A stretch of 64,000 nt of DNA from Caldisericia bacterium (lineage in GTDB: Bacteria > Caldisericota > Caldisericia > JAAYUI01): positions 725,845 through 789,844 of the forward strand of contig OY771555.1 of NCBI GenBank assembly GCA_963674785.1, in the 5' to 3' direction. How positions within the stretch are numbered: the first letter of the stretch is position 1; every line of letters starts with the position of its first letter. Positions 1 through 64,000 of the stretch are shown piece by piece. The translations under genes and the position numbers were made by a program. The notes under the pieces were generated by a model. That model worked only from the letters and a program-made list of their open reading frames with translations, was not told the origin of the DNA and searched no databases.

Positions 1-153
1 AAGATATTTTTTGTGTTGGTTGTTTTGGTAGTGGCTGTGATTTTTATTGTCTCAATCTTCAAAAATGCGACAGCAACAAAGAATTCTCATCCTTTCGATT
101 ATGATTTTACAGAGAGAATCGAAAAAATCTTAGAGGAGTTTGAAAACAAATGA
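1..153 (+). CDS. 3' end of an upstream CDS (partial; hydrophobic helix plus acidic tail)
   Basis: Frame 1 is open from the window edge (KIFFVLVVLVVAVIFIVSIF...ILEEFENK). It stops at TGA 151-153 and overlaps the next ATG (ATGA at 150-153). The four following genes use the same coupling. Confidence 0.4.
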   Translation, partial: KIFFVLVVLVVAVIFIVSIFKNATATKNSHPFDYDFTERIEKILEEFENK

Positions 154-1187
154 AAATCGAAAAACTAGACATACCAAATCTGACAGAAATCGAATGGCAA
201 GAGCTTTATGATTTTACGGCTGAACTATTTGCTGAGCTCTATCCCCATGAATCTAGTATATCTTTGGATTATGTAAAGAGGATTTTTAGTGAAACCTATG
301 ATGATACAGTTTGTGAACAGTATGTCACAAAAAAAGATGATAAGATTATCGCAAAAGTCAGATTTGCTTTCACAAAACCAAATGCACTCACAAAGGAAGG
401 TGATATCGACAATGTTTTTATTGATATAAGAGTTAGAAAAGATTACAGAAGAAAAGGATTTGCCACACATCTTCTTTCATATGTCTTGAAAGAAAAACTT
501 CATGAAAGGCATAAAAAAATATATCTTTCTGCAAGTGGAAGTCCGGGATATGAGTTTTGTGCAAGTTTTGATGGCAATATTTCTGGTGAGAGTTTTTCAA
601 GCAGACTCTTCTTTGATAAAACCGACTGGGAAAATATCGAGAAAATAAACTCTAAATCCAAAGAAAAATCACATGAAATCACGGCTATTGTTACTGATGG
701 AGTAAACAGGGAGTCTGAATCCGAATACTTTGATATTTACTTAGAGATGTTTGAGGAACTGTCAAAATATAGAGAGGATGACCATTTCAATAAAGAACTC
801 ACCAGAAAACGGCTCAAGGAGGATAAAGAAAAAGAGAAAAAGGAAGGCATAAAATGTTTTGTGTCCTGGGCAAGAGATGAAAATGGAAACCTTATTGGAA
901 TATCAGAACTTTTATTATCTCCTGACAATCCAAAAAAACTTACCACCTCTTTGACAGGTGTTACCAAAAAACATAGAAAAAAAGGTCTCTGTTTGCGCAT
1001 GAAAACAGACTTACTTCTTTACGCAAAAAAGAATTTGCCTGAAGTAAAATATGTTTGGACATCAAATGACAAAGACAATGCAGTGATGAGGGGGATCAAC
1101 CACAAGCTTGGGTTCGTAGCAGAAAATCCTTACAGGGCATATGTATATAAAACTGAAGAGATGAAAAAGAAACTGGGAATCTTATGA
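150..1187 (+). CDS. double-GNAT-like acetyltransferase family protein, paralog 1
   Basis: 345-aa ORF. The N half has DIRVRKDYRRKGFATHLL (R-x-x-G-x-A acetyl-CoA loop). The C half has TKKHRKKGLCLRMK ... NDKDNAVMRGINHKLGF (GNAT tail N..A....GF). ATGA overlaps on both sides. Confidence 0.75.
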   Translation: MKIEKLDIPNLTEIEWQELYDFTAELFAELYPHESSISLDYVKRIFSETYDDTVCEQYVTKKDDKIIAKVRFAFTKPNALTKEGDIDNVFIDIRVRKDYRRKGFATHLLSYVLKEKLHERHKKIYLSASGSPGYEFCASFDGNISGESFSSRLFFDKTDWENIEKINSKSKEKSHEITAIVTDGVNRESESEYFDIYLEMFEELSKYREDDHFNKELTRKRLKEDKEKEKKEGIKCFVSWARDENGNLIGISELLLSPDNPKKLTTSLTGVTKKHRKKGLCLRMKTDLLLYAKKNLPEVKYVWTSNDKDNAVMRGINHKLGFVAENPYRAYVYKTEEMKKKLGIL

Positions 1188-2221
1188 ACATTGAAAAACT
1201 AGACATACCAAAACTATCAGAATTAGAATGGCAAGAGCTTTATGATTTTACGGCGGAATTATTTGCTGAGCTTTTCCCGGGCGAGACAAATATAAACCTG
1301 GACTATGTAAAACGGGTTTTCAATGATACTCATGATGATTTTGTTAATGACCACTACATAATAAAAGAAGGAAACAAGATTATTGCCAAAGCGAGGTTTT
1401 CCTATGCCAAACCAACCTCATTAACAAAAGAAACTGATACCGATAATGTCAACATTGATATCAGGGTCAGAAAACAGTATCGAAGGAAAAAGCTTGCTAC
1501 AGGGCTACTCTCATATCTGTTGATGAATCAATTTCTCGGAAGACATAAGAGGGTTTATCTTTCTGCAAGTGGAAGTCCTGGATATGAATTTTGTGATAAT
1601 TTTGATGGCAAGGTAACGTTTGAAAGTTTCGAAAGCAAACTCTTTTTTGACAAAGCTGACTGGGCAAATATTGAAAATCTTAATAGTCAAGCGAAGGAAA
1701 AATCAAAAGAGATGACAGTTGAAATCACAGAAGATATAAATCCCGAAAATGAATCTGAATATTTCAATATTTTCTGTGATATGTTTGAGGAGCTCTCAAA
1801 AAATCATGTAGACTGGATATTCAATCGAGAGTATACAATGAACAATCTTCGTGAGTCTAGAAAAAAGGAAAAGGCTGATGGTATAAAAACACTTATTGCA
1901 TGGACAAGAGACAAAAAAGGTAGGTTGATAGGGATTTCCGAGCTTATATTTTCTCAGGATAGAAAAGAAAAGCTTATCACTTCACTTTCTGGTGTTGTGA
2001 AGGAACATCGAAAAAAAGGCCTCTGTATGCGTATGAAAACGGATTTGCTTCTTTATGCAACAAAGTATTTGCCTGATGCAAAGTTTGTGTGGACAGAAAA
2101 TGATAAAGGCAATGATTCTATGAGGGGAATAAATGCTAAACTTGGATTTGTGCCGGATGAGCCATCTAGATCATATCTTTACAAAACTGATGAGCTGAAA
2201 AAGAAACTGGGAATCTTATGA
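1184..2221 (+). CDS. double-GNAT-like acetyltransferase family protein, paralog 2
   Basis: 345-aa ORF, collinear with paralog 1 and close to it (same MxIEKLDIP..SE.EWQELYDFTAELFAE start and same KKKLGIL end). ATGA overlaps at 1184-1187 and 2218-2221. Confidence 0.75.
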   Translation: MNIEKLDIPKLSELEWQELYDFTAELFAELFPGETNINLDYVKRVFNDTHDDFVNDHYIIKEGNKIIAKARFSYAKPTSLTKETDTDNVNIDIRVRKQYRRKKLATGLLSYLLMNQFLGRHKRVYLSASGSPGYEFCDNFDGKVTFESFESKLFFDKADWANIENLNSQAKEKSKEMTVEITEDINPENESEYFNIFCDMFEELSKNHVDWIFNREYTMNNLRESRKKEKADGIKTLIAWTRDKKGRLIGISELIFSQDRKEKLITSLSGVVKEHRKKGLCMRMKTDLLLYATKYLPDAKFVWTENDKGNDSMRGINAKLGFVPDEPSRSYLYKTDELKKKLGIL

Positions 2222-3261
2222 ACATTGAAAAACTAGATATTCCAAATCTGACTGAAAATGAATGGAATGAGTTGCATGATTTCACAGCTGAATTGTTTGC
2301 TGAATTTTATCCACACCAATCAAAAGTGACACTTGAATATGTGAAAGAGATTTTTAAAGAGTCTTCAAAGGACTCTTTTGCTGAACACTTTGTGGTAATG
2401 GATGGATACAATAAAATTATTGCCAAAGCGAGGTTTTCATACGCAAAACCAAGCCCTGAAACAAAAGAAAGCGACTTAGATAATGTTTTTATTGATTTCA
2501 GGGTGAGGAAACCATACAGAAGGAAGAAGCTTGCAACAGAACTTCTTTCATACCTATTGAAAAATGAGATACTTGAAAGACACACAAGAATTCGACTTTC
2601 TGCGGGTGGGAGTCCGGGATATGAGTTTTGTGAAAGCTTTGGTGGCAAGATAACAAGTGAAAAATATGAAAGCAGTTTCTTTTTTGACGAAGCTGATTGG
2701 GAAAAAATTGAAAACCTCAACAGTGAAGCAAGAGAGAAATCAAGTGATGTTTCAGTTGTTATCACCGATGGACTTAGTAAAGAGGATGAAGCTGAATATT
2801 ACGACATCTACCTGAACATGGAAGAAGAGATATTGTCAAAATATGATAAAAGTCGGGTTTTCAATAGAGACCTTATGAAAAAGGAATTTATCGAATCAAA
2901 AAAAAGCAAGGAAGCTTTGGGAATAAAATCCCTCATTGCTTGGGCAAGAGATGACTCTGGAAAGCTTGTAGGACTCTCTGAGATTTTTTCCTATCCTGAT
3001 AACCCCAAGAAATTCTCAACTGATCTTACTGGTGTCATAAAAGAACACAGAAAAAAAGGGTTGTCTATACGTATGAAGACTGAGTTGCTACTTCACGTAA
3101 AGAAAAACTTCCCTCATGTAAAGTTTATTGTGACATTCAATGACAAAGACAATGCTGTGATGAGGGGAATAAATACTAAACTTGGATTTGTGCCAGATGA
3201 GCCAACCAGATCATTTCTTTACAAAACTGATGAGCTGAAAAAGAAACTGGGGATAATATGA
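2218..3261 (+). CDS. double-GNAT-like acetyltransferase family protein, paralog 3
   Basis: 347-aa ORF, collinear with paralogs 1 and 2. It carries RVRKPYRRKKLATELL and KEHRKKGLSIRMK motifs. Confidence 0.75.
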   Translation: MNIEKLDIPNLTENEWNELHDFTAELFAEFYPHQSKVTLEYVKEIFKESSKDSFAEHFVVMDGYNKIIAKARFSYAKPSPETKESDLDNVFIDFRVRKPYRRKKLATELLSYLLKNEILERHTRIRLSAGGSPGYEFCESFGGKITSEKYESSFFFDEADWEKIENLNSEAREKSSDVSVVITDGLSKEDEAEYYDIYLNMEEEILSKYDKSRVFNRDLMKKEFIESKKSKEALGIKSLIAWARDDSGKLVGLSEIFSYPDNPKKFSTDLTGVIKEHRKKGLSIRMKTELLLHVKKNFPHVKFIVTFNDKDNAVMRGINTKLGFVPDEPTRSFLYKTDELKKKLGII

Positions 3262-4292
3262 AAATTGAAAAAATAGTACTCGATAAAATGACAGAAAATA
3301 AATGGATTGAAATCCATGAATTCACAATAGAGATTTTTTCTGAACTCTGTCCCTATTTGCCTACTCCATCCCTAAGAATAGTCAAAAAGGATATGGGTGG
3401 ACTTCATGATTCAAAGATGAGTAATCATTTCATAATCAGGGATGATAATGGTGTTGTTGCAAAATCCAGGATTGATTACATGAAGAATTCACCTGATTTG
3501 ACAGATAATGAGCTTTCATGGGCATCGGTTGATATAAGGGTCAGAAAAGATAGAAGGAGAGAGGGTCTTGCAACCTTTATGCTTTCAGATCTCCTTAAAA
3601 ACGAAATATTGCCAAGACACAAAGATATATACATCTGGGCAAAGATAGAACCTGGCAGGGCTTTTCAACAGAGTTTGGGCGGAAATATCGAAAGAGAAAT
3701 TTTATCTAGTCATCTTTTGTTTGATAATATAGATTGGAAAAAGATTTCTGAGATTAATAAAAGTGCTTTTGAGAAATCATCCGATATTTCTGTGAATATC
3801 ACAGAGGGGATTTCTGAAGGAATTGAATCCGAATATTTAAACCTCTTGGCTGATTTGACTGAGGAACTTTCGAAGTATATGGAGTCATGGGATTTCAATC
3901 GAGAGTTATTCATCGCTGAGAATAAGAAATGGATGAAAAAAAGAGCTGAGTTGGGGTTCAAGTCAATTGTTGCCTGGGTAAAAAACCCTGATGGAAAACT
4001 TATTGGTTTTTCAGAAGTTACACAAGGAGAAGAATTTCCCGGAAGGGTTGGCACAAGGATGACTGGAGTTTCCAAGGAATATAGGGGCATGGGTTTATGT
4101 TTGTGGATGAAAACTGATTTGTTATTTTATCTTAGAGAAAACCACCCAGAGATAACACTCATGGACACAGACAACGATGGTGACAACAAAGCGATCAGAG
4201 GCATCAATGACCAGCTAGGTTTCGTACCTGAAAAACCTTCGGTTTCTTATAAATATGATGTCACTGAACTTAGGAAGAGATTGGGTTTGTAA
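3258..4292 (+). CDS. double-GNAT-like acetyltransferase family protein, divergent paralog 4
   Basis: 344-aa ORF with the same length and architecture but much more diverged (DIRVRKDRRREGLATFML; SKEYRGMGLCLWMK; NDGDNKAIRGINDQLGF). ATGA overlap at 3258-3261. Confidence 0.7.
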   Translation: MKIEKIVLDKMTENKWIEIHEFTIEIFSELCPYLPTPSLRIVKKDMGGLHDSKMSNHFIIRDDNGVVAKSRIDYMKNSPDLTDNELSWASVDIRVRKDRRREGLATFMLSDLLKNEILPRHKDIYIWAKIEPGRAFQQSLGGNIEREILSSHLLFDNIDWKKISEINKSAFEKSSDISVNITEGISEGIESEYLNLLADLTEELSKYMESWDFNRELFIAENKKWMKKRAELGFKSIVAWVKNPDGKLIGFSEVTQGEEFPGRVGTRMTGVSKEYRGMGLCLWMKTDLLFYLRENHPEITLMDTDNDGDNKAIRGINDQLGFVPEKPSVSYKYDVTELRKRLGL

Positions 4293-4382
4293 ACGAATCT
4301 CCAGGCTTTATCCAGCATCTTAATCCAATTGAAATAATCTCATTTATTTATATAATTCTTTTTATATTCAAGGAGGTTGGGA

Positions 4383-5819
4383 ATGGAAAACTTCAAGAAG
4401 AGTTTGATTTGTTTCGTGACTTTGATACTTGTTTTTTCGGTTGTTTCTTGCGGTGGCATCGAACATGCAAATACACCTAAATCAGACTCGAAAAATCATA
4501 CTACGAAAGCTGAAACAAGAACTCTAATTTGCAATGAAATCATATTAGATATGAATAAACAAGTTAGCAAAGTAAATAGTATGGTTTCAAAGAAAAAAAA
4601 GGAAATAACAAAACTCATTACTTTCAGCTGGAGCAAAGATGAAGAGGCAACAGAAAAAAGCATAACTTGTGGAGCAGGGAAAAAATTACCAGTGACTTTG
4701 TATATAACAAACAACTCAACTTACTTACTTGAATTTTCAGTTACACAGAGTGATCAATCATCCTTTGTCGATGACAAATTTATCCTCGAACCATCGGAGA
4801 AAAGGGCTTGTGATATGTATATCACATTTAATCCAGCTGAAATGAGAGGTATTACATTCCCAAAAAAAAGTAATGATGGTAAGTATAATTTCCCACAAAT
4901 TGAATTCTGTGTGTTAGAAAACAAGCATATCAAAGGAACTCTTGATATTCCCCTTGTTCTCAATATCACAAGAAATGATATTACCGAGTTTCCTATACTA
5001 TGGGAGAAGGAATTTCAATATCGACCTGACAAATTGTTTTTCTTCGATGATGTATTGGTGGTTGCAGCCGTCTCAGGTGGCTTTGGAGTCTGGGATACCT
5101 ACACTCTTTTTGGGCTTGATAAAAATAATCATGAGATTCTGTGGCAATATCCAAAGGACAATGAAGAATATGGTGGTCCAGATATTGCTGAGTCAATCAG
5201 TATTTCAGGGTTTCACCAAACCAAAGATTTATTATATCTTTCAAGTAATGGGATACATGAAGACTGGTCAACGATTATCAGCCAATGTAATGGTGATTGT
5301 GAAGGTGGAAGCAAATATAAAATGATTTCACCAGTTAGTGGTGAGGTTACCTTTGATATAGATGCAAAAGTTTCAAAAGAAATTGCAAAACTGAAATCTG
5401 GATTTTTTGGCTTTAGTCATGCAACTATTTTTCTTGAGGACACATCTCGTTGCGAAAATAAACTTGTAATTTTTGATATAAACACAGAAGATATTATTTT
5501 CGAACTTGACTTCGGATATACACCTGAGATCAACTATTATAATGGAGAGGAATGTGTAGAACTTGTAGACATGGTGCTTATAGATGATGGCTTTGTAACC
5601 CTTGAAGATATCACAACAAATGAACTTGATCCTCTTTATTCAATGAAACTTTTTGATCTTTTAGGTAACATTAAAGCTGAGAAAAAGTTTAAAAAATCTG
5701 GTATACTTGATTACCAAAATGGAAATCTTTTATTTTTTGAGGGGGAGCTTTGGTACAGAGAAATTGTCTTTGAAAAAACAGTACTATCAATAACCTATTC
5801 AACAATCCATGCTCAGTAA
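4383..5819 (+). CDS. putative lipoprotein, function unknown
   Basis: AGGAGG at 4371-4376 lies 6 nt before ATG 4383. The N-terminus MENFKKSLICFVTLILVFSVVSCGG has a relaxed lipobox (VVSC). The TTG at 4377 in the ORF track is less likely as the start. It may contain beta-propeller-like G..LW repeats (HEILWQYP). Confidence 0.7.
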   Translation: MENFKKSLICFVTLILVFSVVSCGGIEHANTPKSDSKNHTTKAETRTLICNEIILDMNKQVSKVNSMVSKKKKEITKLITFSWSKDEEATEKSITCGAGKKLPVTLYITNNSTYLLEFSVTQSDQSSFVDDKFILEPSEKRACDMYITFNPAEMRGITFPKKSNDGKYNFPQIEFCVLENKHIKGTLDIPLVLNITRNDITEFPILWEKEFQYRPDKLFFFDDVLVVAAVSGGFGVWDTYTLFGLDKNNHEILWQYPKDNEEYGGPDIAESISISGFHQTKDLLYLSSNGIHEDWSTIISQCNGDCEGGSKYKMISPVSGEVTFDIDAKVSKEIAKLKSGFFGFSHATIFLEDTSRCENKLVIFDINTEDIIFELDFGYTPEINYYNGEECVELVDMVLIDDGFVTLEDITTNELDPLYSMKLFDLLGNIKAEKKFKKSGILDYQNGNLLFFEGELWYREIVFEKTVLSITYSTIHAQ

Positions 5820-5905
5820 AAAGTCTAAACAAAAAAAATCTTGGACTGGAATGGGAGTATTCTTCTGAGAGAAAAAACTGGGGGTGTGATTTTTCAAAGA
5901 ATTCA

Positions 5906-6412
5906 ATGTACGCTGACATGGAATCCTGCTATCTTGTGTCTGCTTATAATGTAATCAACATGAAGACAGGGGAAAGCTTGTGGTACAAAGAAGAATCCAA
6001 AAATTCAGACAGCTTTGTTGTTGATATGGATAGCAAGGAAATTCACATCTTTACAAAAGGACATAATGAAATCGCTCATGATTTTGTAAATATTGAAACA
6101 GGTGAGATTCTAAAAACATTTGCTAATCCATCAAGTGTAGATTACTATTCAGACTATCCAAACTATCATCACTTAATTGGTATTTGCTCAGACGGATATT
6201 TGATTAGAGATAACAAGTGGTATGACCCTGAAACATTTTTGCTGCTTGGAACAAATTTTGATGCAGATGGAAACCCATCCATAGTTATCGACATAAAAGA
6301 TGACCACTTATATTGCATGTATCCTCCTCTGGAAAATGAAGAGAGATATGGATATTCATACCCCTATTCATATCCCAAAAAAGGCAAGCTTGTCTGTAAG
6401 AAAATCGAATAA
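5906..6412 (+). CDS. hypothetical protein (168 aa)
   Basis: Clean ORF on the same strand as its neighbours. It has a TGESLWYKE motif that resembles the repeat in the preceding protein. The RBS is weak (GGGGG about 20 nt upstream). Confidence 0.5.
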   Translation: MYADMESCYLVSAYNVINMKTGESLWYKEESKNSDSFVVDMDSKEIHIFTKGHNEIAHDFVNIETGEILKTFANPSSVDYYSDYPNYHHLIGICSDGYLIRDNKWYDPETFLLLGTNFDADGNPSIVIDIKDDHLYCMYPPLENEERYGYSYPYSYPKKGKLVCKKIE

Positions 6413-6477
6413 TATCCATAGTTTAGATTTCGTATAAATTTCAAAAGTCGTGGATTCATCCCCGGCTTTTTTATGCC

Positions 6478-6556
6478 CTAGACCCCGGGCGGAGTACTGA
6501 GCTCGGATTATACTGAGTCTGCCGAAAGGTTGAAGTGTCAAGCCCCGGGTGACGGA
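6478..6556. repeat. hairpin-type repeat (element B), copy 1
   Basis: The core ctgagctcggattatactgagtctgccgaa (6497-6526) matches 8853-8882 at 26/30 nt. It is flanked by CCCCGGG-type inverted arms. Confidence 0.6.
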
Positions 6557-6565
6557 GAGAGGAAC

Positions 6566-6662
6566 CCCTGGTTGCAGCTGCGGCTGTGAAAGACAGGGGA
6601 AGGTGCTAGAAAGACTTAACCCTCCCTGATAGGGAGGGCTTTTTTGATTCGTCATTCCGTGC
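6566..6662 (+). repeat. composite direct repeat, copy A (contains a terminator-like hairpin)
   Basis: cccctggttgcagctgcggctgtgaaagacagggga..gctagaaagacttaaccctccct..agggagggcttttttgattcgtcattccgtg recurs at 7201-7322. Its 3' part also recurs at 8971-9037. Confidence 0.8.
6620..6647 (+). terminator. intrinsic-terminator-like hairpin inside repeat copy A
   Basis: Stem ccctccct (6620-6627) pairs with agggaggg (6631-6638) and is followed by cTTTTTTg. It lies about 200 nt downstream of the 5906-6412 CDS. Confidence 0.55.
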
Positions 6663-6877
6663 CCACCACGGAATCCCACTACCACGTCATTCCCGACCCC
6701 GATCGGGAATCCAGGGTTACTTTTGGTTCGGGAATTCTTATTCAGTAATTTTTGTCGAAAGAGGGATATTTGACCAGACAAAATAAATACGCTCTTTTCT
6801 GCCCTGGTTTCCAGCGTTCGCTGGAAAGACATCCTCTTACTACGTCATGCCAAGCTTGACTTGGCATCCAGGGTTAC
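6651..6877. repeat. cluster of three GTCATKCC-stem-loop-GGMATCC palindromic elements
   Basis: The copies are gtcattccgtgcccaccacggaatcc (6651-6676), gtcattcccgaccccgatcgggaatccagggttac (6686-6720) and gtcatgccaagcttgacttggcatccagggttac (6844-6877). The ends are conserved while the stems vary but stay complementary. Confidence 0.85.
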
Positions 6878-6897
6878 TTTAGAATCATAGATATATT

Positions 6898-7180
6898 ATG
6901 CAACCTGCCATATACATTCTCGCAAGCAAAAGAAATGGAACACTCTATATAGGTGTTACAAGCAATCTGGCAAAAAGAATTTGGGAACACAAAAATGATG
7001 TTGTCGACGGTTTTTCTAAGAGACATGAAACTCATATCCTCGTATATTTCGAGGTTTCCCCTGACATGGAATCAGCAATCACAAGAGAAAAAAGACTCAA
7101 AACATGGAAGAGCTTGGAAACTTGAATTGATTGAAAAAATGAATCCAACTTGGAAGGATTTGTTTGAGGAAGTGATTTAG
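6898..7180 (+). pseudogene. GIY-YIG nuclease family gene, frameshifted
   Basis: Residues 1-70 align with the intact copy at 61418-61708 (AIYILASKRNGTLYIGVTSNLAKRIWEHKND). The reading frame breaks near 7106-7110: acatggaagagcttgg here versus aaatgggagagagcttgg in the intact copy, a 2-nt deficit. The C-terminus RAWKLELIEKMNPTWKDLFEEVI continues in another frame to 7180. Confidence 0.75.
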
Positions 7181-7200
7181 AATTTATGTACACCAATTAA

Positions 7201-7322
7201 CCCTGGTTTCCAGCTGCAGATGTGAAAGACAGGGGAAAATGCTAGAAAGACTTAACCCTCCCTGGTGACTTCGTCACCATCCCTCCCTATCAGGGAGGGC
7301 TTTTTTGATTCGTCATTCCGTG
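7201..7322 (+). repeat. composite direct repeat, copy B
   Basis: Same sequence as copy A plus an internal ggtgacttcgtcaccatccctccct segment. Positions 7254-7320 match 8971-9037 at 63/67 nt. Confidence 0.85.
7281..7306 (+). terminator. intrinsic-terminator-like hairpin inside repeat copy B
   Basis: Stem ccctccct (7281-7288) pairs with agggaggg (7292-7299), followed by a T6 run at 7301-7306. It lies downstream of the GIY-YIG pseudogene. Confidence 0.6.
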
Positions 7323-7438
7323 TAGTTACTGAATCAACAGGAACAATAATCTAAAAAGAATTATTTTAAACCTTAATTTCTTCACTACTATACATTAAAA
7401 ATATTGCCAGTACCCTAGTCATTCAAAGGTGAAAAATC

Positions 7439-8803
7439 ATGGAAAAAACAAGAAGACTCGGAACAAAATCTATCGGTAAACTACTGCTTGAGTACTCTAC
7501 CCCCGCAATAATCGCAATGATTGTAAACTCTATCTACAATGTTGTAGACAGAATCTTCATAGGCAATTACGCAGGTGAGGCTGCACTTGCAGGTCTCACA
7601 ATTGCATTCCCAATAATGATGATGATCTTCGCATTTGCTGGACTCATCGGCATGGGTGGAACATCACTCCTCTCAATAAAGCTTGGTGAAGAAAACCTTC
7701 ACGAAGCAAATAAGACATTTGGCAACATGATCGGTTTGGGCATCATCTTTGCTGTTGTTACATTTGTGGGATTGTTTTTCACTCTTGACCCAACATTGAT
7801 TCTGTTTGGTGCAAAAGCTGAAACCATAGGCCCTGCAAGTAGCTATATGAGAATAATCATCTTTGGATTCTTTTTCCAGATGATTGGCTTTTCTCTAAAC
7901 AATGCAATCAGAGCAGAGGGACACCCCTTCCTGCCAATGGTTGCAATGACAACATCAGCCCTCACAAACATCGTGCTTGATTACTTGTTTATTGTTGTAT
8001 TTGGATGGGGAGTTGAAGGTGCAGCATATGCAACAATCATCGGTCAATTTGTGGGATTCTTAATAATGATCCTGTTCTATCTGCGAGGGAAAAGTATTCT
8101 CAGACCAATTCTAGGGGATTTCATCCCGAGACTTAAAACAACACTTCGAATCTTTGTTGTCGGTTTTGCGACATTCATTGGAACAATCGGTGTGAGTTTG
8201 GCTCTGACCCTCATAAACCGTGCTCTTGCAAACTATGGTGGTTTGGCAAGCGTCACTTCGATGGGTGCGATAAACAGTATCTTTACACTCTTCATTATGC
8301 CTGTAATGGGTATTAGACAGGGAATGCAACCGATCATCGGATACAACCATGGTGCAGGAAACAGCGAGCGAGTCTTCAAAACACTCAGACTTGGACTCAC
8401 GGTTGCAACAATTTTTGCAGTAGCAATCTTCCTTATGATTCAGCTCTTCCCAGAGGTTTTTGTGAAGATGTTCCTAGACCCGAACTCAGAGACAATAAAG
8501 GTCGCAATAAACGGTCTCAGGTTATATTTCCTATCTCTACCAATTATTCCAGTAAGCCTCATGGGTGTTGGATATTATCAATCCACGGGAAACGGTCTCA
8601 TCTCAATGCTTCTTGGACTTCAGATTCTGATACTTATTCCAGTCATCTCAATTCTTCCACCACTGTTTGGTTTAACAGGTGTATGGATCTCTTATCCGGT
8701 TGCAGATGTGATTCTGGTTACAATCACAATCATCTTGCTTACCGGCAGCTATCAGAAGTACAAAAAAGGGTCGCCATTTGTCTCTGTTCCTGCTGGAGGT
8801 TGA
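7439..8803 (+). CDS. MATE family efflux transporter
   Basis: 454-aa polytopic membrane protein. It has the typical MATE N-terminus (GKLLLEYSTPAIIAMIVNSIYNVVDRIFIG) and about 12 hydrophobic segments. RBS AAAGGTGA lies upstream. Confidence 0.85.
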   Translation: MEKTRRLGTKSIGKLLLEYSTPAIIAMIVNSIYNVVDRIFIGNYAGEAALAGLTIAFPIMMMIFAFAGLIGMGGTSLLSIKLGEENLHEANKTFGNMIGLGIIFAVVTFVGLFFTLDPTLILFGAKAETIGPASSYMRIIIFGFFFQMIGFSLNNAIRAEGHPFLPMVAMTTSALTNIVLDYLFIVVFGWGVEGAAYATIIGQFVGFLIMILFYLRGKSILRPILGDFIPRLKTTLRIFVVGFATFIGTIGVSLALTLINRALANYGGLASVTSMGAINSIFTLFIMPVMGIRQGMQPIIGYNHGAGNSERVFKTLRLGLTVATIFAVAIFLMIQLFPEVFVKMFLDPNSETIKVAINGLRLYFLSLPIIPVSLMGVGYYQSTGNGLISMLLGLQILILIPVISILPPLFGLTGVWISYPVADVILVTITIILLTGSYQKYKKGSPFVSVPAGG

Positions 8804-8833
8804 TAATAGCCACGAGTTATAGAGTTAATCATT

Positions 8834-8906
8834 CCGTCACCCCGCACGGTCGCTGAGCTCGGTTTACACTGAGTTTACCGAAGTGTCGAAGCGTGATGCG
8901 GGGTCT
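8834..8906. repeat. hairpin-type repeat (element B), copy 2
   Basis: Arms accccgca (8839-8846) and tgcggggt (8897-8904) enclose the conserved core ctgagctcggtttacactgagtttaccgaa (8853-8882). Confidence 0.6.
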
Positions 8907-8970
8907 TTTGTCCAGTTGTCTGTCCCCATGAGGGGTGTTATAGCACGGAATTTTTGGGTGGGTAGGGTGA

Positions 8971-9037
8971 AACCCTCCCTGGTGACTTCGTCACCATCCC
9001 TCCCTATCAAGGAGGGCTTTTTTAGCTCGTCATTCCG
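8971..9037 (+). repeat. composite direct repeat, copy C (3' part only), with terminator-like hairpin 8998-9023
   Basis: 63/67 nt identical to 7254-7320. The hairpin ccctccct/aaggaggg plus a T run sits downstream of the MATE stop. Confidence 0.8.
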
Positions 9038-9230
9038 GGCTTGACCCGGAATCCAGGATTATTTTAGAATCATGAAATATCTTGAGGGGAGTTATTGATG
9101 AAAGAGGGGTTTATTTCGCCAAAAAAAAGAATGCGGTTTTTTCATACCCTGGATGCCGAATCAAGTGCGGCATGACGGGGGAGAGGTGTGGCATGATGGG
9201 GGAGAAGGGTGTGGAATGACGAATAGTGAG
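9029..9230. repeat. palindromic element cluster, including a solo GIY-YIG 5'-flank-like segment
   Basis: gtcattccgggcttgacccggaatccaggattattttagaatcatgaaatat (9029-9080) parallels 6844-6895, which leads directly into the GIY-YIG ATG. An inverted copy cctggatgccgaatcaagtgcggcatgacg sits at 9138-9167. Degenerate GGMATGAYG half-sites extend to 9226. Confidence 0.7.
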
Positions 9231-10193
9231 TTATTTGGAAACTGAAATCCAGGAACTCTCGACAGCTGTTTTCAAGTCACCCCAGTTATCTTCAAGATTC
9301 TTGCGGCTTTCATATCGGCGTGATAAATACCTGCCGTACATTTTCACGATGAATGCTGGGAATTTTGAAATATCTTTACCTTTGTTTATGTGCCCCGCGA
9401 GCTCCATTCCAGAATCAAATGCCTGCTGGATTCCAGCACCTGTGAGAGGGTCTGTGAGCCCGGCTGCATCACCAATTAAAACTGTGTGGTCAGCAGCCTC
9501 AGGTGTGAGACCATAAAGCGGGATGAGTCCAGCGGAAATCTCTAAACTGTCACCTGTTACAAGGTTTATGTTTTTAAGATGGTTTATGAAAAAATGCAGA
9601 GCATCACGAAGATTATCGGTTGCACCTATCCCAACATTTGCAAACTGCCCTTTTGGGAAAAGCCATCCGTAACCTTGCTTTATTTCATCCATAAAAAAGA
9701 TTTTTGTGAAGTTGTATTCTGCTGTTGCTTTCATCAAGACATTGACTGCCGGAAGAACAGGGGCGACTGGAAGCCCGTGTGATTTCCTGACAATAGACAT
9801 TGGGCCATCTGCACCAACAATGATGTTACCCCTATAACTCCCTTTTTCTGTGATGACAGAATGCCCATCAATACTCCTGACATTTTCACCAAGGTGGATT
9901 GTTGTGTTATCGAGGGATTCAAGAAGTGATTTCTGCCATGATTTGCGGTCAATAATTTTTCCGGGGAATTTCATGTTTGTGCTGACATCACCGTAATGGG
10001 TGATCATGGCGGAGGTTTTTGTGATAGCAGTTTCTTTGAAAAGTGCAGGCACCCACTCGGCACAGGAAATCTTGTTGTGGGGTTTATCGTGTCTATCAAG
10101 AAGCAGAACCTTCAAGGATTTATCAAGGTTTCCCGCAAGAGAGAGTCCTGCGGGGCCTGCCCCAACTATTATAATATCAAAATCAATCGTCAT
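9231..10193 (-). CDS. FAD-dependent oxidoreductase, geranylgeranyl-reductase family-like
   Basis: I start it at ATG 10193 (MTIDFDIIIVGAGPAGLS, a GxGxxG dinucleotide fold) rather than at 10331. Further motifs are GADGPMSIVR, GYGWLFPKG..ANVGIG and LIGDAAGLTDPLTGAGI. The start overlaps the stop of the upstream gene (ATGACGATTGA). Confidence 0.8.
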   Translation of the reverse strand: MTIDFDIIIVGAGPAGLSLAGNLDKSLKVLLLDRHDKPHNKISCAEWVPALFKETAITKTSAMITHYGDVSTNMKFPGKIIDRKSWQKSLLESLDNTTIHLGENVRSIDGHSVITEKGSYRGNIIVGADGPMSIVRKSHGLPVAPVLPAVNVLMKATAEYNFTKIFFMDEIKQGYGWLFPKGQFANVGIGATDNLRDALHFFINHLKNINLVTGDSLEISAGLIPLYGLTPEAADHTVLIGDAAGLTDPLTGAGIQQAFDSGMELAGHINKGKDISKFPAFIVKMYGRYLSRRYESRKNLEDNWGDLKTAVESSWISVSK

Positions 10194-11226
10194 ACTCGTA
10201 TGTAACAAGCTCGTCTCTGATTGCCTCAATCTCCTCAGGAGTTGGCACAAATGGGAAGTTTCTGAATTCCTCAGATGGTCTTTCATTTGCAAAAGGTCTG
10301 TTACAGGCGACTTCGCCGTCATTTCCAACACAACCTGAGGTCATGAATGGTCTTCCAGATTCAACAAATTCCTCAGTGTCTGCACCAAAGTCTGTCACAC
10401 GGTCACGATCATCAAACTTCATTTTTGTGATGTGAGTTGCTCCCTCATCAATCATATATCTTGCGAGTTGAATTCTTCTGTATGTTGGGATTGTTGGTCT
10501 TGGATGATTTCTGAGTGCTGAGCTTGGTTCAGGGTAGAACGAGAAAAGATGTGTTTCCCCACCCATATCCTTTATTTTCTGGATGGATGAGATCATCTCT
10601 TTTTCGGTTTCACCAAGTCCAACAACATAGTGGCTTCCGACATTTCCCTCACCAAAGGTTCTAAGTGCTGCTTCAAACAAGTCCCAATACTTCTGCCAGC
10701 TGTGTGGGCCACCGACATTTTTACCGCGGTGTTTGACAAAAAGCTCTTCAGTAGCTGTATCGATTGCGATTCCAATTTTATCGATCCCTGCCTCTTTTAG
10801 CTTTGGGAAATCTGAATCAAACATGACAGTTGGTGATACAAGACCAGAAACAGGAACATCACTTACTTTTCTGATTCTTTTTGTGATTTCGATTGTGTCT
10901 TCAACAGATTTTCTTCTTGTGATCATCGAGATACAGACACGTTTTACGACATCATCTCCCTTTTCGACAATCTTCTGAATTACTTCATCTGTTGAATGCA
11001 GAGGCCATGCCACCCTTATGAAGGATTTTTCCTCATATTCTCCCTCTCGCTTTGCCTGCAATCCACAGTATGCACAGTTTGCCGAACATCCTTCTGGATA
11101 TGTTAGCAGGATATTGATGCAGTAAAGCTTTGCGTCTCTGTAGAAGCTGCCACCCATAAGGTCGAGTGTCATTGCAGCCGCTTGACTCAATCGAACATAA
11201 TCTGGACTTGATTGGTTGTTACTCAT
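10183..11226 (-). CDS. radical SAM protein (biotin-synthase-related type)
   Basis: 347 aa. It has the CSANCAYCG CxxxCxxC cluster motif near the N-terminus and TIM-barrel-like periodicity. It is translationally coupled to the reductase gene. Confidence 0.8.
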   Translation of the reverse strand: MSNNQSSPDYVRLSQAAAMTLDLMGGSFYRDAKLYCINILLTYPEGCSANCAYCGLQAKREGEYEEKSFIRVAWPLHSTDEVIQKIVEKGDDVVKRVCISMITRRKSVEDTIEITKRIRKVSDVPVSGLVSPTVMFDSDFPKLKEAGIDKIGIAIDTATEELFVKHRGKNVGGPHSWQKYWDLFEAALRTFGEGNVGSHYVVGLGETEKEMISSIQKIKDMGGETHLFSFYPEPSSALRNHPRPTIPTYRRIQLARYMIDEGATHITKMKFDDRDRVTDFGADTEEFVESGRPFMTSGCVGNDGEVACNRPFANERPSEEFRNFPFVPTPEEIEAIRDELVTYEYDD

Positions 11227-11379
11227 GCAACAGAGTTTGACATAATGGTTTGTTCATTTCAAGGAAGGTTGATATGGTGTGTTTTTATTACGAAAAAATT
11301 GATTAATCCAAATTATTCTCATTATTCCAGTCTCTTATCTCCGTTGACATTCTTTCCACAGCAAGTATCTTTTATAAGC

Positions 11380-14142
11380 ATGGTGGTTAATTTCTTTCGA
11401 CGAAATCTTGCGACACTCCTTGCACTAATTCTCTTAGTGTCGGTCGTGCCAAAAGTTAGTGCTATAAACCCATCCCTTGGAAGTTGGGGGCTTGGTTATG
11501 GTCTGCTTGAAAGCCCTGTTGGTATTGCTGCTGGTGGCGGGATGGTTTTTGTCTCAGATGATGAAAAAGACGCAATCATTGTTATGGATACTGAAGGCAA
11601 TCTCATCACAGAGAAAAATAAGTTTAACGGAAAAGAAATTAAACCAGCTGGTCTGTATTTTTCAAAAGATTCAATTTTGTATGTCACTGACATGCTAAAT
11701 GACAGATTGTTGATCCTAACTCCGAACCTCGATCTGATTTCTGAGGTATCTGAAAGTGAGATGAAAATCTCCGACCCAGTTGATGTCACTCTCGGAGATA
11801 ACTCATATATATATGTGTTGTCGTCGGCAGACAGGAAAGTGTCGATTTTGACAAGCCATGGAAAGTATCTTCGTACAATTCTTTCCCCTGGTGTTTTTTC
11901 TGGTCAGCTTGCATCCCCCAGAGGGATTGATATCTCTGGAGAGTTGATTGCGATTTCTGATATGGGTGTTGGTAAAGCAAAGATAATTTCAGAATCACGT
12001 GGCGAACTCCGAACATATGGGATACCTGGAACTTATCCAAGTTCACTTTCAGCCCCTTCTGATGTATGCATGGATTCTACGGGTAATCTGTATGTTGTTG
12101 ATAAAAATAATAATGATATTGCAGTTTATCCCAAAAGCGGGTTAGAGCCTTTTTCCTGGGGAAGATACGGTAAGGTTGGCAAGGCTGTTGACTTCTTTTT
12201 TTCAGATATTGAGCCCAGAGACTTTTCAGATTCACCAGGCAGACTCTGTAGACCCACCTCAATTTCTATTGATGGTGACTGCGTATACATCGCTGATACG
12301 GGAAATTCTCGAATCCTTGTGACATCGCTTTCGGAGATTTGGAGAATCCCAAGAATTTCGCTTGAGTTTTTTTCAAGTCAGAGGCTTGATGTTCCAAGGA
12401 TGATTGCATCACCAAGTACTCTTCATTTTGGTAATGTCGATGGAACTCTTACAAAATATGTGAATCTCGAGTTGACAAACAATCCAACCTCAATCGGACG
12501 TGCTTATATCCGTGGTGACAAATCAATCACCGTTGAACCAGAGATTTTTACTGGTTCTAATGTTAGGTTTAAAGTAACAGTCAACAGCAAGACCACCATA
12601 AAGAATATAAATTCAACCCTTGTTATCGAATCTATCACCGATTCAATCGATATTCCCCTTAGTGGAACTCACTCAAAATCTCCCGGTATTTTCTTTTCTT
12701 GCAACTCACAGTGTAGAGCTCAGATGAGAGATGAGGGTGCTTATGTTTCACTTGAGCTTGTTTCTCAAAATGGTTTTTCAGGGGATGTGAAGCTTTCCGC
12801 AACTCAACCAATTTATTCACCAGTCTGGGCAAGACCGGCAACAGATGTTGAAGATATCAAACTTACAACCGTCGGAATTAACTTCCGTCAGGAGACTATT
12901 TCCCTAAGCTCTTCTGAGAAGAAAATGACCTCTCTGTCTGTTTATGAATCGGGAAGACTCAGATCAGGTGTTTATTATTTTTCTGTTTTTGCTGAATCTG
13001 CCAATGATCCTTCCATTAAAGCTATCCACTCTATAACACTATATATAGAGAGTGAATCGACTGGTGATGTTCAAGGCACAGTACTCTATGAAACATTTAC
13101 AGCTCATTGGTGCAGTCCATGTGGTTATCATCGCGAGGCATCCTACAGACTTGCTGAGGAATATGGTCGAAGAAATATTATGCCTATAGCCTTCCATGTG
13201 ATGGATGAGGATGATGAAACTGGCATGACAACTGATTTGAACTTTTCAAGATTCAAAATGTATGGAGGAACAGGCGTCCCCCTTTCAGTCATGAATGGAA
13301 AAACTCTAAATGTTTCTGGCAACGGGGAGGTTGGTTCAAAATTTGCCCCGGATCGAATAAGGGGAAGAAAATACTCTGGAACGACTTTTGAATATTGGAA
13401 ACTGAGAGCGGAGTATAATTCAATTCCAAGAGTAAATCCTTTGATAATCAAGCTCTCTGCTGAGATTGATGACAAAGGGGAAGGCTCTGTATACCTGAGA
13501 GTCGATGAGTCAAAATCCAATAGAGGACGCTTGGCGAGGGTTTATTTTTTAATTGTTGAAGATGGGATTGAATATTATGCCGAAAATGGTGAAATTCAGC
13601 ACAACTTCGTTGTGAGGGATTTTTTAAAGCCAAATGAGACAGAGTCACCCTATTCAGATATTGTTCTTGGCAAGGAAAGAAATATCAACTTCAGTTTTGA
13701 GCTTCCGGATATGAATGAAGGCTTCGAGTTGAATCCCGACAATCTCACGTTGGTTGCTATTGTTGAGGACATAAAAACAAAAAATATTATCGGAAGCCAC
13801 TGGATGGATTTGTCCGCCCCCGTGATTTGTACATCTGAACTGTTCACGTCTGGTGATACCTCGCTTAATAGGGGTGCACAGTCAAAGGTCTATATTCATA
13901 TAAGCAACATTGGAAGTTGTACAAAGTCCTTTGGAATCAATGTTTCCTTAGGTAGTGAATATATGGACATGGAATTGACCGATAACTTTTTTGTGATTAC
14001 TCCAGGCGAGACTAAAACGGCAACATTATATCTTTCGCTTCTAAAGGTGATTGATAATAAAAATGATTTATTTATCGATATTTCTGCCAAAGACAGTGAC
14101 AATAAAACCTACACAAAAAAGGTAGTTTTTGGTAGTAAATAA
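11380..14142 (+). CDS. secreted NHL-repeat beta-propeller protein with a C-terminal thioredoxin-like (WCSPC) region
   Basis: I start it at ATG 11380 (MVVNFFRRNLATLLALILLVSVVPKVSA signal peptide), not at 11212. It has about 6 NHL-type blades (PVGIAAGGGMVFVSDD, PAGLYFSKDSILYVTD, PRGIDISGELIAISD, PSDVCMDSTGNLYVVD, PTSISIDGDCVYIADTGNSRILV). The WCSPC motif is at 13108-13122. Confidence 0.8.
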   Translation: MVVNFFRRNLATLLALILLVSVVPKVSAINPSLGSWGLGYGLLESPVGIAAGGGMVFVSDDEKDAIIVMDTEGNLITEKNKFNGKEIKPAGLYFSKDSILYVTDMLNDRLLILTPNLDLISEVSESEMKISDPVDVTLGDNSYIYVLSSADRKVSILTSHGKYLRTILSPGVFSGQLASPRGIDISGELIAISDMGVGKAKIISESRGELRTYGIPGTYPSSLSAPSDVCMDSTGNLYVVDKNNNDIAVYPKSGLEPFSWGRYGKVGKAVDFFFSDIEPRDFSDSPGRLCRPTSISIDGDCVYIADTGNSRILVTSLSEIWRIPRISLEFFSSQRLDVPRMIASPSTLHFGNVDGTLTKYVNLELTNNPTSIGRAYIRGDKSITVEPEIFTGSNVRFKVTVNSKTTIKNINSTLVIESITDSIDIPLSGTHSKSPGIFFSCNSQCRAQMRDEGAYVSLELVSQNGFSGDVKLSATQPIYSPVWARPATDVEDIKLTTVGINFRQETISLSSSEKKMTSLSVYESGRLRSGVYYFSVFAESANDPSIKAIHSITLYIESESTGDVQGTVLYETFTAHWCSPCGYHREASYRLAEEYGRRNIMPIAFHVMDEDDETGMTTDLNFSRFKMYGGTGVPLSVMNGKTLNVSGNGEVGSKFAPDRIRGRKYSGTTFEYWKLRAEYNSIPRVNPLIIKLSAEIDDKGEGSVYLRVDESKSNRGRLARVYFLIVEDGIEYYAENGEIQHNFVVRDFLKPNETESPYSDIVLGKERNINFSFELPDMNEGFELNPDNLTLVAIVEDIKTKNIIGSHWMDLSAPVICTSELFTSGDTSLNRGAQSKVYIHISNIGSCTKSFGINVSLGSEYMDMELTDNFFVITPGETKTATLYLSLLKVIDNKNDLFIDISAKDSDNKTYTKKVVFGSK

Positions 14143-14319
14143 GTTACAGATATGTATATATTCATATCACAATGTGTAAATCATGTACAGCATGTGTTAC
14201 TGGAACTCAAAATTACCCACTTTCATGAATATCCGCGTATAGTATTCTCTAATAAATCCGTGCTTTGGTACAGAATAACAGGCTATCTGTGCTGGCACAG
14301 AATTTGCATTATGTAGTCT

Positions 14320-14589
14320 CGGAAGGTGTACGTGCTACGCCAGACGTGGTTTTTTGTTCTACCCGTCCTGGTGTGTGCGGGTGGCGGTGATGATGCCCGA
14401 CATCTGTACAAGCGTGCGACTTCTGCGATACGTTTGACCAGCATTTATCTACACACACCTATGTGGTTTGGTGTGTGCTTTGGCTCAAAGTAATGAGTCG
14501 GTTTATGTTGTTGTGGTCACTGATGGTCAGGACAGGAAGCTGTTCTGAAGTCCTCTTCCGGGCTTAAACCTATGTGAAGGAGAGCTTAA
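14320..14589 (+). promoter_or_regulatory. long GC-richer leader upstream of giant gene 1, candidate structured 5' UTR
   Basis: The non-coding gap is 447 nt (14143-14589). GGTGTGTGC occurs twice exactly 100 nt apart (14370-14378 and 14470-14478), flanking the complementary CACACACC (14452-14459). SD GAAGGAGAG sits at 14577-14585. Confidence 0.35.
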
Positions 14590-17500
14590 ATGAGAAAATT
14601 TGTAACATTTATGGTCGCATTAACACTTGTAGTGGCGGCTCTGGTACCTGCATTCTCTATCGTCAATGCTGACGGAGACAGAATCAGGGAAGGTGAACCA
14701 AACACACCTGCAACTATGGCTGCAGTCAGGTGGCATAAGGTCGGTTATGATCATGAAGGTAATATGCTTAACCCAAGCACCCTCGATCATACAGAGGTTG
14801 AAAGGGCTGGGCTTGATGGTACCGGGTACAGATTCTTCCCCTGGCAGGATGATGGTGAACAGATTTGGGGAAGGGCATCTGATGATGTGGCTTATGAGAT
14901 GCCACGTTTATTACCAACTTCTGGAAGTCATGACTGGCTTGGTAGATTTGACGCATCTAACTATGATTTCGACTACGATAATTCAGCTAACAACTATGCG
15001 TGGTGGACTGTTTTATACCTCAACATCGAACCAGATTCCGGTAATTCCCAGGAATATAAAAAATGGTATGTAGTAATCGATCGTGATGGAAATGCCTGGT
15101 TTGACCCAGACGGAAAATTCCATCGTTGCGAACTCGATTCATCCGCAGACCCAATGTATTATGAGCCAGGTTCACTTACATACGTCGAGGGTTCATGTCG
15201 TACAAACCCAAAGGCTCTTCTTGACCCAATCCCAAGCAATAACACACAGGGACCATACAACCTTAAATTCGGTTCAAGAGCTGCTCTCGATAGAATTTAT
15301 TTCTGGTGGAAGTATGACACAAATGGAAACCTTGTAGACAGAGTATGGAGACTTGGTTGGTCAGACATGGTCGACTACGATCCTGCACCAAACCTTGAGC
15401 ACGGTGTTTGGGACCCAACAAACTCAGATACATGGTCAGTTGTTTCGTATATTCCAACATATGACCCCTACACAAAAACACATATTCCAGATGCAGATGT
15501 AGATTGGGATGCAAAGCTTGACACAATCCCATTCTCACTCTCAGCAGATCCTGTGTGGCCAAATGTCACAGAGGGCGTAGAGTGTTATCATGATGCAAAT
15601 GGCAACGGTGTCTATGATCCTTATGAGTTCATCTACAGAAAAGGTGCCGGATTCCCAGTAGGTCTCTTCACCTCATCAGTTCAGCCTGGTGATGTGAGAG
15701 TCACAAATGTAAGCACAGAAAATGGAATCTTCAAACAGAACCTTAGAGCAGGATCTGTTGTTGGTGGAGATGAGTTTGATGTTGGTGCAGTACTCCTCCC
15801 ATTCAACCACATGAACCCTCCATCCGGATATCCAACATATGTGCATACACATGGCAAGGGAACAATCGATGGCAGATTTGATGATGGTGAGTTCATCTAC
15901 TGGAAAGGTGCCGCTTCAACAACATTTGGAAACACATGGCTTGAAGTCCCTGCAGTACCAGGTTCAACCGTTATTGCTGTTGCATCAGTAAACGGATTCG
16001 ATCTTGCTGATGAAGTTGCCCTTTACGATCCGCTCACTGGAACATACTTCACCTCAACAATCGATGACATTGATACAACTGTAACTCCTCCACTCATCAC
16101 ACTCGATAATGCAGTTACATTCGCATTCCCACTCTACTCATCATTCTTTGAGATTGGTGAAGTAGAGATCGGTGACATCAGACTTACAACTGTCAACGAG
16201 AGACACAACAACAATACAAGATCATGGGATTGGCACGGCACATGGTGGACAGATGCACTTATCCTTCTCGAGGTTCTCGAGGGTGGATGTCATACACCAC
16301 TTTATAACATCACTGTTGAATCAAACCTTTGGATGGGTGGATACCCAACAAATGGTGAATTTGAAAAGGGTGATGTTCCATCTGAGGCAACTGCAGCACT
16401 CCACTCACCAAATGGTGACATTGTAGCAGCAGCTCAGAGAATTCAGAAAACAACCGTCCTTGACCCAACAGGTTTCGAGTTCGAAGTCCCAGCAACAACA
16501 TTTGAGAACATCAAACTTGAGTATAGAGAATATCTTGGACTTGAAATATTCAAAGATGATGGAATCAACAACAACGTTGGTGAACCACAGTTCACAGTAA
16601 ACTGTGTCCGCGGAGACATTGTTGATGACTATTATGTGTACGACAGCACAGAAGAGTTTGTTGGCGCAGACGATGTCGAAACACAGCTTGACTTTGAATG
16701 GTCAAGACAGACACAGTCATTCTCAAACCTTGAGATGTTTGTTGATGTCAGTGGCGAAGGCGCACTTGGTGTTGGAGAGCCAATCTATCTTGATGAAGAC
16801 CTTTCAAATTCAATCTCAGCAGGCGACCTCAGAATCACTGATGTTGAAGTCGTCAGAGGCGACAGCAACATCATCGCTTATCCATCAGGATCAAGAGTAA
16901 CTGCCGGTGACGCTGATGTTGATTATTTCACAACCTTCCCAGCAATCGGTACTCCAGAACTCAGCCCAATGCCAGCGGGCGTAGAATACTACGACCAGGC
17001 TCATGGATGTGTTCCTCCAAATGATACATATGATATTGGTGAGCCAATCTATTATCAGGCTCCATCAACCGGTATCGCAACACTCTATTCAAACGATTTT
17101 AATAACCAGAACAACCCAACAGGAACCGCACCAAACCTTACATTCCATGACAACACAGGTCCTGGTTCTGCTTTAAGTTATCCAGCATATAGCTTCACAA
17201 ACACCGTTGATAACTGGGGTGAGCTTGACGAAACAAACTCCGGTCTCTTCATTAATGGTGGTGCAGCTACATCAGTTACTGACAGAGAGAATAATGATCC
17301 TGGCGGACAGATTGGAAACCCTTCAGCCGGTAATTTCGAAGTCTGTTTCTTTGATGATAATGCTCCTCCAGTTGGTGCAACAAGATGTAGTGAGCTTTAT
17401 TCCGGTACAATCATCCTTAATCCATCACTTGGCATGGAAGACAACAAGATATTCACAGCTGATGTATTTACAGAACCAAATCCTGCATGTTTGAGTGATT

Positions 17501-20500
17501 GGTGGCCACCAGCAGTCATCTTCAGATATGATAGCCCAAACAGTTTCTATGCATTAACGCTTGTTCCTTATGACGGCTCATATGTATGGTATGATTACTC
17601 CAATGCCGATGGTAGCTTCATTGATAATTTCTATGGTCCAGCCCCAGATACCTATCTTATTAACATCATACATTACGAACCAGCAGACGCTGGAAACACT
17701 GGATATACAGGAACATCAATCTTCCAGACAGAGCTCAATTCCTTTGATCTCAATGATTGGATGAATGTTGAAATCAGAGCATATGCAAACCTTGCTGGAT
17801 TCCTTGATTACACAGATATCCTTATCGGTGGAACACTTATTAGTGGATCATTCCCAAGCTCAATTAATCCAGTAGGTTCACCTCCAGGTGGATTTGGTTT
17901 CATGGCAGGAACATATGATTCAACATATGTTGGAGCAGTTAGCCCACTCTATTTTGACAATGTGACCCTCTCAACATATCTTGTTGGGGCAACACTTGAC
18001 ACAGTCAGACTTACCGATGTTTGGGTAGATGGCACAAAATATCCAGCAGGTTCAAAAGTTCTTGCCGGTGACTTCTACAGACTTGAAAACCCAGTTTATG
18101 GTGTAACAACAGGTAAAAATACAAATGCCAGATATATGGATATCGAAGTATTACCTGGTGACATCGGACTTAAATATGAAATCGACGGCTTCTCACCAGA
18201 AGACGAAGAGTTCAAACCACTTAAGATTGAGAAAACCTCACATATTAAAGTTTCGCTTGATCACGAACTTGAAGGTGTTTATGCAACCGGAAAAGTTATC
18301 GGTGACAAGAGAAATAGACTTTATTACAGACCTGATTCCTTCTATGTAAACACAATCCCAGCCGAGTATCAGGTTGTTTACTCATCACCTGCAGAGGCAG
18401 AACGCAACTTCTTCCACCCACACACTTCAATTCAGGGTGACAAGGTTTATGTCTCACTCAGAGAGACAGATACAAATATCTCCCCATACTTTGCAACAAC
18501 ATATCTTTCCGAGTATCTTGAGGAAATTATTGATACAACAGCAATTATCGATGCAGAAAATCCAGTGTATGAGTTTGAATTCACACCATACAGAGGAACA
18601 ATTGTTGATGATATTGGACAGGAATTACCAATTCTCCTCAGAGCCTATATGGATGATGGTGGAATCCAGACATCACCTGATGACAGCAGATTCTCATACT
18701 CATTCATGCTCGATAAGAATCTGGCCGACAGAACAGTTGACGCTGGAAGCGTAGCTTATTCAGAATACAACTTCATTGACCCATGGCATATGCAGAAGAA
18801 ATGGGAGATTGATGAAGCCTATGCAAACTATTGGAACCAGGCATACACAAGAGCCGCAAGATTTATTCCAAACCCATACGAAGTTGAACACATGGCAGAA
18901 TGTGGTCTCTCAGACAACTACGATTGTTATGGCGTAGAAAAACTTCATGTTGAGCCAGAAGGAATTGAGATTATTCCAAGCTCACCTTGTGTTGACCCAC
19001 TTTCATACAGATATCCAAACATCAGTCTTAAACTCAAAGCCTATGACAACCCGGACGATGTCAATGACCCAGCAGGTTACACAATGGCATTCCCAACCAC
19101 CGAAGATTCCGTTGCTATCGCTACATACAACGTAAACGGTGCCGGTATCAGATATATGTGTACAATGAGAGCATGGAACATGAGTCATACTGTTCCAGAT
19201 GATTTCTATGCCTACTTCATTGTTCAGGTAAATGATGACGGTTCATGGATGGGTTGGAGAATGAATGAAGCAAACCTTCCAGGTATTGTTGACTTCACAG
19301 ACTCATTCTCAGTGATGCAGTCATATCCATTCCTTCAGAAGATGAATAACCGCGGAAACGATTCTCATGATATTGGCGACTATGATTGTTCAGTTGGCAC
19401 AGGTGTTGTTGACCTTTGCGGTTCTGGATGGCCACCACTTGGTGATGTCACCATTTATGATACTTACTCAAGTTATTTCTGTGATCCAACTTGGACATAT
19501 CCAAACATCCCATACTATGGAACAGTTTATCACTATGGTGTAAAAACATACATCACTCCAAAAACTGAAACTGACGAAGGTGGACTTATCTCTATCGTTT
19601 GTCAGCCAATGAATACCGAAGAAGATCTTCATATCCGTGTTCATACAAGCAATGTTGAGGTTGACTACAATAGCACAAACCTTAAACACGGTAACAACGC
19701 AACATACTTCAGATTTGACAGATCAGGTATCCACCAGGGTAGCACAGGTGGTTCAGATCCTAACCAGTACTATGTTCCAAGCGTTTCAAACGTTCACGAC
19801 ACAAACCCACCAGGAATCAGAAACCTTATGATGGCTGAGACAGTTGATTACTGCGACGTAATCACACTCAAGGTTCTCCCACCAGATACTGATCTTAACT
19901 TCAACAATCTCTACATCGTTGACCATGCTCTCCAGTACAGTGATGTCGAATATGCAGGTTCTGCAACAGGTGGAGATCCACTCGTTGTGCTCGATACACC
20001 AGAGAGATGGATTAGACCTGATTATAACCCACTCTGCGTCTTCAGACCTCTTTCTGACGATGAAAACACAGATGTAAGATGTTACCCAGGTGGACAGACT
20101 CATCTTATGAGAGTCGAGAATTCACTTAGAGGTAATGGTTTCAATGCAACTCCAGCACTTTGGAGAAAACAGTTTAACAAACTCGGAACTGAGTTCTTTG
20201 GACTTACCGACTATGGTCTGTATTTTGAGCTTACTAGAGAAGACTCAGGGTACTGGGGTGTTCCAACAACATTCGCAGATGGAATGATCAAGAGAATTGA
20301 GATCACCGGACCGTTTATGACTCCACTTGACCTTGATCCTGAATTTGATTCAATCAAGTACAGATCAGGAACAGCAACCGGATCTATTCTCGGATATCAG
20401 TATAAAGATCTTAGATATGTTCCAATCAAGTATGATTATTCAGGTAAAATTGTTGTCGACACACTCAATTACATGACCTACGAGCTTGGACCATCAGACT

Positions 20501-23500
20501 TCTCAACAACAACCAGCCCTGCATGTACAATTCCTGGCGATTTCATTACCTTCTCAGATTACAACATGTATCTTGCTGTCGGAAGAGAACTTGATTATAG
20601 ATTCGTCGTCAGACCACAGATTAGTGGTATTCAGAGTTCACAGAGAGTAATGGTCTTTGACGAGCTTATTCCAACTGGACCAGGTAGAATTGATATTACT
20701 GTCTGGCTTCAGGACGGAACAAAGAAGATTTTCCAGGATTGCTGTGTTAAGCCACCAGCAGATGGTATTGATGTAGCCGGTATCAAGATTGAAGGTATGC
20801 CACACTTCGTCACTGTTGATGAAGACAATATGCTCAATCTTAAACTTACAGAAGGTTACGGAATCGAGTCAGTAGGACCACCAGCTGAATACGGTGCAGG
20901 AATTCAGGAATATCAAGAGTGTAACGATGCACTTGTTTATGTATGGCAGGATAGAGGAATCTATGATCCAGTGGAAAGACTTTATGATTTCGCTGGTGAC
21001 GGATACTGCTCAATGGCTCCACAGTCAACAGATATTTCCGAAATTTACTCACCATACACAGAAGATGATGATCTCAACTCTGATGGAAAAATTAGCTTCG
21101 AAGATTATGAAACTGAGATCATTGGTACATATGATATTAACACAAACACATGGACAAACGGTCTTATAGATGCAAGAACATTCCATAGACAGAATGGTGA
21201 ATACTCATTCAATGTTCATACAAATACAGTAGGTATCGACTTTGGTTCCTATGGAACAGAAACCGAACCTGATCACGTTATTGCACCTGATGAAACACTC
21301 GATGTAACTGTTACTGCTTACAAGTACGGTGACGACAATAACGACAGAAGCTTCAGACCATTCTGGGGTGGACGTGATACCCTTAATGACTCAGCATTCA
21401 GTCATGAGGTTTATCTTGCAGGTAGAGCATCAGCATTTGTTGAAGCAAGAGAAGATCTCACAGCAACCGTAATTCCTGAGCCACTTACAGCTGGATGTAC
21501 ACCAGAGCTTCTTGACCCAACTGCACCTCTCACATTTGAGGTCAAATGGGCAAACGGTCAGCCACTCAACCTCAGGGATGAAGGTGTTCCAGATCCAAAG
21601 GGTGGAAACGAAGTCAAGAAAAATGATGCTTGGATGCATCTTTTCAAAGATCCACATCCAGATGATCAGTATTATTATCCAGGTCAGATGCTTCCACAAT
21701 ATTACTGGCTTAGAACCGACCTTCATAACGATGACTGGACCCAGATTGGCAACCAGAGAATGTACGGTTATGACACAGATCCATTCAACCCAATCGAGTT
21801 TAGCTGGAATCCAAAAGAGGGTGTTTATGAGTTCGAGGGATTTGTTGCCAACGATAAAGGTAACTTCGAAACGGTCATTTACTCACCAGACAGAAGACAT
21901 AAAGCAACAGTTAATGTAAACGTTGAGCTTCCAAAAGTTTCTTACGATCTCCTTCCAAGACAATACTCTATTAGAGGGTACGATAATGATTCATCATTCG
22001 ATCCAAATCTTGTCTTCCATGTAAACGAAAGTGAAGATTTCGTAGCAACTGGTGCTGATCTCAGATACTATGCAACTGTGCTTACATTCAAAAATGCCCA
22101 GGGTAAATTGATCCAGGGTCTCGCTGAGTCAACATCAGTTTGTCAGGGTGGAGATGGAATGTACGCAAGATTCACTCCATTCTTTACAAGACCTGAATAC
22201 TTCAACTGGGTAAGTGCTCCAAACACATCATTACGCTATTTAAGAAGATATCCACAGCATGCTCAGGCATACAACTATTATCTTGGTTCAGATCCAAATG
22301 GTGGTCGTGGTGTTATGGTTATGATCGCTGATCTTGATGGTTCTGGGTCTGCCGGTGATATTTGGGAAGAATATATGCAGTTCGGATTCGCATATGCTGA
22401 TTCAGGATTGAGAGTTGGTGGAGATAGCGGTCCTCGTGCTCCGTATTATCCAACAATAAACTACATGTACGAAGATGGAACATATAATCATTGGCAAGCA
22501 TGGGATGGACCATATGAAGCTGGTTTCAACTATGCTGAACCTGCTGGATATGGTGTCGGTTGTATTTACAATGAAGAGTATGAAAAACTTTATATGTTCC
22601 CAGATACAAATAGAGACTTTACATTCGATTATCAGGATTCATTGAATATTGATAATAGAGGTCAGGGTCTCGTATTCGTTTTCGTTGATGATAAATTGAA
22701 ATTTGGTGCAACCGTTGGTGTTACAAAACATGCTCTTAAACCAAAATTCAGTGACATCTATGGTGGTACTGATCCATATAATGAATTCTCACCACAGAGA
22801 ACTGCAACAAGATTTGTTCACGTAAAACAGGGTAATGCCGATTATGGAACAAGTGACGGAGTGTACGCTCTCGACTGGGACGCAATGCCAGACAGAGTTG
22901 TAAAAGCTGATTATGTAAATGCTAAGGTTTTCTGGGCGGAAACTAGAGAAGAAGTTGGAAAAGACGTCCTTGATGAGAACAACTACGACCTTGCTTATGG
23001 TGTTGAAAACCATCTTTGGGTTGAGTTCACACCTGCTGATCCAAGAGACAATCCTGTTGTCCAGGGTCTCACAGTTACAATTGCTGATAATGACAAAGAA
23101 CATCCATGGAATGGTACTAAATCCGAGAATTCAATATTCTCAACAATTATTAAGGGTGACGTAAATCCAAACGTGAGAGCTGCTCAGATGTATGTTACAC
23201 CAACAGGTACTGGTGCCGACATCATGGCTCTTAATAAACGTGGAATCACCTATGGTATATTGTTCGATCACTGTACTTCATACGGAATTGTTAACTTCGA
23301 CGTAATTATGTCAATTCAGCTTATTGCTGACTCACTTGAGCCACTTAAAGTCGGTGTCCCAGGAACTCTTGTTGTAAGTGCTCTCAAGACTGCCGGTGGC
23401 GAGCCAATCGAAGGCGCAACTATCCACATCAAGGGTGCAGGCGTTGAGATGGAGAAGAAGTCAAATGCTGAAGGTAAAGCAGAGTTCAGCATCACTCCAA

Positions 23501-24471
23501 CAGAACGCGGAAGAATCTTGGTTACTGCTGAAGCAGACGAGATGAAGGGAACCTATACAACAGCCTTTGTTGAAAGATACGTTGCACCACCAGTACTCGA
23601 CCTTGACCCAATCAATTCTGTTACCGGTGAGAACAGTGTGACTGTTAAAGGAAGAACAAACGAAGGTACAAGAATCACAATCAATGGAAGACCTGCAACT
23701 GTTGAAAAAGACGGTTCATTCCAGTCAGTTATCAAATTACAGCCTGGAAAGAATTCAATTGTTGTTGTTGCTTCAAATGAGTCATCACAGACAATCACAA
23801 AGATTCTTGTTATCGAATCAAGAGTTAATGCCTCAGAGATCATCCTTGATCCAATCGGTGAATATGAAAACGTCACAGAGATCAGACTCCGTGGACATGT
23901 TGAACCAGGTACTGTTGTCAAAGTTAAAAACGTGACAATTGGCGAAGAAGTTGATGCTGTTGTTACAAATGATGTATTCGTTGCTGATATTGCAGTCCAG
24001 CCAGGAAACAACGATTTTGAGATCGTTGCCATTGATATGCAGACTAACAAAGAAAATACCTTGACTGCTAGCACTTATATCTGGACCAAAACAACAATTC
24101 TGCTTGCAAGAAATTCAGACGTTGCTGTTGTTGACGGTACACCACAGAAGATAGCCGTTGCACCAATCGTAAGAGATGGCGTTGTGATGGTTCCGCTTGA
24201 AGCAATAGCTCAGATATTTGGAGTTGCTCCTACAGCTGTAGGTGATGCAATAACGCTTACATGGGGTTCAAACACATTGATTATCTCAGCAAATTCAGCT
24301 AGTGCTCCTCTAAATGGTGCCCAAGTTGACCTTACAGTTGCCCCAATAGTTGAAAATGGAATTATGATGGTTGCTGCAAGAGATATTGAGTATCTCAAAC
24401 CAGATAATGGTGCAGTAGAAGTAATGTTCGATGCAAGCGGTGTTGGCATCGTTATTTGTAGAAGAAAGTAA
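14590..24471 (+). CDS. giant secreted envelope protein, paralog G1 (3293 aa)
   Basis: Uninterrupted 9.9-kb ORF with an SD 4 nt upstream and signal peptide MRKFVTFMVALTLVVAALVPAFSIVNA. It is collinear with G2-G4. It has a ConA/LamG-like insert (about 17090-17980), Ig-like repeats from about 23340, and a stalk-like C-terminus (24085-24468). Confidence 0.93.
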   Translation: MRKFVTFMVALTLVVAALVPAFSIVNADGDRIREGEPNTPATMAAVRWHKVGYDHEGNMLNPSTLDHTEVERAGLDGTGYRFFPWQDDGEQIWGRASDDVAYEMPRLLPTSGSHDWLGRFDASNYDFDYDNSANNYAWWTVLYLNIEPDSGNSQEYKKWYVVIDRDGNAWFDPDGKFHRCELDSSADPMYYEPGSLTYVEGSCRTNPKALLDPIPSNNTQGPYNLKFGSRAALDRIYFWWKYDTNGNLVDRVWRLGWSDMVDYDPAPNLEHGVWDPTNSDTWSVVSYIPTYDPYTKTHIPDADVDWDAKLDTIPFSLSADPVWPNVTEGVECYHDANGNGVYDPYEFIYRKGAGFPVGLFTSSVQPGDVRVTNVSTENGIFKQNLRAGSVVGGDEFDVGAVLLPFNHMNPPSGYPTYVHTHGKGTIDGRFDDGEFIYWKGAASTTFGNTWLEVPAVPGSTVIAVASVNGFDLADEVALYDPLTGTYFTSTIDDIDTTVTPPLITLDNAVTFAFPLYSSFFEIGEVEIGDIRLTTVNERHNNNTRSWDWHGTWWTDALILLEVLEGGCHTPLYNITVESNLWMGGYPTNGEFEKGDVPSEATAALHSPNGDIVAAAQRIQKTTVLDPTGFEFEVPATTFENIKLEYREYLGLEIFKDDGINNNVGEPQFTVNCVRGDIVDDYYVYDSTEEFVGADDVETQLDFEWSRQTQSFSNLEMFVDVSGEGALGVGEPIYLDEDLSNSISAGDLRITDVEVVRGDSNIIAYPSGSRVTAGDADVDYFTTFPAIGTPELSPMPAGVEYYDQAHGCVPPNDTYDIGEPIYYQAPSTGIATLYSNDFNNQNNPTGTAPNLTFHDNTGPGSALSYPAYSFTNTVDNWGELDETNSGLFINGGAATSVTDRENNDPGGQIGNPSAGNFEVCFFDDNAPPVGATRCSELYSGTIILNPSLGMEDNKIFTADVFTEPNPACLSDWWPPAVIFRYDSPNSFYALTLVPYDGSYVWYDYSNADGSFIDNFYGPAPDTYLINIIHYEPADAGNTGYTGTSIFQTELNSFDLNDWMNVEIRAYANLAGFLDYTDILIGGTLISGSFPSSINPVGSPPGGFGFMAGTYDSTYVGAVSPLYFDNVTLSTYLVGATLDTVRLTDVWVDGTKYPAGSKVLAGDFYRLENPVYGVTTGKNTNARYMDIEVLPGDIGLKYEIDGFSPEDEEFKPLKIEKTSHIKVSLDHELEGVYATGKVIGDKRNRLYYRPDSFYVNTIPAEYQVVYSSPAEAERNFFHPHTSIQGDKVYVSLRETDTNISPYFATTYLSEYLEEIIDTTAIIDAENPVYEFEFTPYRGTIVDDIGQELPILLRAYMDDGGIQTSPDDSRFSYSFMLDKNLADRTVDAGSVAYSEYNFIDPWHMQKKWEIDEAYANYWNQAYTRAARFIPNPYEVEHMAECGLSDNYDCYGVEKLHVEPEGIEIIPSSPCVDPLSYRYPNISLKLKAYDNPDDVNDPAGYTMAFPTTEDSVAIATYNVNGAGIRYMCTMRAWNMSHTVPDDFYAYFIVQVNDDGSWMGWRMNEANLPGIVDFTDSFSVMQSYPFLQKMNNRGNDSHDIGDYDCSVGTGVVDLCGSGWPPLGDVTIYDTYSSYFCDPTWTYPNIPYYGTVYHYGVKTYITPKTETDEGGLISIVCQPMNTEEDLHIRVHTSNVEVDYNSTNLKHGNNATYFRFDRSGIHQGSTGGSDPNQYYVPSVSNVHDTNPPGIRNLMMAETVDYCDVITLKVLPPDTDLNFNNLYIVDHALQYSDVEYAGSATGGDPLVVLDTPERWIRPDYNPLCVFRPLSDDENTDVRCYPGGQTHLMRVENSLRGNGFNATPALWRKQFNKLGTEFFGLTDYGLYFELTREDSGYWGVPTTFADGMIKRIEITGPFMTPLDLDPEFDSIKYRSGTATGSILGYQYKDLRYVPIKYDYSGKIVVDTLNYMTYELGPSDFSTTTSPACTIPGDFITFSDYNMYLAVGRELDYRFVVRPQISGIQSSQRVMVFDELIPTGPGRIDITVWLQDGTKKIFQDCCVKPPADGIDVAGIKIEGMPHFVTVDEDNMLNLKLTEGYGIESVGPPAEYGAGIQEYQECNDALVYVWQDRGIYDPVERLYDFAGDGYCSMAPQSTDISEIYSPYTEDDDLNSDGKISFEDYETEIIGTYDINTNTWTNGLIDARTFHRQNGEYSFNVHTNTVGIDFGSYGTETEPDHVIAPDETLDVTVTAYKYGDDNNDRSFRPFWGGRDTLNDSAFSHEVYLAGRASAFVEAREDLTATVIPEPLTAGCTPELLDPTAPLTFEVKWANGQPLNLRDEGVPDPKGGNEVKKNDAWMHLFKDPHPDDQYYYPGQMLPQYYWLRTDLHNDDWTQIGNQRMYGYDTDPFNPIEFSWNPKEGVYEFEGFVANDKGNFETVIYSPDRRHKATVNVNVELPKVSYDLLPRQYSIRGYDNDSSFDPNLVFHVNESEDFVATGADLRYYATVLTFKNAQGKLIQGLAESTSVCQGGDGMYARFTPFFTRPEYFNWVSAPNTSLRYLRRYPQHAQAYNYYLGSDPNGGRGVMVMIADLDGSGSAGDIWEEYMQFGFAYADSGLRVGGDSGPRAPYYPTINYMYEDGTYNHWQAWDGPYEAGFNYAEPAGYGVGCIYNEEYEKLYMFPDTNRDFTFDYQDSLNIDNRGQGLVFVFVDDKLKFGATVGVTKHALKPKFSDIYGGTDPYNEFSPQRTATRFVHVKQGNADYGTSDGVYALDWDAMPDRVVKADYVNAKVFWAETREEVGKDVLDENNYDLAYGVENHLWVEFTPADPRDNPVVQGLTVTIADNDKEHPWNGTKSENSIFSTIIKGDVNPNVRAAQMYVTPTGTGADIMALNKRGITYGILFDHCTSYGIVNFDVIMSIQLIADSLEPLKVGVPGTLVVSALKTAGGEPIEGATIHIKGAGVEMEKKSNAEGKAEFSITPTERGRILVTAEADEMKGTYTTAFVERYVAPPVLDLDPINSVTGENSVTVKGRTNEGTRITINGRPATVEKDGSFQSVIKLQPGKNSIVVVASNESSQTITKILVIESRVNASEIILDPIGEYENVTEIRLRGHVEPGTVVKVKNVTIGEEVDAVVTNDVFVADIAVQPGNNDFEIVAIDMQTNKENTLTASTYIWTKTTILLARNSDVAVVDGTPQKIAVAPIVRDGVVMVPLEAIAQIFGVAPTAVGDAITLTWGSNTLIISANSASAPLNGAQVDLTVAPIVENGIMMVAARDIEYLKPDNGAVEVMFDASGVGIVICRRK

Positions 24472-24495
24472 GTAGTACCATAGATTGACATTTAT

Positions 24496-24548
24496 GCTGT
24501 ACCACCCCGATTAGGGTGGTACAGCCGAGAAAGAACAGATTTATTTAT
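24496..24548 (+). promoter_or_regulatory. conserved intergenic module 1: TTAT + 12-bp hairpin + CGAGAAAGA box
   Basis: Stem gctgtaccaccc (24496-24507) pairs with gggtggtacagc (24514-24525), followed by cgagaaagaacagatttatttat. No U-tract follows the hairpin. Confidence 0.6.
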
Positions 24549-24692
24549 TACGGTTTAAAAAAGATTGAAGATAATGAAGAGATTGATAAAAGAAGCGAGT
24601 AAAGAGAGATTGGTTTACCGTGAAGTTTTGGGTGAACCAAAGGTACATGACAAACTTCGATGCGGGGTTTGTCTGTCCGAAGGAGAGGTTAC

Positions 24693-27600
24693 ATGAGAAG
24701 AACTATAGTGATGCTCGTTGCAGTTACTATGATCATGGGAATATTTGCCCCAGTTCTTGGCTTAGCAAATGTTAATGCTGCGCCAAACAACGAGGTAATT
24801 CAGGGTAACGAACATGCCACACATATCATAGCCCAGTGGCATCAGGTTGGGCATGATGAGTATGGCGACCCCCTCCCTGGTGGAAAATCCTTTCCATGGC
24901 AGCATGAAGGCACAAGCCTTAATAGCTACTGGGGAAGTGAAGAATATGGAATGCCAAATGCTATTCTTGCAAGGGCAAGTTCTGGTATTGCAAGACGCGT
25001 AAGGCAGAATAATGCTGCATCAACAGTACAGCCAATGCTCTGGACAAGAGTGTATCTCACAGTTATGGCTGACAACGGCGCTTCAAGACCCATTGTGGAC
25101 GATAGGGGTGATTATAAGGGCGTCGGACTCTGGTATGTTGTAATGGACACCGCAGGGCAGGTCTGGTTTGATATGGACGGACACTTCCATGATGGAAGGT
25201 ATCTTGCTACTGCCGACCCATTCTCACCATATTACCAGTATGAGGTTGATGATTCTGGCAATTCTTACGGTTCATGTCTTATCAACCCAATGGCCAAAGT
25301 TGACCCAACTGAAGCAAACAATACTCAGGGCCCATACCAGTTCTCCGAAGAGACTTCCACTGGTGAAGAAAATGAGCTCTATGTTGAACCATGTTATTTC
25401 TGGGTGAGACCAAACCTCATTAATAAAGTTAGCTCCCTCGATACAAACACAACTTGCGATGCTTATGCAAATCATACTCTTACAGGTGAGTCAAGGGCAT
25501 GGCAGCTCGGTATCCTCTCAAGACCAGATTATCTTGGACAGGGTATTTCAAGTCCTCTTGGTAATGTCTCAGATGGTCTTGTAAGATCTGGTGAGTGGGA
25601 TGTTGGACAGTCAACCATTCCATTCCTTGCAAATGAGCTTTTTGCAGATGCATTTGGCAACCTCAATAGTGCTGGTCCTGCACCAACAAACGGAACATAT
25701 GATCCAGGCGATCCTATCTATAGAGATGTTGATGGTTCAAACTCCGTTACCGTTGGCGACATAAGACTTTCAAATGTTACTCTCGGTGTTCCTCCCGCAG
25801 TTACAACATTCCTCGGTGGAACCATTGTTGCTGCAGGCGACAGAGACATCAACACATTTGGTGGTGCAACAGGTTGGAGCAACAATCTTTACTCAATGCC
25901 TCCAGGTTATGTTTACTGTGCCGCTGGCACTGGTGATGGAACAGAGCTTGAGTTCAGACATCTTGGAAATCCAACCACAAATGGCGAGTGGTCAGTTATT
26001 ACTCCAGCAGGAACGTCATTTATTGCAGTAGAAGATGCTTCTGAAATCACTGCTGGATCCACAGTCAGAGTTGGACCAAACAACCTTGGTCAGAGCCAGA
26101 TTTGTGTTGTCACAAATGTTTGGAATGCACCACAGGCTGCGACAATGTATAACAACTACAACTCTATAGGTTGTAATGGTTATCACAGATCATGGTATGA
26201 CTATTACATCCAGGGTTTTAACGTTGGTGATTATGTTTATTTTGGTTCAACCAATGGTGGAGAGATGCTTAGAATTTCTGCTCTCTATTATTATGGTTAT
26301 ATGTATCACTATACTTGGGGATGTAGCGGCTCATCATCCTATACTGCTGTCAGATATACTAGAGAACCACAGTTAAATCATGATCAGTATAGCTATAACG
26401 GAAGCAGCTACTGGTATGCTTATGGATATGATGTAATGACAAGAGTAGAACAAGGTCTTCTTCTTGATTGTGTTCTTGGAATCGACTGCGCAGCAGGCAC
26501 TCCTGTTGTTCCAGTTGGTTACCAGCCAGGTGACTTTGTCTACATGCAGTTGGATCCAACAGCAAATCAGATCCAGGAAGGCGATATCCGACTTTCAAAT
26601 GTCGATGTTCACAGAGATATTGCTGGAAACGTAATTGGACATGGTGCTTGGGAATTTGACGCTCTTGTTATGATGGAAGTCCTCTTTGCTGATCCAAATG
26701 ACCCAAGATACCATGGAGCAGTTGGAAACCAGGACTGGAAAACATATTCAAATGATCCTTCATACGATCTTATGGATTCAGACTGGAATGACATCGATCA
26801 TCCATACGCACATTGCATGCCAACATATGATTTGACAGTTGAGTCAGATTTCTGGCAAGGTGAAAGAGTATGGGTTGATGATCCTGCAAATCCAGGTTCA
26901 ATGATTTCTGAATGGCAGGGAGTTATCCCATCCGTTACTGCATGTGCTCTCAGATCACCAAACGATGATGTTGACCCAGCACATCACAGAATCGCAAAAC
27001 AGACAATCCTTGGCGATGAACCAGATGATTTCTTTATTCATAGCGCAACAATTCATGGTGTAACACCTGACTACAGAGAATATCTCGGACTCGAACTCTT
27101 TGTCGATAGTGACTATGACAACAACCCAATTCCAAACCTTCCAGCAAACAATCCTGTGGCACTTGACCTTCATGATAACTATCAGCGTGGAGATGTCTGC
27201 TCAGCATATGCTGGTGCAACAAGCAGAGCCCCAGACCTTGATCTTTGGAGAGACCTTTCAACCATTGATGACTCCAAAGATTATCCGAAATTTATTGACC
27301 TTGATAATCCAGCTGCAATTCCTAATGACCCTGGTATGTATGGTTGCAACGAGCCAATCTACTTTGACCTTGACCAGGATGGAACAGTTTCCCCAGGCGA
27401 CAGACGTGGTTCAGATATTGATATCAGAACCGGTACAGTAACTGAAGGTTCACTTGATAGCTTTGTTGCAGGCACAATTGTTCAGCCAGGTGATGTTGAT
27501 GTAGGAAGAATTCTTTCCAGATTCCTTGATCCAACACCGGGCTTAACATACATGCAGCCTGTTTACAAGTGGTATGATATCCCACACGAAATCTCAAGAC

Positions 27601-30600
27601 TTCCATCAGGATCTCTTGATTTAGGCGAACCAATTTATTACGACCACCCTGTTCTTCCAGACTTCCCAGCAGGAAACCAGCAGACAGACCCAGGTGACAT
27701 TAGACTTAGTGATGTCAATGTCGCATCAGCACAGTATTTCTGTGGTGAGACAATGGGTATTGGTGACGTATTCACAAATGAATACCCACTTTATATGATT
27801 TCAATGGGTAAAAATGGTGATTATAACTACATCGACTTCCCAGTACTTCCATTCCCAACAATGGATGTCCAGATTGAAGTTGATAGACCACTTAAGGTTG
27901 AGCAGACAAGTAATGTCAAAATCACTGTCAACCCACCACCAAAACCAGGCGAGAGCATCTTTGTTGCACTTCGTGAAACAAAACTTGAAGCAAGACAGCC
28001 TGTTGAGCAGATTGATTACTACTCAATGAAAAATGTTGAGGGTGAATGGTTAGAGTGTTCAGACCTTATTTCCCCAACCTATTGGAACGCCAATGCCACT
28101 TATGGTGCTGGCATGTATAGAGAAAATGTAAACATTGGATTCGACTTCCCATTCTTTGGACAGATATATAACAGACTTGAGATTGGATGGAATGGTTATG
28201 TTAACTTTGGAACCCAGTGGTATTATTATAGTTCCCAGTACACATATTATGGATACTCAGGCTCTTCATACAGATATGCTGTTGTTCGACCATTAGATTA
28301 TGCAAATAGTCCACCACGTGTTAACGCACTTGGCGGAAGATGGGGATGGCCTCCAAATACCGAAGTTTGTTATGGTCAGGCGATTTGGCCAGCAACAGGC
28401 GAGACCGTATTTGTTATCCATTGGAAGGGTGTAAACTACTACAATGACGCAGACTTTGAAGTTGAAGTAATCCTCTTCCAGAATGGTGAGGTCCTAATTC
28501 AGTTCCAAAGCACGGCATGCCCAACATACTTCAGTGATATGAACGTTGGTATTACCAATGGTAACGGTGACTACTACGAATGGCTTGAAGGTGGACCATG
28601 TGGATTTGGTGATGAAGCAAATGTTCTCTTCTCCCCAGGTTCAATCCCAGCACAACCAGGAAGACCAGCTCTTGACATCGCAGAAGATGATAGATGGATT
28701 ACTGAAGATAACCCAGAGGCTAATTTTGAATTCACTCCATACAGAGGTACCTGTCTTGAAGACGGAACAAGACAGCCTGTTGAAATCAACCTTTATAGAG
28801 ATGTAGGTGGAGTCAAAGACCCAGCGGTTGTTCCAAGGAACCCACCACCAAAAACATATCTCACATATAGAGAGCCATCATACAACGTAGATGAACCTTA
28901 CAACGGAAGAGTAATCGCCGTACAGGATGTTTATGGATATCTTCCAGGCGACTGGATTCTCGTTGGAAATCTCAGAAATACTGAGAGAAGAATGATCACT
29001 CAGATTCACACTGGTACTGAAGGTGCTTATACTGAGATGATTGAGACTAACTTTAACTCCTCATCTACCTCTAACAGATCTCATATCCTTCCAGTTAAGA
29101 GCATCGATGACTTCTATGTTGGAAACACACTTGTTGTCGGATGGAATACAAGCCCAACACAGGAAACCCATGTTATTACCCATGTCTCAAGAGATATTGG
29201 TTATGATAACGGTACAAACCCAGATTTCCATTGGACAAGAGGTGCTGGTAATACTTCACATCCACAAGGTGAGAACGTAGTAATCAGACTTCAGGATGCA
29301 TCAGGATTTGTCGTTGGTGACTTTATTGGAATGGGTTATTATCAGTGGTGGCCAGATGATCCACAGTGTAGCGGAAGAGCTCTTTATGATGTTGCAAGAA
29401 TTATCGATATTAATGGTAACGAAGTTACACTTAACAGAACACACCAATATTGGTACTCCTACAATTATTATTACTATGCACATGTAAGAGGTATTGAGGT
29501 TAGAGACCCACTCAAGTATCGGCACTATGATGAGTGTGATGCTCAGGATGGAAGAGCAGAACAGGTTCTTACAACCAAGTTCAGCTTCACTCTCCATAGA
29601 GGACTTAACTACAACCATATCTTTGGTGAGCCAGTAGTTGGTATCGTTTACTTTGACCCATTCTGGGTAGACAACAAATGGGAAAGATTCGATCTTGACA
29701 TGTATCCAACACGTCAGTTCTCATCAATCCTTTCACCAGATACAGTTTCACCAGACCTTGATAGCGGATACGATTGTTTCTTCAGAAGCAAGTGGAATAT
29801 TGAGCCTGAAGAAATAGAAATTGTCAAAGCAAGGGATTGTATTTCACCACTTGATCAGAGATATCCAAACATCCTGCTTACCCTTATGGATGCCGATAAC
29901 CCCAACGACGTAAACGATCCTGCAGATATTCCAATCTCATGCCCAGCCGGAGTTTCTGGTGTTGACCAGACAATTATCGCAAACGTTAATGTTAATGGTT
30001 GCGGAATTGACTATCTCTTTACAGCCGGCCAGGCAAGCCCGAACAGATTCATTGTTCAGGTAAACGATGACGGTACATATGATTGGTGGAGATGGTATGA
30101 GCCACTCGTACCAACACAGATTTTTGGTGCCCTTGATTCAAATGACTGGCTTTACACATGGCTTGATGATGACCAGGGTGATGATCTTCTAGCACCTGCA
30201 ACAAGAACACCAATGCCAACCCATGACAATACCTATGACCTCAGGCTTACTGACAATGACTGCTCACTTGGTGGTGGCGTTTGTGACCCATGCAATGAGG
30301 GTTCAAAGTGGCCATGTCTTGGTGATGTGACACTCTATGATGCTTATGGAAGATTTATGAATTCACTCGGAGATCCTTACTCCAACTATCCAAACCCACA
30401 GAATCTTCCAGCAAACTATGGAAACATCGAAAACTTCGGTATTCCTTGTGTTATCGACAGATGGACTCTTGGTTCCGATGGTGGACAGATCATGTTCCCA
30501 GCAAAACCATTTGAATCAGGCGATCTTCACGTAAGAGTTTACACATATCAGGCCGTATTTGATTACAACTCCTCGAATGTTCACTGGCCAGGACCATACT

Positions 30601-33600
30601 TCGTGCCAGATACATCACTTGGAATTGACTATTGTGGATATACAACAATTAAGGTCATGGAGCCAGATGCAGATGTAAACTTCTCAGAGTTCAGAATGGT
30701 TGACCACGGTCTCCAGAACTCCTTGATCAATTACACAACTGGTGTCAACCCAATCTATCCAATGGCACCTCCAGCTCCAAGAATCCAGGCATACTACAAC
30801 CCAATTATCTATAACTACAATACAGAAGTTAGATCATACCCAGGTGGACAGACACATACTGGTAGAATTATCGGTGGCGAAAGCGGACATTATTGGAACG
30901 CATATCCAGCAATCTGGGAAAACCAGTTTGTCAAACTTGGAACTGAGTTCCTTCCACTTACTGACTATGGTATGTACTTCATTCTTATGAATGGTGAAGG
31001 AAACCATCTTGGTTATGGCAGAAGCCCAACACAGGAACCAGACCTTGCTCTCAGATATATGAAGATCACTGGTCCATTCATGAGACCAAAATTCTACAAC
31101 GAGCAGACTCTTAACTGCATCCTTGGTGGAATGGATAGCCCATATTACGAATACAATAACGTAATCGGTCTTCCAATTGCCTACGACTACAGCGGAGAGA
31201 TTAACGTAAATAGCTCAAACTTCAGTTCATACTGTGATGCTTATGGAAGTGACTATTCACAGGTTGGTCAGCCACTTTCATCATCAGATAGTGTTGTTTA
31301 TGAAAATGCTAACACATGGCTTACCAACTGGAGAGACCTTTACTATGGTGGATTCTGGAGTGTTTCAAGAACCAACTTCAATTACCCAGTAGCAGATCCA
31401 GTGACTCCATGTTATCCATATGTTTGGGTATTTGATGAGCTTATTCCAATCGGCCCAGGTCAGATTGAAATTGAACTCCAGCTTTATAATGACATCAAGA
31501 AGGTTTACCAGGATTGCTGTGCTGCAGGACAGTCTGGAACAAAAGATGGAATTCCAGTACATGGTCTTAAGATTGAAGGCACACCACAGTTTGTAACCGT
31601 TCTTGAAGATAACGTTTTTGAGCTCACAGTTACCGAAGACTCTGGAAAAGGAATGATCAACAATGGTGAGTGGCTCAACATCGAATGTAACGATGCAGTC
31701 CTCTTTGCATGGCAGGACAGAGGTATAGTCGATCCAGATTCAAACTATTGGTATGGTGCACTTGATGGAATCATCACCAACCCACCACAGTCCTCAACAG
31801 TATCCGGACAGGAAACTGCATATGACAAGATTTATGACAGAAACAACGATGGTCTCATAAGATTCAATGATCGTGAAACAGAGATTGTTGGAACATATGA
31901 TATGGCCACAAATACATGGCTCGGTGGAATGATTGATGCAAGAACATTCCAGAGAGAAAATGGTCAGTACAAGATTGAACTTACTGCTGAAAATGGTGGA
32001 CTCATTGATGAAGTTGGAATCGATATTGGCGGACGTGATGAAAATAGAAGACCACTTCTTAGAAACCACGTAGACCATATCATTGATCAGTATGAGACAT
32101 GCCCATTCAACATCACCGCTTACAAGTATGGTGATGACAATAACGATAGAGCATTTACACCACTTCTTTATAACTGGTACTCACACGAAGTCTATCTTTC
32201 AGGACAGGTTTCAGTTCCAGTTGAACCAAGACGTGACCTTAACATTACATATAGCCCAGAACCACTCACAGCTGGTGTAATCCCAGAAAAAATTGGTGAC
32301 CCACTTACATTCCACGTTACTGATTACAATGGTGACCCAGTTGACCTCTTCGCAATTGGTCTCCCAGATGCACATGGTGATGCAGAGATTATCGAAACAG
32401 CAGTTCATGACATCCTCTTCAAAGATCCATTACCAGATGATGAATACTTCTATGGTGAAGGCGCAGTCATGCCTCAGTACTACTGGCTCAGAACCGACCT
32501 TCACAACGTTGAAGACGAAGAAGGAAAATTTAACTACAACTCAGCAATGTACTATCCAACCTTCCTTCCAATTGATTTCACACATGATTCTGAAAAAGGT
32601 GACTACACATTCAGAGGATTCATTGCAAACGATAAAGGTGAATTTGAAGTTTATGTCTATACACCAGACAGAAAACATTCAGGTGTTGTAACTGTTAAAG
32701 TTGCCTCACCAAAGGCTTCATATGAAGTTTCAAACAAGGATGAGCCAAACGCAATCTTTGATGTTCCATCAACAACAGGTGACCCAGACTTCGTGCTCAC
32801 AGGTGGCGATAACAGAATCTACAACGTAACAGTAACATGTAGAAATGCTCAGGATGCACTTCTTAAGGGTGTCGCAAAAGGTGTAAGTGTCTGTTCAGGT
32901 GAAGGTGAAGATATTGCAAGATTTACTGTTGCAAACTCCATCCCACATAATTACCTTTGGGGATCAGTTTCATCATCTTCAACTGGTTACTCAGAGACCT
33001 ATTATCATAACTATGCAGGAATCGATATTAATGATGATGGAAGTCTGACACAGCTTACAATTGATCAGTCCGAATATGCTGAAATTAAATATCAGATTTA
33101 CAGCAGCAATCCTGTTTACTATAACACTGCAAACACAAGATATACCGATCTTAACTATGAAATTACTTCATGGGGTGGCTGGGGTGCTTGGTACCCAGGT
33201 AAATCTGATTATCTTCCAGCTCAGGCAAGCCGTGGATACAGTAAATTCATGGACTACCAGAGAGGTTGGGGTAGAGGTTGTATCTATAATGATAAATATC
33301 ATGGATCATATCTCTTCCCAGACTTCAATAGTGATAATATTCTCTCTTTCAGAGACTCCTTCTCACTCAATGAACAGGGTAGAACAACATTCTTGTTCTA
33401 CGCAAACGATGCTTGTTTCTTGACAGGTCTTGTTGGATACAATGATTATTGTAACGTAAATCAGTATGCTGACGTTGCCGGATATATGAACGTTCAGACA
33501 AGAATGGATCCGAACTACTCAAGATATAGATTCAACCCAACTTTCGGAATGGGTGCCACACCAGATGGTATCTATCAGCTTGACTGGGAAGCATGGCCAG

Positions 33601-35267
33601 ATAAGAGTCTTGAGGTTGGAACACCAGACATTGAGATTATCAATCCTCTTACAGGTGAAGCCTGGAGAACAAATACAGATGAAGACGACGTGATTGCATT
33701 CGGTCACTACGATCTTACATACGGTATTAAAAATCATATGCTCGTTAAGGTTTACCCAGCAGACAGAAGAGACATCCCTGTGCATGGTTATATTCCTGAA
33801 GATCATCCATCATACTCAGAGCAGACATATGGTGACAGCCAGTACAACGAAAAAGCTGCGACAATCAGATTCTATTCACCAGAAAAAGATACTACTGAGG
33901 GTTGGCCAGCATTTGAACATCACGTAGTAGGAAGACTCACAATCGGAAAAGACGATCCAAATGATCGTGAAGCAAACATCTATGTTGATCCAACTGGTAC
34001 TGGTTCTGCAACAGCCGGTCTCTATATGAGAGAAAAGAGAGTTGCCGCACAGGAAGTCGGAACTAGCTACACACTTAATGCCGCACTTACAGTGTTCAAC
34101 GTAATCAAGGGCATCGCAATTGAGCCAGAGGTTGGCGGAGCACTCAAGGTTGGCGTAGAGTCAACACTTAAGGTCAAGGTTGTTGTTGCTGGTGGAGCAG
34201 ATGAACCAGTCGCAGGCATAAGCGTTAAACTTGATGACAAAGACGGAATTGTTACAGCTCAGACTGCAACAACAAACGATATGGGTATCGCAGAATTTAA
34301 GGTTACCCCAACAAAAGCTGGAAAAATTATCATCCGTGCAAGCTCAGATGTCTATGGCGAAGCAACCTCAGCAGTTGGCGTAGAAGTCGAAGTTATCCCA
34401 CCAATGCTCATTATTGATTCACTTCCATCCACAACAAATGCTTCAAAGATCAAAGTCTCAGGTAAGACATCTGTTGGAGCCGAAGTTAAGATCGGTGCAA
34501 ACAAAGTTAAGGTTGCAGATGATGGTACATTCAGCCATGAAGTTAACCTTGAAGACGGTTATAACTCAATCGACATTACTGCAAGCAACACAGCAGGAAT
34601 GTCAACATCACTCACCGTTGGAATCACAAGAGACTCCGTTGCACCAGAGATCATCCTTGATCAGGAAGATCCAAATGTCAAAGTCTTCGGACCAAATGTA
34701 ACACTCACCGGTAAGGTTGAGCCATACTCCAAGGTTACTATCAACGGAAAAGAAGCAACAGTTGTTTATGACACATGGAGAGTTGAGCTTGAAAACATCG
34801 ATGCTGGTGAACTTGAGCTTAAGGTAGAGGCTGTTGACCCAGCTGGCAACCAGAACGAAAAGACATTTACAATTACAGTTTACGCAAGAAGAGTTATGGT
34901 TATTCAAGATGGTCACACAAACGTGACCGTCAACGATAACCCAGGAACACAGCTCAACAGAGGACCAAAGGTAATTGGCGGCGTATTCTATGCACCACTT
35001 ACAGTTTTCACCCAGTTCTTTGAAGAGAATACTCCAGTAATAAATGCTGGTACTGTAACTGCAACAATCGATGGAAAAGAATATGTTATGTCTGTTGATC
35101 AGAAGACATATACCGTTGATGGCGATGAGTTTACAATGACAAATGCACCTGTTGATGAACTCGGTGAATTCTTTGTTGATGTTGAGTTCTTTGCCGGAAT
35201 TCTAGGAATCGAAACTAATTGGGATCATGGTAGTGGAAAAATGACCCTGACAATGGAGATTGAATAG
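24693..35267 (+). CDS. giant secreted envelope protein, paralog G2 (3524 aa)
   Basis: I start it at ATG 24693, with AGGAGAG at 24681-24687 and signal peptide MRRTIVMLVAVTMIMGIFAPVLGLANVNA. It has private inserts at about 26030-26450, 28010-28650 and 28900-29520. The Ig-like plus stalk C-terminus spans about 34120-35264. Confidence 0.93.
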   Translation: MRRTIVMLVAVTMIMGIFAPVLGLANVNAAPNNEVIQGNEHATHIIAQWHQVGHDEYGDPLPGGKSFPWQHEGTSLNSYWGSEEYGMPNAILARASSGIARRVRQNNAASTVQPMLWTRVYLTVMADNGASRPIVDDRGDYKGVGLWYVVMDTAGQVWFDMDGHFHDGRYLATADPFSPYYQYEVDDSGNSYGSCLINPMAKVDPTEANNTQGPYQFSEETSTGEENELYVEPCYFWVRPNLINKVSSLDTNTTCDAYANHTLTGESRAWQLGILSRPDYLGQGISSPLGNVSDGLVRSGEWDVGQSTIPFLANELFADAFGNLNSAGPAPTNGTYDPGDPIYRDVDGSNSVTVGDIRLSNVTLGVPPAVTTFLGGTIVAAGDRDINTFGGATGWSNNLYSMPPGYVYCAAGTGDGTELEFRHLGNPTTNGEWSVITPAGTSFIAVEDASEITAGSTVRVGPNNLGQSQICVVTNVWNAPQAATMYNNYNSIGCNGYHRSWYDYYIQGFNVGDYVYFGSTNGGEMLRISALYYYGYMYHYTWGCSGSSSYTAVRYTREPQLNHDQYSYNGSSYWYAYGYDVMTRVEQGLLLDCVLGIDCAAGTPVVPVGYQPGDFVYMQLDPTANQIQEGDIRLSNVDVHRDIAGNVIGHGAWEFDALVMMEVLFADPNDPRYHGAVGNQDWKTYSNDPSYDLMDSDWNDIDHPYAHCMPTYDLTVESDFWQGERVWVDDPANPGSMISEWQGVIPSVTACALRSPNDDVDPAHHRIAKQTILGDEPDDFFIHSATIHGVTPDYREYLGLELFVDSDYDNNPIPNLPANNPVALDLHDNYQRGDVCSAYAGATSRAPDLDLWRDLSTIDDSKDYPKFIDLDNPAAIPNDPGMYGCNEPIYFDLDQDGTVSPGDRRGSDIDIRTGTVTEGSLDSFVAGTIVQPGDVDVGRILSRFLDPTPGLTYMQPVYKWYDIPHEISRLPSGSLDLGEPIYYDHPVLPDFPAGNQQTDPGDIRLSDVNVASAQYFCGETMGIGDVFTNEYPLYMISMGKNGDYNYIDFPVLPFPTMDVQIEVDRPLKVEQTSNVKITVNPPPKPGESIFVALRETKLEARQPVEQIDYYSMKNVEGEWLECSDLISPTYWNANATYGAGMYRENVNIGFDFPFFGQIYNRLEIGWNGYVNFGTQWYYYSSQYTYYGYSGSSYRYAVVRPLDYANSPPRVNALGGRWGWPPNTEVCYGQAIWPATGETVFVIHWKGVNYYNDADFEVEVILFQNGEVLIQFQSTACPTYFSDMNVGITNGNGDYYEWLEGGPCGFGDEANVLFSPGSIPAQPGRPALDIAEDDRWITEDNPEANFEFTPYRGTCLEDGTRQPVEINLYRDVGGVKDPAVVPRNPPPKTYLTYREPSYNVDEPYNGRVIAVQDVYGYLPGDWILVGNLRNTERRMITQIHTGTEGAYTEMIETNFNSSSTSNRSHILPVKSIDDFYVGNTLVVGWNTSPTQETHVITHVSRDIGYDNGTNPDFHWTRGAGNTSHPQGENVVIRLQDASGFVVGDFIGMGYYQWWPDDPQCSGRALYDVARIIDINGNEVTLNRTHQYWYSYNYYYYAHVRGIEVRDPLKYRHYDECDAQDGRAEQVLTTKFSFTLHRGLNYNHIFGEPVVGIVYFDPFWVDNKWERFDLDMYPTRQFSSILSPDTVSPDLDSGYDCFFRSKWNIEPEEIEIVKARDCISPLDQRYPNILLTLMDADNPNDVNDPADIPISCPAGVSGVDQTIIANVNVNGCGIDYLFTAGQASPNRFIVQVNDDGTYDWWRWYEPLVPTQIFGALDSNDWLYTWLDDDQGDDLLAPATRTPMPTHDNTYDLRLTDNDCSLGGGVCDPCNEGSKWPCLGDVTLYDAYGRFMNSLGDPYSNYPNPQNLPANYGNIENFGIPCVIDRWTLGSDGGQIMFPAKPFESGDLHVRVYTYQAVFDYNSSNVHWPGPYFVPDTSLGIDYCGYTTIKVMEPDADVNFSEFRMVDHGLQNSLINYTTGVNPIYPMAPPAPRIQAYYNPIIYNYNTEVRSYPGGQTHTGRIIGGESGHYWNAYPAIWENQFVKLGTEFLPLTDYGMYFILMNGEGNHLGYGRSPTQEPDLALRYMKITGPFMRPKFYNEQTLNCILGGMDSPYYEYNNVIGLPIAYDYSGEINVNSSNFSSYCDAYGSDYSQVGQPLSSSDSVVYENANTWLTNWRDLYYGGFWSVSRTNFNYPVADPVTPCYPYVWVFDELIPIGPGQIEIELQLYNDIKKVYQDCCAAGQSGTKDGIPVHGLKIEGTPQFVTVLEDNVFELTVTEDSGKGMINNGEWLNIECNDAVLFAWQDRGIVDPDSNYWYGALDGIITNPPQSSTVSGQETAYDKIYDRNNDGLIRFNDRETEIVGTYDMATNTWLGGMIDARTFQRENGQYKIELTAENGGLIDEVGIDIGGRDENRRPLLRNHVDHIIDQYETCPFNITAYKYGDDNNDRAFTPLLYNWYSHEVYLSGQVSVPVEPRRDLNITYSPEPLTAGVIPEKIGDPLTFHVTDYNGDPVDLFAIGLPDAHGDAEIIETAVHDILFKDPLPDDEYFYGEGAVMPQYYWLRTDLHNVEDEEGKFNYNSAMYYPTFLPIDFTHDSEKGDYTFRGFIANDKGEFEVYVYTPDRKHSGVVTVKVASPKASYEVSNKDEPNAIFDVPSTTGDPDFVLTGGDNRIYNVTVTCRNAQDALLKGVAKGVSVCSGEGEDIARFTVANSIPHNYLWGSVSSSSTGYSETYYHNYAGIDINDDGSLTQLTIDQSEYAEIKYQIYSSNPVYYNTANTRYTDLNYEITSWGGWGAWYPGKSDYLPAQASRGYSKFMDYQRGWGRGCIYNDKYHGSYLFPDFNSDNILSFRDSFSLNEQGRTTFLFYANDACFLTGLVGYNDYCNVNQYADVAGYMNVQTRMDPNYSRYRFNPTFGMGATPDGIYQLDWEAWPDKSLEVGTPDIEIINPLTGEAWRTNTDEDDVIAFGHYDLTYGIKNHMLVKVYPADRRDIPVHGYIPEDHPSYSEQTYGDSQYNEKAATIRFYSPEKDTTEGWPAFEHHVVGRLTIGKDDPNDREANIYVDPTGTGSATAGLYMREKRVAAQEVGTSYTLNAALTVFNVIKGIAIEPEVGGALKVGVESTLKVKVVVAGGADEPVAGISVKLDDKDGIVTAQTATTNDMGIAEFKVTPTKAGKIIIRASSDVYGEATSAVGVEVEVIPPMLIIDSLPSTTNASKIKVSGKTSVGAEVKIGANKVKVADDGTFSHEVNLEDGYNSIDITASNTAGMSTSLTVGITRDSVAPEIILDQEDPNVKVFGPNVTLTGKVEPYSKVTINGKEATVVYDTWRVELENIDAGELELKVEAVDPAGNQNEKTFTITVYARRVMVIQDGHTNVTVNDNPGTQLNRGPKVIGGVFYAPLTVFTQFFEENTPVINAGTVTATIDGKEYVMSVDQKTYTVDGDEFTMTNAPVDELGEFFVDVEFFAGILGIETNWDHGSGKMTLTMEIE

Positions 35268-35314
35268 GTATAATTGTTCGAATACGAATTTAGTTTGAAA
35301 CTTTAAAAAGTTAT

Positions 35315-35370
35315 CCTTTCGGGTGCGTGGATGAAACCCGCCCCGAAAGGCGAGAAAGAATTGATTTATA
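35315..35370 (+). promoter_or_regulatory. conserved intergenic module 2: TTAT + hairpin + CGAGAAAGA box
   Basis: Stem cctttcggg (35315-35323) pairs with cccgaaagg (35342-35350), with an inner gcg/cgc pairing, followed by cgagaaagaattgatttata. Confidence 0.6.
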
Positions 35371-35486
35371 GTTGGTTTGATAAGCAAAAAAATGGACTTC
35401 ATTACTAGATTTATATCGGTTGAAAAAAAGGTTGAAGTGGCCCAAGATTGGCCCCTTGGTGGCTTAAGTCTAAAAGGAGAGGTCAG

Positions 35487-38400
35487 ATGAAGAGAGTACT
35501 AAGTTTGCTCGTAGCAACAATGATGATTATTGGCATGTTTGCTGGTACATTTATTGGTGCAGAGTCTGTAAAAGCTGTTGACGATAGCAAGGTTAAAGAT
35601 GTAACAATGATCGTTGCAAAATTTAACCGTGTTGGATATGACCGCTATGGCAGACCCCTGAACAATGGTAGAGATACCGAATACGAGGGTGTCATTGTAA
35701 ATTCATCCACTGGAAGATTCACGGTTGATCCATCTTACACTGGATATCCAACTTACGATGCCCTGGATGGAACATTCTTCCCATGGCAAAATGAAGGTGA
35801 AGACCTTTGGGGAAGCCCTCAGTACATGATGCCAAATTGCATTGATGCAATCCAGAACCCTGGAAGTGGCTCCATAACTGCAGCTGTAAACCAGCAGTCA
35901 GATGCTTCATGGGCTGTTCTTCCATATCTCTACGCTGAAGTATATCTTACAGTTAAGGCAGAGGGCGGAGAAAGTCAGCTTTATGACAAAAGATACATTG
36001 TGATGGATGAACTCGGTCAGCTTTGGATAGACCCAGATGGAAGATTCCATGATTGTAGATATTGGGAACCAGCAAACCCCGAGTCTGTTTATTACAGAAG
36101 CTCAACTGTCTACTCTGGTGATGGCTCAATTGACTGGAATGACTGTGACACAAACCCAAAGATGATTGTTGACCCAAGTGGTGACAACAATACTCAGGGA
36201 CCATACATCATGAATCCAGCATATAACCCAAATGACATGGAGTATCCTGTTCCAAAGTATCACGAGAGAGTTCATTACTGGTGGTATGATGAGGAAAAGG
36301 AAATCGATAGAGTTTGGCAGCTTGGTATTGCAGACCAGACTGATTATCTCAGAAAAGATGCAGTTTGTGCTGATGGATATCATTCATCATGGGGTGTTGT
36401 TGGTGGACCAAATGGTGTAACTCCAAATGGTTACTACCCAGGAAAGCCAGTTATCTGGAACACCGTGATCTCCGATGACGACACAATCAGATGGTGCCCA
36501 AATGATGCAAACATTCTTGGTAATGACTGGGATGTTGGTCTTGCACTCACAAACTTCTCTGGTGGTGAGTATCTCATTGACGTCGATGGAAACGGTACAT
36601 ACACATACGGCGAGCCAATCTTCTCTGATATTGATGGCAACCTTATGTTTAATGATCTCGACCTCAGACTTACTGCTTGGACAATTGTTTGGGGTGGTCA
36701 GTCATTCAACTTCCGCAAAAACACACTCGTTGGTCTCACAGATGAAGACTATCAGTGGCAACTTGCAAACAACTATGCAATCATAGATCTTTCAACCCTT
36801 CCAACCGTAAAACATAGTGCATCTGGCGGAACAAGTTTCTATGACCAGGTTTATGATGATGCTGATGGCGATGATATGGTTTCTCTCAATGACATCAGAC
36901 TTACCCACATCAACGGAAGAGTCACTGGTATGGGAACCACATGTGGTGGATTCTTTACTGGCGATGCAATTATCATGCTTGAGACCCTCAAGACAAGCTG
37001 TTCATATGAGTATAACATTCATGTAGAATCAGACCTTTGGCAGGTAATGCAGGAAGATACATATGAATATGTTGAGATGTATCCTTCAATGACTGCAGCA
37101 CAGTTTACTTCACCAAATGGTGACATTGTCAGAATGTCTCAGCTTGTAAACAAAGCAACTGCACTTGATGTCAACGGATCAAATTTCTATGTTCCAACAA
37201 CAACCTTCTACAATGTTGCTCTCAAGTACAGAGAATATATTGGTCTCCAGCTTTTCCTCGACAATGGTGTTGACAATAACCGTGCTGAAGGTGGAGATTG
37301 CTTCCAGCTTTCACTCTCAGACGATCATACAAACTTTGAGGCTGGCGAGCTCTTCATTGGCTGTCAGGACGTCGAAACTGCAATGGACTACGATCTCGAC
37401 CTCACAGAATTCAACGAAGAGTTCCTTTACTTTGAAACATCCTATGATATGACAAACCCACCTGCAGTTCTTGATGGTGTTCAGTATGGTTGTGGTGAGC
37501 CTTTCTACAGAGACATCAAAAAGCTTCCACTCAACCCAGCAATCCCATTCCAGCCAGATCCATTCGATGCTGGATTCAACCCAGGTGTTGTAAACCAGGG
37601 CGACCAGAGAATGATTGACATCGAAGTTTATTCAGATGTTGCAACTGGTGATGCCGGAACAATGATTACATACCCAGCAGGTTCATTTGTTGTTGCTGGT
37701 GACCTTGATGTTGGAAGACCAATTATCAAGATGGATCCTGGACTTGCATATTTCGACGAATCAAACGGCTGCAACCCTCCAAATGCGAGGTACGATGTTG
37801 GCGAACTTATTTATTTTGATCCAGCACTCGCTGCAGGAGCAAGAGCAATCCAGATGGTTGCATGGGATGATATTGGTCCTCACCCATATGGTATTGAAGA
37901 CTTTGACCCATCACCATACACAGATCCAGTTTCGGGTCTTCCAGTAAACAGATGGGATACCGTTCGTCACGGTGGTAACACTCAGGCCAGACTTTATCCT
38001 GGAACCAACAATAACGGTGGTGGTTCATATGGTATGTCTGGATGGATGGGTGGTGTGGTTCCTGGTGCTGGTATGAACTGGTACTATCACCAAAGAGGTG
38101 GACTCAGCAGAAACGCTCCAAACACCTATCCAACAAGACCAGTAATTCACAATGCTGGTGTCTCTACAAACAACACTTATTGCTATTATGTTTATTATCC
38201 ATGGGGATATGAGTATGGATATGAGTATTTACGTACATATCATACTCAGTGTGGTGACCTCCTTGCTCTTCAGAACGTGAATTTCCTTGGTGACTGGAGA
38301 CTTAGGATTTGGGAAGACACAGAGTATTACATGTCCTCCCTATATACCTGGTTAGGATATGGACCACTCTCATGCGGACCATCCACATACAACGGTAGAA

Positions 38401-41400
38401 GATATGCGTATGAATATTTTACCAGCAGTCATTCCTCAGCACTTGTTTGGTATAGAGGACTTGACAGCGAAGGAAATGATGTTTGTACAAATGCCGGTGG
38501 AATTTGGGATAACTATCAGTTTAATTATGATGTAATGTGCAACAACAGAAGTATGTATACTTCTTCTTCATACCCAAAAATTATCGGTATGGGTTGTGTA
38601 TATATGGACCATGTTGGTAATGGTTATGGACAGGAATACTTCCATAGTCCATATGCCCAGACCACTTATGGATGGAATTCTGGTACAGACATGTCAGCGA
38701 TGCATTTCCTTAGATGGGAAGGCGCAACTCACCCAGACACTGGTGGACCATACTCAAGAGCTTATTCAATCGCAATGTTCAACGCGCCTCTTTCAGGCGA
38801 CCTCATGACGTATGATACTGAACATGAAGTACAAACGACTGTATTTTCTGGATTATGGACGATTAACGCGGAATTCTGGCCAGAAGAGATTCAGGTGAAC
38901 CTCTCAGGTGCACCAAATACATTTGGTTCAATTGGTTTCAACCACGAAACATCAATGAACTACTACTCATACTACTATGTTGGTTACGATGCATATTTCG
39001 ATAATGCAAGAGCTTATCACATCGAGCTTATCCCTTCAGCCGGAGACAGAAGAAGACTTCTCCAGGGTGGACATCACATTGGTATGAATGATTATGTCTA
39101 TAGACTCGATGATGCTGGCGAATACAACACATCATCAGCAACAGCATCAAACCTCAAACCATTTAGCTACTTCTACCCATGCGGCACAAAACTTGCTGCT
39201 GGCGAAATCTATGACGTTAAGTCAAAAGTTTCAATGGTTTCAATGGGCAAATGCGGAGATCCAAGATTTATGGATATCCCTGTACTTCCAGGTGAAGTTG
39301 ACCTTAATGTTTCAATCGATGGAGTCCCACAGGATCCAGATGCAAAATGGCATCTTAAAGTTGAACAGACATCTGACATTCAGGTTTCAGTTGACCCACC
39401 ACCACAGCCAGGTGAAAAGTATGTTGTCAAGCTCAATGGTGTATATCAGGAAGGAATTCCTGCAAAAGAGGCTTATACTGATTACATCCAGACTCGTGAG
39501 ACAAACACATTCACAGAGTATTGCACAGGACTCGTTCCAGAATACGCAATCGATAAGGATAGTGACTATAGCGGAACAGGTTGGCTTGACGACACATATG
39601 TGACTTCACTCTCACTTCCATTTGACTTCCCACTTTATAATACCGTTTTCCCTGCCGGAAACCCGCTTTATGTCTCAACAAACGGTTACATCGGTTTCCA
39701 TGAGTCAAATACTATGGGTAGTATTCCATCCACATACAGTTGGATTGGTTGGTATTACAATAATGATTACAGAGACTTCACACTTGTACCGCTTGGAAAT
39801 GACCAGAACCTCTATTACAGTCCATCTCAGGGTAATGATAACCCAGATCTTCAGATATTCTATTGTCAGCCTTCAGCAGACGAAGTTCGAATCAGATGGC
39901 AAACACATGAATATAGTCCAGGTCCATCCGCTGTTTCTCCTCCGACTCTAAACTTTGCTTGTAGCATTAAGAGTGATGGAACAATCAGGTTCATGTATGG
40001 TGATTGTGCAGGCGGATATCAGTATCGTACTGCAGTTTGTGGTATCGCTGGTGATATTTCAGGTTCAACAAATCATGATGAGTATCAAGAGGGTTACTAT
40101 GATGGACTTACAAACCCTGCCTTCGATTACCTTGATGACCTTGTGTTTACAAGATTTGAGTTCCCAGCAGATCCAGGAAGAGCTGGTGGTGGAACAGTTG
40201 ATGATAACTATATCATCTCAGAAAACGTTGAAACAGCTCACAGTGATGCAATTGGCGGTGCAAGATACAAAGTTGTTGAAATCACTCCAGAGGAGAGAGT
40301 TCAGCATATAACATACACACCATACAGAGGTTCAGTACAGGAAGACGGTTCCTGTGACCCACTCAGAATCGAAGTCTTCCTTGAAAGAGGCGGAGTATCA
40401 TATCCTGTTCCAGTAGATTCTGTACTTTCTGGTGTAAGAGAAGAAAGACCACTTGAAGAGTATGAAGATCAGGAAATCGGTCTTTATAATTACAATATCT
40501 ACGATCCATACTGGGTTGTAAGACCTTGGACAATCAAGATGTACGAGGGTCGCTATATTGGTGATCATACTCCAAGACCAGTTGCCTCAACTTCAGGACT
40601 CATCAGCTCAACTTGTGCTCTTGATCATCAGTATGATTGTTATGGCAGATTTGACTTGATGGTTGAACCTGAGTGGATTGATATTAAGTATGCCGGTACC
40701 GGTAATACATGTATTTCACCAGTTGACCAGAGATTCCCAAATCTTATCCTTACAGTTTGGGATGCAGATAACCCACTTGACGTAAACGATCCAGAGGCTA
40801 TCCCATTCTCAACCATTGGACTTCAGAGTGGTATCAGAGGCAAGATGGTTGCCAATGTCAATGCTCATGGTGCAGGTATCAAATACCTCTGTACCGCACA
40901 GAGTCCAGATGATGATACAGCAAAATATATTATTCAGGTCAATGATGATGGTTCCTACACATTCTGGAGATGGTATGAGCCAGCAGAAGATAGGCCAGGC
41001 GCAGCATGGGGCGCACTTGACCCAACAGACTGGTTATATTCAGGAAGAACCTATTTCAATGGTATCTATGGTGATATTGGAAGCACATTTACCGCTACAA
41101 GACAGCCATGGACTGATACGGATGGATGGCTTCAGGCATTTACCGGAAATGGAAATCTAACAACTGAACTTGATGATTATGATTGTTCAATCGATAAAGG
41201 CATCTGTGATGTCTGTCATCTTGGCGCTGGATTCCCAAATCTTGGCGATATTACAATCGAAGACAGAATGGGAAGATTCAATAACAGCGTCTATGACCGT
41301 GAACCTCCATTCTTCCAGGGCTACAGTGGTGCAAGATTCGGAAGAATCGTATCATTTGGTATCCCAACAATGGTGACAAATTGGGATAACACTTCTGATG

Positions 41401-44400
41401 GCGGAGAGATTTATATTCCAATTCAGCCAAAAAACACAAGCACAGATCTTCAGATTAGAGTTTATCTTGCAAACACAATCTATGACTATAATTCAGTGAT
41501 TTCTGGTTGGTCATTCGATGTTGATTCTCATCCAACATTCCATCCACCATACTTTGTCTATGATGATTCACCTGGAATCGACTATTGTGGTACATTCACA
41601 GTAGACGTACAGCCAGCTGACATCATGAACTTTGGTGAGTTCAATCTTGTTGACCATGCTCTCCAGTTCTCAGAGACCGATTATACCGCAGGAGCGGAAC
41701 CACTTGCTCCAATGGATAGACCATCACCACAGATCAGACATTGGTACAACCCAATCTGTGGAAACTACAAAGAAGACATGAGAGCCTATCCAGGTGGACA
41801 GTCACATACCGCAAGAGCAGTTGGTTCAGAGCGTGAAGGTGGATTCAATGCTTATCCAGCAATCAACTCCGAACTCTTTAACAAGCTTGGAACAGAATTC
41901 TATCCATTTACAGACTATGGATTCTACTTCACCCTCGTTTCCCCAACTTCAGTTGGAAATGGAAATGATATTATGAGCTACACTGATTGGGATCAGTACA
42001 CATTCGACCCATATGGAACAATTGCAAGATCATACCCAGCACTCAACTTCAGACTTGTCGAATCGATTGAGGTAACTGGACCATTTATGACTCCTGCACA
42101 TTATTACAGACCAAATATTATTGGTGCAACCTCAAGTAATGCCGGTTACATTGAAGAAAGACTCGTCAGTGAGTACAATTACAATGGTGTTGATAATGTA
42201 CCAATAAGATACGACAGATCTGGCTACATTAAGATCGACAGAAGAAATTCACAGTACTACGAAATCATGAATAATCAGGACTTCACAAATGTTGTGAGTC
42301 CAGGCTTCAGAGATGACTGGCATTCAGCACTTGGAGATCCACTTCCAACAAACAGATACCTTGAAAGATCAAGAGACCTTGTTTACAGAAGCACAACTCC
42401 AGCGATCTATCACAGCTATCCAGGCGTCTACAATAACTATGTTTATGCAATCGATGAGATTATTCCAATCCAGCCTGGTAACATCGAAATCAAGGTTACC
42501 CTTGCTGATGGAACTGTAAAAATCTTCCAGGATTGCTGTACAAAACCAATCTCAGATGGAGTTGATGTACACGCACTCGGAATCACACTCGATAATGCCG
42601 ATGTTGAAGAGCGCGGTGGAATCTTTGTTGATGACACAATCACTCTTGATGTAAGAGTTACAGAAGACGAAAAACCAACAACTGGTGCAAGTGGATTCAA
42701 CGAATGGGAATTCAGAGAGTGTAACGATGCATTAGTCTTTGCATGGCAGGATACAGGATACTTCGATCCACAGCAGAGTGTATGGATCGGTGCAGGTGAT
42801 GGTTGGGTAACCAATCCACCAAAGAACTCCAATGTTTACCAGCAGGGAACACAGTACTTGCCAGATGACGACTTCGATGGTGACGGTAAAGTATCATATG
42901 CCTCACACGAGACCGAAATCCTTGGTTCATATGATATCGCAACAAATACATGGACAGGCGCATTTATCGATGCAAGAACCTTCCATAGAAATGATGGACT
43001 CTATAAACTTGAAGTAGCTCCAGACAGAGTCGGATTTGACTTTGGTGGATTCGGACCTACAGGTGATCCATTACCACCAGGTTACAGAGATCACGTAATC
43101 GGATTCGATGAAACACTTCCAGTTTGGATTGTTGCCTACAAGTATGGTGATGATAGTGGCGACAGATCATTCAGACCACTCTTTGATTCACTTCCAGATT
43201 CAGTTGGTTCAATGAGCCACGAGGTTTATCTTGCTGGAACAAGAGGATTTGAGGTATTCCCACAGGAAGATCTCAACATGACCTACGGTCCAGAGCCACT
43301 TACAGCTGGTATGACTCCAGAGCTCCAGAATCCAGAAAGCCCACTTTACTTCACGTTCACCGATGATAGTGGAGAGCCAGTTGACTTTAGCAAAGGTGTC
43401 GAAGATGCTTGGGGCAATGCTGCCGTAATCGATAGAGATATCGCAATGCACTGTTTTGTCGACCCACATCTTGATAACGAGTACTACTACGGAATGGGTG
43501 CAAAACTTCCACAGTACTACTGGACAAGAACTGACCTTCACAACTTTGACGGTACACCAATCTGTAACTCAATGATGTACTCACAGCCAAATGATCCGTT
43601 CACACCAATCACATTCGAGGTTGTAAGAGATTCGAACGGTGATCCAACTGGTAGATACAACTTCCTTGGATTCACTGCAAATGACCAGGGTGAGTTTGAA
43701 GTCTATGGTTACACACCAGATAGAAAGCACAGAGCAAAAGCAACCGTTAAGATTGTCCAGCCAAAAGTCAACTACATATTCGAAAACGAGAAGGGTGATA
43801 CCTTTGAGCAGAATGATGATGCTGACTTCATGATGACAGCAAACGATGCACGTCTCTACAAGATCACAGCGAAGTGCTGGGATGGTCAGGGCGCACTCAT
43901 TAAGGGTGTTGCAAAAGAAGTTTCAGTATGTTCAGGTTCAGGATCTGATACAGCAAGATTCACACCATATATCACAAGACCACAGAACTGGGACTTCCAG
44001 CTAGCCGACAATGATTATAACATGCTCACTTTCGGAACTGCTCAGTACGGATTCGGAACTGACCTTATCAGAGGACGTTACGACAAGCTCTTCCTCATCG
44101 ATGAAGGAAATAGATACTATCCATTCCTTGGTATTGATATCACAAATGATGGTATCATTGACCCAATGAACTCAATGAACTCAGAGATCTTTAGGTTCAC
44201 TGCTATGAGACCATATATGCAGGCTTACTATATCCTCGCAGATACTTGGTATTACACAAACTGGGCAGATCCATGGGTACATTTCAATACAACAAACACA
44301 AGATACGATGATTTCAGCTATGTAACTGAAGATTCATGGGATGTCATTCCATACAATAACGCTGGTTGGGGATGGGGTTCTATCTACAACAACCCATACG

Positions 44401-46517
44401 AAGGTTCATACATCTTCGCAGACTTCGACCTTGACGGAACACTTACATTCGCAGACTCACTTTCATTCAATGAAAATGGTGAAGTAAACTTCTACTTCTG
44501 GGCAGATGACATTACCAAGATCGGTGGATTGATTGGAAACAACAACCTCAGTAATGACAGAGACTTCTCAGATGTTATCGGTTATCCAGGTTGGTATGGA
44601 AAATATGATCCTAACTACATGTACTACAGATATATTGCCAGAAAATCATACAGAGGATTCTGGTATGGAACCATGGATCACACATTCAAACTTGACTGGG
44701 AAGCAATTCCAGACAGAAATGCATGCTCAGCCGCACCAAATGTGACACTCTATGACCCAGAGACTGGCGAAGAAATGGATACCGGACTTCTTGAGGGTGA
44801 AGCTGATGAAAACCAGGAAGGTTTGATCCAGGAAGGTACTGATAAAGAGGTCATGAACAGACTCTTTGGTCAGTTCGGATATATCGATAGATTGATTGAT
44901 GAAGAAGAGTATGACTTCACATATGCAGTAAGAAATCATTTCGTTGTCAAAGTAAGCCCAGCAACCGAAGGTGACCTTGGTGTCTGTGGTTCTAGAGAAA
45001 GAAATGAATGGCTTGCCGAACAGGGTGAGGAAATGGAACAGGGATCCATCCTTACTCTTTCAGCCACCTCTCTCCTGTTTACAGGAAACAAGTATGAATC
45101 ATCGATTAAGGGTAAACTCGGTGTTTCGGACGAGAGTGACACTGCTGAAACCATTATGTACTGGACACCAACTGGAACTGGTAACAACGTTGCCACCTTG
45201 AGTCTTTCAAGGGAGTACAATTGGGGCATGAGAATGCACAGTAACGCTGATGTAATAGGTTACGAATATGACTCACCTCTGTATATCGATGGCCTTGAAT
45301 GGCTTGATGTTGTGACCGGTCTTGAAGTTACAGCGACACCATACAATGGAATTCTCAAGCTTGGTCAGCCAGACTCAGTTGTTGTAGTAGTAAAAGAAGC
45401 TTCAACAGAATATCTTGTTGAAGGTGCAAAAGTTACATTCAAATCAGAAGACGGTGAGATTGATCTTTCTGCAACAACAAATGCCATTGGTGAAGCACTC
45501 TTCCAGAATGTTACACCAACATCACAGTCAAAGATCATTATTGATGCAACTGCAGAAGGTTACACATCTGGTGACTCAGTACTCTATGTTGACCTCGACC
45601 TCACACCACCATCAATTGATGTTGATGACTTCGATTCAATCACAAATAGATCTTCAATGACCCTTACAGGTACTGTTAGCAAGGGCGCAAAACTCGATGT
45701 TTCTAAGAAGGATGCAAAAGTCGGAGCAGATGGAAAATGGGAATCACAGGTAACACTCACAGAAGGTGAAAACCTCATTACACTCCATGCTGTTGGTTCA
45801 AATGGTGTTGAGGCCGCAATGACAGTCATCATCAACCTTGATACAACAAAACCAAACATCCTCCTCCCAACACAGGCTGATATTGATACCTTTGGTCTTA
45901 TGGGTGACACCGATGAACTCTGGATTACAGGTAGAGTAACACCTGGCTCAAAGGTTGAAGTAACAGTTGACCAGGATGGAGACCAGAGAACAGTTCCAGT
46001 AACCGTTGCAAACGATACTTGGAAAACAGATTGGTTTGAAGTTAAAGCTGGTTCAGAGCTTACAGTAAGCGTCAAAGCAACTGATGCTGCCGGTAACGAG
46101 GGTTCCGAAATGGGAACCTACACAATCGTCAAGAAACTTGTTGTTGAGCTTGGACTCAGAAACAGCATTCCAGTAATCAACGGAAACCCAGGAAATGTAA
46201 TCCAGCCACCAGAACTCGATGCACAGAACAACATCATGGTTCCAATCAAAGACCTTGAAGATCTCTTTGATGGTATGGCAGTGAACCCAGTGGGTAATGC
46301 TCTAACAGTTAGCTACAACGGACTTTCAGCTGAAGCAACTGTTGGAAGTACAAACTTTACAATCAATGGAAACTCTGCAACATTTGCAGCACCAATAATG
46401 ACCGGAAGCAAGATTATGGTTCCAATTGCCTTCCTCCAGCAGGTACTTGAACTTTCAGGCGCAGATGTATCGGTAGATGTCTCCGGTACCACAATTACAA
46501 TCACCATCATCGGCTGA
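35487..46517 (+). CDS. giant secreted envelope protein, paralog G3 (3676 aa)
   Basis: I start it at ATG 35487, with AAGGAGAG at 35474-35481 and signal peptide MKRVLSLLVATMMIIGMFAGTFIGAESVKA. It has private inserts at about 37950-39030 and 39480-40170. The Ig-like plus stalk C-terminus spans about 45360-46514. Confidence 0.93.
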   Translation: MKRVLSLLVATMMIIGMFAGTFIGAESVKAVDDSKVKDVTMIVAKFNRVGYDRYGRPLNNGRDTEYEGVIVNSSTGRFTVDPSYTGYPTYDALDGTFFPWQNEGEDLWGSPQYMMPNCIDAIQNPGSGSITAAVNQQSDASWAVLPYLYAEVYLTVKAEGGESQLYDKRYIVMDELGQLWIDPDGRFHDCRYWEPANPESVYYRSSTVYSGDGSIDWNDCDTNPKMIVDPSGDNNTQGPYIMNPAYNPNDMEYPVPKYHERVHYWWYDEEKEIDRVWQLGIADQTDYLRKDAVCADGYHSSWGVVGGPNGVTPNGYYPGKPVIWNTVISDDDTIRWCPNDANILGNDWDVGLALTNFSGGEYLIDVDGNGTYTYGEPIFSDIDGNLMFNDLDLRLTAWTIVWGGQSFNFRKNTLVGLTDEDYQWQLANNYAIIDLSTLPTVKHSASGGTSFYDQVYDDADGDDMVSLNDIRLTHINGRVTGMGTTCGGFFTGDAIIMLETLKTSCSYEYNIHVESDLWQVMQEDTYEYVEMYPSMTAAQFTSPNGDIVRMSQLVNKATALDVNGSNFYVPTTTFYNVALKYREYIGLQLFLDNGVDNNRAEGGDCFQLSLSDDHTNFEAGELFIGCQDVETAMDYDLDLTEFNEEFLYFETSYDMTNPPAVLDGVQYGCGEPFYRDIKKLPLNPAIPFQPDPFDAGFNPGVVNQGDQRMIDIEVYSDVATGDAGTMITYPAGSFVVAGDLDVGRPIIKMDPGLAYFDESNGCNPPNARYDVGELIYFDPALAAGARAIQMVAWDDIGPHPYGIEDFDPSPYTDPVSGLPVNRWDTVRHGGNTQARLYPGTNNNGGGSYGMSGWMGGVVPGAGMNWYYHQRGGLSRNAPNTYPTRPVIHNAGVSTNNTYCYYVYYPWGYEYGYEYLRTYHTQCGDLLALQNVNFLGDWRLRIWEDTEYYMSSLYTWLGYGPLSCGPSTYNGRRYAYEYFTSSHSSALVWYRGLDSEGNDVCTNAGGIWDNYQFNYDVMCNNRSMYTSSSYPKIIGMGCVYMDHVGNGYGQEYFHSPYAQTTYGWNSGTDMSAMHFLRWEGATHPDTGGPYSRAYSIAMFNAPLSGDLMTYDTEHEVQTTVFSGLWTINAEFWPEEIQVNLSGAPNTFGSIGFNHETSMNYYSYYYVGYDAYFDNARAYHIELIPSAGDRRRLLQGGHHIGMNDYVYRLDDAGEYNTSSATASNLKPFSYFYPCGTKLAAGEIYDVKSKVSMVSMGKCGDPRFMDIPVLPGEVDLNVSIDGVPQDPDAKWHLKVEQTSDIQVSVDPPPQPGEKYVVKLNGVYQEGIPAKEAYTDYIQTRETNTFTEYCTGLVPEYAIDKDSDYSGTGWLDDTYVTSLSLPFDFPLYNTVFPAGNPLYVSTNGYIGFHESNTMGSIPSTYSWIGWYYNNDYRDFTLVPLGNDQNLYYSPSQGNDNPDLQIFYCQPSADEVRIRWQTHEYSPGPSAVSPPTLNFACSIKSDGTIRFMYGDCAGGYQYRTAVCGIAGDISGSTNHDEYQEGYYDGLTNPAFDYLDDLVFTRFEFPADPGRAGGGTVDDNYIISENVETAHSDAIGGARYKVVEITPEERVQHITYTPYRGSVQEDGSCDPLRIEVFLERGGVSYPVPVDSVLSGVREERPLEEYEDQEIGLYNYNIYDPYWVVRPWTIKMYEGRYIGDHTPRPVASTSGLISSTCALDHQYDCYGRFDLMVEPEWIDIKYAGTGNTCISPVDQRFPNLILTVWDADNPLDVNDPEAIPFSTIGLQSGIRGKMVANVNAHGAGIKYLCTAQSPDDDTAKYIIQVNDDGSYTFWRWYEPAEDRPGAAWGALDPTDWLYSGRTYFNGIYGDIGSTFTATRQPWTDTDGWLQAFTGNGNLTTELDDYDCSIDKGICDVCHLGAGFPNLGDITIEDRMGRFNNSVYDREPPFFQGYSGARFGRIVSFGIPTMVTNWDNTSDGGEIYIPIQPKNTSTDLQIRVYLANTIYDYNSVISGWSFDVDSHPTFHPPYFVYDDSPGIDYCGTFTVDVQPADIMNFGEFNLVDHALQFSETDYTAGAEPLAPMDRPSPQIRHWYNPICGNYKEDMRAYPGGQSHTARAVGSEREGGFNAYPAINSELFNKLGTEFYPFTDYGFYFTLVSPTSVGNGNDIMSYTDWDQYTFDPYGTIARSYPALNFRLVESIEVTGPFMTPAHYYRPNIIGATSSNAGYIEERLVSEYNYNGVDNVPIRYDRSGYIKIDRRNSQYYEIMNNQDFTNVVSPGFRDDWHSALGDPLPTNRYLERSRDLVYRSTTPAIYHSYPGVYNNYVYAIDEIIPIQPGNIEIKVTLADGTVKIFQDCCTKPISDGVDVHALGITLDNADVEERGGIFVDDTITLDVRVTEDEKPTTGASGFNEWEFRECNDALVFAWQDTGYFDPQQSVWIGAGDGWVTNPPKNSNVYQQGTQYLPDDDFDGDGKVSYASHETEILGSYDIATNTWTGAFIDARTFHRNDGLYKLEVAPDRVGFDFGGFGPTGDPLPPGYRDHVIGFDETLPVWIVAYKYGDDSGDRSFRPLFDSLPDSVGSMSHEVYLAGTRGFEVFPQEDLNMTYGPEPLTAGMTPELQNPESPLYFTFTDDSGEPVDFSKGVEDAWGNAAVIDRDIAMHCFVDPHLDNEYYYGMGAKLPQYYWTRTDLHNFDGTPICNSMMYSQPNDPFTPITFEVVRDSNGDPTGRYNFLGFTANDQGEFEVYGYTPDRKHRAKATVKIVQPKVNYIFENEKGDTFEQNDDADFMMTANDARLYKITAKCWDGQGALIKGVAKEVSVCSGSGSDTARFTPYITRPQNWDFQLADNDYNMLTFGTAQYGFGTDLIRGRYDKLFLIDEGNRYYPFLGIDITNDGIIDPMNSMNSEIFRFTAMRPYMQAYYILADTWYYTNWADPWVHFNTTNTRYDDFSYVTEDSWDVIPYNNAGWGWGSIYNNPYEGSYIFADFDLDGTLTFADSLSFNENGEVNFYFWADDITKIGGLIGNNNLSNDRDFSDVIGYPGWYGKYDPNYMYYRYIARKSYRGFWYGTMDHTFKLDWEAIPDRNACSAAPNVTLYDPETGEEMDTGLLEGEADENQEGLIQEGTDKEVMNRLFGQFGYIDRLIDEEEYDFTYAVRNHFVVKVSPATEGDLGVCGSRERNEWLAEQGEEMEQGSILTLSATSLLFTGNKYESSIKGKLGVSDESDTAETIMYWTPTGTGNNVATLSLSREYNWGMRMHSNADVIGYEYDSPLYIDGLEWLDVVTGLEVTATPYNGILKLGQPDSVVVVVKEASTEYLVEGAKVTFKSEDGEIDLSATTNAIGEALFQNVTPTSQSKIIIDATAEGYTSGDSVLYVDLDLTPPSIDVDDFDSITNRSSMTLTGTVSKGAKLDVSKKDAKVGADGKWESQVTLTEGENLITLHAVGSNGVEAAMTVIINLDTTKPNILLPTQADIDTFGLMGDTDELWITGRVTPGSKVEVTVDQDGDQRTVPVTVANDTWKTDWFEVKAGSELTVSVKATDAAGNEGSEMGTYTIVKKLVVELGLRNSIPVINGNPGNVIQPPELDAQNNIMVPIKDLEDLFDGMAVNPVGNALTVSYNGLSAEATVGSTNFTINGNSATFAAPIMTGSKIMVPIAFLQQVLELSGADVSVDVSGTTITITIIG

Positions 46518-46543
46518 TTGTAGTAGATAGGATTGAAAATTAT

Positions 46544-46595
46544 CACTCTGACCCCAAATGGGGTCAGAGTGCGAGAGAAAAAAAGATTGATTTAT
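46544..46595 (+). promoter_or_regulatory. conserved intergenic module 3: TTAT + 12-bp hairpin + CGAGAGAAA box
   Basis: Stem cactctgacccc (46544-46555) pairs with ggggtcagagtg (46560-46571), followed by cgagagaaaaaaagattgatttat. Confidence 0.6.
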
Positions 46596-46708
46596 TTGAT
46601 TATGAATTATGATTGGTTACGCGAAACTAGAAGGAACGTTAGATCGCGGTTTCGATCACTCCCAGGGGGGAGAGTCGTGAACCTTCAATTAGGTGAAGGA
46701 GAGAGCAA

Positions 46709-49700
46709 ATGAGAAAAGTAATAACTACTCTGCTTAGTTTGGCACTAGTTATGGGGATGCTCGTTAGTATTCCGTTACTAACTCCCAAGGACACAGAAGC
46801 AAAGAATGGTAACCAGCCTGCAACAATGGTTGCAAACAGGTTCCATCGTATCGGTTTTGACCGTTACGGACGTGAGTTGCCAGATGGAAAGCAGGTCCCA
46901 TGGCAGAAGGTAGGAGAAATCTGGTGGGGAAGAGAAGGATTCCCAATGCCATTCGCATTAAGAGCGGTTGACAATCCACCAAACTCCATTCCACTTCCGC
47001 CAGCCACAGCGTCATACGCAACAATCGCAACACCCGCAAGTGGCGACATTAACTCACTTACTGGCAGACTTGATGATGAAGCCTTACCATCATCAATCGC
47101 CCAGATCCAGGACTTCGGTCTCTGGTCAGAAGTGTGGTTAACTGTTGATGTCACAAGTGGTGAAGATGCAGCCAGTGGAAATGGACTTACTACTTATAAA
47201 CATCACTGGTATGTTATCCTCGATGAACACGGACAGCTTTGGTTTGATACCGATGGTCGATTCAACGACTGCCGTTATTATGGGTATGCAGACCCTTATG
47301 ATGTGAATTATCAGCTTGACCCACATGATTACACACATGATAACTGCACAGATAACCCAAGAGCACTTGTCGACCCAATCGTCTCAAACAACACACAGGG
47401 ACCATACATTCTTGACCCAGACTACAATCCATTCTCAAACTCAGCTGCAAATGATCTTGGTTTCCAGTTCTATAGTCTCAGTTATGACCTTGCAAACCAG
47501 GCAGCTCCTGTTTATGAATCAAGGATTTATTTCTGGGATGCTGACAAGACCGGTTACAACACAAAGAGACTCTGGAAACTCGGTTATGCTGATATGACAG
47601 ATTACCTTGCAGAAAGAGCACTTGGACCAGCTGGTGCAGTTTGTTCTGGTATCGTCTACGAAGAAGGTCCAGATCCAGATACCCTCTCAGCACTTCAAGA
47701 AAATCTCTATAAGGGGTATGAAGACTGGGACGTTTCGCTCGGTCTTGAGAGATTCCCAGTAAACCCCAATGGCACCTTCATGGACACAGGCACAGTCCTT
47801 CATGCTGAGAACGTCACAGATGCTGCATCATATCCAGATTCTATGACATCCTTCAACATGCAGACACCTGTTGCATACAACTTTGGTGAGTTTATCTACA
47901 GAAAAGCCGGTGCACAGTCCTATTACCCAATCCCTGCTGATGTTGCAACTGCACCTTGCTCATTTGTAGACGGCGGCGATGTCAGACTCTCAGATGTTGT
48001 TGTCACAAGAAATGGATATATCCAGACTTATCCAGAAGATACAGCAGTATTTGACGCTGGTGTTATAGCTGTTTGGGATCCAGGTGATGACTATGATGTA
48101 GGTACATCACTTTGGACATTTGCAAACCCAGCAACTTCACCAACTTTCACCGAATATGAATACTACCATAACCAGAGAGTTGCCGGTGTTGTTAACCCAA
48201 CCCCTCCAGTTGTAACCTCAAGCTATGACCCAGGTGAATTCATCTACAGAAAAGGCAATGGAAGCAGTGAAAGATTTGTTGAGGCCGGAGACTTCAGACT
48301 TACAAACGTCAGAGGTTGGCAGACAGATGACTTCATGCAGCATGATGCTGACAGACCATACCTTATCTTTGATACTGATGGACTTACACGTGCTGGTATC
48401 ATCGATGGTGACCTTCTTCTTATGGCTGAGGTTATCAATGGTGGTTGCCTTTCACCATATTACAACATCGCAGTTCAGACAGATGCCTGGATTGGATGGC
48501 GTGATAATGGTATGTGGATGCCTGTCGATATTGGCTACACAGCAGCAGGAATCAGATCACAGTTTGATACAACAATCAATCACTATAACAGAGTCCAGAA
48601 GAATGCAATGCTCTCATCAAAGAGCGAAGGCTTCTTTGTACCATCAACAGTTTTCCATGATGTAAAACTTGAAGAGAGACAGTTTACTGGTTGGTCAATC
48701 TGGCTTGATGATGGTGTTGATAACAACATTGGTAGCTATAACTACCAGGCTCTTGCAAATCCAAATATGCCTGTCCGTGATACAATCGCTGCAGCATCAC
48801 TCAACCTTTCAAACGATCTTGAAGACAAGTTCTTTGTTGAGCAGACCGTTGGTGGTGAGTCTCTTGAAAAATGGGACTTCGATTATGGTCGTGGATCAGC
48901 GATGGATGACTTTGGTGAGCTTGTTGCATTTACAGATTCCAAAGTAACAAGTGTGCCAACAGATGTTAACGCAGGTCCTCCATATATGTTCTTTGATGCC
49001 GGTGGCGAAGGAATTTTCGGCTGCAACGAGCATATCTACAGAGATATGGATAGATCCGGCGACATCACAGTTGGCGACCTTAGGCTTACAAATGTCACAA
49101 CTTTCAGAAACCAGGGTACAGGAACAAACTCAGGTGCAATGATTGCTTATCCAGCAGGTTCAAAAGTTGGTGCCGGTGATCTCGATGTTGGTGAGATTCT
49201 CACTGCATTCCCTGCAGTTTCCGCTCCTGAAGTTTTCTGTTTCTATGATGTTGCACATCCAGCATCAGGTATCCCAAGAAACTACGAGTATGACCCAGGC
49301 GAAGACATCTATCTCCAGCCATCAGACGGTGCCGGAAGTTATATAACAGAAGTTGATTATCGTTCAGTTCGTGCAACAGAAGTTGACATCCAGGGAAAAG
49401 TTTATCCTTGTGGTACACCTGTTTCTCTCTCGCAGGCACTTTATGTTGAAAACGAAGTCAACATGATTTCAATGGGACATAACGGTCTTTCTAACTTCAT
49501 GGATATGGAAGTTATCCCTGGAGATATCCAGGTTAAGGTTGAAGTTGACCAGGAATTCATGGTTGAGCAGACCTCACACGTTAAAGTTGAAGTTACACCT
49601 GCCCCAGACGATCCTGATGACAAATATCATGTTCTCCTTGAGAACGTTCCAAGATCGTCATTCAACAATATCGCAGAAACTGTAAGAACAATCGACATGG

Positions 49701-52700
49701 CACATCCAGAAGCTCACTTTGAAATTACACCATACAGAGGCTCATGTGACCTTACAGGTTTCGTGCAAGATAGAAAGATTTATGTCCACGTAATCAAAGA
49801 AGAGAGCGATCTTAACGCATATAGCGGTCTTCTCATGCTTCCACGTGACGGTGAATACTATGATCCGTTCTGGAAGACAGTTTATAGAGACCCAGAACAC
49901 CGTGCCTATGCAAACTATGCAAGATACGTCTTTGATCCTGTGACGGATCCAAGATATGAGCTTTATGGAGTTCACTACAGAGAACTTTCAAACTCATATG
50001 ACTGTTATGGAAAATGGGAATCAACAATCCAGCCAGAAGACCTTGACATTACTGCAAACAGAAAATGTCTCACCGTTCTTGAGCAGAGATTCCCGAACCT
50101 TATTCTCACACTCACAAACCACGATAACGAGAATGACGTAAATGACCCTGCAGGTATCAGGTTTGCAACACAGTCAATCGCTGACAGACCACATCGTGTT
50201 AACTACAACGCACGTGGTGCTGGTGTCAAGTTCCTCTTCACAGCAAACAACATTGATTTCACAAAGAAATACATTGTCCAGGTTAATGATGATGATACAT
50301 TCATCTGCTGGGAGTGGGATGACTATGAACCACTTAACATGCTCTCACCACTCGATGTTCTTATGTTCAGAGACATTACTCCTGATCAGACTTGGGGCAA
50401 CGTGCCTTACTCAGTACCAACATCATTTGGTACAAGCGTAACACCTGACCCACGTTATGGTCGTGGAACTACAGGTCAGGCACCAAGACTTCCAGTTGAT
50501 GCAGAACCAGAATCAGAAGCTGAGAAGTGCTCAGTGACTGATGTTGACTGTTCTGGAAAACAGGCTACATGTGACCTTTGCGGAATCGGTGGCGGAGAAG
50601 TCGAAGACTTTATCCCAACCGGTGCTATCACTCTTAATGACACATATGGCAACAGCTATATTGAGTTCATCATCCAGACCTTCGGTGTCCCAGCAATGGT
50701 TACCGATTATGGATACCTTTCAACAACTGATCCTGGTGGACAAATGGTTTGTGCAGTTCTTCCAAGAAATGCAAAAACACCTCTTCATATCAGAGTTACA
50801 GCAGAACAAACAATCTTCAACTTCAACAGTGTAGACGGACAGCTTTGGCCACCAAATGGACCATCATTCCTCAACGACTACACCGGTGGTGTTGACTATT
50901 GCGGAACCATCAGCTTTGATATCACACCTCCAGATCCATACGTAAACTTTGCTGAGCTTACAATGGTTGACCACGCACTACAGTATTCACAGGCCAACTA
51001 CACAGCTGGTTCAGATTCAGATGGATACCACACAAATCCAACCTCACCTCTTGGAGTACCTGCACCTCAGATTCAGATTCCATACAACCCAATTATCACA
51101 GACCTTACAGAAGAAGTCATCTGTTATCCTGGTGGACAGACACATCCATTTAGACTTGATGGACCAAATTCCAATAGAAGATCTGGTTGGAATGCATATC
51201 CAGCAATCAACAGTGAATATTACAATGGAACAAGCAAATCTCAGTTTGTAAAACTTGGAACAGAGTTCTTCCCACTTACAGACTACGGATTATTCTTCAT
51301 CCTCAAAAACCAGCGTGGTGAGCATCTTTCATTTGCTCCAGTAAGTCACTGGATCCAGGATGAGAATGGTAACTATCCAACAAGATATGACCTTCAGCTT
51401 AAGAGAGTCCTCATTGAAGGACCATTCATGAGACCAAAATTCATGAATGCTGAAGATACAAACTTCCTCCTCAACAACCATTATAACGGCACAGAATATC
51501 TTCCAATCTCATACGACTACAGTGGAAGAATTGAGATTTCAGAAGAAAATGCTGCTTCATTCATCGCAAATTCACTTAGCTATCATGGTGGAGATTTTGC
51601 AAACTGCACACAGCCATATATGACTGATTCTGACCCAGTTAGAAACCAGCTTGTTTATCCAGATGATACAAACATCCCAGAGAACGACTATCTCAGACTT
51701 CTCGATCGCTCACTCGACTACACTGCAAACCACTTTGCAAACATCGGTGGTAGACCAGGTGGTGCAAATGATGTATTTGCAATCGATGAAATCATCCCAA
51801 TCAACTATGGTAACATCTCAATTACCGTTGAGCTTCATGATGGAACAAGAAAGATTTATCAGGATTGCTGTGTCAAGCCTCCAGTAGATGGTATTGACGT
51901 ACATGGTCTTGATATCAAGGGTGCACCATCAGAGATCAAGGTTGACCAGGATAACGTAGTTGAAATTGAACTCTTCGAGTACAACGATATTCAGGTAGTT
52001 AACGAATGTAATAATGCACTTGTATTCTGCTGGCAGGATAGAGGTATCAAGCAGATCGGTGCAGACATGAGATTTGGTATCGGTGATGGTTGGATCACAA
52101 ACCCACCAAGAAACAGCAACAAACAGAATCTTGGTTGGCAGTTCCTTCCTGCAGATGACTTAAACGGTGACAGCAAGATTTCATTCAATGATTTCGAGAC
52201 CGAAATCCTTGGAACATATGATATGGTTACCAACACATGGAGTGCAGGAATTATTGATGCAAGAACCTACCAGAGAAATGATGGTCAGTATAAGTTTGAA
52301 CTCACTCAGGACAACGGCTGTATCGTAGATGAAATCGGATTCGACTTCGGTGGCGGTGATGCATCTGGCGGAAGATTTACATTGCCAGATCATATCATTT
52401 CACAGAATGAAGAGCTTCCAATTTGGATCACAGCTTACAAGTATGGTGACGACAATAACGATAGAAGCTTCCAGCCATACTATGAGATCCCACCAGAATC
52501 ATTCTTCGGAAAAGCTGGCTTCTCACATGAAGTTTATCTTGCAGCGACTGCAGCAATTACAGTTACTGGTGAAGATGACCTTGTTGTTGAAACAATTCCA
52601 ACAGTACTTACTGCTGGTGTAACACCAGAGTATGTTGACCCAGATGAACCATTCACATTCCAGGTTTATCATGAAGATGGTTCAACCCCATTCGACTTTG

Positions 52701-55700
52701 TTGAAGAGGGTGTTCCAGATTACACCGGTGCATACAGAATCACAGATGATGAGTTTATCGCAAACAACATCTTTGTAGACCCAAGACCAGACAACACATA
52801 CTACAACGGTTACGATGCTGAGCTTCCACAGTACTACTGGCTCAGATTTGACCTTCAGAACTATGACCCAACATCACAGGGTCAGGGTTGCGATAACCAT
52901 CATATCTTTGCCTCTGAAATTGAAGCAATCAATTTCATCAAGTATGACTTCACCAAATCTGCAGAAGGTAAGTACTCATTCAGAGACTTTGTCGCAAACG
53001 ATGAGGGTAGCTTCCCAGTTTATATCTACTCACCAGACAGAAAACATTATGCCGTTCATGATGTTAAAGTTAGACCTCCAAAGGTAGTCTATGAGGTAAG
53101 TAACGTCGACGGTGATGGTGCCGAATTTACCGTTCCATCGATTGATGGTGATGCAGACTTCCTTCTTACTGCTGCAAATAACAATATGTATAAAGTAAGA
53201 GTTACATGTAAAACTTGGGATGGCGAAAAACTTCTCAAGGGTACTGCGAAGGGTGTAAGTGTTTGCTCAGGATCAGATCAAGATGTCGCAAGATTCACAC
53301 CAGCATTTACAACCGGTATGTCATTTAACTCATCATATGGTGATCTCTACCTATTTGGAACAAGAGGCGATATTGTTACCTATGATCAACATCCATTAGA
53401 TCTTGATGTTGCCTATAGAGCAAGAGTTAGACCACGTATTGGAATTGATACAAATGGTAATGGTGTTGTTGAGCCTTCAAATAATGAGTTCTTCCAGGCC
53501 GGATCGTTTGAGTATCCATTCTTCAATATCTACAGTTACACATCAGGCTCATATAGCAGATTCTACTTCAGAGAAGTAACTGTAAGTTGGGGTGCAGGCG
53601 GCCTTCCACCAGCTTTCTACTACAACACAACTAACCGTACTGACAAAGATATGTATGATGGAAAATTGAAGTACAGCACAGGTTACTTCTGTGATATCGT
53701 CCCAAGAGATGATTATGAATGGCAGTGGGGACCTGGTGCGATCTATAACAGTTCTCACCATGGTGGATATATCTTTGCTGATTTCAACGATGACGGTAAC
53801 CTCTCTTATGCTGACTCACTCTCACTTGATGATAGAGGACAGACAGAGCTCTATATCACAGCAGGTGATATCCAGAGATTTATCGGACTTGTTGGTGACA
53901 ACCCATGGTCTAACACCAAGTGGGGCGATGTATATGGTGGTAACACACCATACCTTTCAGGAATCACTAACTTCTCTGGTTCAGATCTTACAGTTAACTT
54001 TAAGACTGATTCTTATGCTCCAAGAACAATGAAGAGAAGATATGGATTCAGACCAACAGGTTCTTCAAATCCAAGCGCTTTCGTTCCAGCAAGAGACGGT
54101 GCGTTTGCACTTGACTGGGAAGCATGGCCAGCAAAAGATAACGCTCTTAAGATTGCTGCACCAAAAGTAGAAGTGTTCTCAGCTGAGACACATTCGATAT
54201 TTGGATATGAAATCTTCGACTCAAACAATTTCGATATTGTTTATTCAAAAGATAATCACGTCATGATGATCTTCACTCCTGCAGATAGAAGTAATGGTGG
54301 TTACGGTGGAATCTGTAGAGATGTCCCACTTATGCCTGGCGCAAAAGTAACCATGTCTCCACTTAACAGTGGTGGAGCTGCTCCAAACTACTCCTATGGT
54401 AGAACAGTCAGATTTAATCCAAGTGATGATATCCTTGAGAATTCACCTGACCTCAGCAACAACCATGACAAAGCTACACAGTGCATCTCACTCATCAGAC
54501 CAACAGGTGTTGGAAGAAGTGTACTCTATATGTACTACACCCAGCAGAATAACAGATTCATCTACCCATATGAGTACTTCATTTGGAGTGACCTTGATGG
54601 ATATGCCATCTTCCCAGGATTCGATTCAGTGCGTGGACTTCAGGTTATTGCTGACACTGAGTCACTTCTTACCGCTCAGACAACAGGAACCATCAACGTT
54701 AAGGTTGTTGAGTATGGAACAAACCATCCAGCTGCAGGAGCCGAGCTTACAATCGAGGGCGCCGGTGTTTCTATCCCAGCTAAATATTGTAACGATAAGG
54801 GTGAATCAACTGTGATTGTTACACCAACAGAAACTGGTGTAATCACGATTAAAGCAAGCTTGACAGACCATGTTGACGGAATTGGCAAGATTGTTGTTGG
54901 TGCAGATACTCAGCCTCCAACACTCACAATTGAGAAACCAACAAACTTCGAGACAATCAATGACAAGAAGGTTGAGATTGAAGGAGCAACAAGACCAGGT
55001 TCAACACTTACAATCAATGGAAACAAGGTTGCTGTTGACCTTAATGGTGAATTCAAATACTCCGCAGCTCTTGAAAATGAAGGTTCAAACACACTTGTTA
55101 TTAAGTCTATGACACCATCCGGTGCAACAACAATCAGATACGTCACAGTCGTAAGAGACCTTACTGCTCCACAGCTTCTCATCAATGATGACACACAGAT
55201 TGTTGCTGGCGCAACAACCTATACTCTTACAGGTAAGGTTGAGCCAGGCTCAACAGTCACTGTCAATGGTGAGGAAGCAACAGTAGTCTTTGATGTTTGG
55301 ACAATCAAAGTAAACCTTGTTCCAGGTGAAAACACATTCAGAGTTGAAGCAATGGATCCTGTTGGAAACGTTGAAACAAAAGAACACACAGTAACAAACT
55401 GGAATAAGGTCGAAATCGAGTTTGTTGTCGGAAACACAACAGCATATGTTGATGGACAGCCAAAAAGTATGACAGTTGCCCCAACAACAACCAACGTTTC
55501 ATCAACACTCATGGTTGATGCAAACTTCTTGTTCTCAGTACTTGGAGATTCAGCAAGTATCTCACCAGATGGAAATTCCTTCACAATCAAACTTGGTGAT
55601 TCAACCGCAACATTCACAATCGGTTCAGACATACTTAATGTTGACGGAACTCCAAAGAACCTTGCAGAGGCTGTAACACGTGATCCTGCAACAAACCAGG

Positions 55701-55816
55701 TAATCATTCCTGTTGCAAACATCCTTCAGTATCTCAATGCTGAAACAGATGGAATCCTTGATATTGACTGGAATCCAGCAGCACAGAGAATGACAATTAC
55801 AAGACTCTGGAAATAA
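46709..55816 (+). CDS. giant secreted envelope protein, paralog G4 (3035 aa)
   Basis: SD GAAGGAGAG at 46695-46703 and signal peptide MRKVITTLLSLALVMGMLVSIPLLTPKDTEA. This is the shortest copy and lacks the large inserts. The Ig-like plus stalk C-terminus spans about 54640-55813. Confidence 0.93.
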   Translation: MRKVITTLLSLALVMGMLVSIPLLTPKDTEAKNGNQPATMVANRFHRIGFDRYGRELPDGKQVPWQKVGEIWWGREGFPMPFALRAVDNPPNSIPLPPATASYATIATPASGDINSLTGRLDDEALPSSIAQIQDFGLWSEVWLTVDVTSGEDAASGNGLTTYKHHWYVILDEHGQLWFDTDGRFNDCRYYGYADPYDVNYQLDPHDYTHDNCTDNPRALVDPIVSNNTQGPYILDPDYNPFSNSAANDLGFQFYSLSYDLANQAAPVYESRIYFWDADKTGYNTKRLWKLGYADMTDYLAERALGPAGAVCSGIVYEEGPDPDTLSALQENLYKGYEDWDVSLGLERFPVNPNGTFMDTGTVLHAENVTDAASYPDSMTSFNMQTPVAYNFGEFIYRKAGAQSYYPIPADVATAPCSFVDGGDVRLSDVVVTRNGYIQTYPEDTAVFDAGVIAVWDPGDDYDVGTSLWTFANPATSPTFTEYEYYHNQRVAGVVNPTPPVVTSSYDPGEFIYRKGNGSSERFVEAGDFRLTNVRGWQTDDFMQHDADRPYLIFDTDGLTRAGIIDGDLLLMAEVINGGCLSPYYNIAVQTDAWIGWRDNGMWMPVDIGYTAAGIRSQFDTTINHYNRVQKNAMLSSKSEGFFVPSTVFHDVKLEERQFTGWSIWLDDGVDNNIGSYNYQALANPNMPVRDTIAAASLNLSNDLEDKFFVEQTVGGESLEKWDFDYGRGSAMDDFGELVAFTDSKVTSVPTDVNAGPPYMFFDAGGEGIFGCNEHIYRDMDRSGDITVGDLRLTNVTTFRNQGTGTNSGAMIAYPAGSKVGAGDLDVGEILTAFPAVSAPEVFCFYDVAHPASGIPRNYEYDPGEDIYLQPSDGAGSYITEVDYRSVRATEVDIQGKVYPCGTPVSLSQALYVENEVNMISMGHNGLSNFMDMEVIPGDIQVKVEVDQEFMVEQTSHVKVEVTPAPDDPDDKYHVLLENVPRSSFNNIAETVRTIDMAHPEAHFEITPYRGSCDLTGFVQDRKIYVHVIKEESDLNAYSGLLMLPRDGEYYDPFWKTVYRDPEHRAYANYARYVFDPVTDPRYELYGVHYRELSNSYDCYGKWESTIQPEDLDITANRKCLTVLEQRFPNLILTLTNHDNENDVNDPAGIRFATQSIADRPHRVNYNARGAGVKFLFTANNIDFTKKYIVQVNDDDTFICWEWDDYEPLNMLSPLDVLMFRDITPDQTWGNVPYSVPTSFGTSVTPDPRYGRGTTGQAPRLPVDAEPESEAEKCSVTDVDCSGKQATCDLCGIGGGEVEDFIPTGAITLNDTYGNSYIEFIIQTFGVPAMVTDYGYLSTTDPGGQMVCAVLPRNAKTPLHIRVTAEQTIFNFNSVDGQLWPPNGPSFLNDYTGGVDYCGTISFDITPPDPYVNFAELTMVDHALQYSQANYTAGSDSDGYHTNPTSPLGVPAPQIQIPYNPIITDLTEEVICYPGGQTHPFRLDGPNSNRRSGWNAYPAINSEYYNGTSKSQFVKLGTEFFPLTDYGLFFILKNQRGEHLSFAPVSHWIQDENGNYPTRYDLQLKRVLIEGPFMRPKFMNAEDTNFLLNNHYNGTEYLPISYDYSGRIEISEENAASFIANSLSYHGGDFANCTQPYMTDSDPVRNQLVYPDDTNIPENDYLRLLDRSLDYTANHFANIGGRPGGANDVFAIDEIIPINYGNISITVELHDGTRKIYQDCCVKPPVDGIDVHGLDIKGAPSEIKVDQDNVVEIELFEYNDIQVVNECNNALVFCWQDRGIKQIGADMRFGIGDGWITNPPRNSNKQNLGWQFLPADDLNGDSKISFNDFETEILGTYDMVTNTWSAGIIDARTYQRNDGQYKFELTQDNGCIVDEIGFDFGGGDASGGRFTLPDHIISQNEELPIWITAYKYGDDNNDRSFQPYYEIPPESFFGKAGFSHEVYLAATAAITVTGEDDLVVETIPTVLTAGVTPEYVDPDEPFTFQVYHEDGSTPFDFVEEGVPDYTGAYRITDDEFIANNIFVDPRPDNTYYNGYDAELPQYYWLRFDLQNYDPTSQGQGCDNHHIFASEIEAINFIKYDFTKSAEGKYSFRDFVANDEGSFPVYIYSPDRKHYAVHDVKVRPPKVVYEVSNVDGDGAEFTVPSIDGDADFLLTAANNNMYKVRVTCKTWDGEKLLKGTAKGVSVCSGSDQDVARFTPAFTTGMSFNSSYGDLYLFGTRGDIVTYDQHPLDLDVAYRARVRPRIGIDTNGNGVVEPSNNEFFQAGSFEYPFFNIYSYTSGSYSRFYFREVTVSWGAGGLPPAFYYNTTNRTDKDMYDGKLKYSTGYFCDIVPRDDYEWQWGPGAIYNSSHHGGYIFADFNDDGNLSYADSLSLDDRGQTELYITAGDIQRFIGLVGDNPWSNTKWGDVYGGNTPYLSGITNFSGSDLTVNFKTDSYAPRTMKRRYGFRPTGSSNPSAFVPARDGAFALDWEAWPAKDNALKIAAPKVEVFSAETHSIFGYEIFDSNNFDIVYSKDNHVMMIFTPADRSNGGYGGICRDVPLMPGAKVTMSPLNSGGAAPNYSYGRTVRFNPSDDILENSPDLSNNHDKATQCISLIRPTGVGRSVLYMYYTQQNNRFIYPYEYFIWSDLDGYAIFPGFDSVRGLQVIADTESLLTAQTTGTINVKVVEYGTNHPAAGAELTIEGAGVSIPAKYCNDKGESTVIVTPTETGVITIKASLTDHVDGIGKIVVGADTQPPTLTIEKPTNFETINDKKVEIEGATRPGSTLTINGNKVAVDLNGEFKYSAALENEGSNTLVIKSMTPSGATTIRYVTVVRDLTAPQLLINDDTQIVAGATTYTLTGKVEPGSTVTVNGEEATVVFDVWTIKVNLVPGENTFRVEAMDPVGNVETKEHTVTNWNKVEIEFVVGNTTAYVDGQPKSMTVAPTTTNVSSTLMVDANFLFSVLGDSASISPDGNSFTIKLGDSTATFTIGSDILNVDGTPKNLAEAVTRDPATNQVIIPVANILQYLNAETDGILDIDWNPAAQRMTITRLWK

Positions 55817-55850
55817 TCTTCCAACCTTGTAAGAATTACTCTTGAACTAA

Positions 55851-55884
55851 AAAAGCCCCGGAGAAATCCGGGGCTTTTTCTTTT
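55851..55884 (+). terminator. intrinsic terminator after G4
   Basis: aaaaaGCCCCGGagaaatCCGGGGCtttttctttt: a 7-bp GC stem (55855-55861 with 55868-55874) plus a T-run. Confidence 0.8.
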
Positions 55885-56030
55885 GGATTTCACAAAACGT
55901 CCTCCGTTTGCTTTTAACTATAAATTAATCATATCCCCCTAAATATTGCAGAATTCTCATTTAAAATTTTAGAACCAGGTTGGGTTGTTTTTCGTTTCTG
56001 TTTATAGAAGAAAAAAATAAGGGGGTGTAT

Positions 56031-57737
56031 ATGAGAAGACGTTTTGTGACACTGATGTTGGTGGTTTTGCTAGTATTATCTCTTTTCCCATCGATTTCTG
56101 TTTTTGCTGAGGAAAAAACCAAACTTGTTTTGAAAGTCGAACTTACAGAAAACTCGAGAATCCTCACATGGAATGAATATCCGGGTGCAGACTCGTACTA
56201 TGCGTGTATGAGGCTGACCTACAATGTTGAGGGTGAAAAAAGCTACTTTATGCCGATCCATGATTTTCCTCTCACTAAAACATCCATTGAAGATTTTGGA
56301 AAAATCACAGGAAGAAAAAAATTCACCTACAAAGTAAAAGCTCTTGATGCTGAGGGTAAGGTGATTGCTGAATCAAACATCGTAACAGTATATATCAAAA
56401 ACCCCGACTGCCAGTACAAATACACATTTGAGATTGGAAAAAACAGCTATATCAAAAATGGTGTTGAGATTCTTTTCAAGCAAGGCAAGATTATTCTTGA
56501 AAACCACAGAATATATATGCCAATCAAGCTTCTGTTCGATGAAATGGAGTATGAATTGACATTTGACTCCAAAGAAAAGAAATCTACTTTCAATCAAAAC
56601 AATAAAAAGTTTGAATTTTGGCACTCAGGTGAAGACTTTTTTACATACAATGGTGACACATACAAATTCGCAGAAAATGATTCTAGCGTGACTGTAAAGT
56701 TGATTGGTGGTGTTTTGTATATGCCCATGTTCCCTGTGGTCAGATTCATGGACGCATATGATGTCAAACTCGATCCAATCAAAATGACTATAGATATGAC
56801 CTTTGATTGCCCTGAGGAGTATTCACCTCTTGATGAGATGGTCACAAGGAAAGTCTCTCTGACATTAGACAAAGACATTATCATTGTTGACGGGCAGGAT
56901 TATAAAGTGGGTTGTGGGCTGAGACTGTTTGGTGATTCAACCTATCTGCCTGTTGAGTTTTTGCTCAAAGGTTTTGGACTCAAGGCTGTTTGGGAAGATG
57001 AAAATAATCTTCATTTTTTCAAATGGAACTACAAAAATCCAAAAAAGAAATCAGCGAAGTTTGTCACAGTTGTTGTTGGTGACGACAAGATAGATGTTGG
57101 TGGCGAATCAAGAAAACTCCGAGCCCCATCAAAAATGGAGGATGGGATTCTATATGTTACCCTTGATTTCATGCAGATTTTTGAAGTGCAGACTGTTTGG
57201 GATAGCGCCAGCAAAACAATCAGTTTTGAGATGGATGTCCCGGCTGATGCCATAAATGGGCTTCAGAACACTGAAACCGTAAAAAGGTCTGCTAAGTTTT
57301 TTCTGAAAGGGACGCAGCAGGGAGACGATGAGATAATGATGCTTGATGGATTGGAGTATGTTGGAAAACCACTGGTTATCTCAGGAGGATCTACCATGCT
57401 TCCAATAAAATATTTTGCCCAGGCTTTTGGTGGGGATTACGCCTGGAAACCTGAAAAAGATGAGATGGTCATAGAGATGAAAAAATCGGCTGGGAATGGT
57501 GAGTTTGTGGACATAAGAGCTGTGTTTCACACAGGGGAAAAGGAGTACGAAATTGATGGTGAGGTTTTTGAAATGTTTGCCCCGGCAGAGATTATTGAGG
57601 GTGAGTTTTACATCCCGGCAAGACCTGTATTAGATCATTTTGAAGTAGAAGGTACTTGGAATGCCGATGAAAAATCGATGGCTTTCGAGTCAGAGGTTGA
57701 ACTGGGTCGGAAGATAAAGCTTGAGAGAAATCATTAG
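56031..57737 (+). CDS. secreted protein S1: Fn3-like domain plus multiple copper-amine-oxidase-N-like stalk repeats
   Basis: I start it at ATG 56031, after AAGGGGGTG, with signal peptide MRRRFVTLMLVVLLVLSLFPSISVFA. It has ILTWNEYPGADSYYACMR (Fn3-like). It also has repeated ...MPIKLLFDEMEY.., YLPVEFLLKGFGLKAVWEDENN, MLPIKYFAQAFGGDYAWKPEKDEMVI and FYIPARPVLDHFEVEGTWNADEKSMAF. Confidence 0.85.
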   Translation: MRRRFVTLMLVVLLVLSLFPSISVFAEEKTKLVLKVELTENSRILTWNEYPGADSYYACMRLTYNVEGEKSYFMPIHDFPLTKTSIEDFGKITGRKKFTYKVKALDAEGKVIAESNIVTVYIKNPDCQYKYTFEIGKNSYIKNGVEILFKQGKIILENHRIYMPIKLLFDEMEYELTFDSKEKKSTFNQNNKKFEFWHSGEDFFTYNGDTYKFAENDSSVTVKLIGGVLYMPMFPVVRFMDAYDVKLDPIKMTIDMTFDCPEEYSPLDEMVTRKVSLTLDKDIIIVDGQDYKVGCGLRLFGDSTYLPVEFLLKGFGLKAVWEDENNLHFFKWNYKNPKKKSAKFVTVVVGDDKIDVGGESRKLRAPSKMEDGILYVTLDFMQIFEVQTVWDSASKTISFEMDVPADAINGLQNTETVKRSAKFFLKGTQQGDDEIMMLDGLEYVGKPLVISGGSTMLPIKYFAQAFGGDYAWKPEKDEMVIEMKKSAGNGEFVDIRAVFHTGEKEYEIDGEVFEMFAPAEIIEGEFYIPARPVLDHFEVEGTWNADEKSMAFESEVELGRKIKLERNH

Positions 57738-57741
57738 CGAG

Positions 57742-59460
57742 ATGAAAAATATGAAAAGGTTTATTATTTTTGCCTTAGTTGGAATACTAGTTGTCAGTTT
57801 GTTCGGTGTAAACTCAGCATGGGCGTCAGACAAGGGTTTCCAAGTCAATTGCGAGTTTGAAAACAATGAGGTAATTCTCACCTGGGAAGCAGTCGATGGT
57901 GCCTCTTATTATCATGTTTTTAGAGGAGTTTCTGAAAACACTGTTTCAGAAACTCCATTAACAGACTTTCCTATAACCAAAACGAATTATTATGATTCCT
58001 GGATGTATCAGGATATAAAAACAGCAGTTTATGTTGTATGTGCATATGATTCAGAAATGGTAATGGTTGCCAAAAGCTCTCCTTTGTATTTTGAAGAAGA
58101 ATATGGAAAACACGTCAATATAAATATCACATTTAAACTTGGTGAATCAAAATATATTGTAAATGGGATAGAAAAAGAGATGGATGGGGAAGTAAAGTCG
58201 TTTGGTGGAAAGGTTTACGTTCCATATAAAGTTTTACCAAATGAATTATCATGCGCTTCAAAATGGGTGTGGACAGAAGATAAAGAGCAGGAATTAATAA
58301 TAACAAATCACACTGATTATTTTCATATGATTGTTGGCAGCAACATAGCAAAAATAAATGATGATGTGATTCAAATCGATGAAAATGATACAAGGGTTTA
58401 CCCAAAAGAAATCGATGATATGCTGTATATTCCATTGAGATTTACGGTCACAATTCTTGATGCAAAAGAGATCAAGTTTTTGCCAGCAAATACAGAGATA
58501 AAACTTCTGTTTGATAAACCTGCAGATGATCGTGAAGGCTACTACGAAAGAAAAGTGAGAATCCGAAATGACCTTTCTGCAGTTGAGATTGATGATGCAC
58601 CAACAAATAAAAAAGCTCAAATAATATCTAAAAATGGATCGTATTATCTACCAATTGAGGATATTCTTTTGGCGTTTGGGTTTGATACATCTTGGGAGTG
58701 TGATAAAAAACTCGTTTTCTACAAATGGAAATACAAAGACCCAAATAAATCTGTTGTTCAAGCTGGTTATTATATTGATGGTGAGGATTTCTTTGTGGTA
58801 GATGGAAGACAGGTTCAGATGTCTGACAGAGCATTTGTTCGTGAAGGTAAAATGTATGTCGCACCAAATGGTTTTTATAAGATTGGTCCGATGACAAATA
58901 TCCATTGGTCGGCAAGTGACGTGAGATTGTGGCTGTGGGTACCACGACAGTCGCATGCCCTTACAGAACCAAAAAAACCTCACACCAGAGAGGTTTCGAT
59001 GTGGGCAGTCACAGAGGACAGAAATCAGGATAAAGCCGGACAGATTGCAGTTGATGATGTTCTTTACAAATCACCTTCGGAAATCATGAAACTTGATGGG
59101 ATTACATGTATCCCTATTGGAACCGTTTTGAATGCCTTTGGTGCTGTGCTTTCCTGGGGTAATGATAAGAAAGTGTTATCAGTTGAATTGGATACGTTCT
59201 ATTATGATGGTGAAGAAACAACTATAAATGCAAGATTTGAGGTTGGGAACAAGACTCTCAAAATCGATGGACAAGAGTTTGAAATGATAAAAGCCCCAGA
59301 GATTGTTAATGAGGAACTCTATGTTCCGATCAGAGTCCTTTCCGAAAGGTTTTCCGTTGAGACTTCAGTGAATTTGGCAAGTGAAAGCGTTATAGACAGA
59401 ATTTATTGGCAACTTAGGGTTCCAATTGATTCACCAATTAACCTCGAAAAATTCGAGTAA
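57742..59460 (+). CDS. secreted protein S2, paralog of S1
   Basis: ATG 57742 lies 4 nt after the S1 stop. Signal peptide MKNMKRFIIFALVGILVVSLFGVNSAWA. It has ILTWEAVDGASYYHVFRG (Fn3-like). Its stalk repeats include YVPYKVLPNE, YIPLRFTVTILDAKEIKF, YLPIEDILLAFGFDTSWECDKKLVF, CIPIGTVLNAFGAVLSWGNDKKVLSV and YVPIRVLSERFSVETS. Confidence 0.85.
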   Translation: MKNMKRFIIFALVGILVVSLFGVNSAWASDKGFQVNCEFENNEVILTWEAVDGASYYHVFRGVSENTVSETPLTDFPITKTNYYDSWMYQDIKTAVYVVCAYDSEMVMVAKSSPLYFEEEYGKHVNINITFKLGESKYIVNGIEKEMDGEVKSFGGKVYVPYKVLPNELSCASKWVWTEDKEQELIITNHTDYFHMIVGSNIAKINDDVIQIDENDTRVYPKEIDDMLYIPLRFTVTILDAKEIKFLPANTEIKLLFDKPADDREGYYERKVRIRNDLSAVEIDDAPTNKKAQIISKNGSYYLPIEDILLAFGFDTSWECDKKLVFYKWKYKDPNKSVVQAGYYIDGEDFFVVDGRQVQMSDRAFVREGKMYVAPNGFYKIGPMTNIHWSASDVRLWLWVPRQSHALTEPKKPHTREVSMWAVTEDRNQDKAGQIAVDDVLYKSPSEIMKLDGITCIPIGTVLNAFGAVLSWGNDKKVLSVELDTFYYDGEETTINARFEVGNKTLKIDGQEFEMIKAPEIVNEELYVPIRVLSERFSVETSVNLASESVIDRIYWQLRVPIDSPINLEKFE

Positions 59461-59489
59461 ACATAATTCATTTTGAAGTTTTAAGTCAC

Positions 59490-59522
59490 GGGGCAGAATC
59501 GGGAGACACTGCCCCTTTTTTA
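59490..59522 (+). terminator. intrinsic terminator after S2
   Basis: GGGGCAG (59490-59496) pairs with CTGCCCC (59509-59515), followed by a T7 run. Confidence 0.75.
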
Positions 59523-59581
59523 ATGGGGATTCTTTTGGGGTGGATTTTTGTTTTCGACTCTGTTATAATGGGCGGGAGTTT

Positions 59582-61192
59582 ATGAAAAAGCTGACAATTG
59601 TGATTCTCAGTCTCGTTATTGTTGTGGTGGGTGCAGGTCTGAACCTGGTTTTTGCCACGGACAATAATCCATCTGGAATCACGTACACATACAAAGGTGG
59701 GCAGTGGGAAAACCCCACTTCGTGGAACCCGGAGACTGGTGCAGGTGGTCCCGCTGAGGATGATAATGTTGTCATCCCAAAGGGAACAGTGGCTACAATG
59801 CCAAATTTCTGCTCTGTTGCGACGGTTTCACTTGAAGGAAATCTTGAAACAGATGGTGAGCTTCGAGTCAATTCGATGACCATTTTTGGTGATGGAAAGC
59901 TCACGGTTAAGGGCAAAATCCAGTCAACCGGAAAATTCACAAACAATGGACAGATGAATGTTTATCCAGCAGGAAAGCTCTATGTTCAGAAGTTTGAAAA
60001 CACCGGTTATGTCAGTACTCGAGAAAATCTCATCATCACATCGATGGATGGGTTTACAAACACTGGTTTTATAACATCTCAGGGGGATATTTTCTTGAGA
60101 TGTCATGAGCTTGATAACTCTGGAAAAATCACAAGTGTGAAATCAGATGTCTCAATCTTTTCAAACACTGAGATAATAAATAATGGCAGAATAAAAGCCG
60201 GAGACTCCGAAGGTACTGCAGGTGGTGGCAGTGTTTATGTCGCATGCTCCACATTCACAGGTGGTGGTGAAGTAACAGCTGGAAACGGCAAAAACGGTAA
60301 CCCGCCAAGGTCTGCTGGCAAAACATATATCGGCAAAACATTTGATAATGCCGAGTGGACGGCTGCCACTTCCGCAAAACCGACAGGGGTGGTTTCAGAT
60401 CTTTCTATATGGAACATTCAGATCGCAAAAAACCCCGCAGTTGACGGTGTAGAATACATTGCCAAAGAGAGTCTTCTTGTCATTGAAAAACCATCAAACG
60501 GAAGACCAATGCCTGGAAGAAATGGGTACTCGATAATCTGTAAAACCGGCGGAACAACTATTAACACAACCCTCCATTGGAAGGGTGCAGAGGATATAAG
60601 AGCCACAGGAAGCACAAGCCTTGGCAGACTCGGTTCATCATATGAAAATATTTCTGCAGGTGGCAAGAAGACAATCAAAATTGTGATTCCACCAGCAAAA
60701 TCCAGTGAGCGTGAACTCAAAAAAGTAAACATCAAATATACCGTCCCAGGCACAACATATACCGCCAGGTTGACACTCCATGTTTATTATCTTCCATGCC
60801 CGGTTATCACAGGTGTTGCTGGCATGAACTGCTGTACAATTGAAGAGGATGATGGAACAATCCGCGACACGGAATTTCCTGTAACACCGATCATTTCTGG
60901 TGACAGGCTCATGGTTCCACTTCGCTTTGTTGTGGAATCCTGTGGTGGGGTTGTTAGTTGGGATGAGGGCGAAAGAACTGCTCGAATCGACCTTCCGGGT
61001 CGCACTGCAACATTTACCCCCAACATGGATAATTCAAATGTGAATGGTGTCACAGAGGGGCTTTATAAAAGTTCATTCATCAATAACAAGTCTGACAGAA
61101 TGATGGTCTCTGGTCGCTCCCTTTGCGAGATCATGGGCGCTGATATCAGTTTTGACGATGGGGTTTTTGAGATTACGTATCCTGGGAGTTAG
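59582..61192 (+). CDS. secreted protein S3: beta-helix/adhesin-like repeat region plus a C-terminal stalk domain
   Basis: I start it at ATG 59582, with signal peptide MKKLTIVILSLVIVVVGAGLNLVFA. It has short G/N/T-rich repeats (GNLETDGELRVNS, GDGKLTVKGKIQSTGKFTNNGQMNV, ENTGYVST, TNTGFITSQGDI, DNSGKITS, INNGRIKAGD). The C-terminal GDRLMVPLRFVVESCGGVVSWDEGERTARIDL is the clearest copper-amine-oxidase-N-like match in the window. Confidence 0.85.
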   Translation: MKKLTIVILSLVIVVVGAGLNLVFATDNNPSGITYTYKGGQWENPTSWNPETGAGGPAEDDNVVIPKGTVATMPNFCSVATVSLEGNLETDGELRVNSMTIFGDGKLTVKGKIQSTGKFTNNGQMNVYPAGKLYVQKFENTGYVSTRENLIITSMDGFTNTGFITSQGDIFLRCHELDNSGKITSVKSDVSIFSNTEIINNGRIKAGDSEGTAGGGSVYVACSTFTGGGEVTAGNGKNGNPPRSAGKTYIGKTFDNAEWTAATSAKPTGVVSDLSIWNIQIAKNPAVDGVEYIAKESLLVIEKPSNGRPMPGRNGYSIICKTGGTTINTTLHWKGAEDIRATGSTSLGRLGSSYENISAGGKKTIKIVIPPAKSSERELKKVNIKYTVPGTTYTARLTLHVYYLPCPVITGVAGMNCCTIEEDDGTIRDTEFPVTPIISGDRLMVPLRFVVESCGGVVSWDEGERTARIDLPGRTATFTPNMDNSNVNGVTEGLYKSSFINNKSDRMMVSGRSLCEIMGADISFDDGVFEITYPGS

Positions 61193-61229
61193 GTAAAACG
61201 ATTCTTTGTCTTTTCTGATTCTGACCCTT

Positions 61230-61341
61230 GTCATGCCCAGTCTCACATTCATCATCTCTTTCTTCCCGCCATTTCTGCTTCACCTTCCTACGTCATTCCC
61301 AGCTCTTCCCAACGTCTTCCCCGTGTAGACGGGGAACCAGG
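61230..61341. repeat. palindromic element cluster upstream of the intact GIY-YIG gene
   Basis: Half-sites gtcatgccc (61230) and gtcattccc (61292). The full variant gtcttccccgtgtagacggggaaccagg sits at 61314-61341. Confidence 0.65.
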
Positions 61342-61417
61342 AAGCATCACCAAATGTGTATTTTATATTGACGCATTAATCCTCGATTTATGGTGAATTT
61401 GTGAGTACAGTATCTTT

Positions 61418-61708
61418 GTGAAGCAGCCTGCAGTCTACATTCTTGCCAGTAAGAAAAACGGAACTCTATACATTGGTGTGACAAGCAACCTGGTAAAAAG
61501 AGTTTGGGAACATAAAAATGATGTTGTCCCTGGTTTTTCCAAGCAATATAAAATTCATACCCTGGTTTACTTCGAATTGTTTCCAAGTATGGAATCAGCG
61601 ATTATAAGAGAGAAAAGACTGAAAAAATGGGAGAGAGCTTGGAAGATAAGGATTATTGAAGAAAAGAATCCGAATTGGAATGATTTGTATGAACAGATTA
61701 TTCGATAA
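61418..61708 (+). CDS. GIY-YIG nuclease family protein (96 aa, intact)
   Basis: GTG start at 61418. AVYILASKKNGTLYIGVTSNLVKRVWEHKN...HTLVYFE...AIIREKRLKKW is the small URI/GIY-YIG domain pattern. Confidence 0.85.
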   Translation: MKQPAVYILASKKNGTLYIGVTSNLVKRVWEHKNDVVPGFSKQYKIHTLVYFELFPSMESAIIREKRLKKWERAWKIRIIEEKNPNWNDLYEQIIR

Positions 61709-61748
61709 GCTTAGTTACATCAATAATTTTTGATGTCGACGCAAACCT

Positions 61749-61907
61749 CCTGGATTCCCGCCTGCGCGGGAATGACGTAAGAACGTTATGGAGTAATGAA
61801 GAGTGGCATGTATTTTCAGTCAAGCTGGGTATGACAGAGGCTTAGGAAATGGATTCTACTCCGTCATTCCCAAATATGAGATCCCGGGTCTTCGCCCGGG
61901 ATGACGG
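61749..61907. repeat. palindromic elements in inverted orientation between the GIY-YIG and SDR genes
   Basis: cctggattcccgcctgcgcgggaatgacg (61749-61777). Half-site gtcattccc (61863-61871). atcccgggtcttcgcccgggatgacgg (61881-61907) abuts the SDR stop. Confidence 0.8.
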
Positions 61908-61917
61908 GGGAGATTAT

Positions 61918-62739
61918 CTACATCATCCTCTTTGAAACTCTATCAAACATCCTATCCGAAAGAATCCTTCTGGCGAAAACCGCGGGTTTTGCACCAAAAC
62001 CAACAAGATACCTTGTTTTTGGGTGTTTTGCAGTCACAGCTTTTCCGATTGTTTTTGAGATGAGGGTTGGCTCAGAAAGTTTACTGCTGCTGTACATCTT
62101 TTTCATTGCCTCTGCTTGCTTGGTTGCGGTGGCTTCATATGCCCCACCCTTGCTGGTTTTGATGAGGTTGTCAGCTGCAATTTCGCCCCAGTCGGTTTTG
62201 ATTGCACCAGGTTCAACAATGATGATATCGATTCCATGAGGGGCAAGCTCCATCCTCATGCAGTCGCTGAGGGCTTCCACTGCAAACTTTGTGGCGTGAT
62301 ACCACCCACCAAAAGGAGAGTGCATTTTCCCGCCCATAGATGTGATGTTTACAATTTTCCCGAAGTGTTTTTTTCTCATCCCCGGTAATACCAGTTGTGT
62401 CATTCTCGCAAGCCCAAAAACATTGACATCAAGCTGTCTTCTTGCCTCTTCAAGTGGGACATCCTCAACTGCCCCGTATGATCCATATCCGGCGTTGTTG
62501 ATGAGAACATCGATGCTTTCTTCATCAGATAAAATTGTGTCAACACAGTTTTTCATGGACTGTTCATCTGTGACATCAAGCTTTATGGTTTTGATTCCCT
62601 TGGTCTCGAGGTCTTTCATTTTTTCTACACGTCTTGCGGCACCGTACACCTTAAACCCTCTGTCCATCAGTTCTAATGCTGTGTAATAACCGATCCCACT
62701 GCTTGCCCCTGTCACAAGTGCCACTTTTTTGTTTTCCAT
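61918..62739 (-). CDS. short-chain dehydrogenase/reductase (classical SDR)
   Basis: The motifs are VALVTGASSGIGYY (TGxxxGxG), LINNAGYG (NNAG) and YHATK (YxxxK). 273 aa. Confidence 0.88.
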   Translation of the reverse strand: MENKKVALVTGASSGIGYYTALELMDRGFKVYGAARRVEKMKDLETKGIKTIKLDVTDEQSMKNCVDTILSDEESIDVLINNAGYGSYGAVEDVPLEEARRQLDVNVFGLARMTQLVLPGMRKKHFGKIVNITSMGGKMHSPFGGWYHATKFAVEALSDCMRMELAPHGIDIIIVEPGAIKTDWGEIAADNLIKTSKGGAYEATATKQAEAMKKMYSSSKLSEPTLISKTIGKAVTAKHPKTRYLVGFGAKPAVFARRILSDRMFDRVSKRMM

Positions 62740-63034
62740 GAATAAACTCTCCTTTGTCCCTTTACTGTAAAATACTAATATAAAAAACCCAGAATAGGAT
62801 TAACATCCCTCATTTAGGGTTGAGTTTTTTCAAGCTCTAAAACTAGTTATCAAAAATCAACCAAATAATGCCCATTTGTGAAATATGTTAATTTATGATA
62901 TAGTCTCCGGGTATGGTGAGTTTAGTAGATTTTTCAGGTGACAATGTGTGAAAGGCAAGACTTCGTAATCTGAGTCTTTTGGTGCAGGCTGATTTTAAAA
63001 AGTGTAACCAATAAAATGCAACAGGAAACGATTC

Positions 63035-64000
63035 GTGATAATAGATTCTCGATTTGAAATAATCAGAAAACTTGGTCAGGGTGGAATGGCTGAAGTCTAT
63101 CTTGCAAACGATATTAACGATGGCTCTGATGTTGCTCTTAAGATGACGACGCCAAAATCAGAGGCACTGAAAAACCGATTTATTCGGGAGATTAAGATAC
63201 TGGCAGAGGTTAACCATGAGAATATTGTAAGGTTGATCTCGAGTGGAAGTTTTAATAATAACCTCTGGTACGCAATGGAGTATATTGAGGGCAAACAGTT
63301 CACTGACTGGTTTTTTAGTTCGGGGAACATTGATTATATCCAAATCGCAAAAATCGTTTCAAAGATAGCCTCTGCACTCGATATTATTCACAATATTGGA
63401 ATCATCCATCGCGATTTGAAACCGGAGAATATTCTTGTCCGAAATAATATCCCTATCGTTGTGGATTTTGGTGTTGCACACATAAAGAATAATGACCAGA
63501 TTACAAAGCTGACCAGAGCGGGTTCCATGGTTGGTACGGTACAATATATGTCTCCCGAGCAGGTCACGGGAAGCAACATTGATGGCCGGTCGGACTTGTA
63601 TTCACTTGGTGTGATAATGTATCAGATTTTGACAGGGGAGCATCCATCTGAGGCTGATGAGCTTCCGAGGCTTATCATGAGGATTCTTCAAGAAAGACCC
63701 ATAAGACCAACCGCTATTAATCCCGATATTCCAAAAGACCTTGAACAGATTGTGATGAAGCTCCTTGAGAAAAATCCAGATATAAGGTTCAAATCAGCAA
63801 AAGAACTAGAATTCGCACTTCTGCAGTTTGCAGGCGGAATGGGGGTTGAAAAATCTGACCATCAATCTCCATTGAGAAGTGTCGCAAAAGCCGAGATTCC
63901 ACTGATTGGAAGAAGTCGAGAGTTAAACTCTTTTTCGCTCTTGTTGCATGCGGCAAGAGCAGGGCAGGGACAGGTCGCCCTCGTCTTGGGTGAAAAGGGG
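63035..64000 (+). CDS. Ser/Thr protein kinase fused to an AAA/STAND-type ATPase (5' part; continues past the window)
   Basis: GTG 63035 is the first start after an in-frame TAA at 63005. Kinase motifs are GQGGMAEVY, VALK, HRDLKPENIL, DFGVA and SPEQ. After the kinase comes LIGRSRELNSF...GQVALVLGEKG, the beginning of a P-loop, cut by the window edge. Confidence 0.85.
   Translation, partial: MIIDSRFEIIRKLGQGGMAEVYLANDINDGSDVALKMTTPKSEALKNRFIREIKILAEVNHENIVRLISSGSFNNNLWYAMEYIEGKQFTDWFFSSGNIDYIQIAKIVSKIASALDIIHNIGIIHRDLKPENILVRNNIPIVVDFGVAHIKNNDQITKLTRAGSMVGTVQYMSPEQVTGSNIDGRSDLYSLGVIMYQILTGEHPSEADELPRLIMRILQERPIRPTAINPDIPKDLEQIVMKLLEKNPDIRFKSAKELEFALLQFAGGMGVEKSDHQSPLRSVAKAEIPLIGRSRELNSFSLLLHAARAGQGQVALVLGEKG

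Follow-up and report, generated by a model that had tools for sequence, protein, structure and literature searches.

The window, the whole 64,000-nt stretch of DNA analysed here, carries four consecutive giant genes, G1 to G4, whose sequences support an origin as ancient tandem paralogs coding for secreted proteins. They belong to an uncharacterised family restricted almost entirely to Caldisericota, a little-known phylum. The best explanation of the whole, to which we give about even credence, is that G1-G4 form an operon-like set whose products are giant surface proteins anchored to the wall, adhesive or structural. This general kind of protein is already known; what is new is a family with a beta-rich region of ~2,900 residues outside curated families, together with a new module of ~100 aa.

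All four genes are intact ORFs on the + strand: G1 (14590..24471, 3293 aa), G2 (24693..35267, 3524 aa; the ORF also opens at 24660), G3 (35487..46517, 3676 aa; the ORF also opens at 35448) and G4 (46709..55816, 3035 aa). Re-translation from the ATG starts gave zero internal stops and confirmed the tally in an earlier note on this DNA, four consecutive + strand ORFs with 13,528 codons, or 64% of the window. A AAGGAGAG Shine-Dalgarno sequence lies 4-5 nt 5' of each ATG, and each translation opens with a Sec signal peptide, judged by eye from a K/R-rich n-region, a hydrophobic core and an A-x-A-like cleavage site; both features had been claimed before and were found in four of four genes. Whole-length collinearity of the copies was likewise upheld by pairwise BLASTP. 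The C-terminal ~1,800-2,150 residues align at 31-36% identity over ~1,850-2,400 columns and the N-terminal blocks at 26-36%, with constant order throughout. The coordinates previously given for short anchors (NNTQGPY, YPGGQTH, QDCC, AYKYGDD..DR.F, PQYYW, PDR(R/K)H and LDW(D/E)A.P) were all exact, and G1 and G4 are indeed identical at 37/39 nt at AYKYGDD..DR.F. DNA repeats in the array were four-copy, in-register families, 60-87% identical and ~10-11 kb from one copy to the next; further repeats were only short families from an internal N-terminal motif (D4, 10 copies; D14, 6 copies), and TRF found 0 tandem arrays.

G1 consists of a signal peptide (aa 1-27), an N-terminal block, ~100-aa module copies (aa 337-440 and 727-823), a private insert (aa ~850-1150), the core (aa ~1440-2900), Ig-like domains (aa 2932-3170) and a stalk domain (aa 3180-3267), and G2, G3 and G4 share this architecture. 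The C-terminal ~350 residues were the sole part matched by Pfam, NCBIfam (scanned for G1 and G3) and PDB-sequence profiles, with matches to Big_1/CarboxypepD_reg, Glucodextran_B, Big_13 and Cu_amine_oxidN1. Each protein closes with three or four Ig-like domains followed by a Cu_amine_oxidN1 stalk (PF07833), at 24127..24390 (+) in G1, aa 3452-3518 in G2, aa 3563-3671 in G3 and aa 2932-3012 in G4. At every C-terminus PF07833, Glucodextran_B and Ig-like domains exceeded the Pfam cut-offs, PF07833 scoring 57.9, 42.9, 29.6 and 36.2 bits in G1 to G4 against a gathering cut-off of 24.2. PF07833 is treated as a predicted wall-binding module (PMC4137172; bioRxiv 10.64898/2026.09.23.753664). By analogy with annotation in other phyla, the stalk domain is thus a putative non-covalent cell-wall anchor of G1-G4. 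The LP.[TSA]G sortase motif is absent from the last 200 residues of all four proteins, whose C-termini are stalk domains, and SLH domains had no match in G1-G4 or in 15 relatives; we therefore rejected both sortase-anchored LPXTG proteins and SLH-anchored S-layer proteins as candidates. Each protein has two EF-hand-like loops, where 0.05 are expected. Profile searches of G1-G4 and the 15 relatives detected no ligand-binding, lectin, CBM or enzyme domain anywhere. Of the peripheral parts named in the earlier note, the Ig-like and stalk domains stand, as do the Ca loops at motif level; the lectin-like inserts have no profile support. One CxxCH haem motif occurs in G3 and 0 in G1, G2 and G4, which does not indicate a multihaem cytochrome.

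The ~2,900 residues upstream of the C-terminal region remained without a match in Pfam, NCBIfam and PDB sequences, also when profiles built from 43-51 sequences were used, which supports the previous claim that the core matches no known family. In a conservation profile over 106 family sequences, the core of G1 (18907..23289, +; aa 1440-2900) is the most conserved, non-repetitive part. Its first part carries the motifs DNPNDVNDP, FIVQVNDDG, D.DCS, VDHALQ, YPGGQTH, LGTEF, GPFM, YDYSG, QDCC and WQDRG, and its later part an EF-hand-like DLNSDGKISFED loop, IDARTF, AYKYGDDNNDR, SHEVYLAG, LTAG, PQYYWLRTDLHN, PDR(R/K)H, LDW(D/E)A and TPTGTG. Window-vs-window comparison of profiles with hhalign found no internal repeats in G1 aa ~1200-2900. 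An AlphaFold model of G1 aa 1440-2470 was of moderate quality (pLDDT 64, pTM 0.68). Because this model is nearly all-beta and matches only generic extracellular multi-beta-sandwich proteins in Foldseek, the core is probably made up of beta-sandwich domains that have diverged greatly, carry long loops and are strung together or bundled; as modelled, it is not demonstrably a new fold. A structural or profile match of the core to a characterised adhesin, S-layer or enzyme family, which would have undone the claim of novelty, was sought and none was found. In the N-terminal half occupancy and conservation are lower and private inserts occur, and 2-4 copies of the new ~100-aa module, with the pattern 'E.IY.D...GD.RLT.V...G..V..GD.DVG', were recognised at profile level. 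The earlier view that these proteins are not concatenations of near-identical Ig or cadherin repeats holds for the core and is qualified by the module copies in the N-terminal half.

Directly upstream of G1 lies a conserved partner gene (11380..14142, +) for a secreted NHL/thioredoxin-like protein of ~920 aa. Its ORF is listed from TTG 11212, with a likely start at M57 followed by a signal peptide. The protein has an NHL-repeat beta-propeller (Pfam NHL, E 7e-12), a weak Omp28-like match at aa 680-798 and a thioredoxin-like region with an invariant WCxxC motif, whose CxxC cysteines are the only invariant ones among 8 orthologues. In all, 7 loci have this gene immediately 5' of their G1 orthologue. 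Three genes downstream of G4 (55980..61192, +) code for secreted proteins of 550-585 aa with visible signal peptides and one to four Cu_amine_oxidN1 domains each (Pfam E 1e-35, 6e-31 and 4e-17). They are candidate co-anchored surface partners; conservation is only partial, with homologues of the first two following G4 in locus L020. A PEGA/cohesin protein with Cu_amine_oxidN1 adjoins family genes in 14 loci.

GC-rich hairpins follow the first three genes: a 12-bp one 25 nt past the G1 stop (24496..24525, +; fold z-score -6.4, no U-tract), one past the G2 stop (35315..35350, +) and a 12-bp one past the G3 stop (46544..46571, +), each then followed by GAGAAAGAA..GATTTAT. Equivalent hairpins were found at orthologous junctions in other species. 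Past G4 is a canonical intrinsic terminator with a 13-bp stem (55850..55889, +), the sole one in the array with a U-tract. The hairpins between the genes count against the operon-like reading, in which co-transcription is putative.

A HMMER search run exhaustively over 1.84 billion proteins returned 87 relatives, and all named ones are Caldisericia MAG proteins labelled "hypothetical" or "stalk domain-containing". The family is not an orphan, as public databases already list members of it with generic names. We counted 109 ORFs of the family, spread over 71 independent loci and carried by 22 species-level MAGs only; Caldisericum exile gave no family match in a genome scan or among the named database members. 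The ORFs fall into 11 subfamilies, and each of G1-G4 forms its own orthogroup in 6-7 species, with fairly conserved orthologues (47-76%). The order G1-G2-G3-G4 behind the secreted NHL/thioredoxin-like gene recurs in five or more further species of Caldisericota, and the family has a second conserved array type of 3 genes. Copy number reaches 8 or more, and on one contig of 2.17 Mb the family occupies 71 kb. The 87 relatives include two distant archaeal homologues, surface proteins with a PGF-CTERM anchor: P0081 (E 6e-19) and P0098 (E 5e-7), both values being library-wide for 1.84 billion proteins.

Chance is ruled out because of E = 0 alignments and the 109 ORFs in 71 independent loci. An artefact of assembly or annotation, whether through collapse or duplication of a repeat or through spurious long ORFs, is already refuted for practical purposes as the origin of the array. 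The sole hint of such an artefact is a related MAG (GCA_041391325.1) in which G1 is split into many short ORFs. Paralogs at only ~35% identity are far too diverged to come from mis-assembly, intact orthologues keep their order in independent assemblies, protein databases hold the 87 homologues, and a related genome of 85% nt identity aligns without a break across the NHL-G1-G2 junctions. The repetition of gene order in independent MAGs shows the tandem array to be real, a point the earlier note had left for checking.

As to function, which we infer, surface adhesion or envelope structure is most likely. Sec would export the proteins, the C-terminal stalk domain would hold them non-covalently on the cell wall, and the Ig-like domains would act as a spacer. 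The conserved beta-sandwich core, stabilised by Ca2+, would form a rigid body, and the variable N-terminal half, with its ~100-aa modules and lineage-specific insertions, would face outward, where it could attach to polymers, particles or adjacent cells of the anaerobic sludge or sediment. The four paralogs probably work as one set, because distinct copies stay together in fixed order, and could assemble into a heteromeric structure at the surface. The secreted CxxC protein encoded upstream may act on the conserved cysteines (QDCC, D.DCS..C..C). Repeat-number variation, as is typical in adhesins, is missing among the fairly conserved orthologues, which suits a structural role equally well. The N-terminal AlphaFold model is of low confidence (pLDDT 40.6) and lends no structural support to the proposed binding tip, and no ligand-binding domain was detected there.

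Several known systems resemble G1-G4 in part. Wall-associated PF07833 proteins of Gram-positive bacteria share the Sec signal peptide and a stalk domain above cut-off, but are usually a few hundred residues long with a known hydrolase or other domain, whereas G1-G4 have ~3,000 residues and no known family in the remainder. Giant1-5 of Apilactobacillus kunkeei are consecutive genes for extracellular proteins of 3,000-8,000 aa, account for several percent of their small genome and have positional homologues across related species; Giant1-4 form long elongated structures with an N-terminal beta-solenoid as in serine-rich repeat proteins (PMC12863079). Likened by description, they resemble G1-G4 in consecutive giant genes, genome share and positional homologues, but come from an unrelated phylum, and the beta-solenoid was not detected in G1-G4. 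Repeat-type giant adhesins (RTX/LapA/SiiE/Bap, Ca_tandemer) are alike in size, extracellular location, Ig-like domains and Ca-binding loops, but combine T1SS export with near-identical tandem repeats, whereas G1-G4 use Sec and lack such repeats. Among G1 and G3, the two proteins scanned, NF033510 (Ca_tandemer adhesins) scored in G3 only, within the C-terminal Ig region and with 36.6 bits below its cut-off of 50, had no match in G1, and was rejected.

The core could instead be a wall-tethered catalytic or alpha-2-macroglobulin-like machine, such as a polymer hydrolase or a protease-capturing cage, a reading we consider very improbable. It would account for the large number of invariant H, D, E and C residues in motifs such as VDHALQ, YPGGQTH, SHEVYLAG, PDRKH and QDCC; several of the motifs are not kept in the archaeal homologues. 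Among the top Foldseek matches are alpha-2-macroglobulins of bacteria and animals as well as complement C3/C5, the best being bacterial ones (ECAM, 5a42; Salmonella A2M, 4u4j; TM ~0.12 at 8-9% identity), which are also large and extracellular with many beta-sandwich domains, and one of 15 family members has a weak bMG3 match (E 7e-4). However, TM-scores of only ~0.1 (0.07-0.13) at 8% identity amount to generic beta-sandwich similarity. The thioester CxEQ motif (C[GLIVM]EQ) is absent from all four proteins, no A2M or other enzyme family was matched (Pfam for G1-G4, NCBIfam for G1 and G3, and 15 relatives), and profile searches against PDB sequences were empty; G1-G4 were thus rejected as alpha-2-macroglobulins.

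Less improbable, though still doubtful, is that the proteins are structural components of the envelope, with the family forming a proteinaceous, S-layer-like outer layer or sheath and G1-G4 as subunits of one lattice or fibre. This would fit the fixed, conserved set of four distinct paralogs with its second 3-gene array type, the large genomic investment, and a core that is non-repetitive and well conserved. The only homologues outside Caldisericota are archaeal PGF-CTERM surface proteins, and PGF-CTERM is an anchor class of archaeal S-layer glycoproteins. The envelope of C. exile is also suggestive, being outer-membrane-like by EM yet without BamA (PMC4104836). By contrast, presence in 22 species-level MAGs, none of them from C. 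exile, makes the family look accessory, not common to the whole phylum; an S-layer usually has a single protein of far smaller size, and G1-G4 have no lattice-forming or SLH domain. We consider unlikely the more specific proposal that the family and its stalk-domain partners are the material of an outer-membrane-like, BamA-less Caldisericota envelope or sheath, a heteromeric lattice matured by the secreted NHL/CxxC oxidoreductase, with core ancestry common with archaeal PGF-CTERM proteins. If true, the family would be a cross-domain envelope module and the four-paralog operon would give a heteromeric lattice.

The archaeal PGF-CTERM proteins with DUF4198/CarboxypepD_reg (e.g. Methanonatronarchaeum sp. 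AMET6-2 WP_247139555.1) are uncharacterised and, with a length of ~1,400-1,600 aa, have neither the long loops nor any of the N-terminal two-thirds. The PGF-CTERM anchor and DUF4198 are present in P0081 and P0098 (the P0098 PGF motif being read in the sequence) and in none of G1-G4, which end in the stalk domain. Their significant homology covers the core's second half in 3-5 collinear stretches from aa ~1860, and the motifs in common are ITGP, WQD, IDAR..NG.Y.F, AY.Y.D, LTAG, DRKH, PAD and TPTGTG.

The four giant ORFs of the window, G1 to G4, are ancient paralogs of a phylum-restricted family that is present in databases but uncharacterised. All four lie on the forward strand, and translation gave products of 3293 aa for G1 (14590-24471), 3524 aa for G2 (24693-35267), 3676 aa for G3 (35487-46517) and 3035 aa for G4 (46709-55816), confirming the total of 13,528 codons, 64% of the window, claimed in an earlier note. 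As that note had also stated, each gene has AAGGAGAG 4-5 nt 5' of its ATG, each product begins with a typical Sec signal peptide, and G1 and G4 are identical at 37 of 39 nt at AYKYGDDNNDRSF. Its anchor motifs and their coordinates were all exact on re-checking. The collinearity it described was borne out by BLASTP between all pairs, which gave 31-36% identity across ~1,850-2,400 aligned columns, spanning the C-terminal ~1,800-2,150 residues of each protein. The N-terminal blocks are 26-36% identical pairwise.

The shared core had been said to belong to no known family. Pfam recognised only the C-terminal ~350 residues of G1-G4, comprising a Big_1/CarboxypepD_reg-like Ig domain, one or two Glucodextran_B domains, Big_13 and the Cu_amine_oxidN1 'stalk' domain, which exceeded its gathering score in all four proteins. 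When G1 and G3 were scanned against NCBIfam the core was unmatched; G1 had no match at all and G3 a lone sub-threshold Ca_tandemer match in its C-terminal Ig region. Among 15 diverse full-length relatives, some with insertions of at least 500 residues, Pfam likewise found the C-terminal domains only, and none in the private insertions. Searches of all PDB chain sequences with G1 and G3 (phmmer) returned nothing significant, and family profiles of the N-terminus (43 sequences), core part 1 (51) and core part 2 (43) returned nothing below E ~0.2 from PDB sequences; their proteasome beta and ACAP1 matches were treated as noise. The ~2,900-residue ectodomain is thus unmatched in Pfam, NCBIfam and PDB-sequence profile searches.

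The proteins had also been described as largely non-repetitive. No concatenation of near-identical repeats was found at the DNA level, where tandem repeats were absent by TRF and the direct repeats formed four-copy, in-register families of 60-87% identity, one gene length apart. Self-BLAST showed no internal repeats either. Profile-profile comparison (hhalign, 120-aa windows of a 106-sequence family alignment) found strong internal similarity only among N-terminal segments and among C-terminal Ig domains. The description therefore holds for aa 1200-2900, where windows had no mutual matches, but not for the N-terminal half, which carries a repeated module visible only by hhalign. There were only weak hints that aa ~2010-2090 and ~1170-1220 resemble the C-terminal Ig-like domain. 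In G1 the module at ~300-440 matched ~700-830 with 99% probability, and weaker copies lie around 520 and 1140. Module HMMs found two full and one or two partial copies per paralog, with the signature E.IY.D.D..G.V..GD.RLT.V ... Y..G..V..GD.DVG, and the module had no match in Pfam or PDB. Each protein also has two EF-hand-like DxNxDGxIxxxD loops, against 0.05 expected. Several other readings of G1-G4 were dropped: the thioester motif and LPXTG are absent, a single CxxCH was taken as chance rather than haem binding, and SLH failed on domain tests.

We modelled G1 aa 1440-2470 with AlphaFold2 from a 24-sequence alignment. The model (mean pLDDT 64, pTM 0.68) is almost exclusively beta in secondary structure, with confident beta-sandwich-like units at aa ~1460-1575, 1640-1710, 1875-1912, 2020-2090, 2276-2320 and 2403-2447; confidence is low in several of the loops that carry motifs (D.DCS, YPGGQTH). 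Foldseek against PDB matched it only to large multi-beta-sandwich proteins, at TM-scores of ~0.1 and 6-10% identity: bacterial and animal alpha-2-macroglobulins, complement C3/C5, integrin alpha legs, mastigoneme and Ig chains. Against BFVD it matched generic Ig-like phage proteins. The N-terminal model (aa 28-850, 823 aa, 10 sequences) had a pLDDT of 40.6 and was unusable.

Scanning GTDB species-representative genomes with degenerate motifs located 71 loci with 109 family ORFs, at one to eight per MAG, and the family was detected in only 22 species-level MAGs. The sources were Caldisericota, Caldisericia or Caldisericales MAGs or unclassified 'bacterium' bins, with one Calditrichota label. 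The locus so labelled (L007, DAIMET010000033.1) has a family gene and a PEGA/cohesin neighbour that cluster with those of Caldisericota loci L008-L010, and is probably mis-binned or mislabelled rather than evidence of a second phylum. One 2.17 Mb contig bears at least eight family genes totalling 71 kb. With three tiles as queries, a word-indexed search of 5.8 billion proteins yielded 8, 17 and 6 relatives, each from a Caldiserica/Caldisericia MAG or an unnamed metagenome contig. When 1.84 billion cluster representatives were searched exhaustively with a HMMER profile of G1 aa 1745-2900 and relatives, only 87 proteins reached E <=0.001. Named members in ten of these clusters (P0025-P0034) are from Caldisericia and are annotated 'hypothetical protein', 'stalk domain-containing protein' or 'Ig-like domain-containing protein'; Caldisericum exile is absent among them and the family was not detected there. 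Another relative, P0008 (812 aa, ENA), belongs to the giant family over its first ~600 residues and continues into NFACT/FbpA domains (PF05833, PF05670); chimerism of the contig or of the gene call is the probable cause. We found no literature description of giant Caldisericota proteins. The search for taxonomic range proposed in the earlier note thus places the family nearly exclusively in Caldisericota, plus two archaeal relatives.

Those two archaeal PGF-CTERM proteins, themselves uncharacterised, are the sole sequence relatives outside the phylum in these searches. P0081 (1616 aa; E 6e-19) has PGF-CTERM, DUF4198 and CarboxypepD_reg domains, and P0098 (WP_247139555.1; E 5e-7) is from Methanonatronarchaeum sp. 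AMET6-2. By local hmmsearch both match the family in three to five collinear stretches, sharing the motifs ITGP, WQD, IDAR..NG.Y.F, AY.Y.D, LTAG, DRKH, TA...R.Y.VTV, PAD and TPTGTG. The second half of the core thus has distant homologues among archaeal surface proteins. Searching P0081 against PDB sequences with phmmer gave nothing significant.

Judged by the conserved core, ~11 subfamilies can be told apart at >=45% identity. G1, G2, G3 and G4 fall in separate orthogroups, each with members in six or seven species and in the same order, at 48-67%, 48-70%, 47-69% and 53-76% identity to the respective window protein. The four-fold duplication is therefore older than the species splits. A second type of conserved array, in which members of three distinct subfamilies keep a fixed order, occurs in other Caldisericota lineages (L017, L032, L039, L065); one of its members reaches 3,732 aa and has a large private insertion. 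A related genome, GCA_041391325.1 (locus L072), is colinear with window 9209-27711 at 85.4% nucleotide identity, across the junctions from the upstream NHL gene through G1 to G2. Together with the ordered orthologues, this colinearity excludes an assembly artefact as the origin of the array. At L072 itself (JAWKOF010000001.1 2019-25162) the G1 orthologue is called as about eight or more short ORFs, with 127 gap openings, reflecting either an indel-rich assembly or real pseudogenisation.

Directly upstream of G1 lies a gene for a secreted NHL-repeat protein of ~920 aa (11380-14142, forward strand), kept upstream of the G1 orthologue in seven loci (L001-L006, L048). The only invariant cysteines in its eight orthologues are those of a WCxxC, in a region with a weak Omp28-like match that we take to be thioredoxin-like. 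The protein may act outside the cytoplasm as a thiol-disulfide partner of the cysteine motifs in the giants. Downstream of G4, three consecutive forward-strand genes (55980-61192) encode secreted proteins of 550-585 aa with one to four Cu_amine_oxidN1 domains each; they are 20-28% identical to each other and partially conserved across loci. The window thus holds seven stalk-domain proteins within 47 kb, which suggests that the domain is a general surface anchor of this organism. The commonest neighbour of family genes, at 14 loci (e.g. L037:18804-21917), is a protein of ~700-1,040 aa that joins Cu_amine_oxidN1 to two PEGA domains and a cohesin domain. The giants showed no dockerin to match it; the lone candidate, a 5m2s match at E 0.25, was dropped.

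The giants thus form a conserved array with an NHL/CxxC partner, and combine Sec signal peptides with a module repeated in the N-terminal half, a conserved core that is beta-rich and free of repeats, and C-terminal Ig-like and stalk domains. Since PF07833 is treated as a wall-binding module (PMC4137172; bioRxiv 10.64898/2026.09.23.753664), the stalk domain would tether them to the wall. The Ig domains could then act as a spacer between wall and ectodomain, the core as a rigid Ca-stabilised body and the variable N-terminal half as an interaction surface.

For their function we favour accessory adhesion or interaction, at about even odds, because detection of the family was limited to 22 species-level MAGs, with nothing detected in C. 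exile. A core role in building the envelope would fit the conserved heterologous arrays and the homology to archaeal surface proteins, but we consider it less likely given that same restricted distribution; C. exile is the species with a documented outer-membrane-like, BamA-less envelope (PMC4104836). An enzymatic or alpha-2-macroglobulin-like role, which the Foldseek matches might bring to mind, is unlikely.

In kind, the giants are very large, putatively wall-anchored surface proteins of bacteria that consist mostly of beta-sandwich domains, and stalk-domain proteins are their closest anchor relatives. Unlike repeat-type adhesins, they lack tandem repeats, carry a Sec signal, have an ectodomain outside every curated family and come as conserved arrays of distinct paralogs; bacterial surface proteins can thus be very large without repeat expansion. 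Their nearest parallel in genome organisation is Giant1-5, a cluster of five genes in Apilactobacillus kunkeei (PMC12863079).

Giant secreted proteins take up as much as ~3% of a 2 Mb Caldisericota genome. To our knowledge the phylum has only one cultured species and its envelope type is unresolved. For envelope biology, defining the family gives proteomic and cryo-ET work on the cell surface a definite target, and reveals an unexpected surface-protein link from bacteria to archaea. For domain discovery, it offers ~15-20 uncharacterised domain families for structure determination.

The junctions within the array each have a strong GC-rich hairpin lacking a U-tract (forward strand; G1/G2, 24496-24525; G2/G3, 35315-35350; G3/G4, 46544-46571), followed by a common GAGAAAGAA..GATTGATTTAT motif. 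The array's only canonical U-tract terminator follows G4 (55850-55889, forward strand). Orthologous junctions (L048, L022, L020, L004, L012, L002) have 10-14-bp GC-rich hairpins of species-specific sequence, also with no U-tract, and a GAGAAAGA..GATTGATTTAT motif is conserved 3' of the hairpin in most junctions examined. Hairpin and motif could serve to process or stabilise mRNA, or could together form a terminator-promoter unit of an unusual kind. Rfam had no matches in the whole window, and a sigma-70 promoter scan gave no excess of matches over shuffled sequence.

The upstream GNAT, MatE, radical-SAM and FAD genes are not conserved beside family genes across the 71 loci and were therefore left out of the system's parts; the radical-SAM and FAD genes recur solely in the close relative L072, a different species. 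In the window a FAD-dependent (geranylgeranyl-reductase-like) ORF and a radical-SAM ORF (9231-11226, reverse strand) overlap by ~150 nt as listed. GC content is 42-45% in the giant genes versus 34-36% in the GNAT region (150-4292, forward strand). In that region four genes of 344-347 aa lie in tandem, each encoding two GNAT acetyltransferase domains; they are joined by stop/start overlaps at 1184/1187, 2218/2221 and 3258/3261 and share 41-64% pairwise identity.
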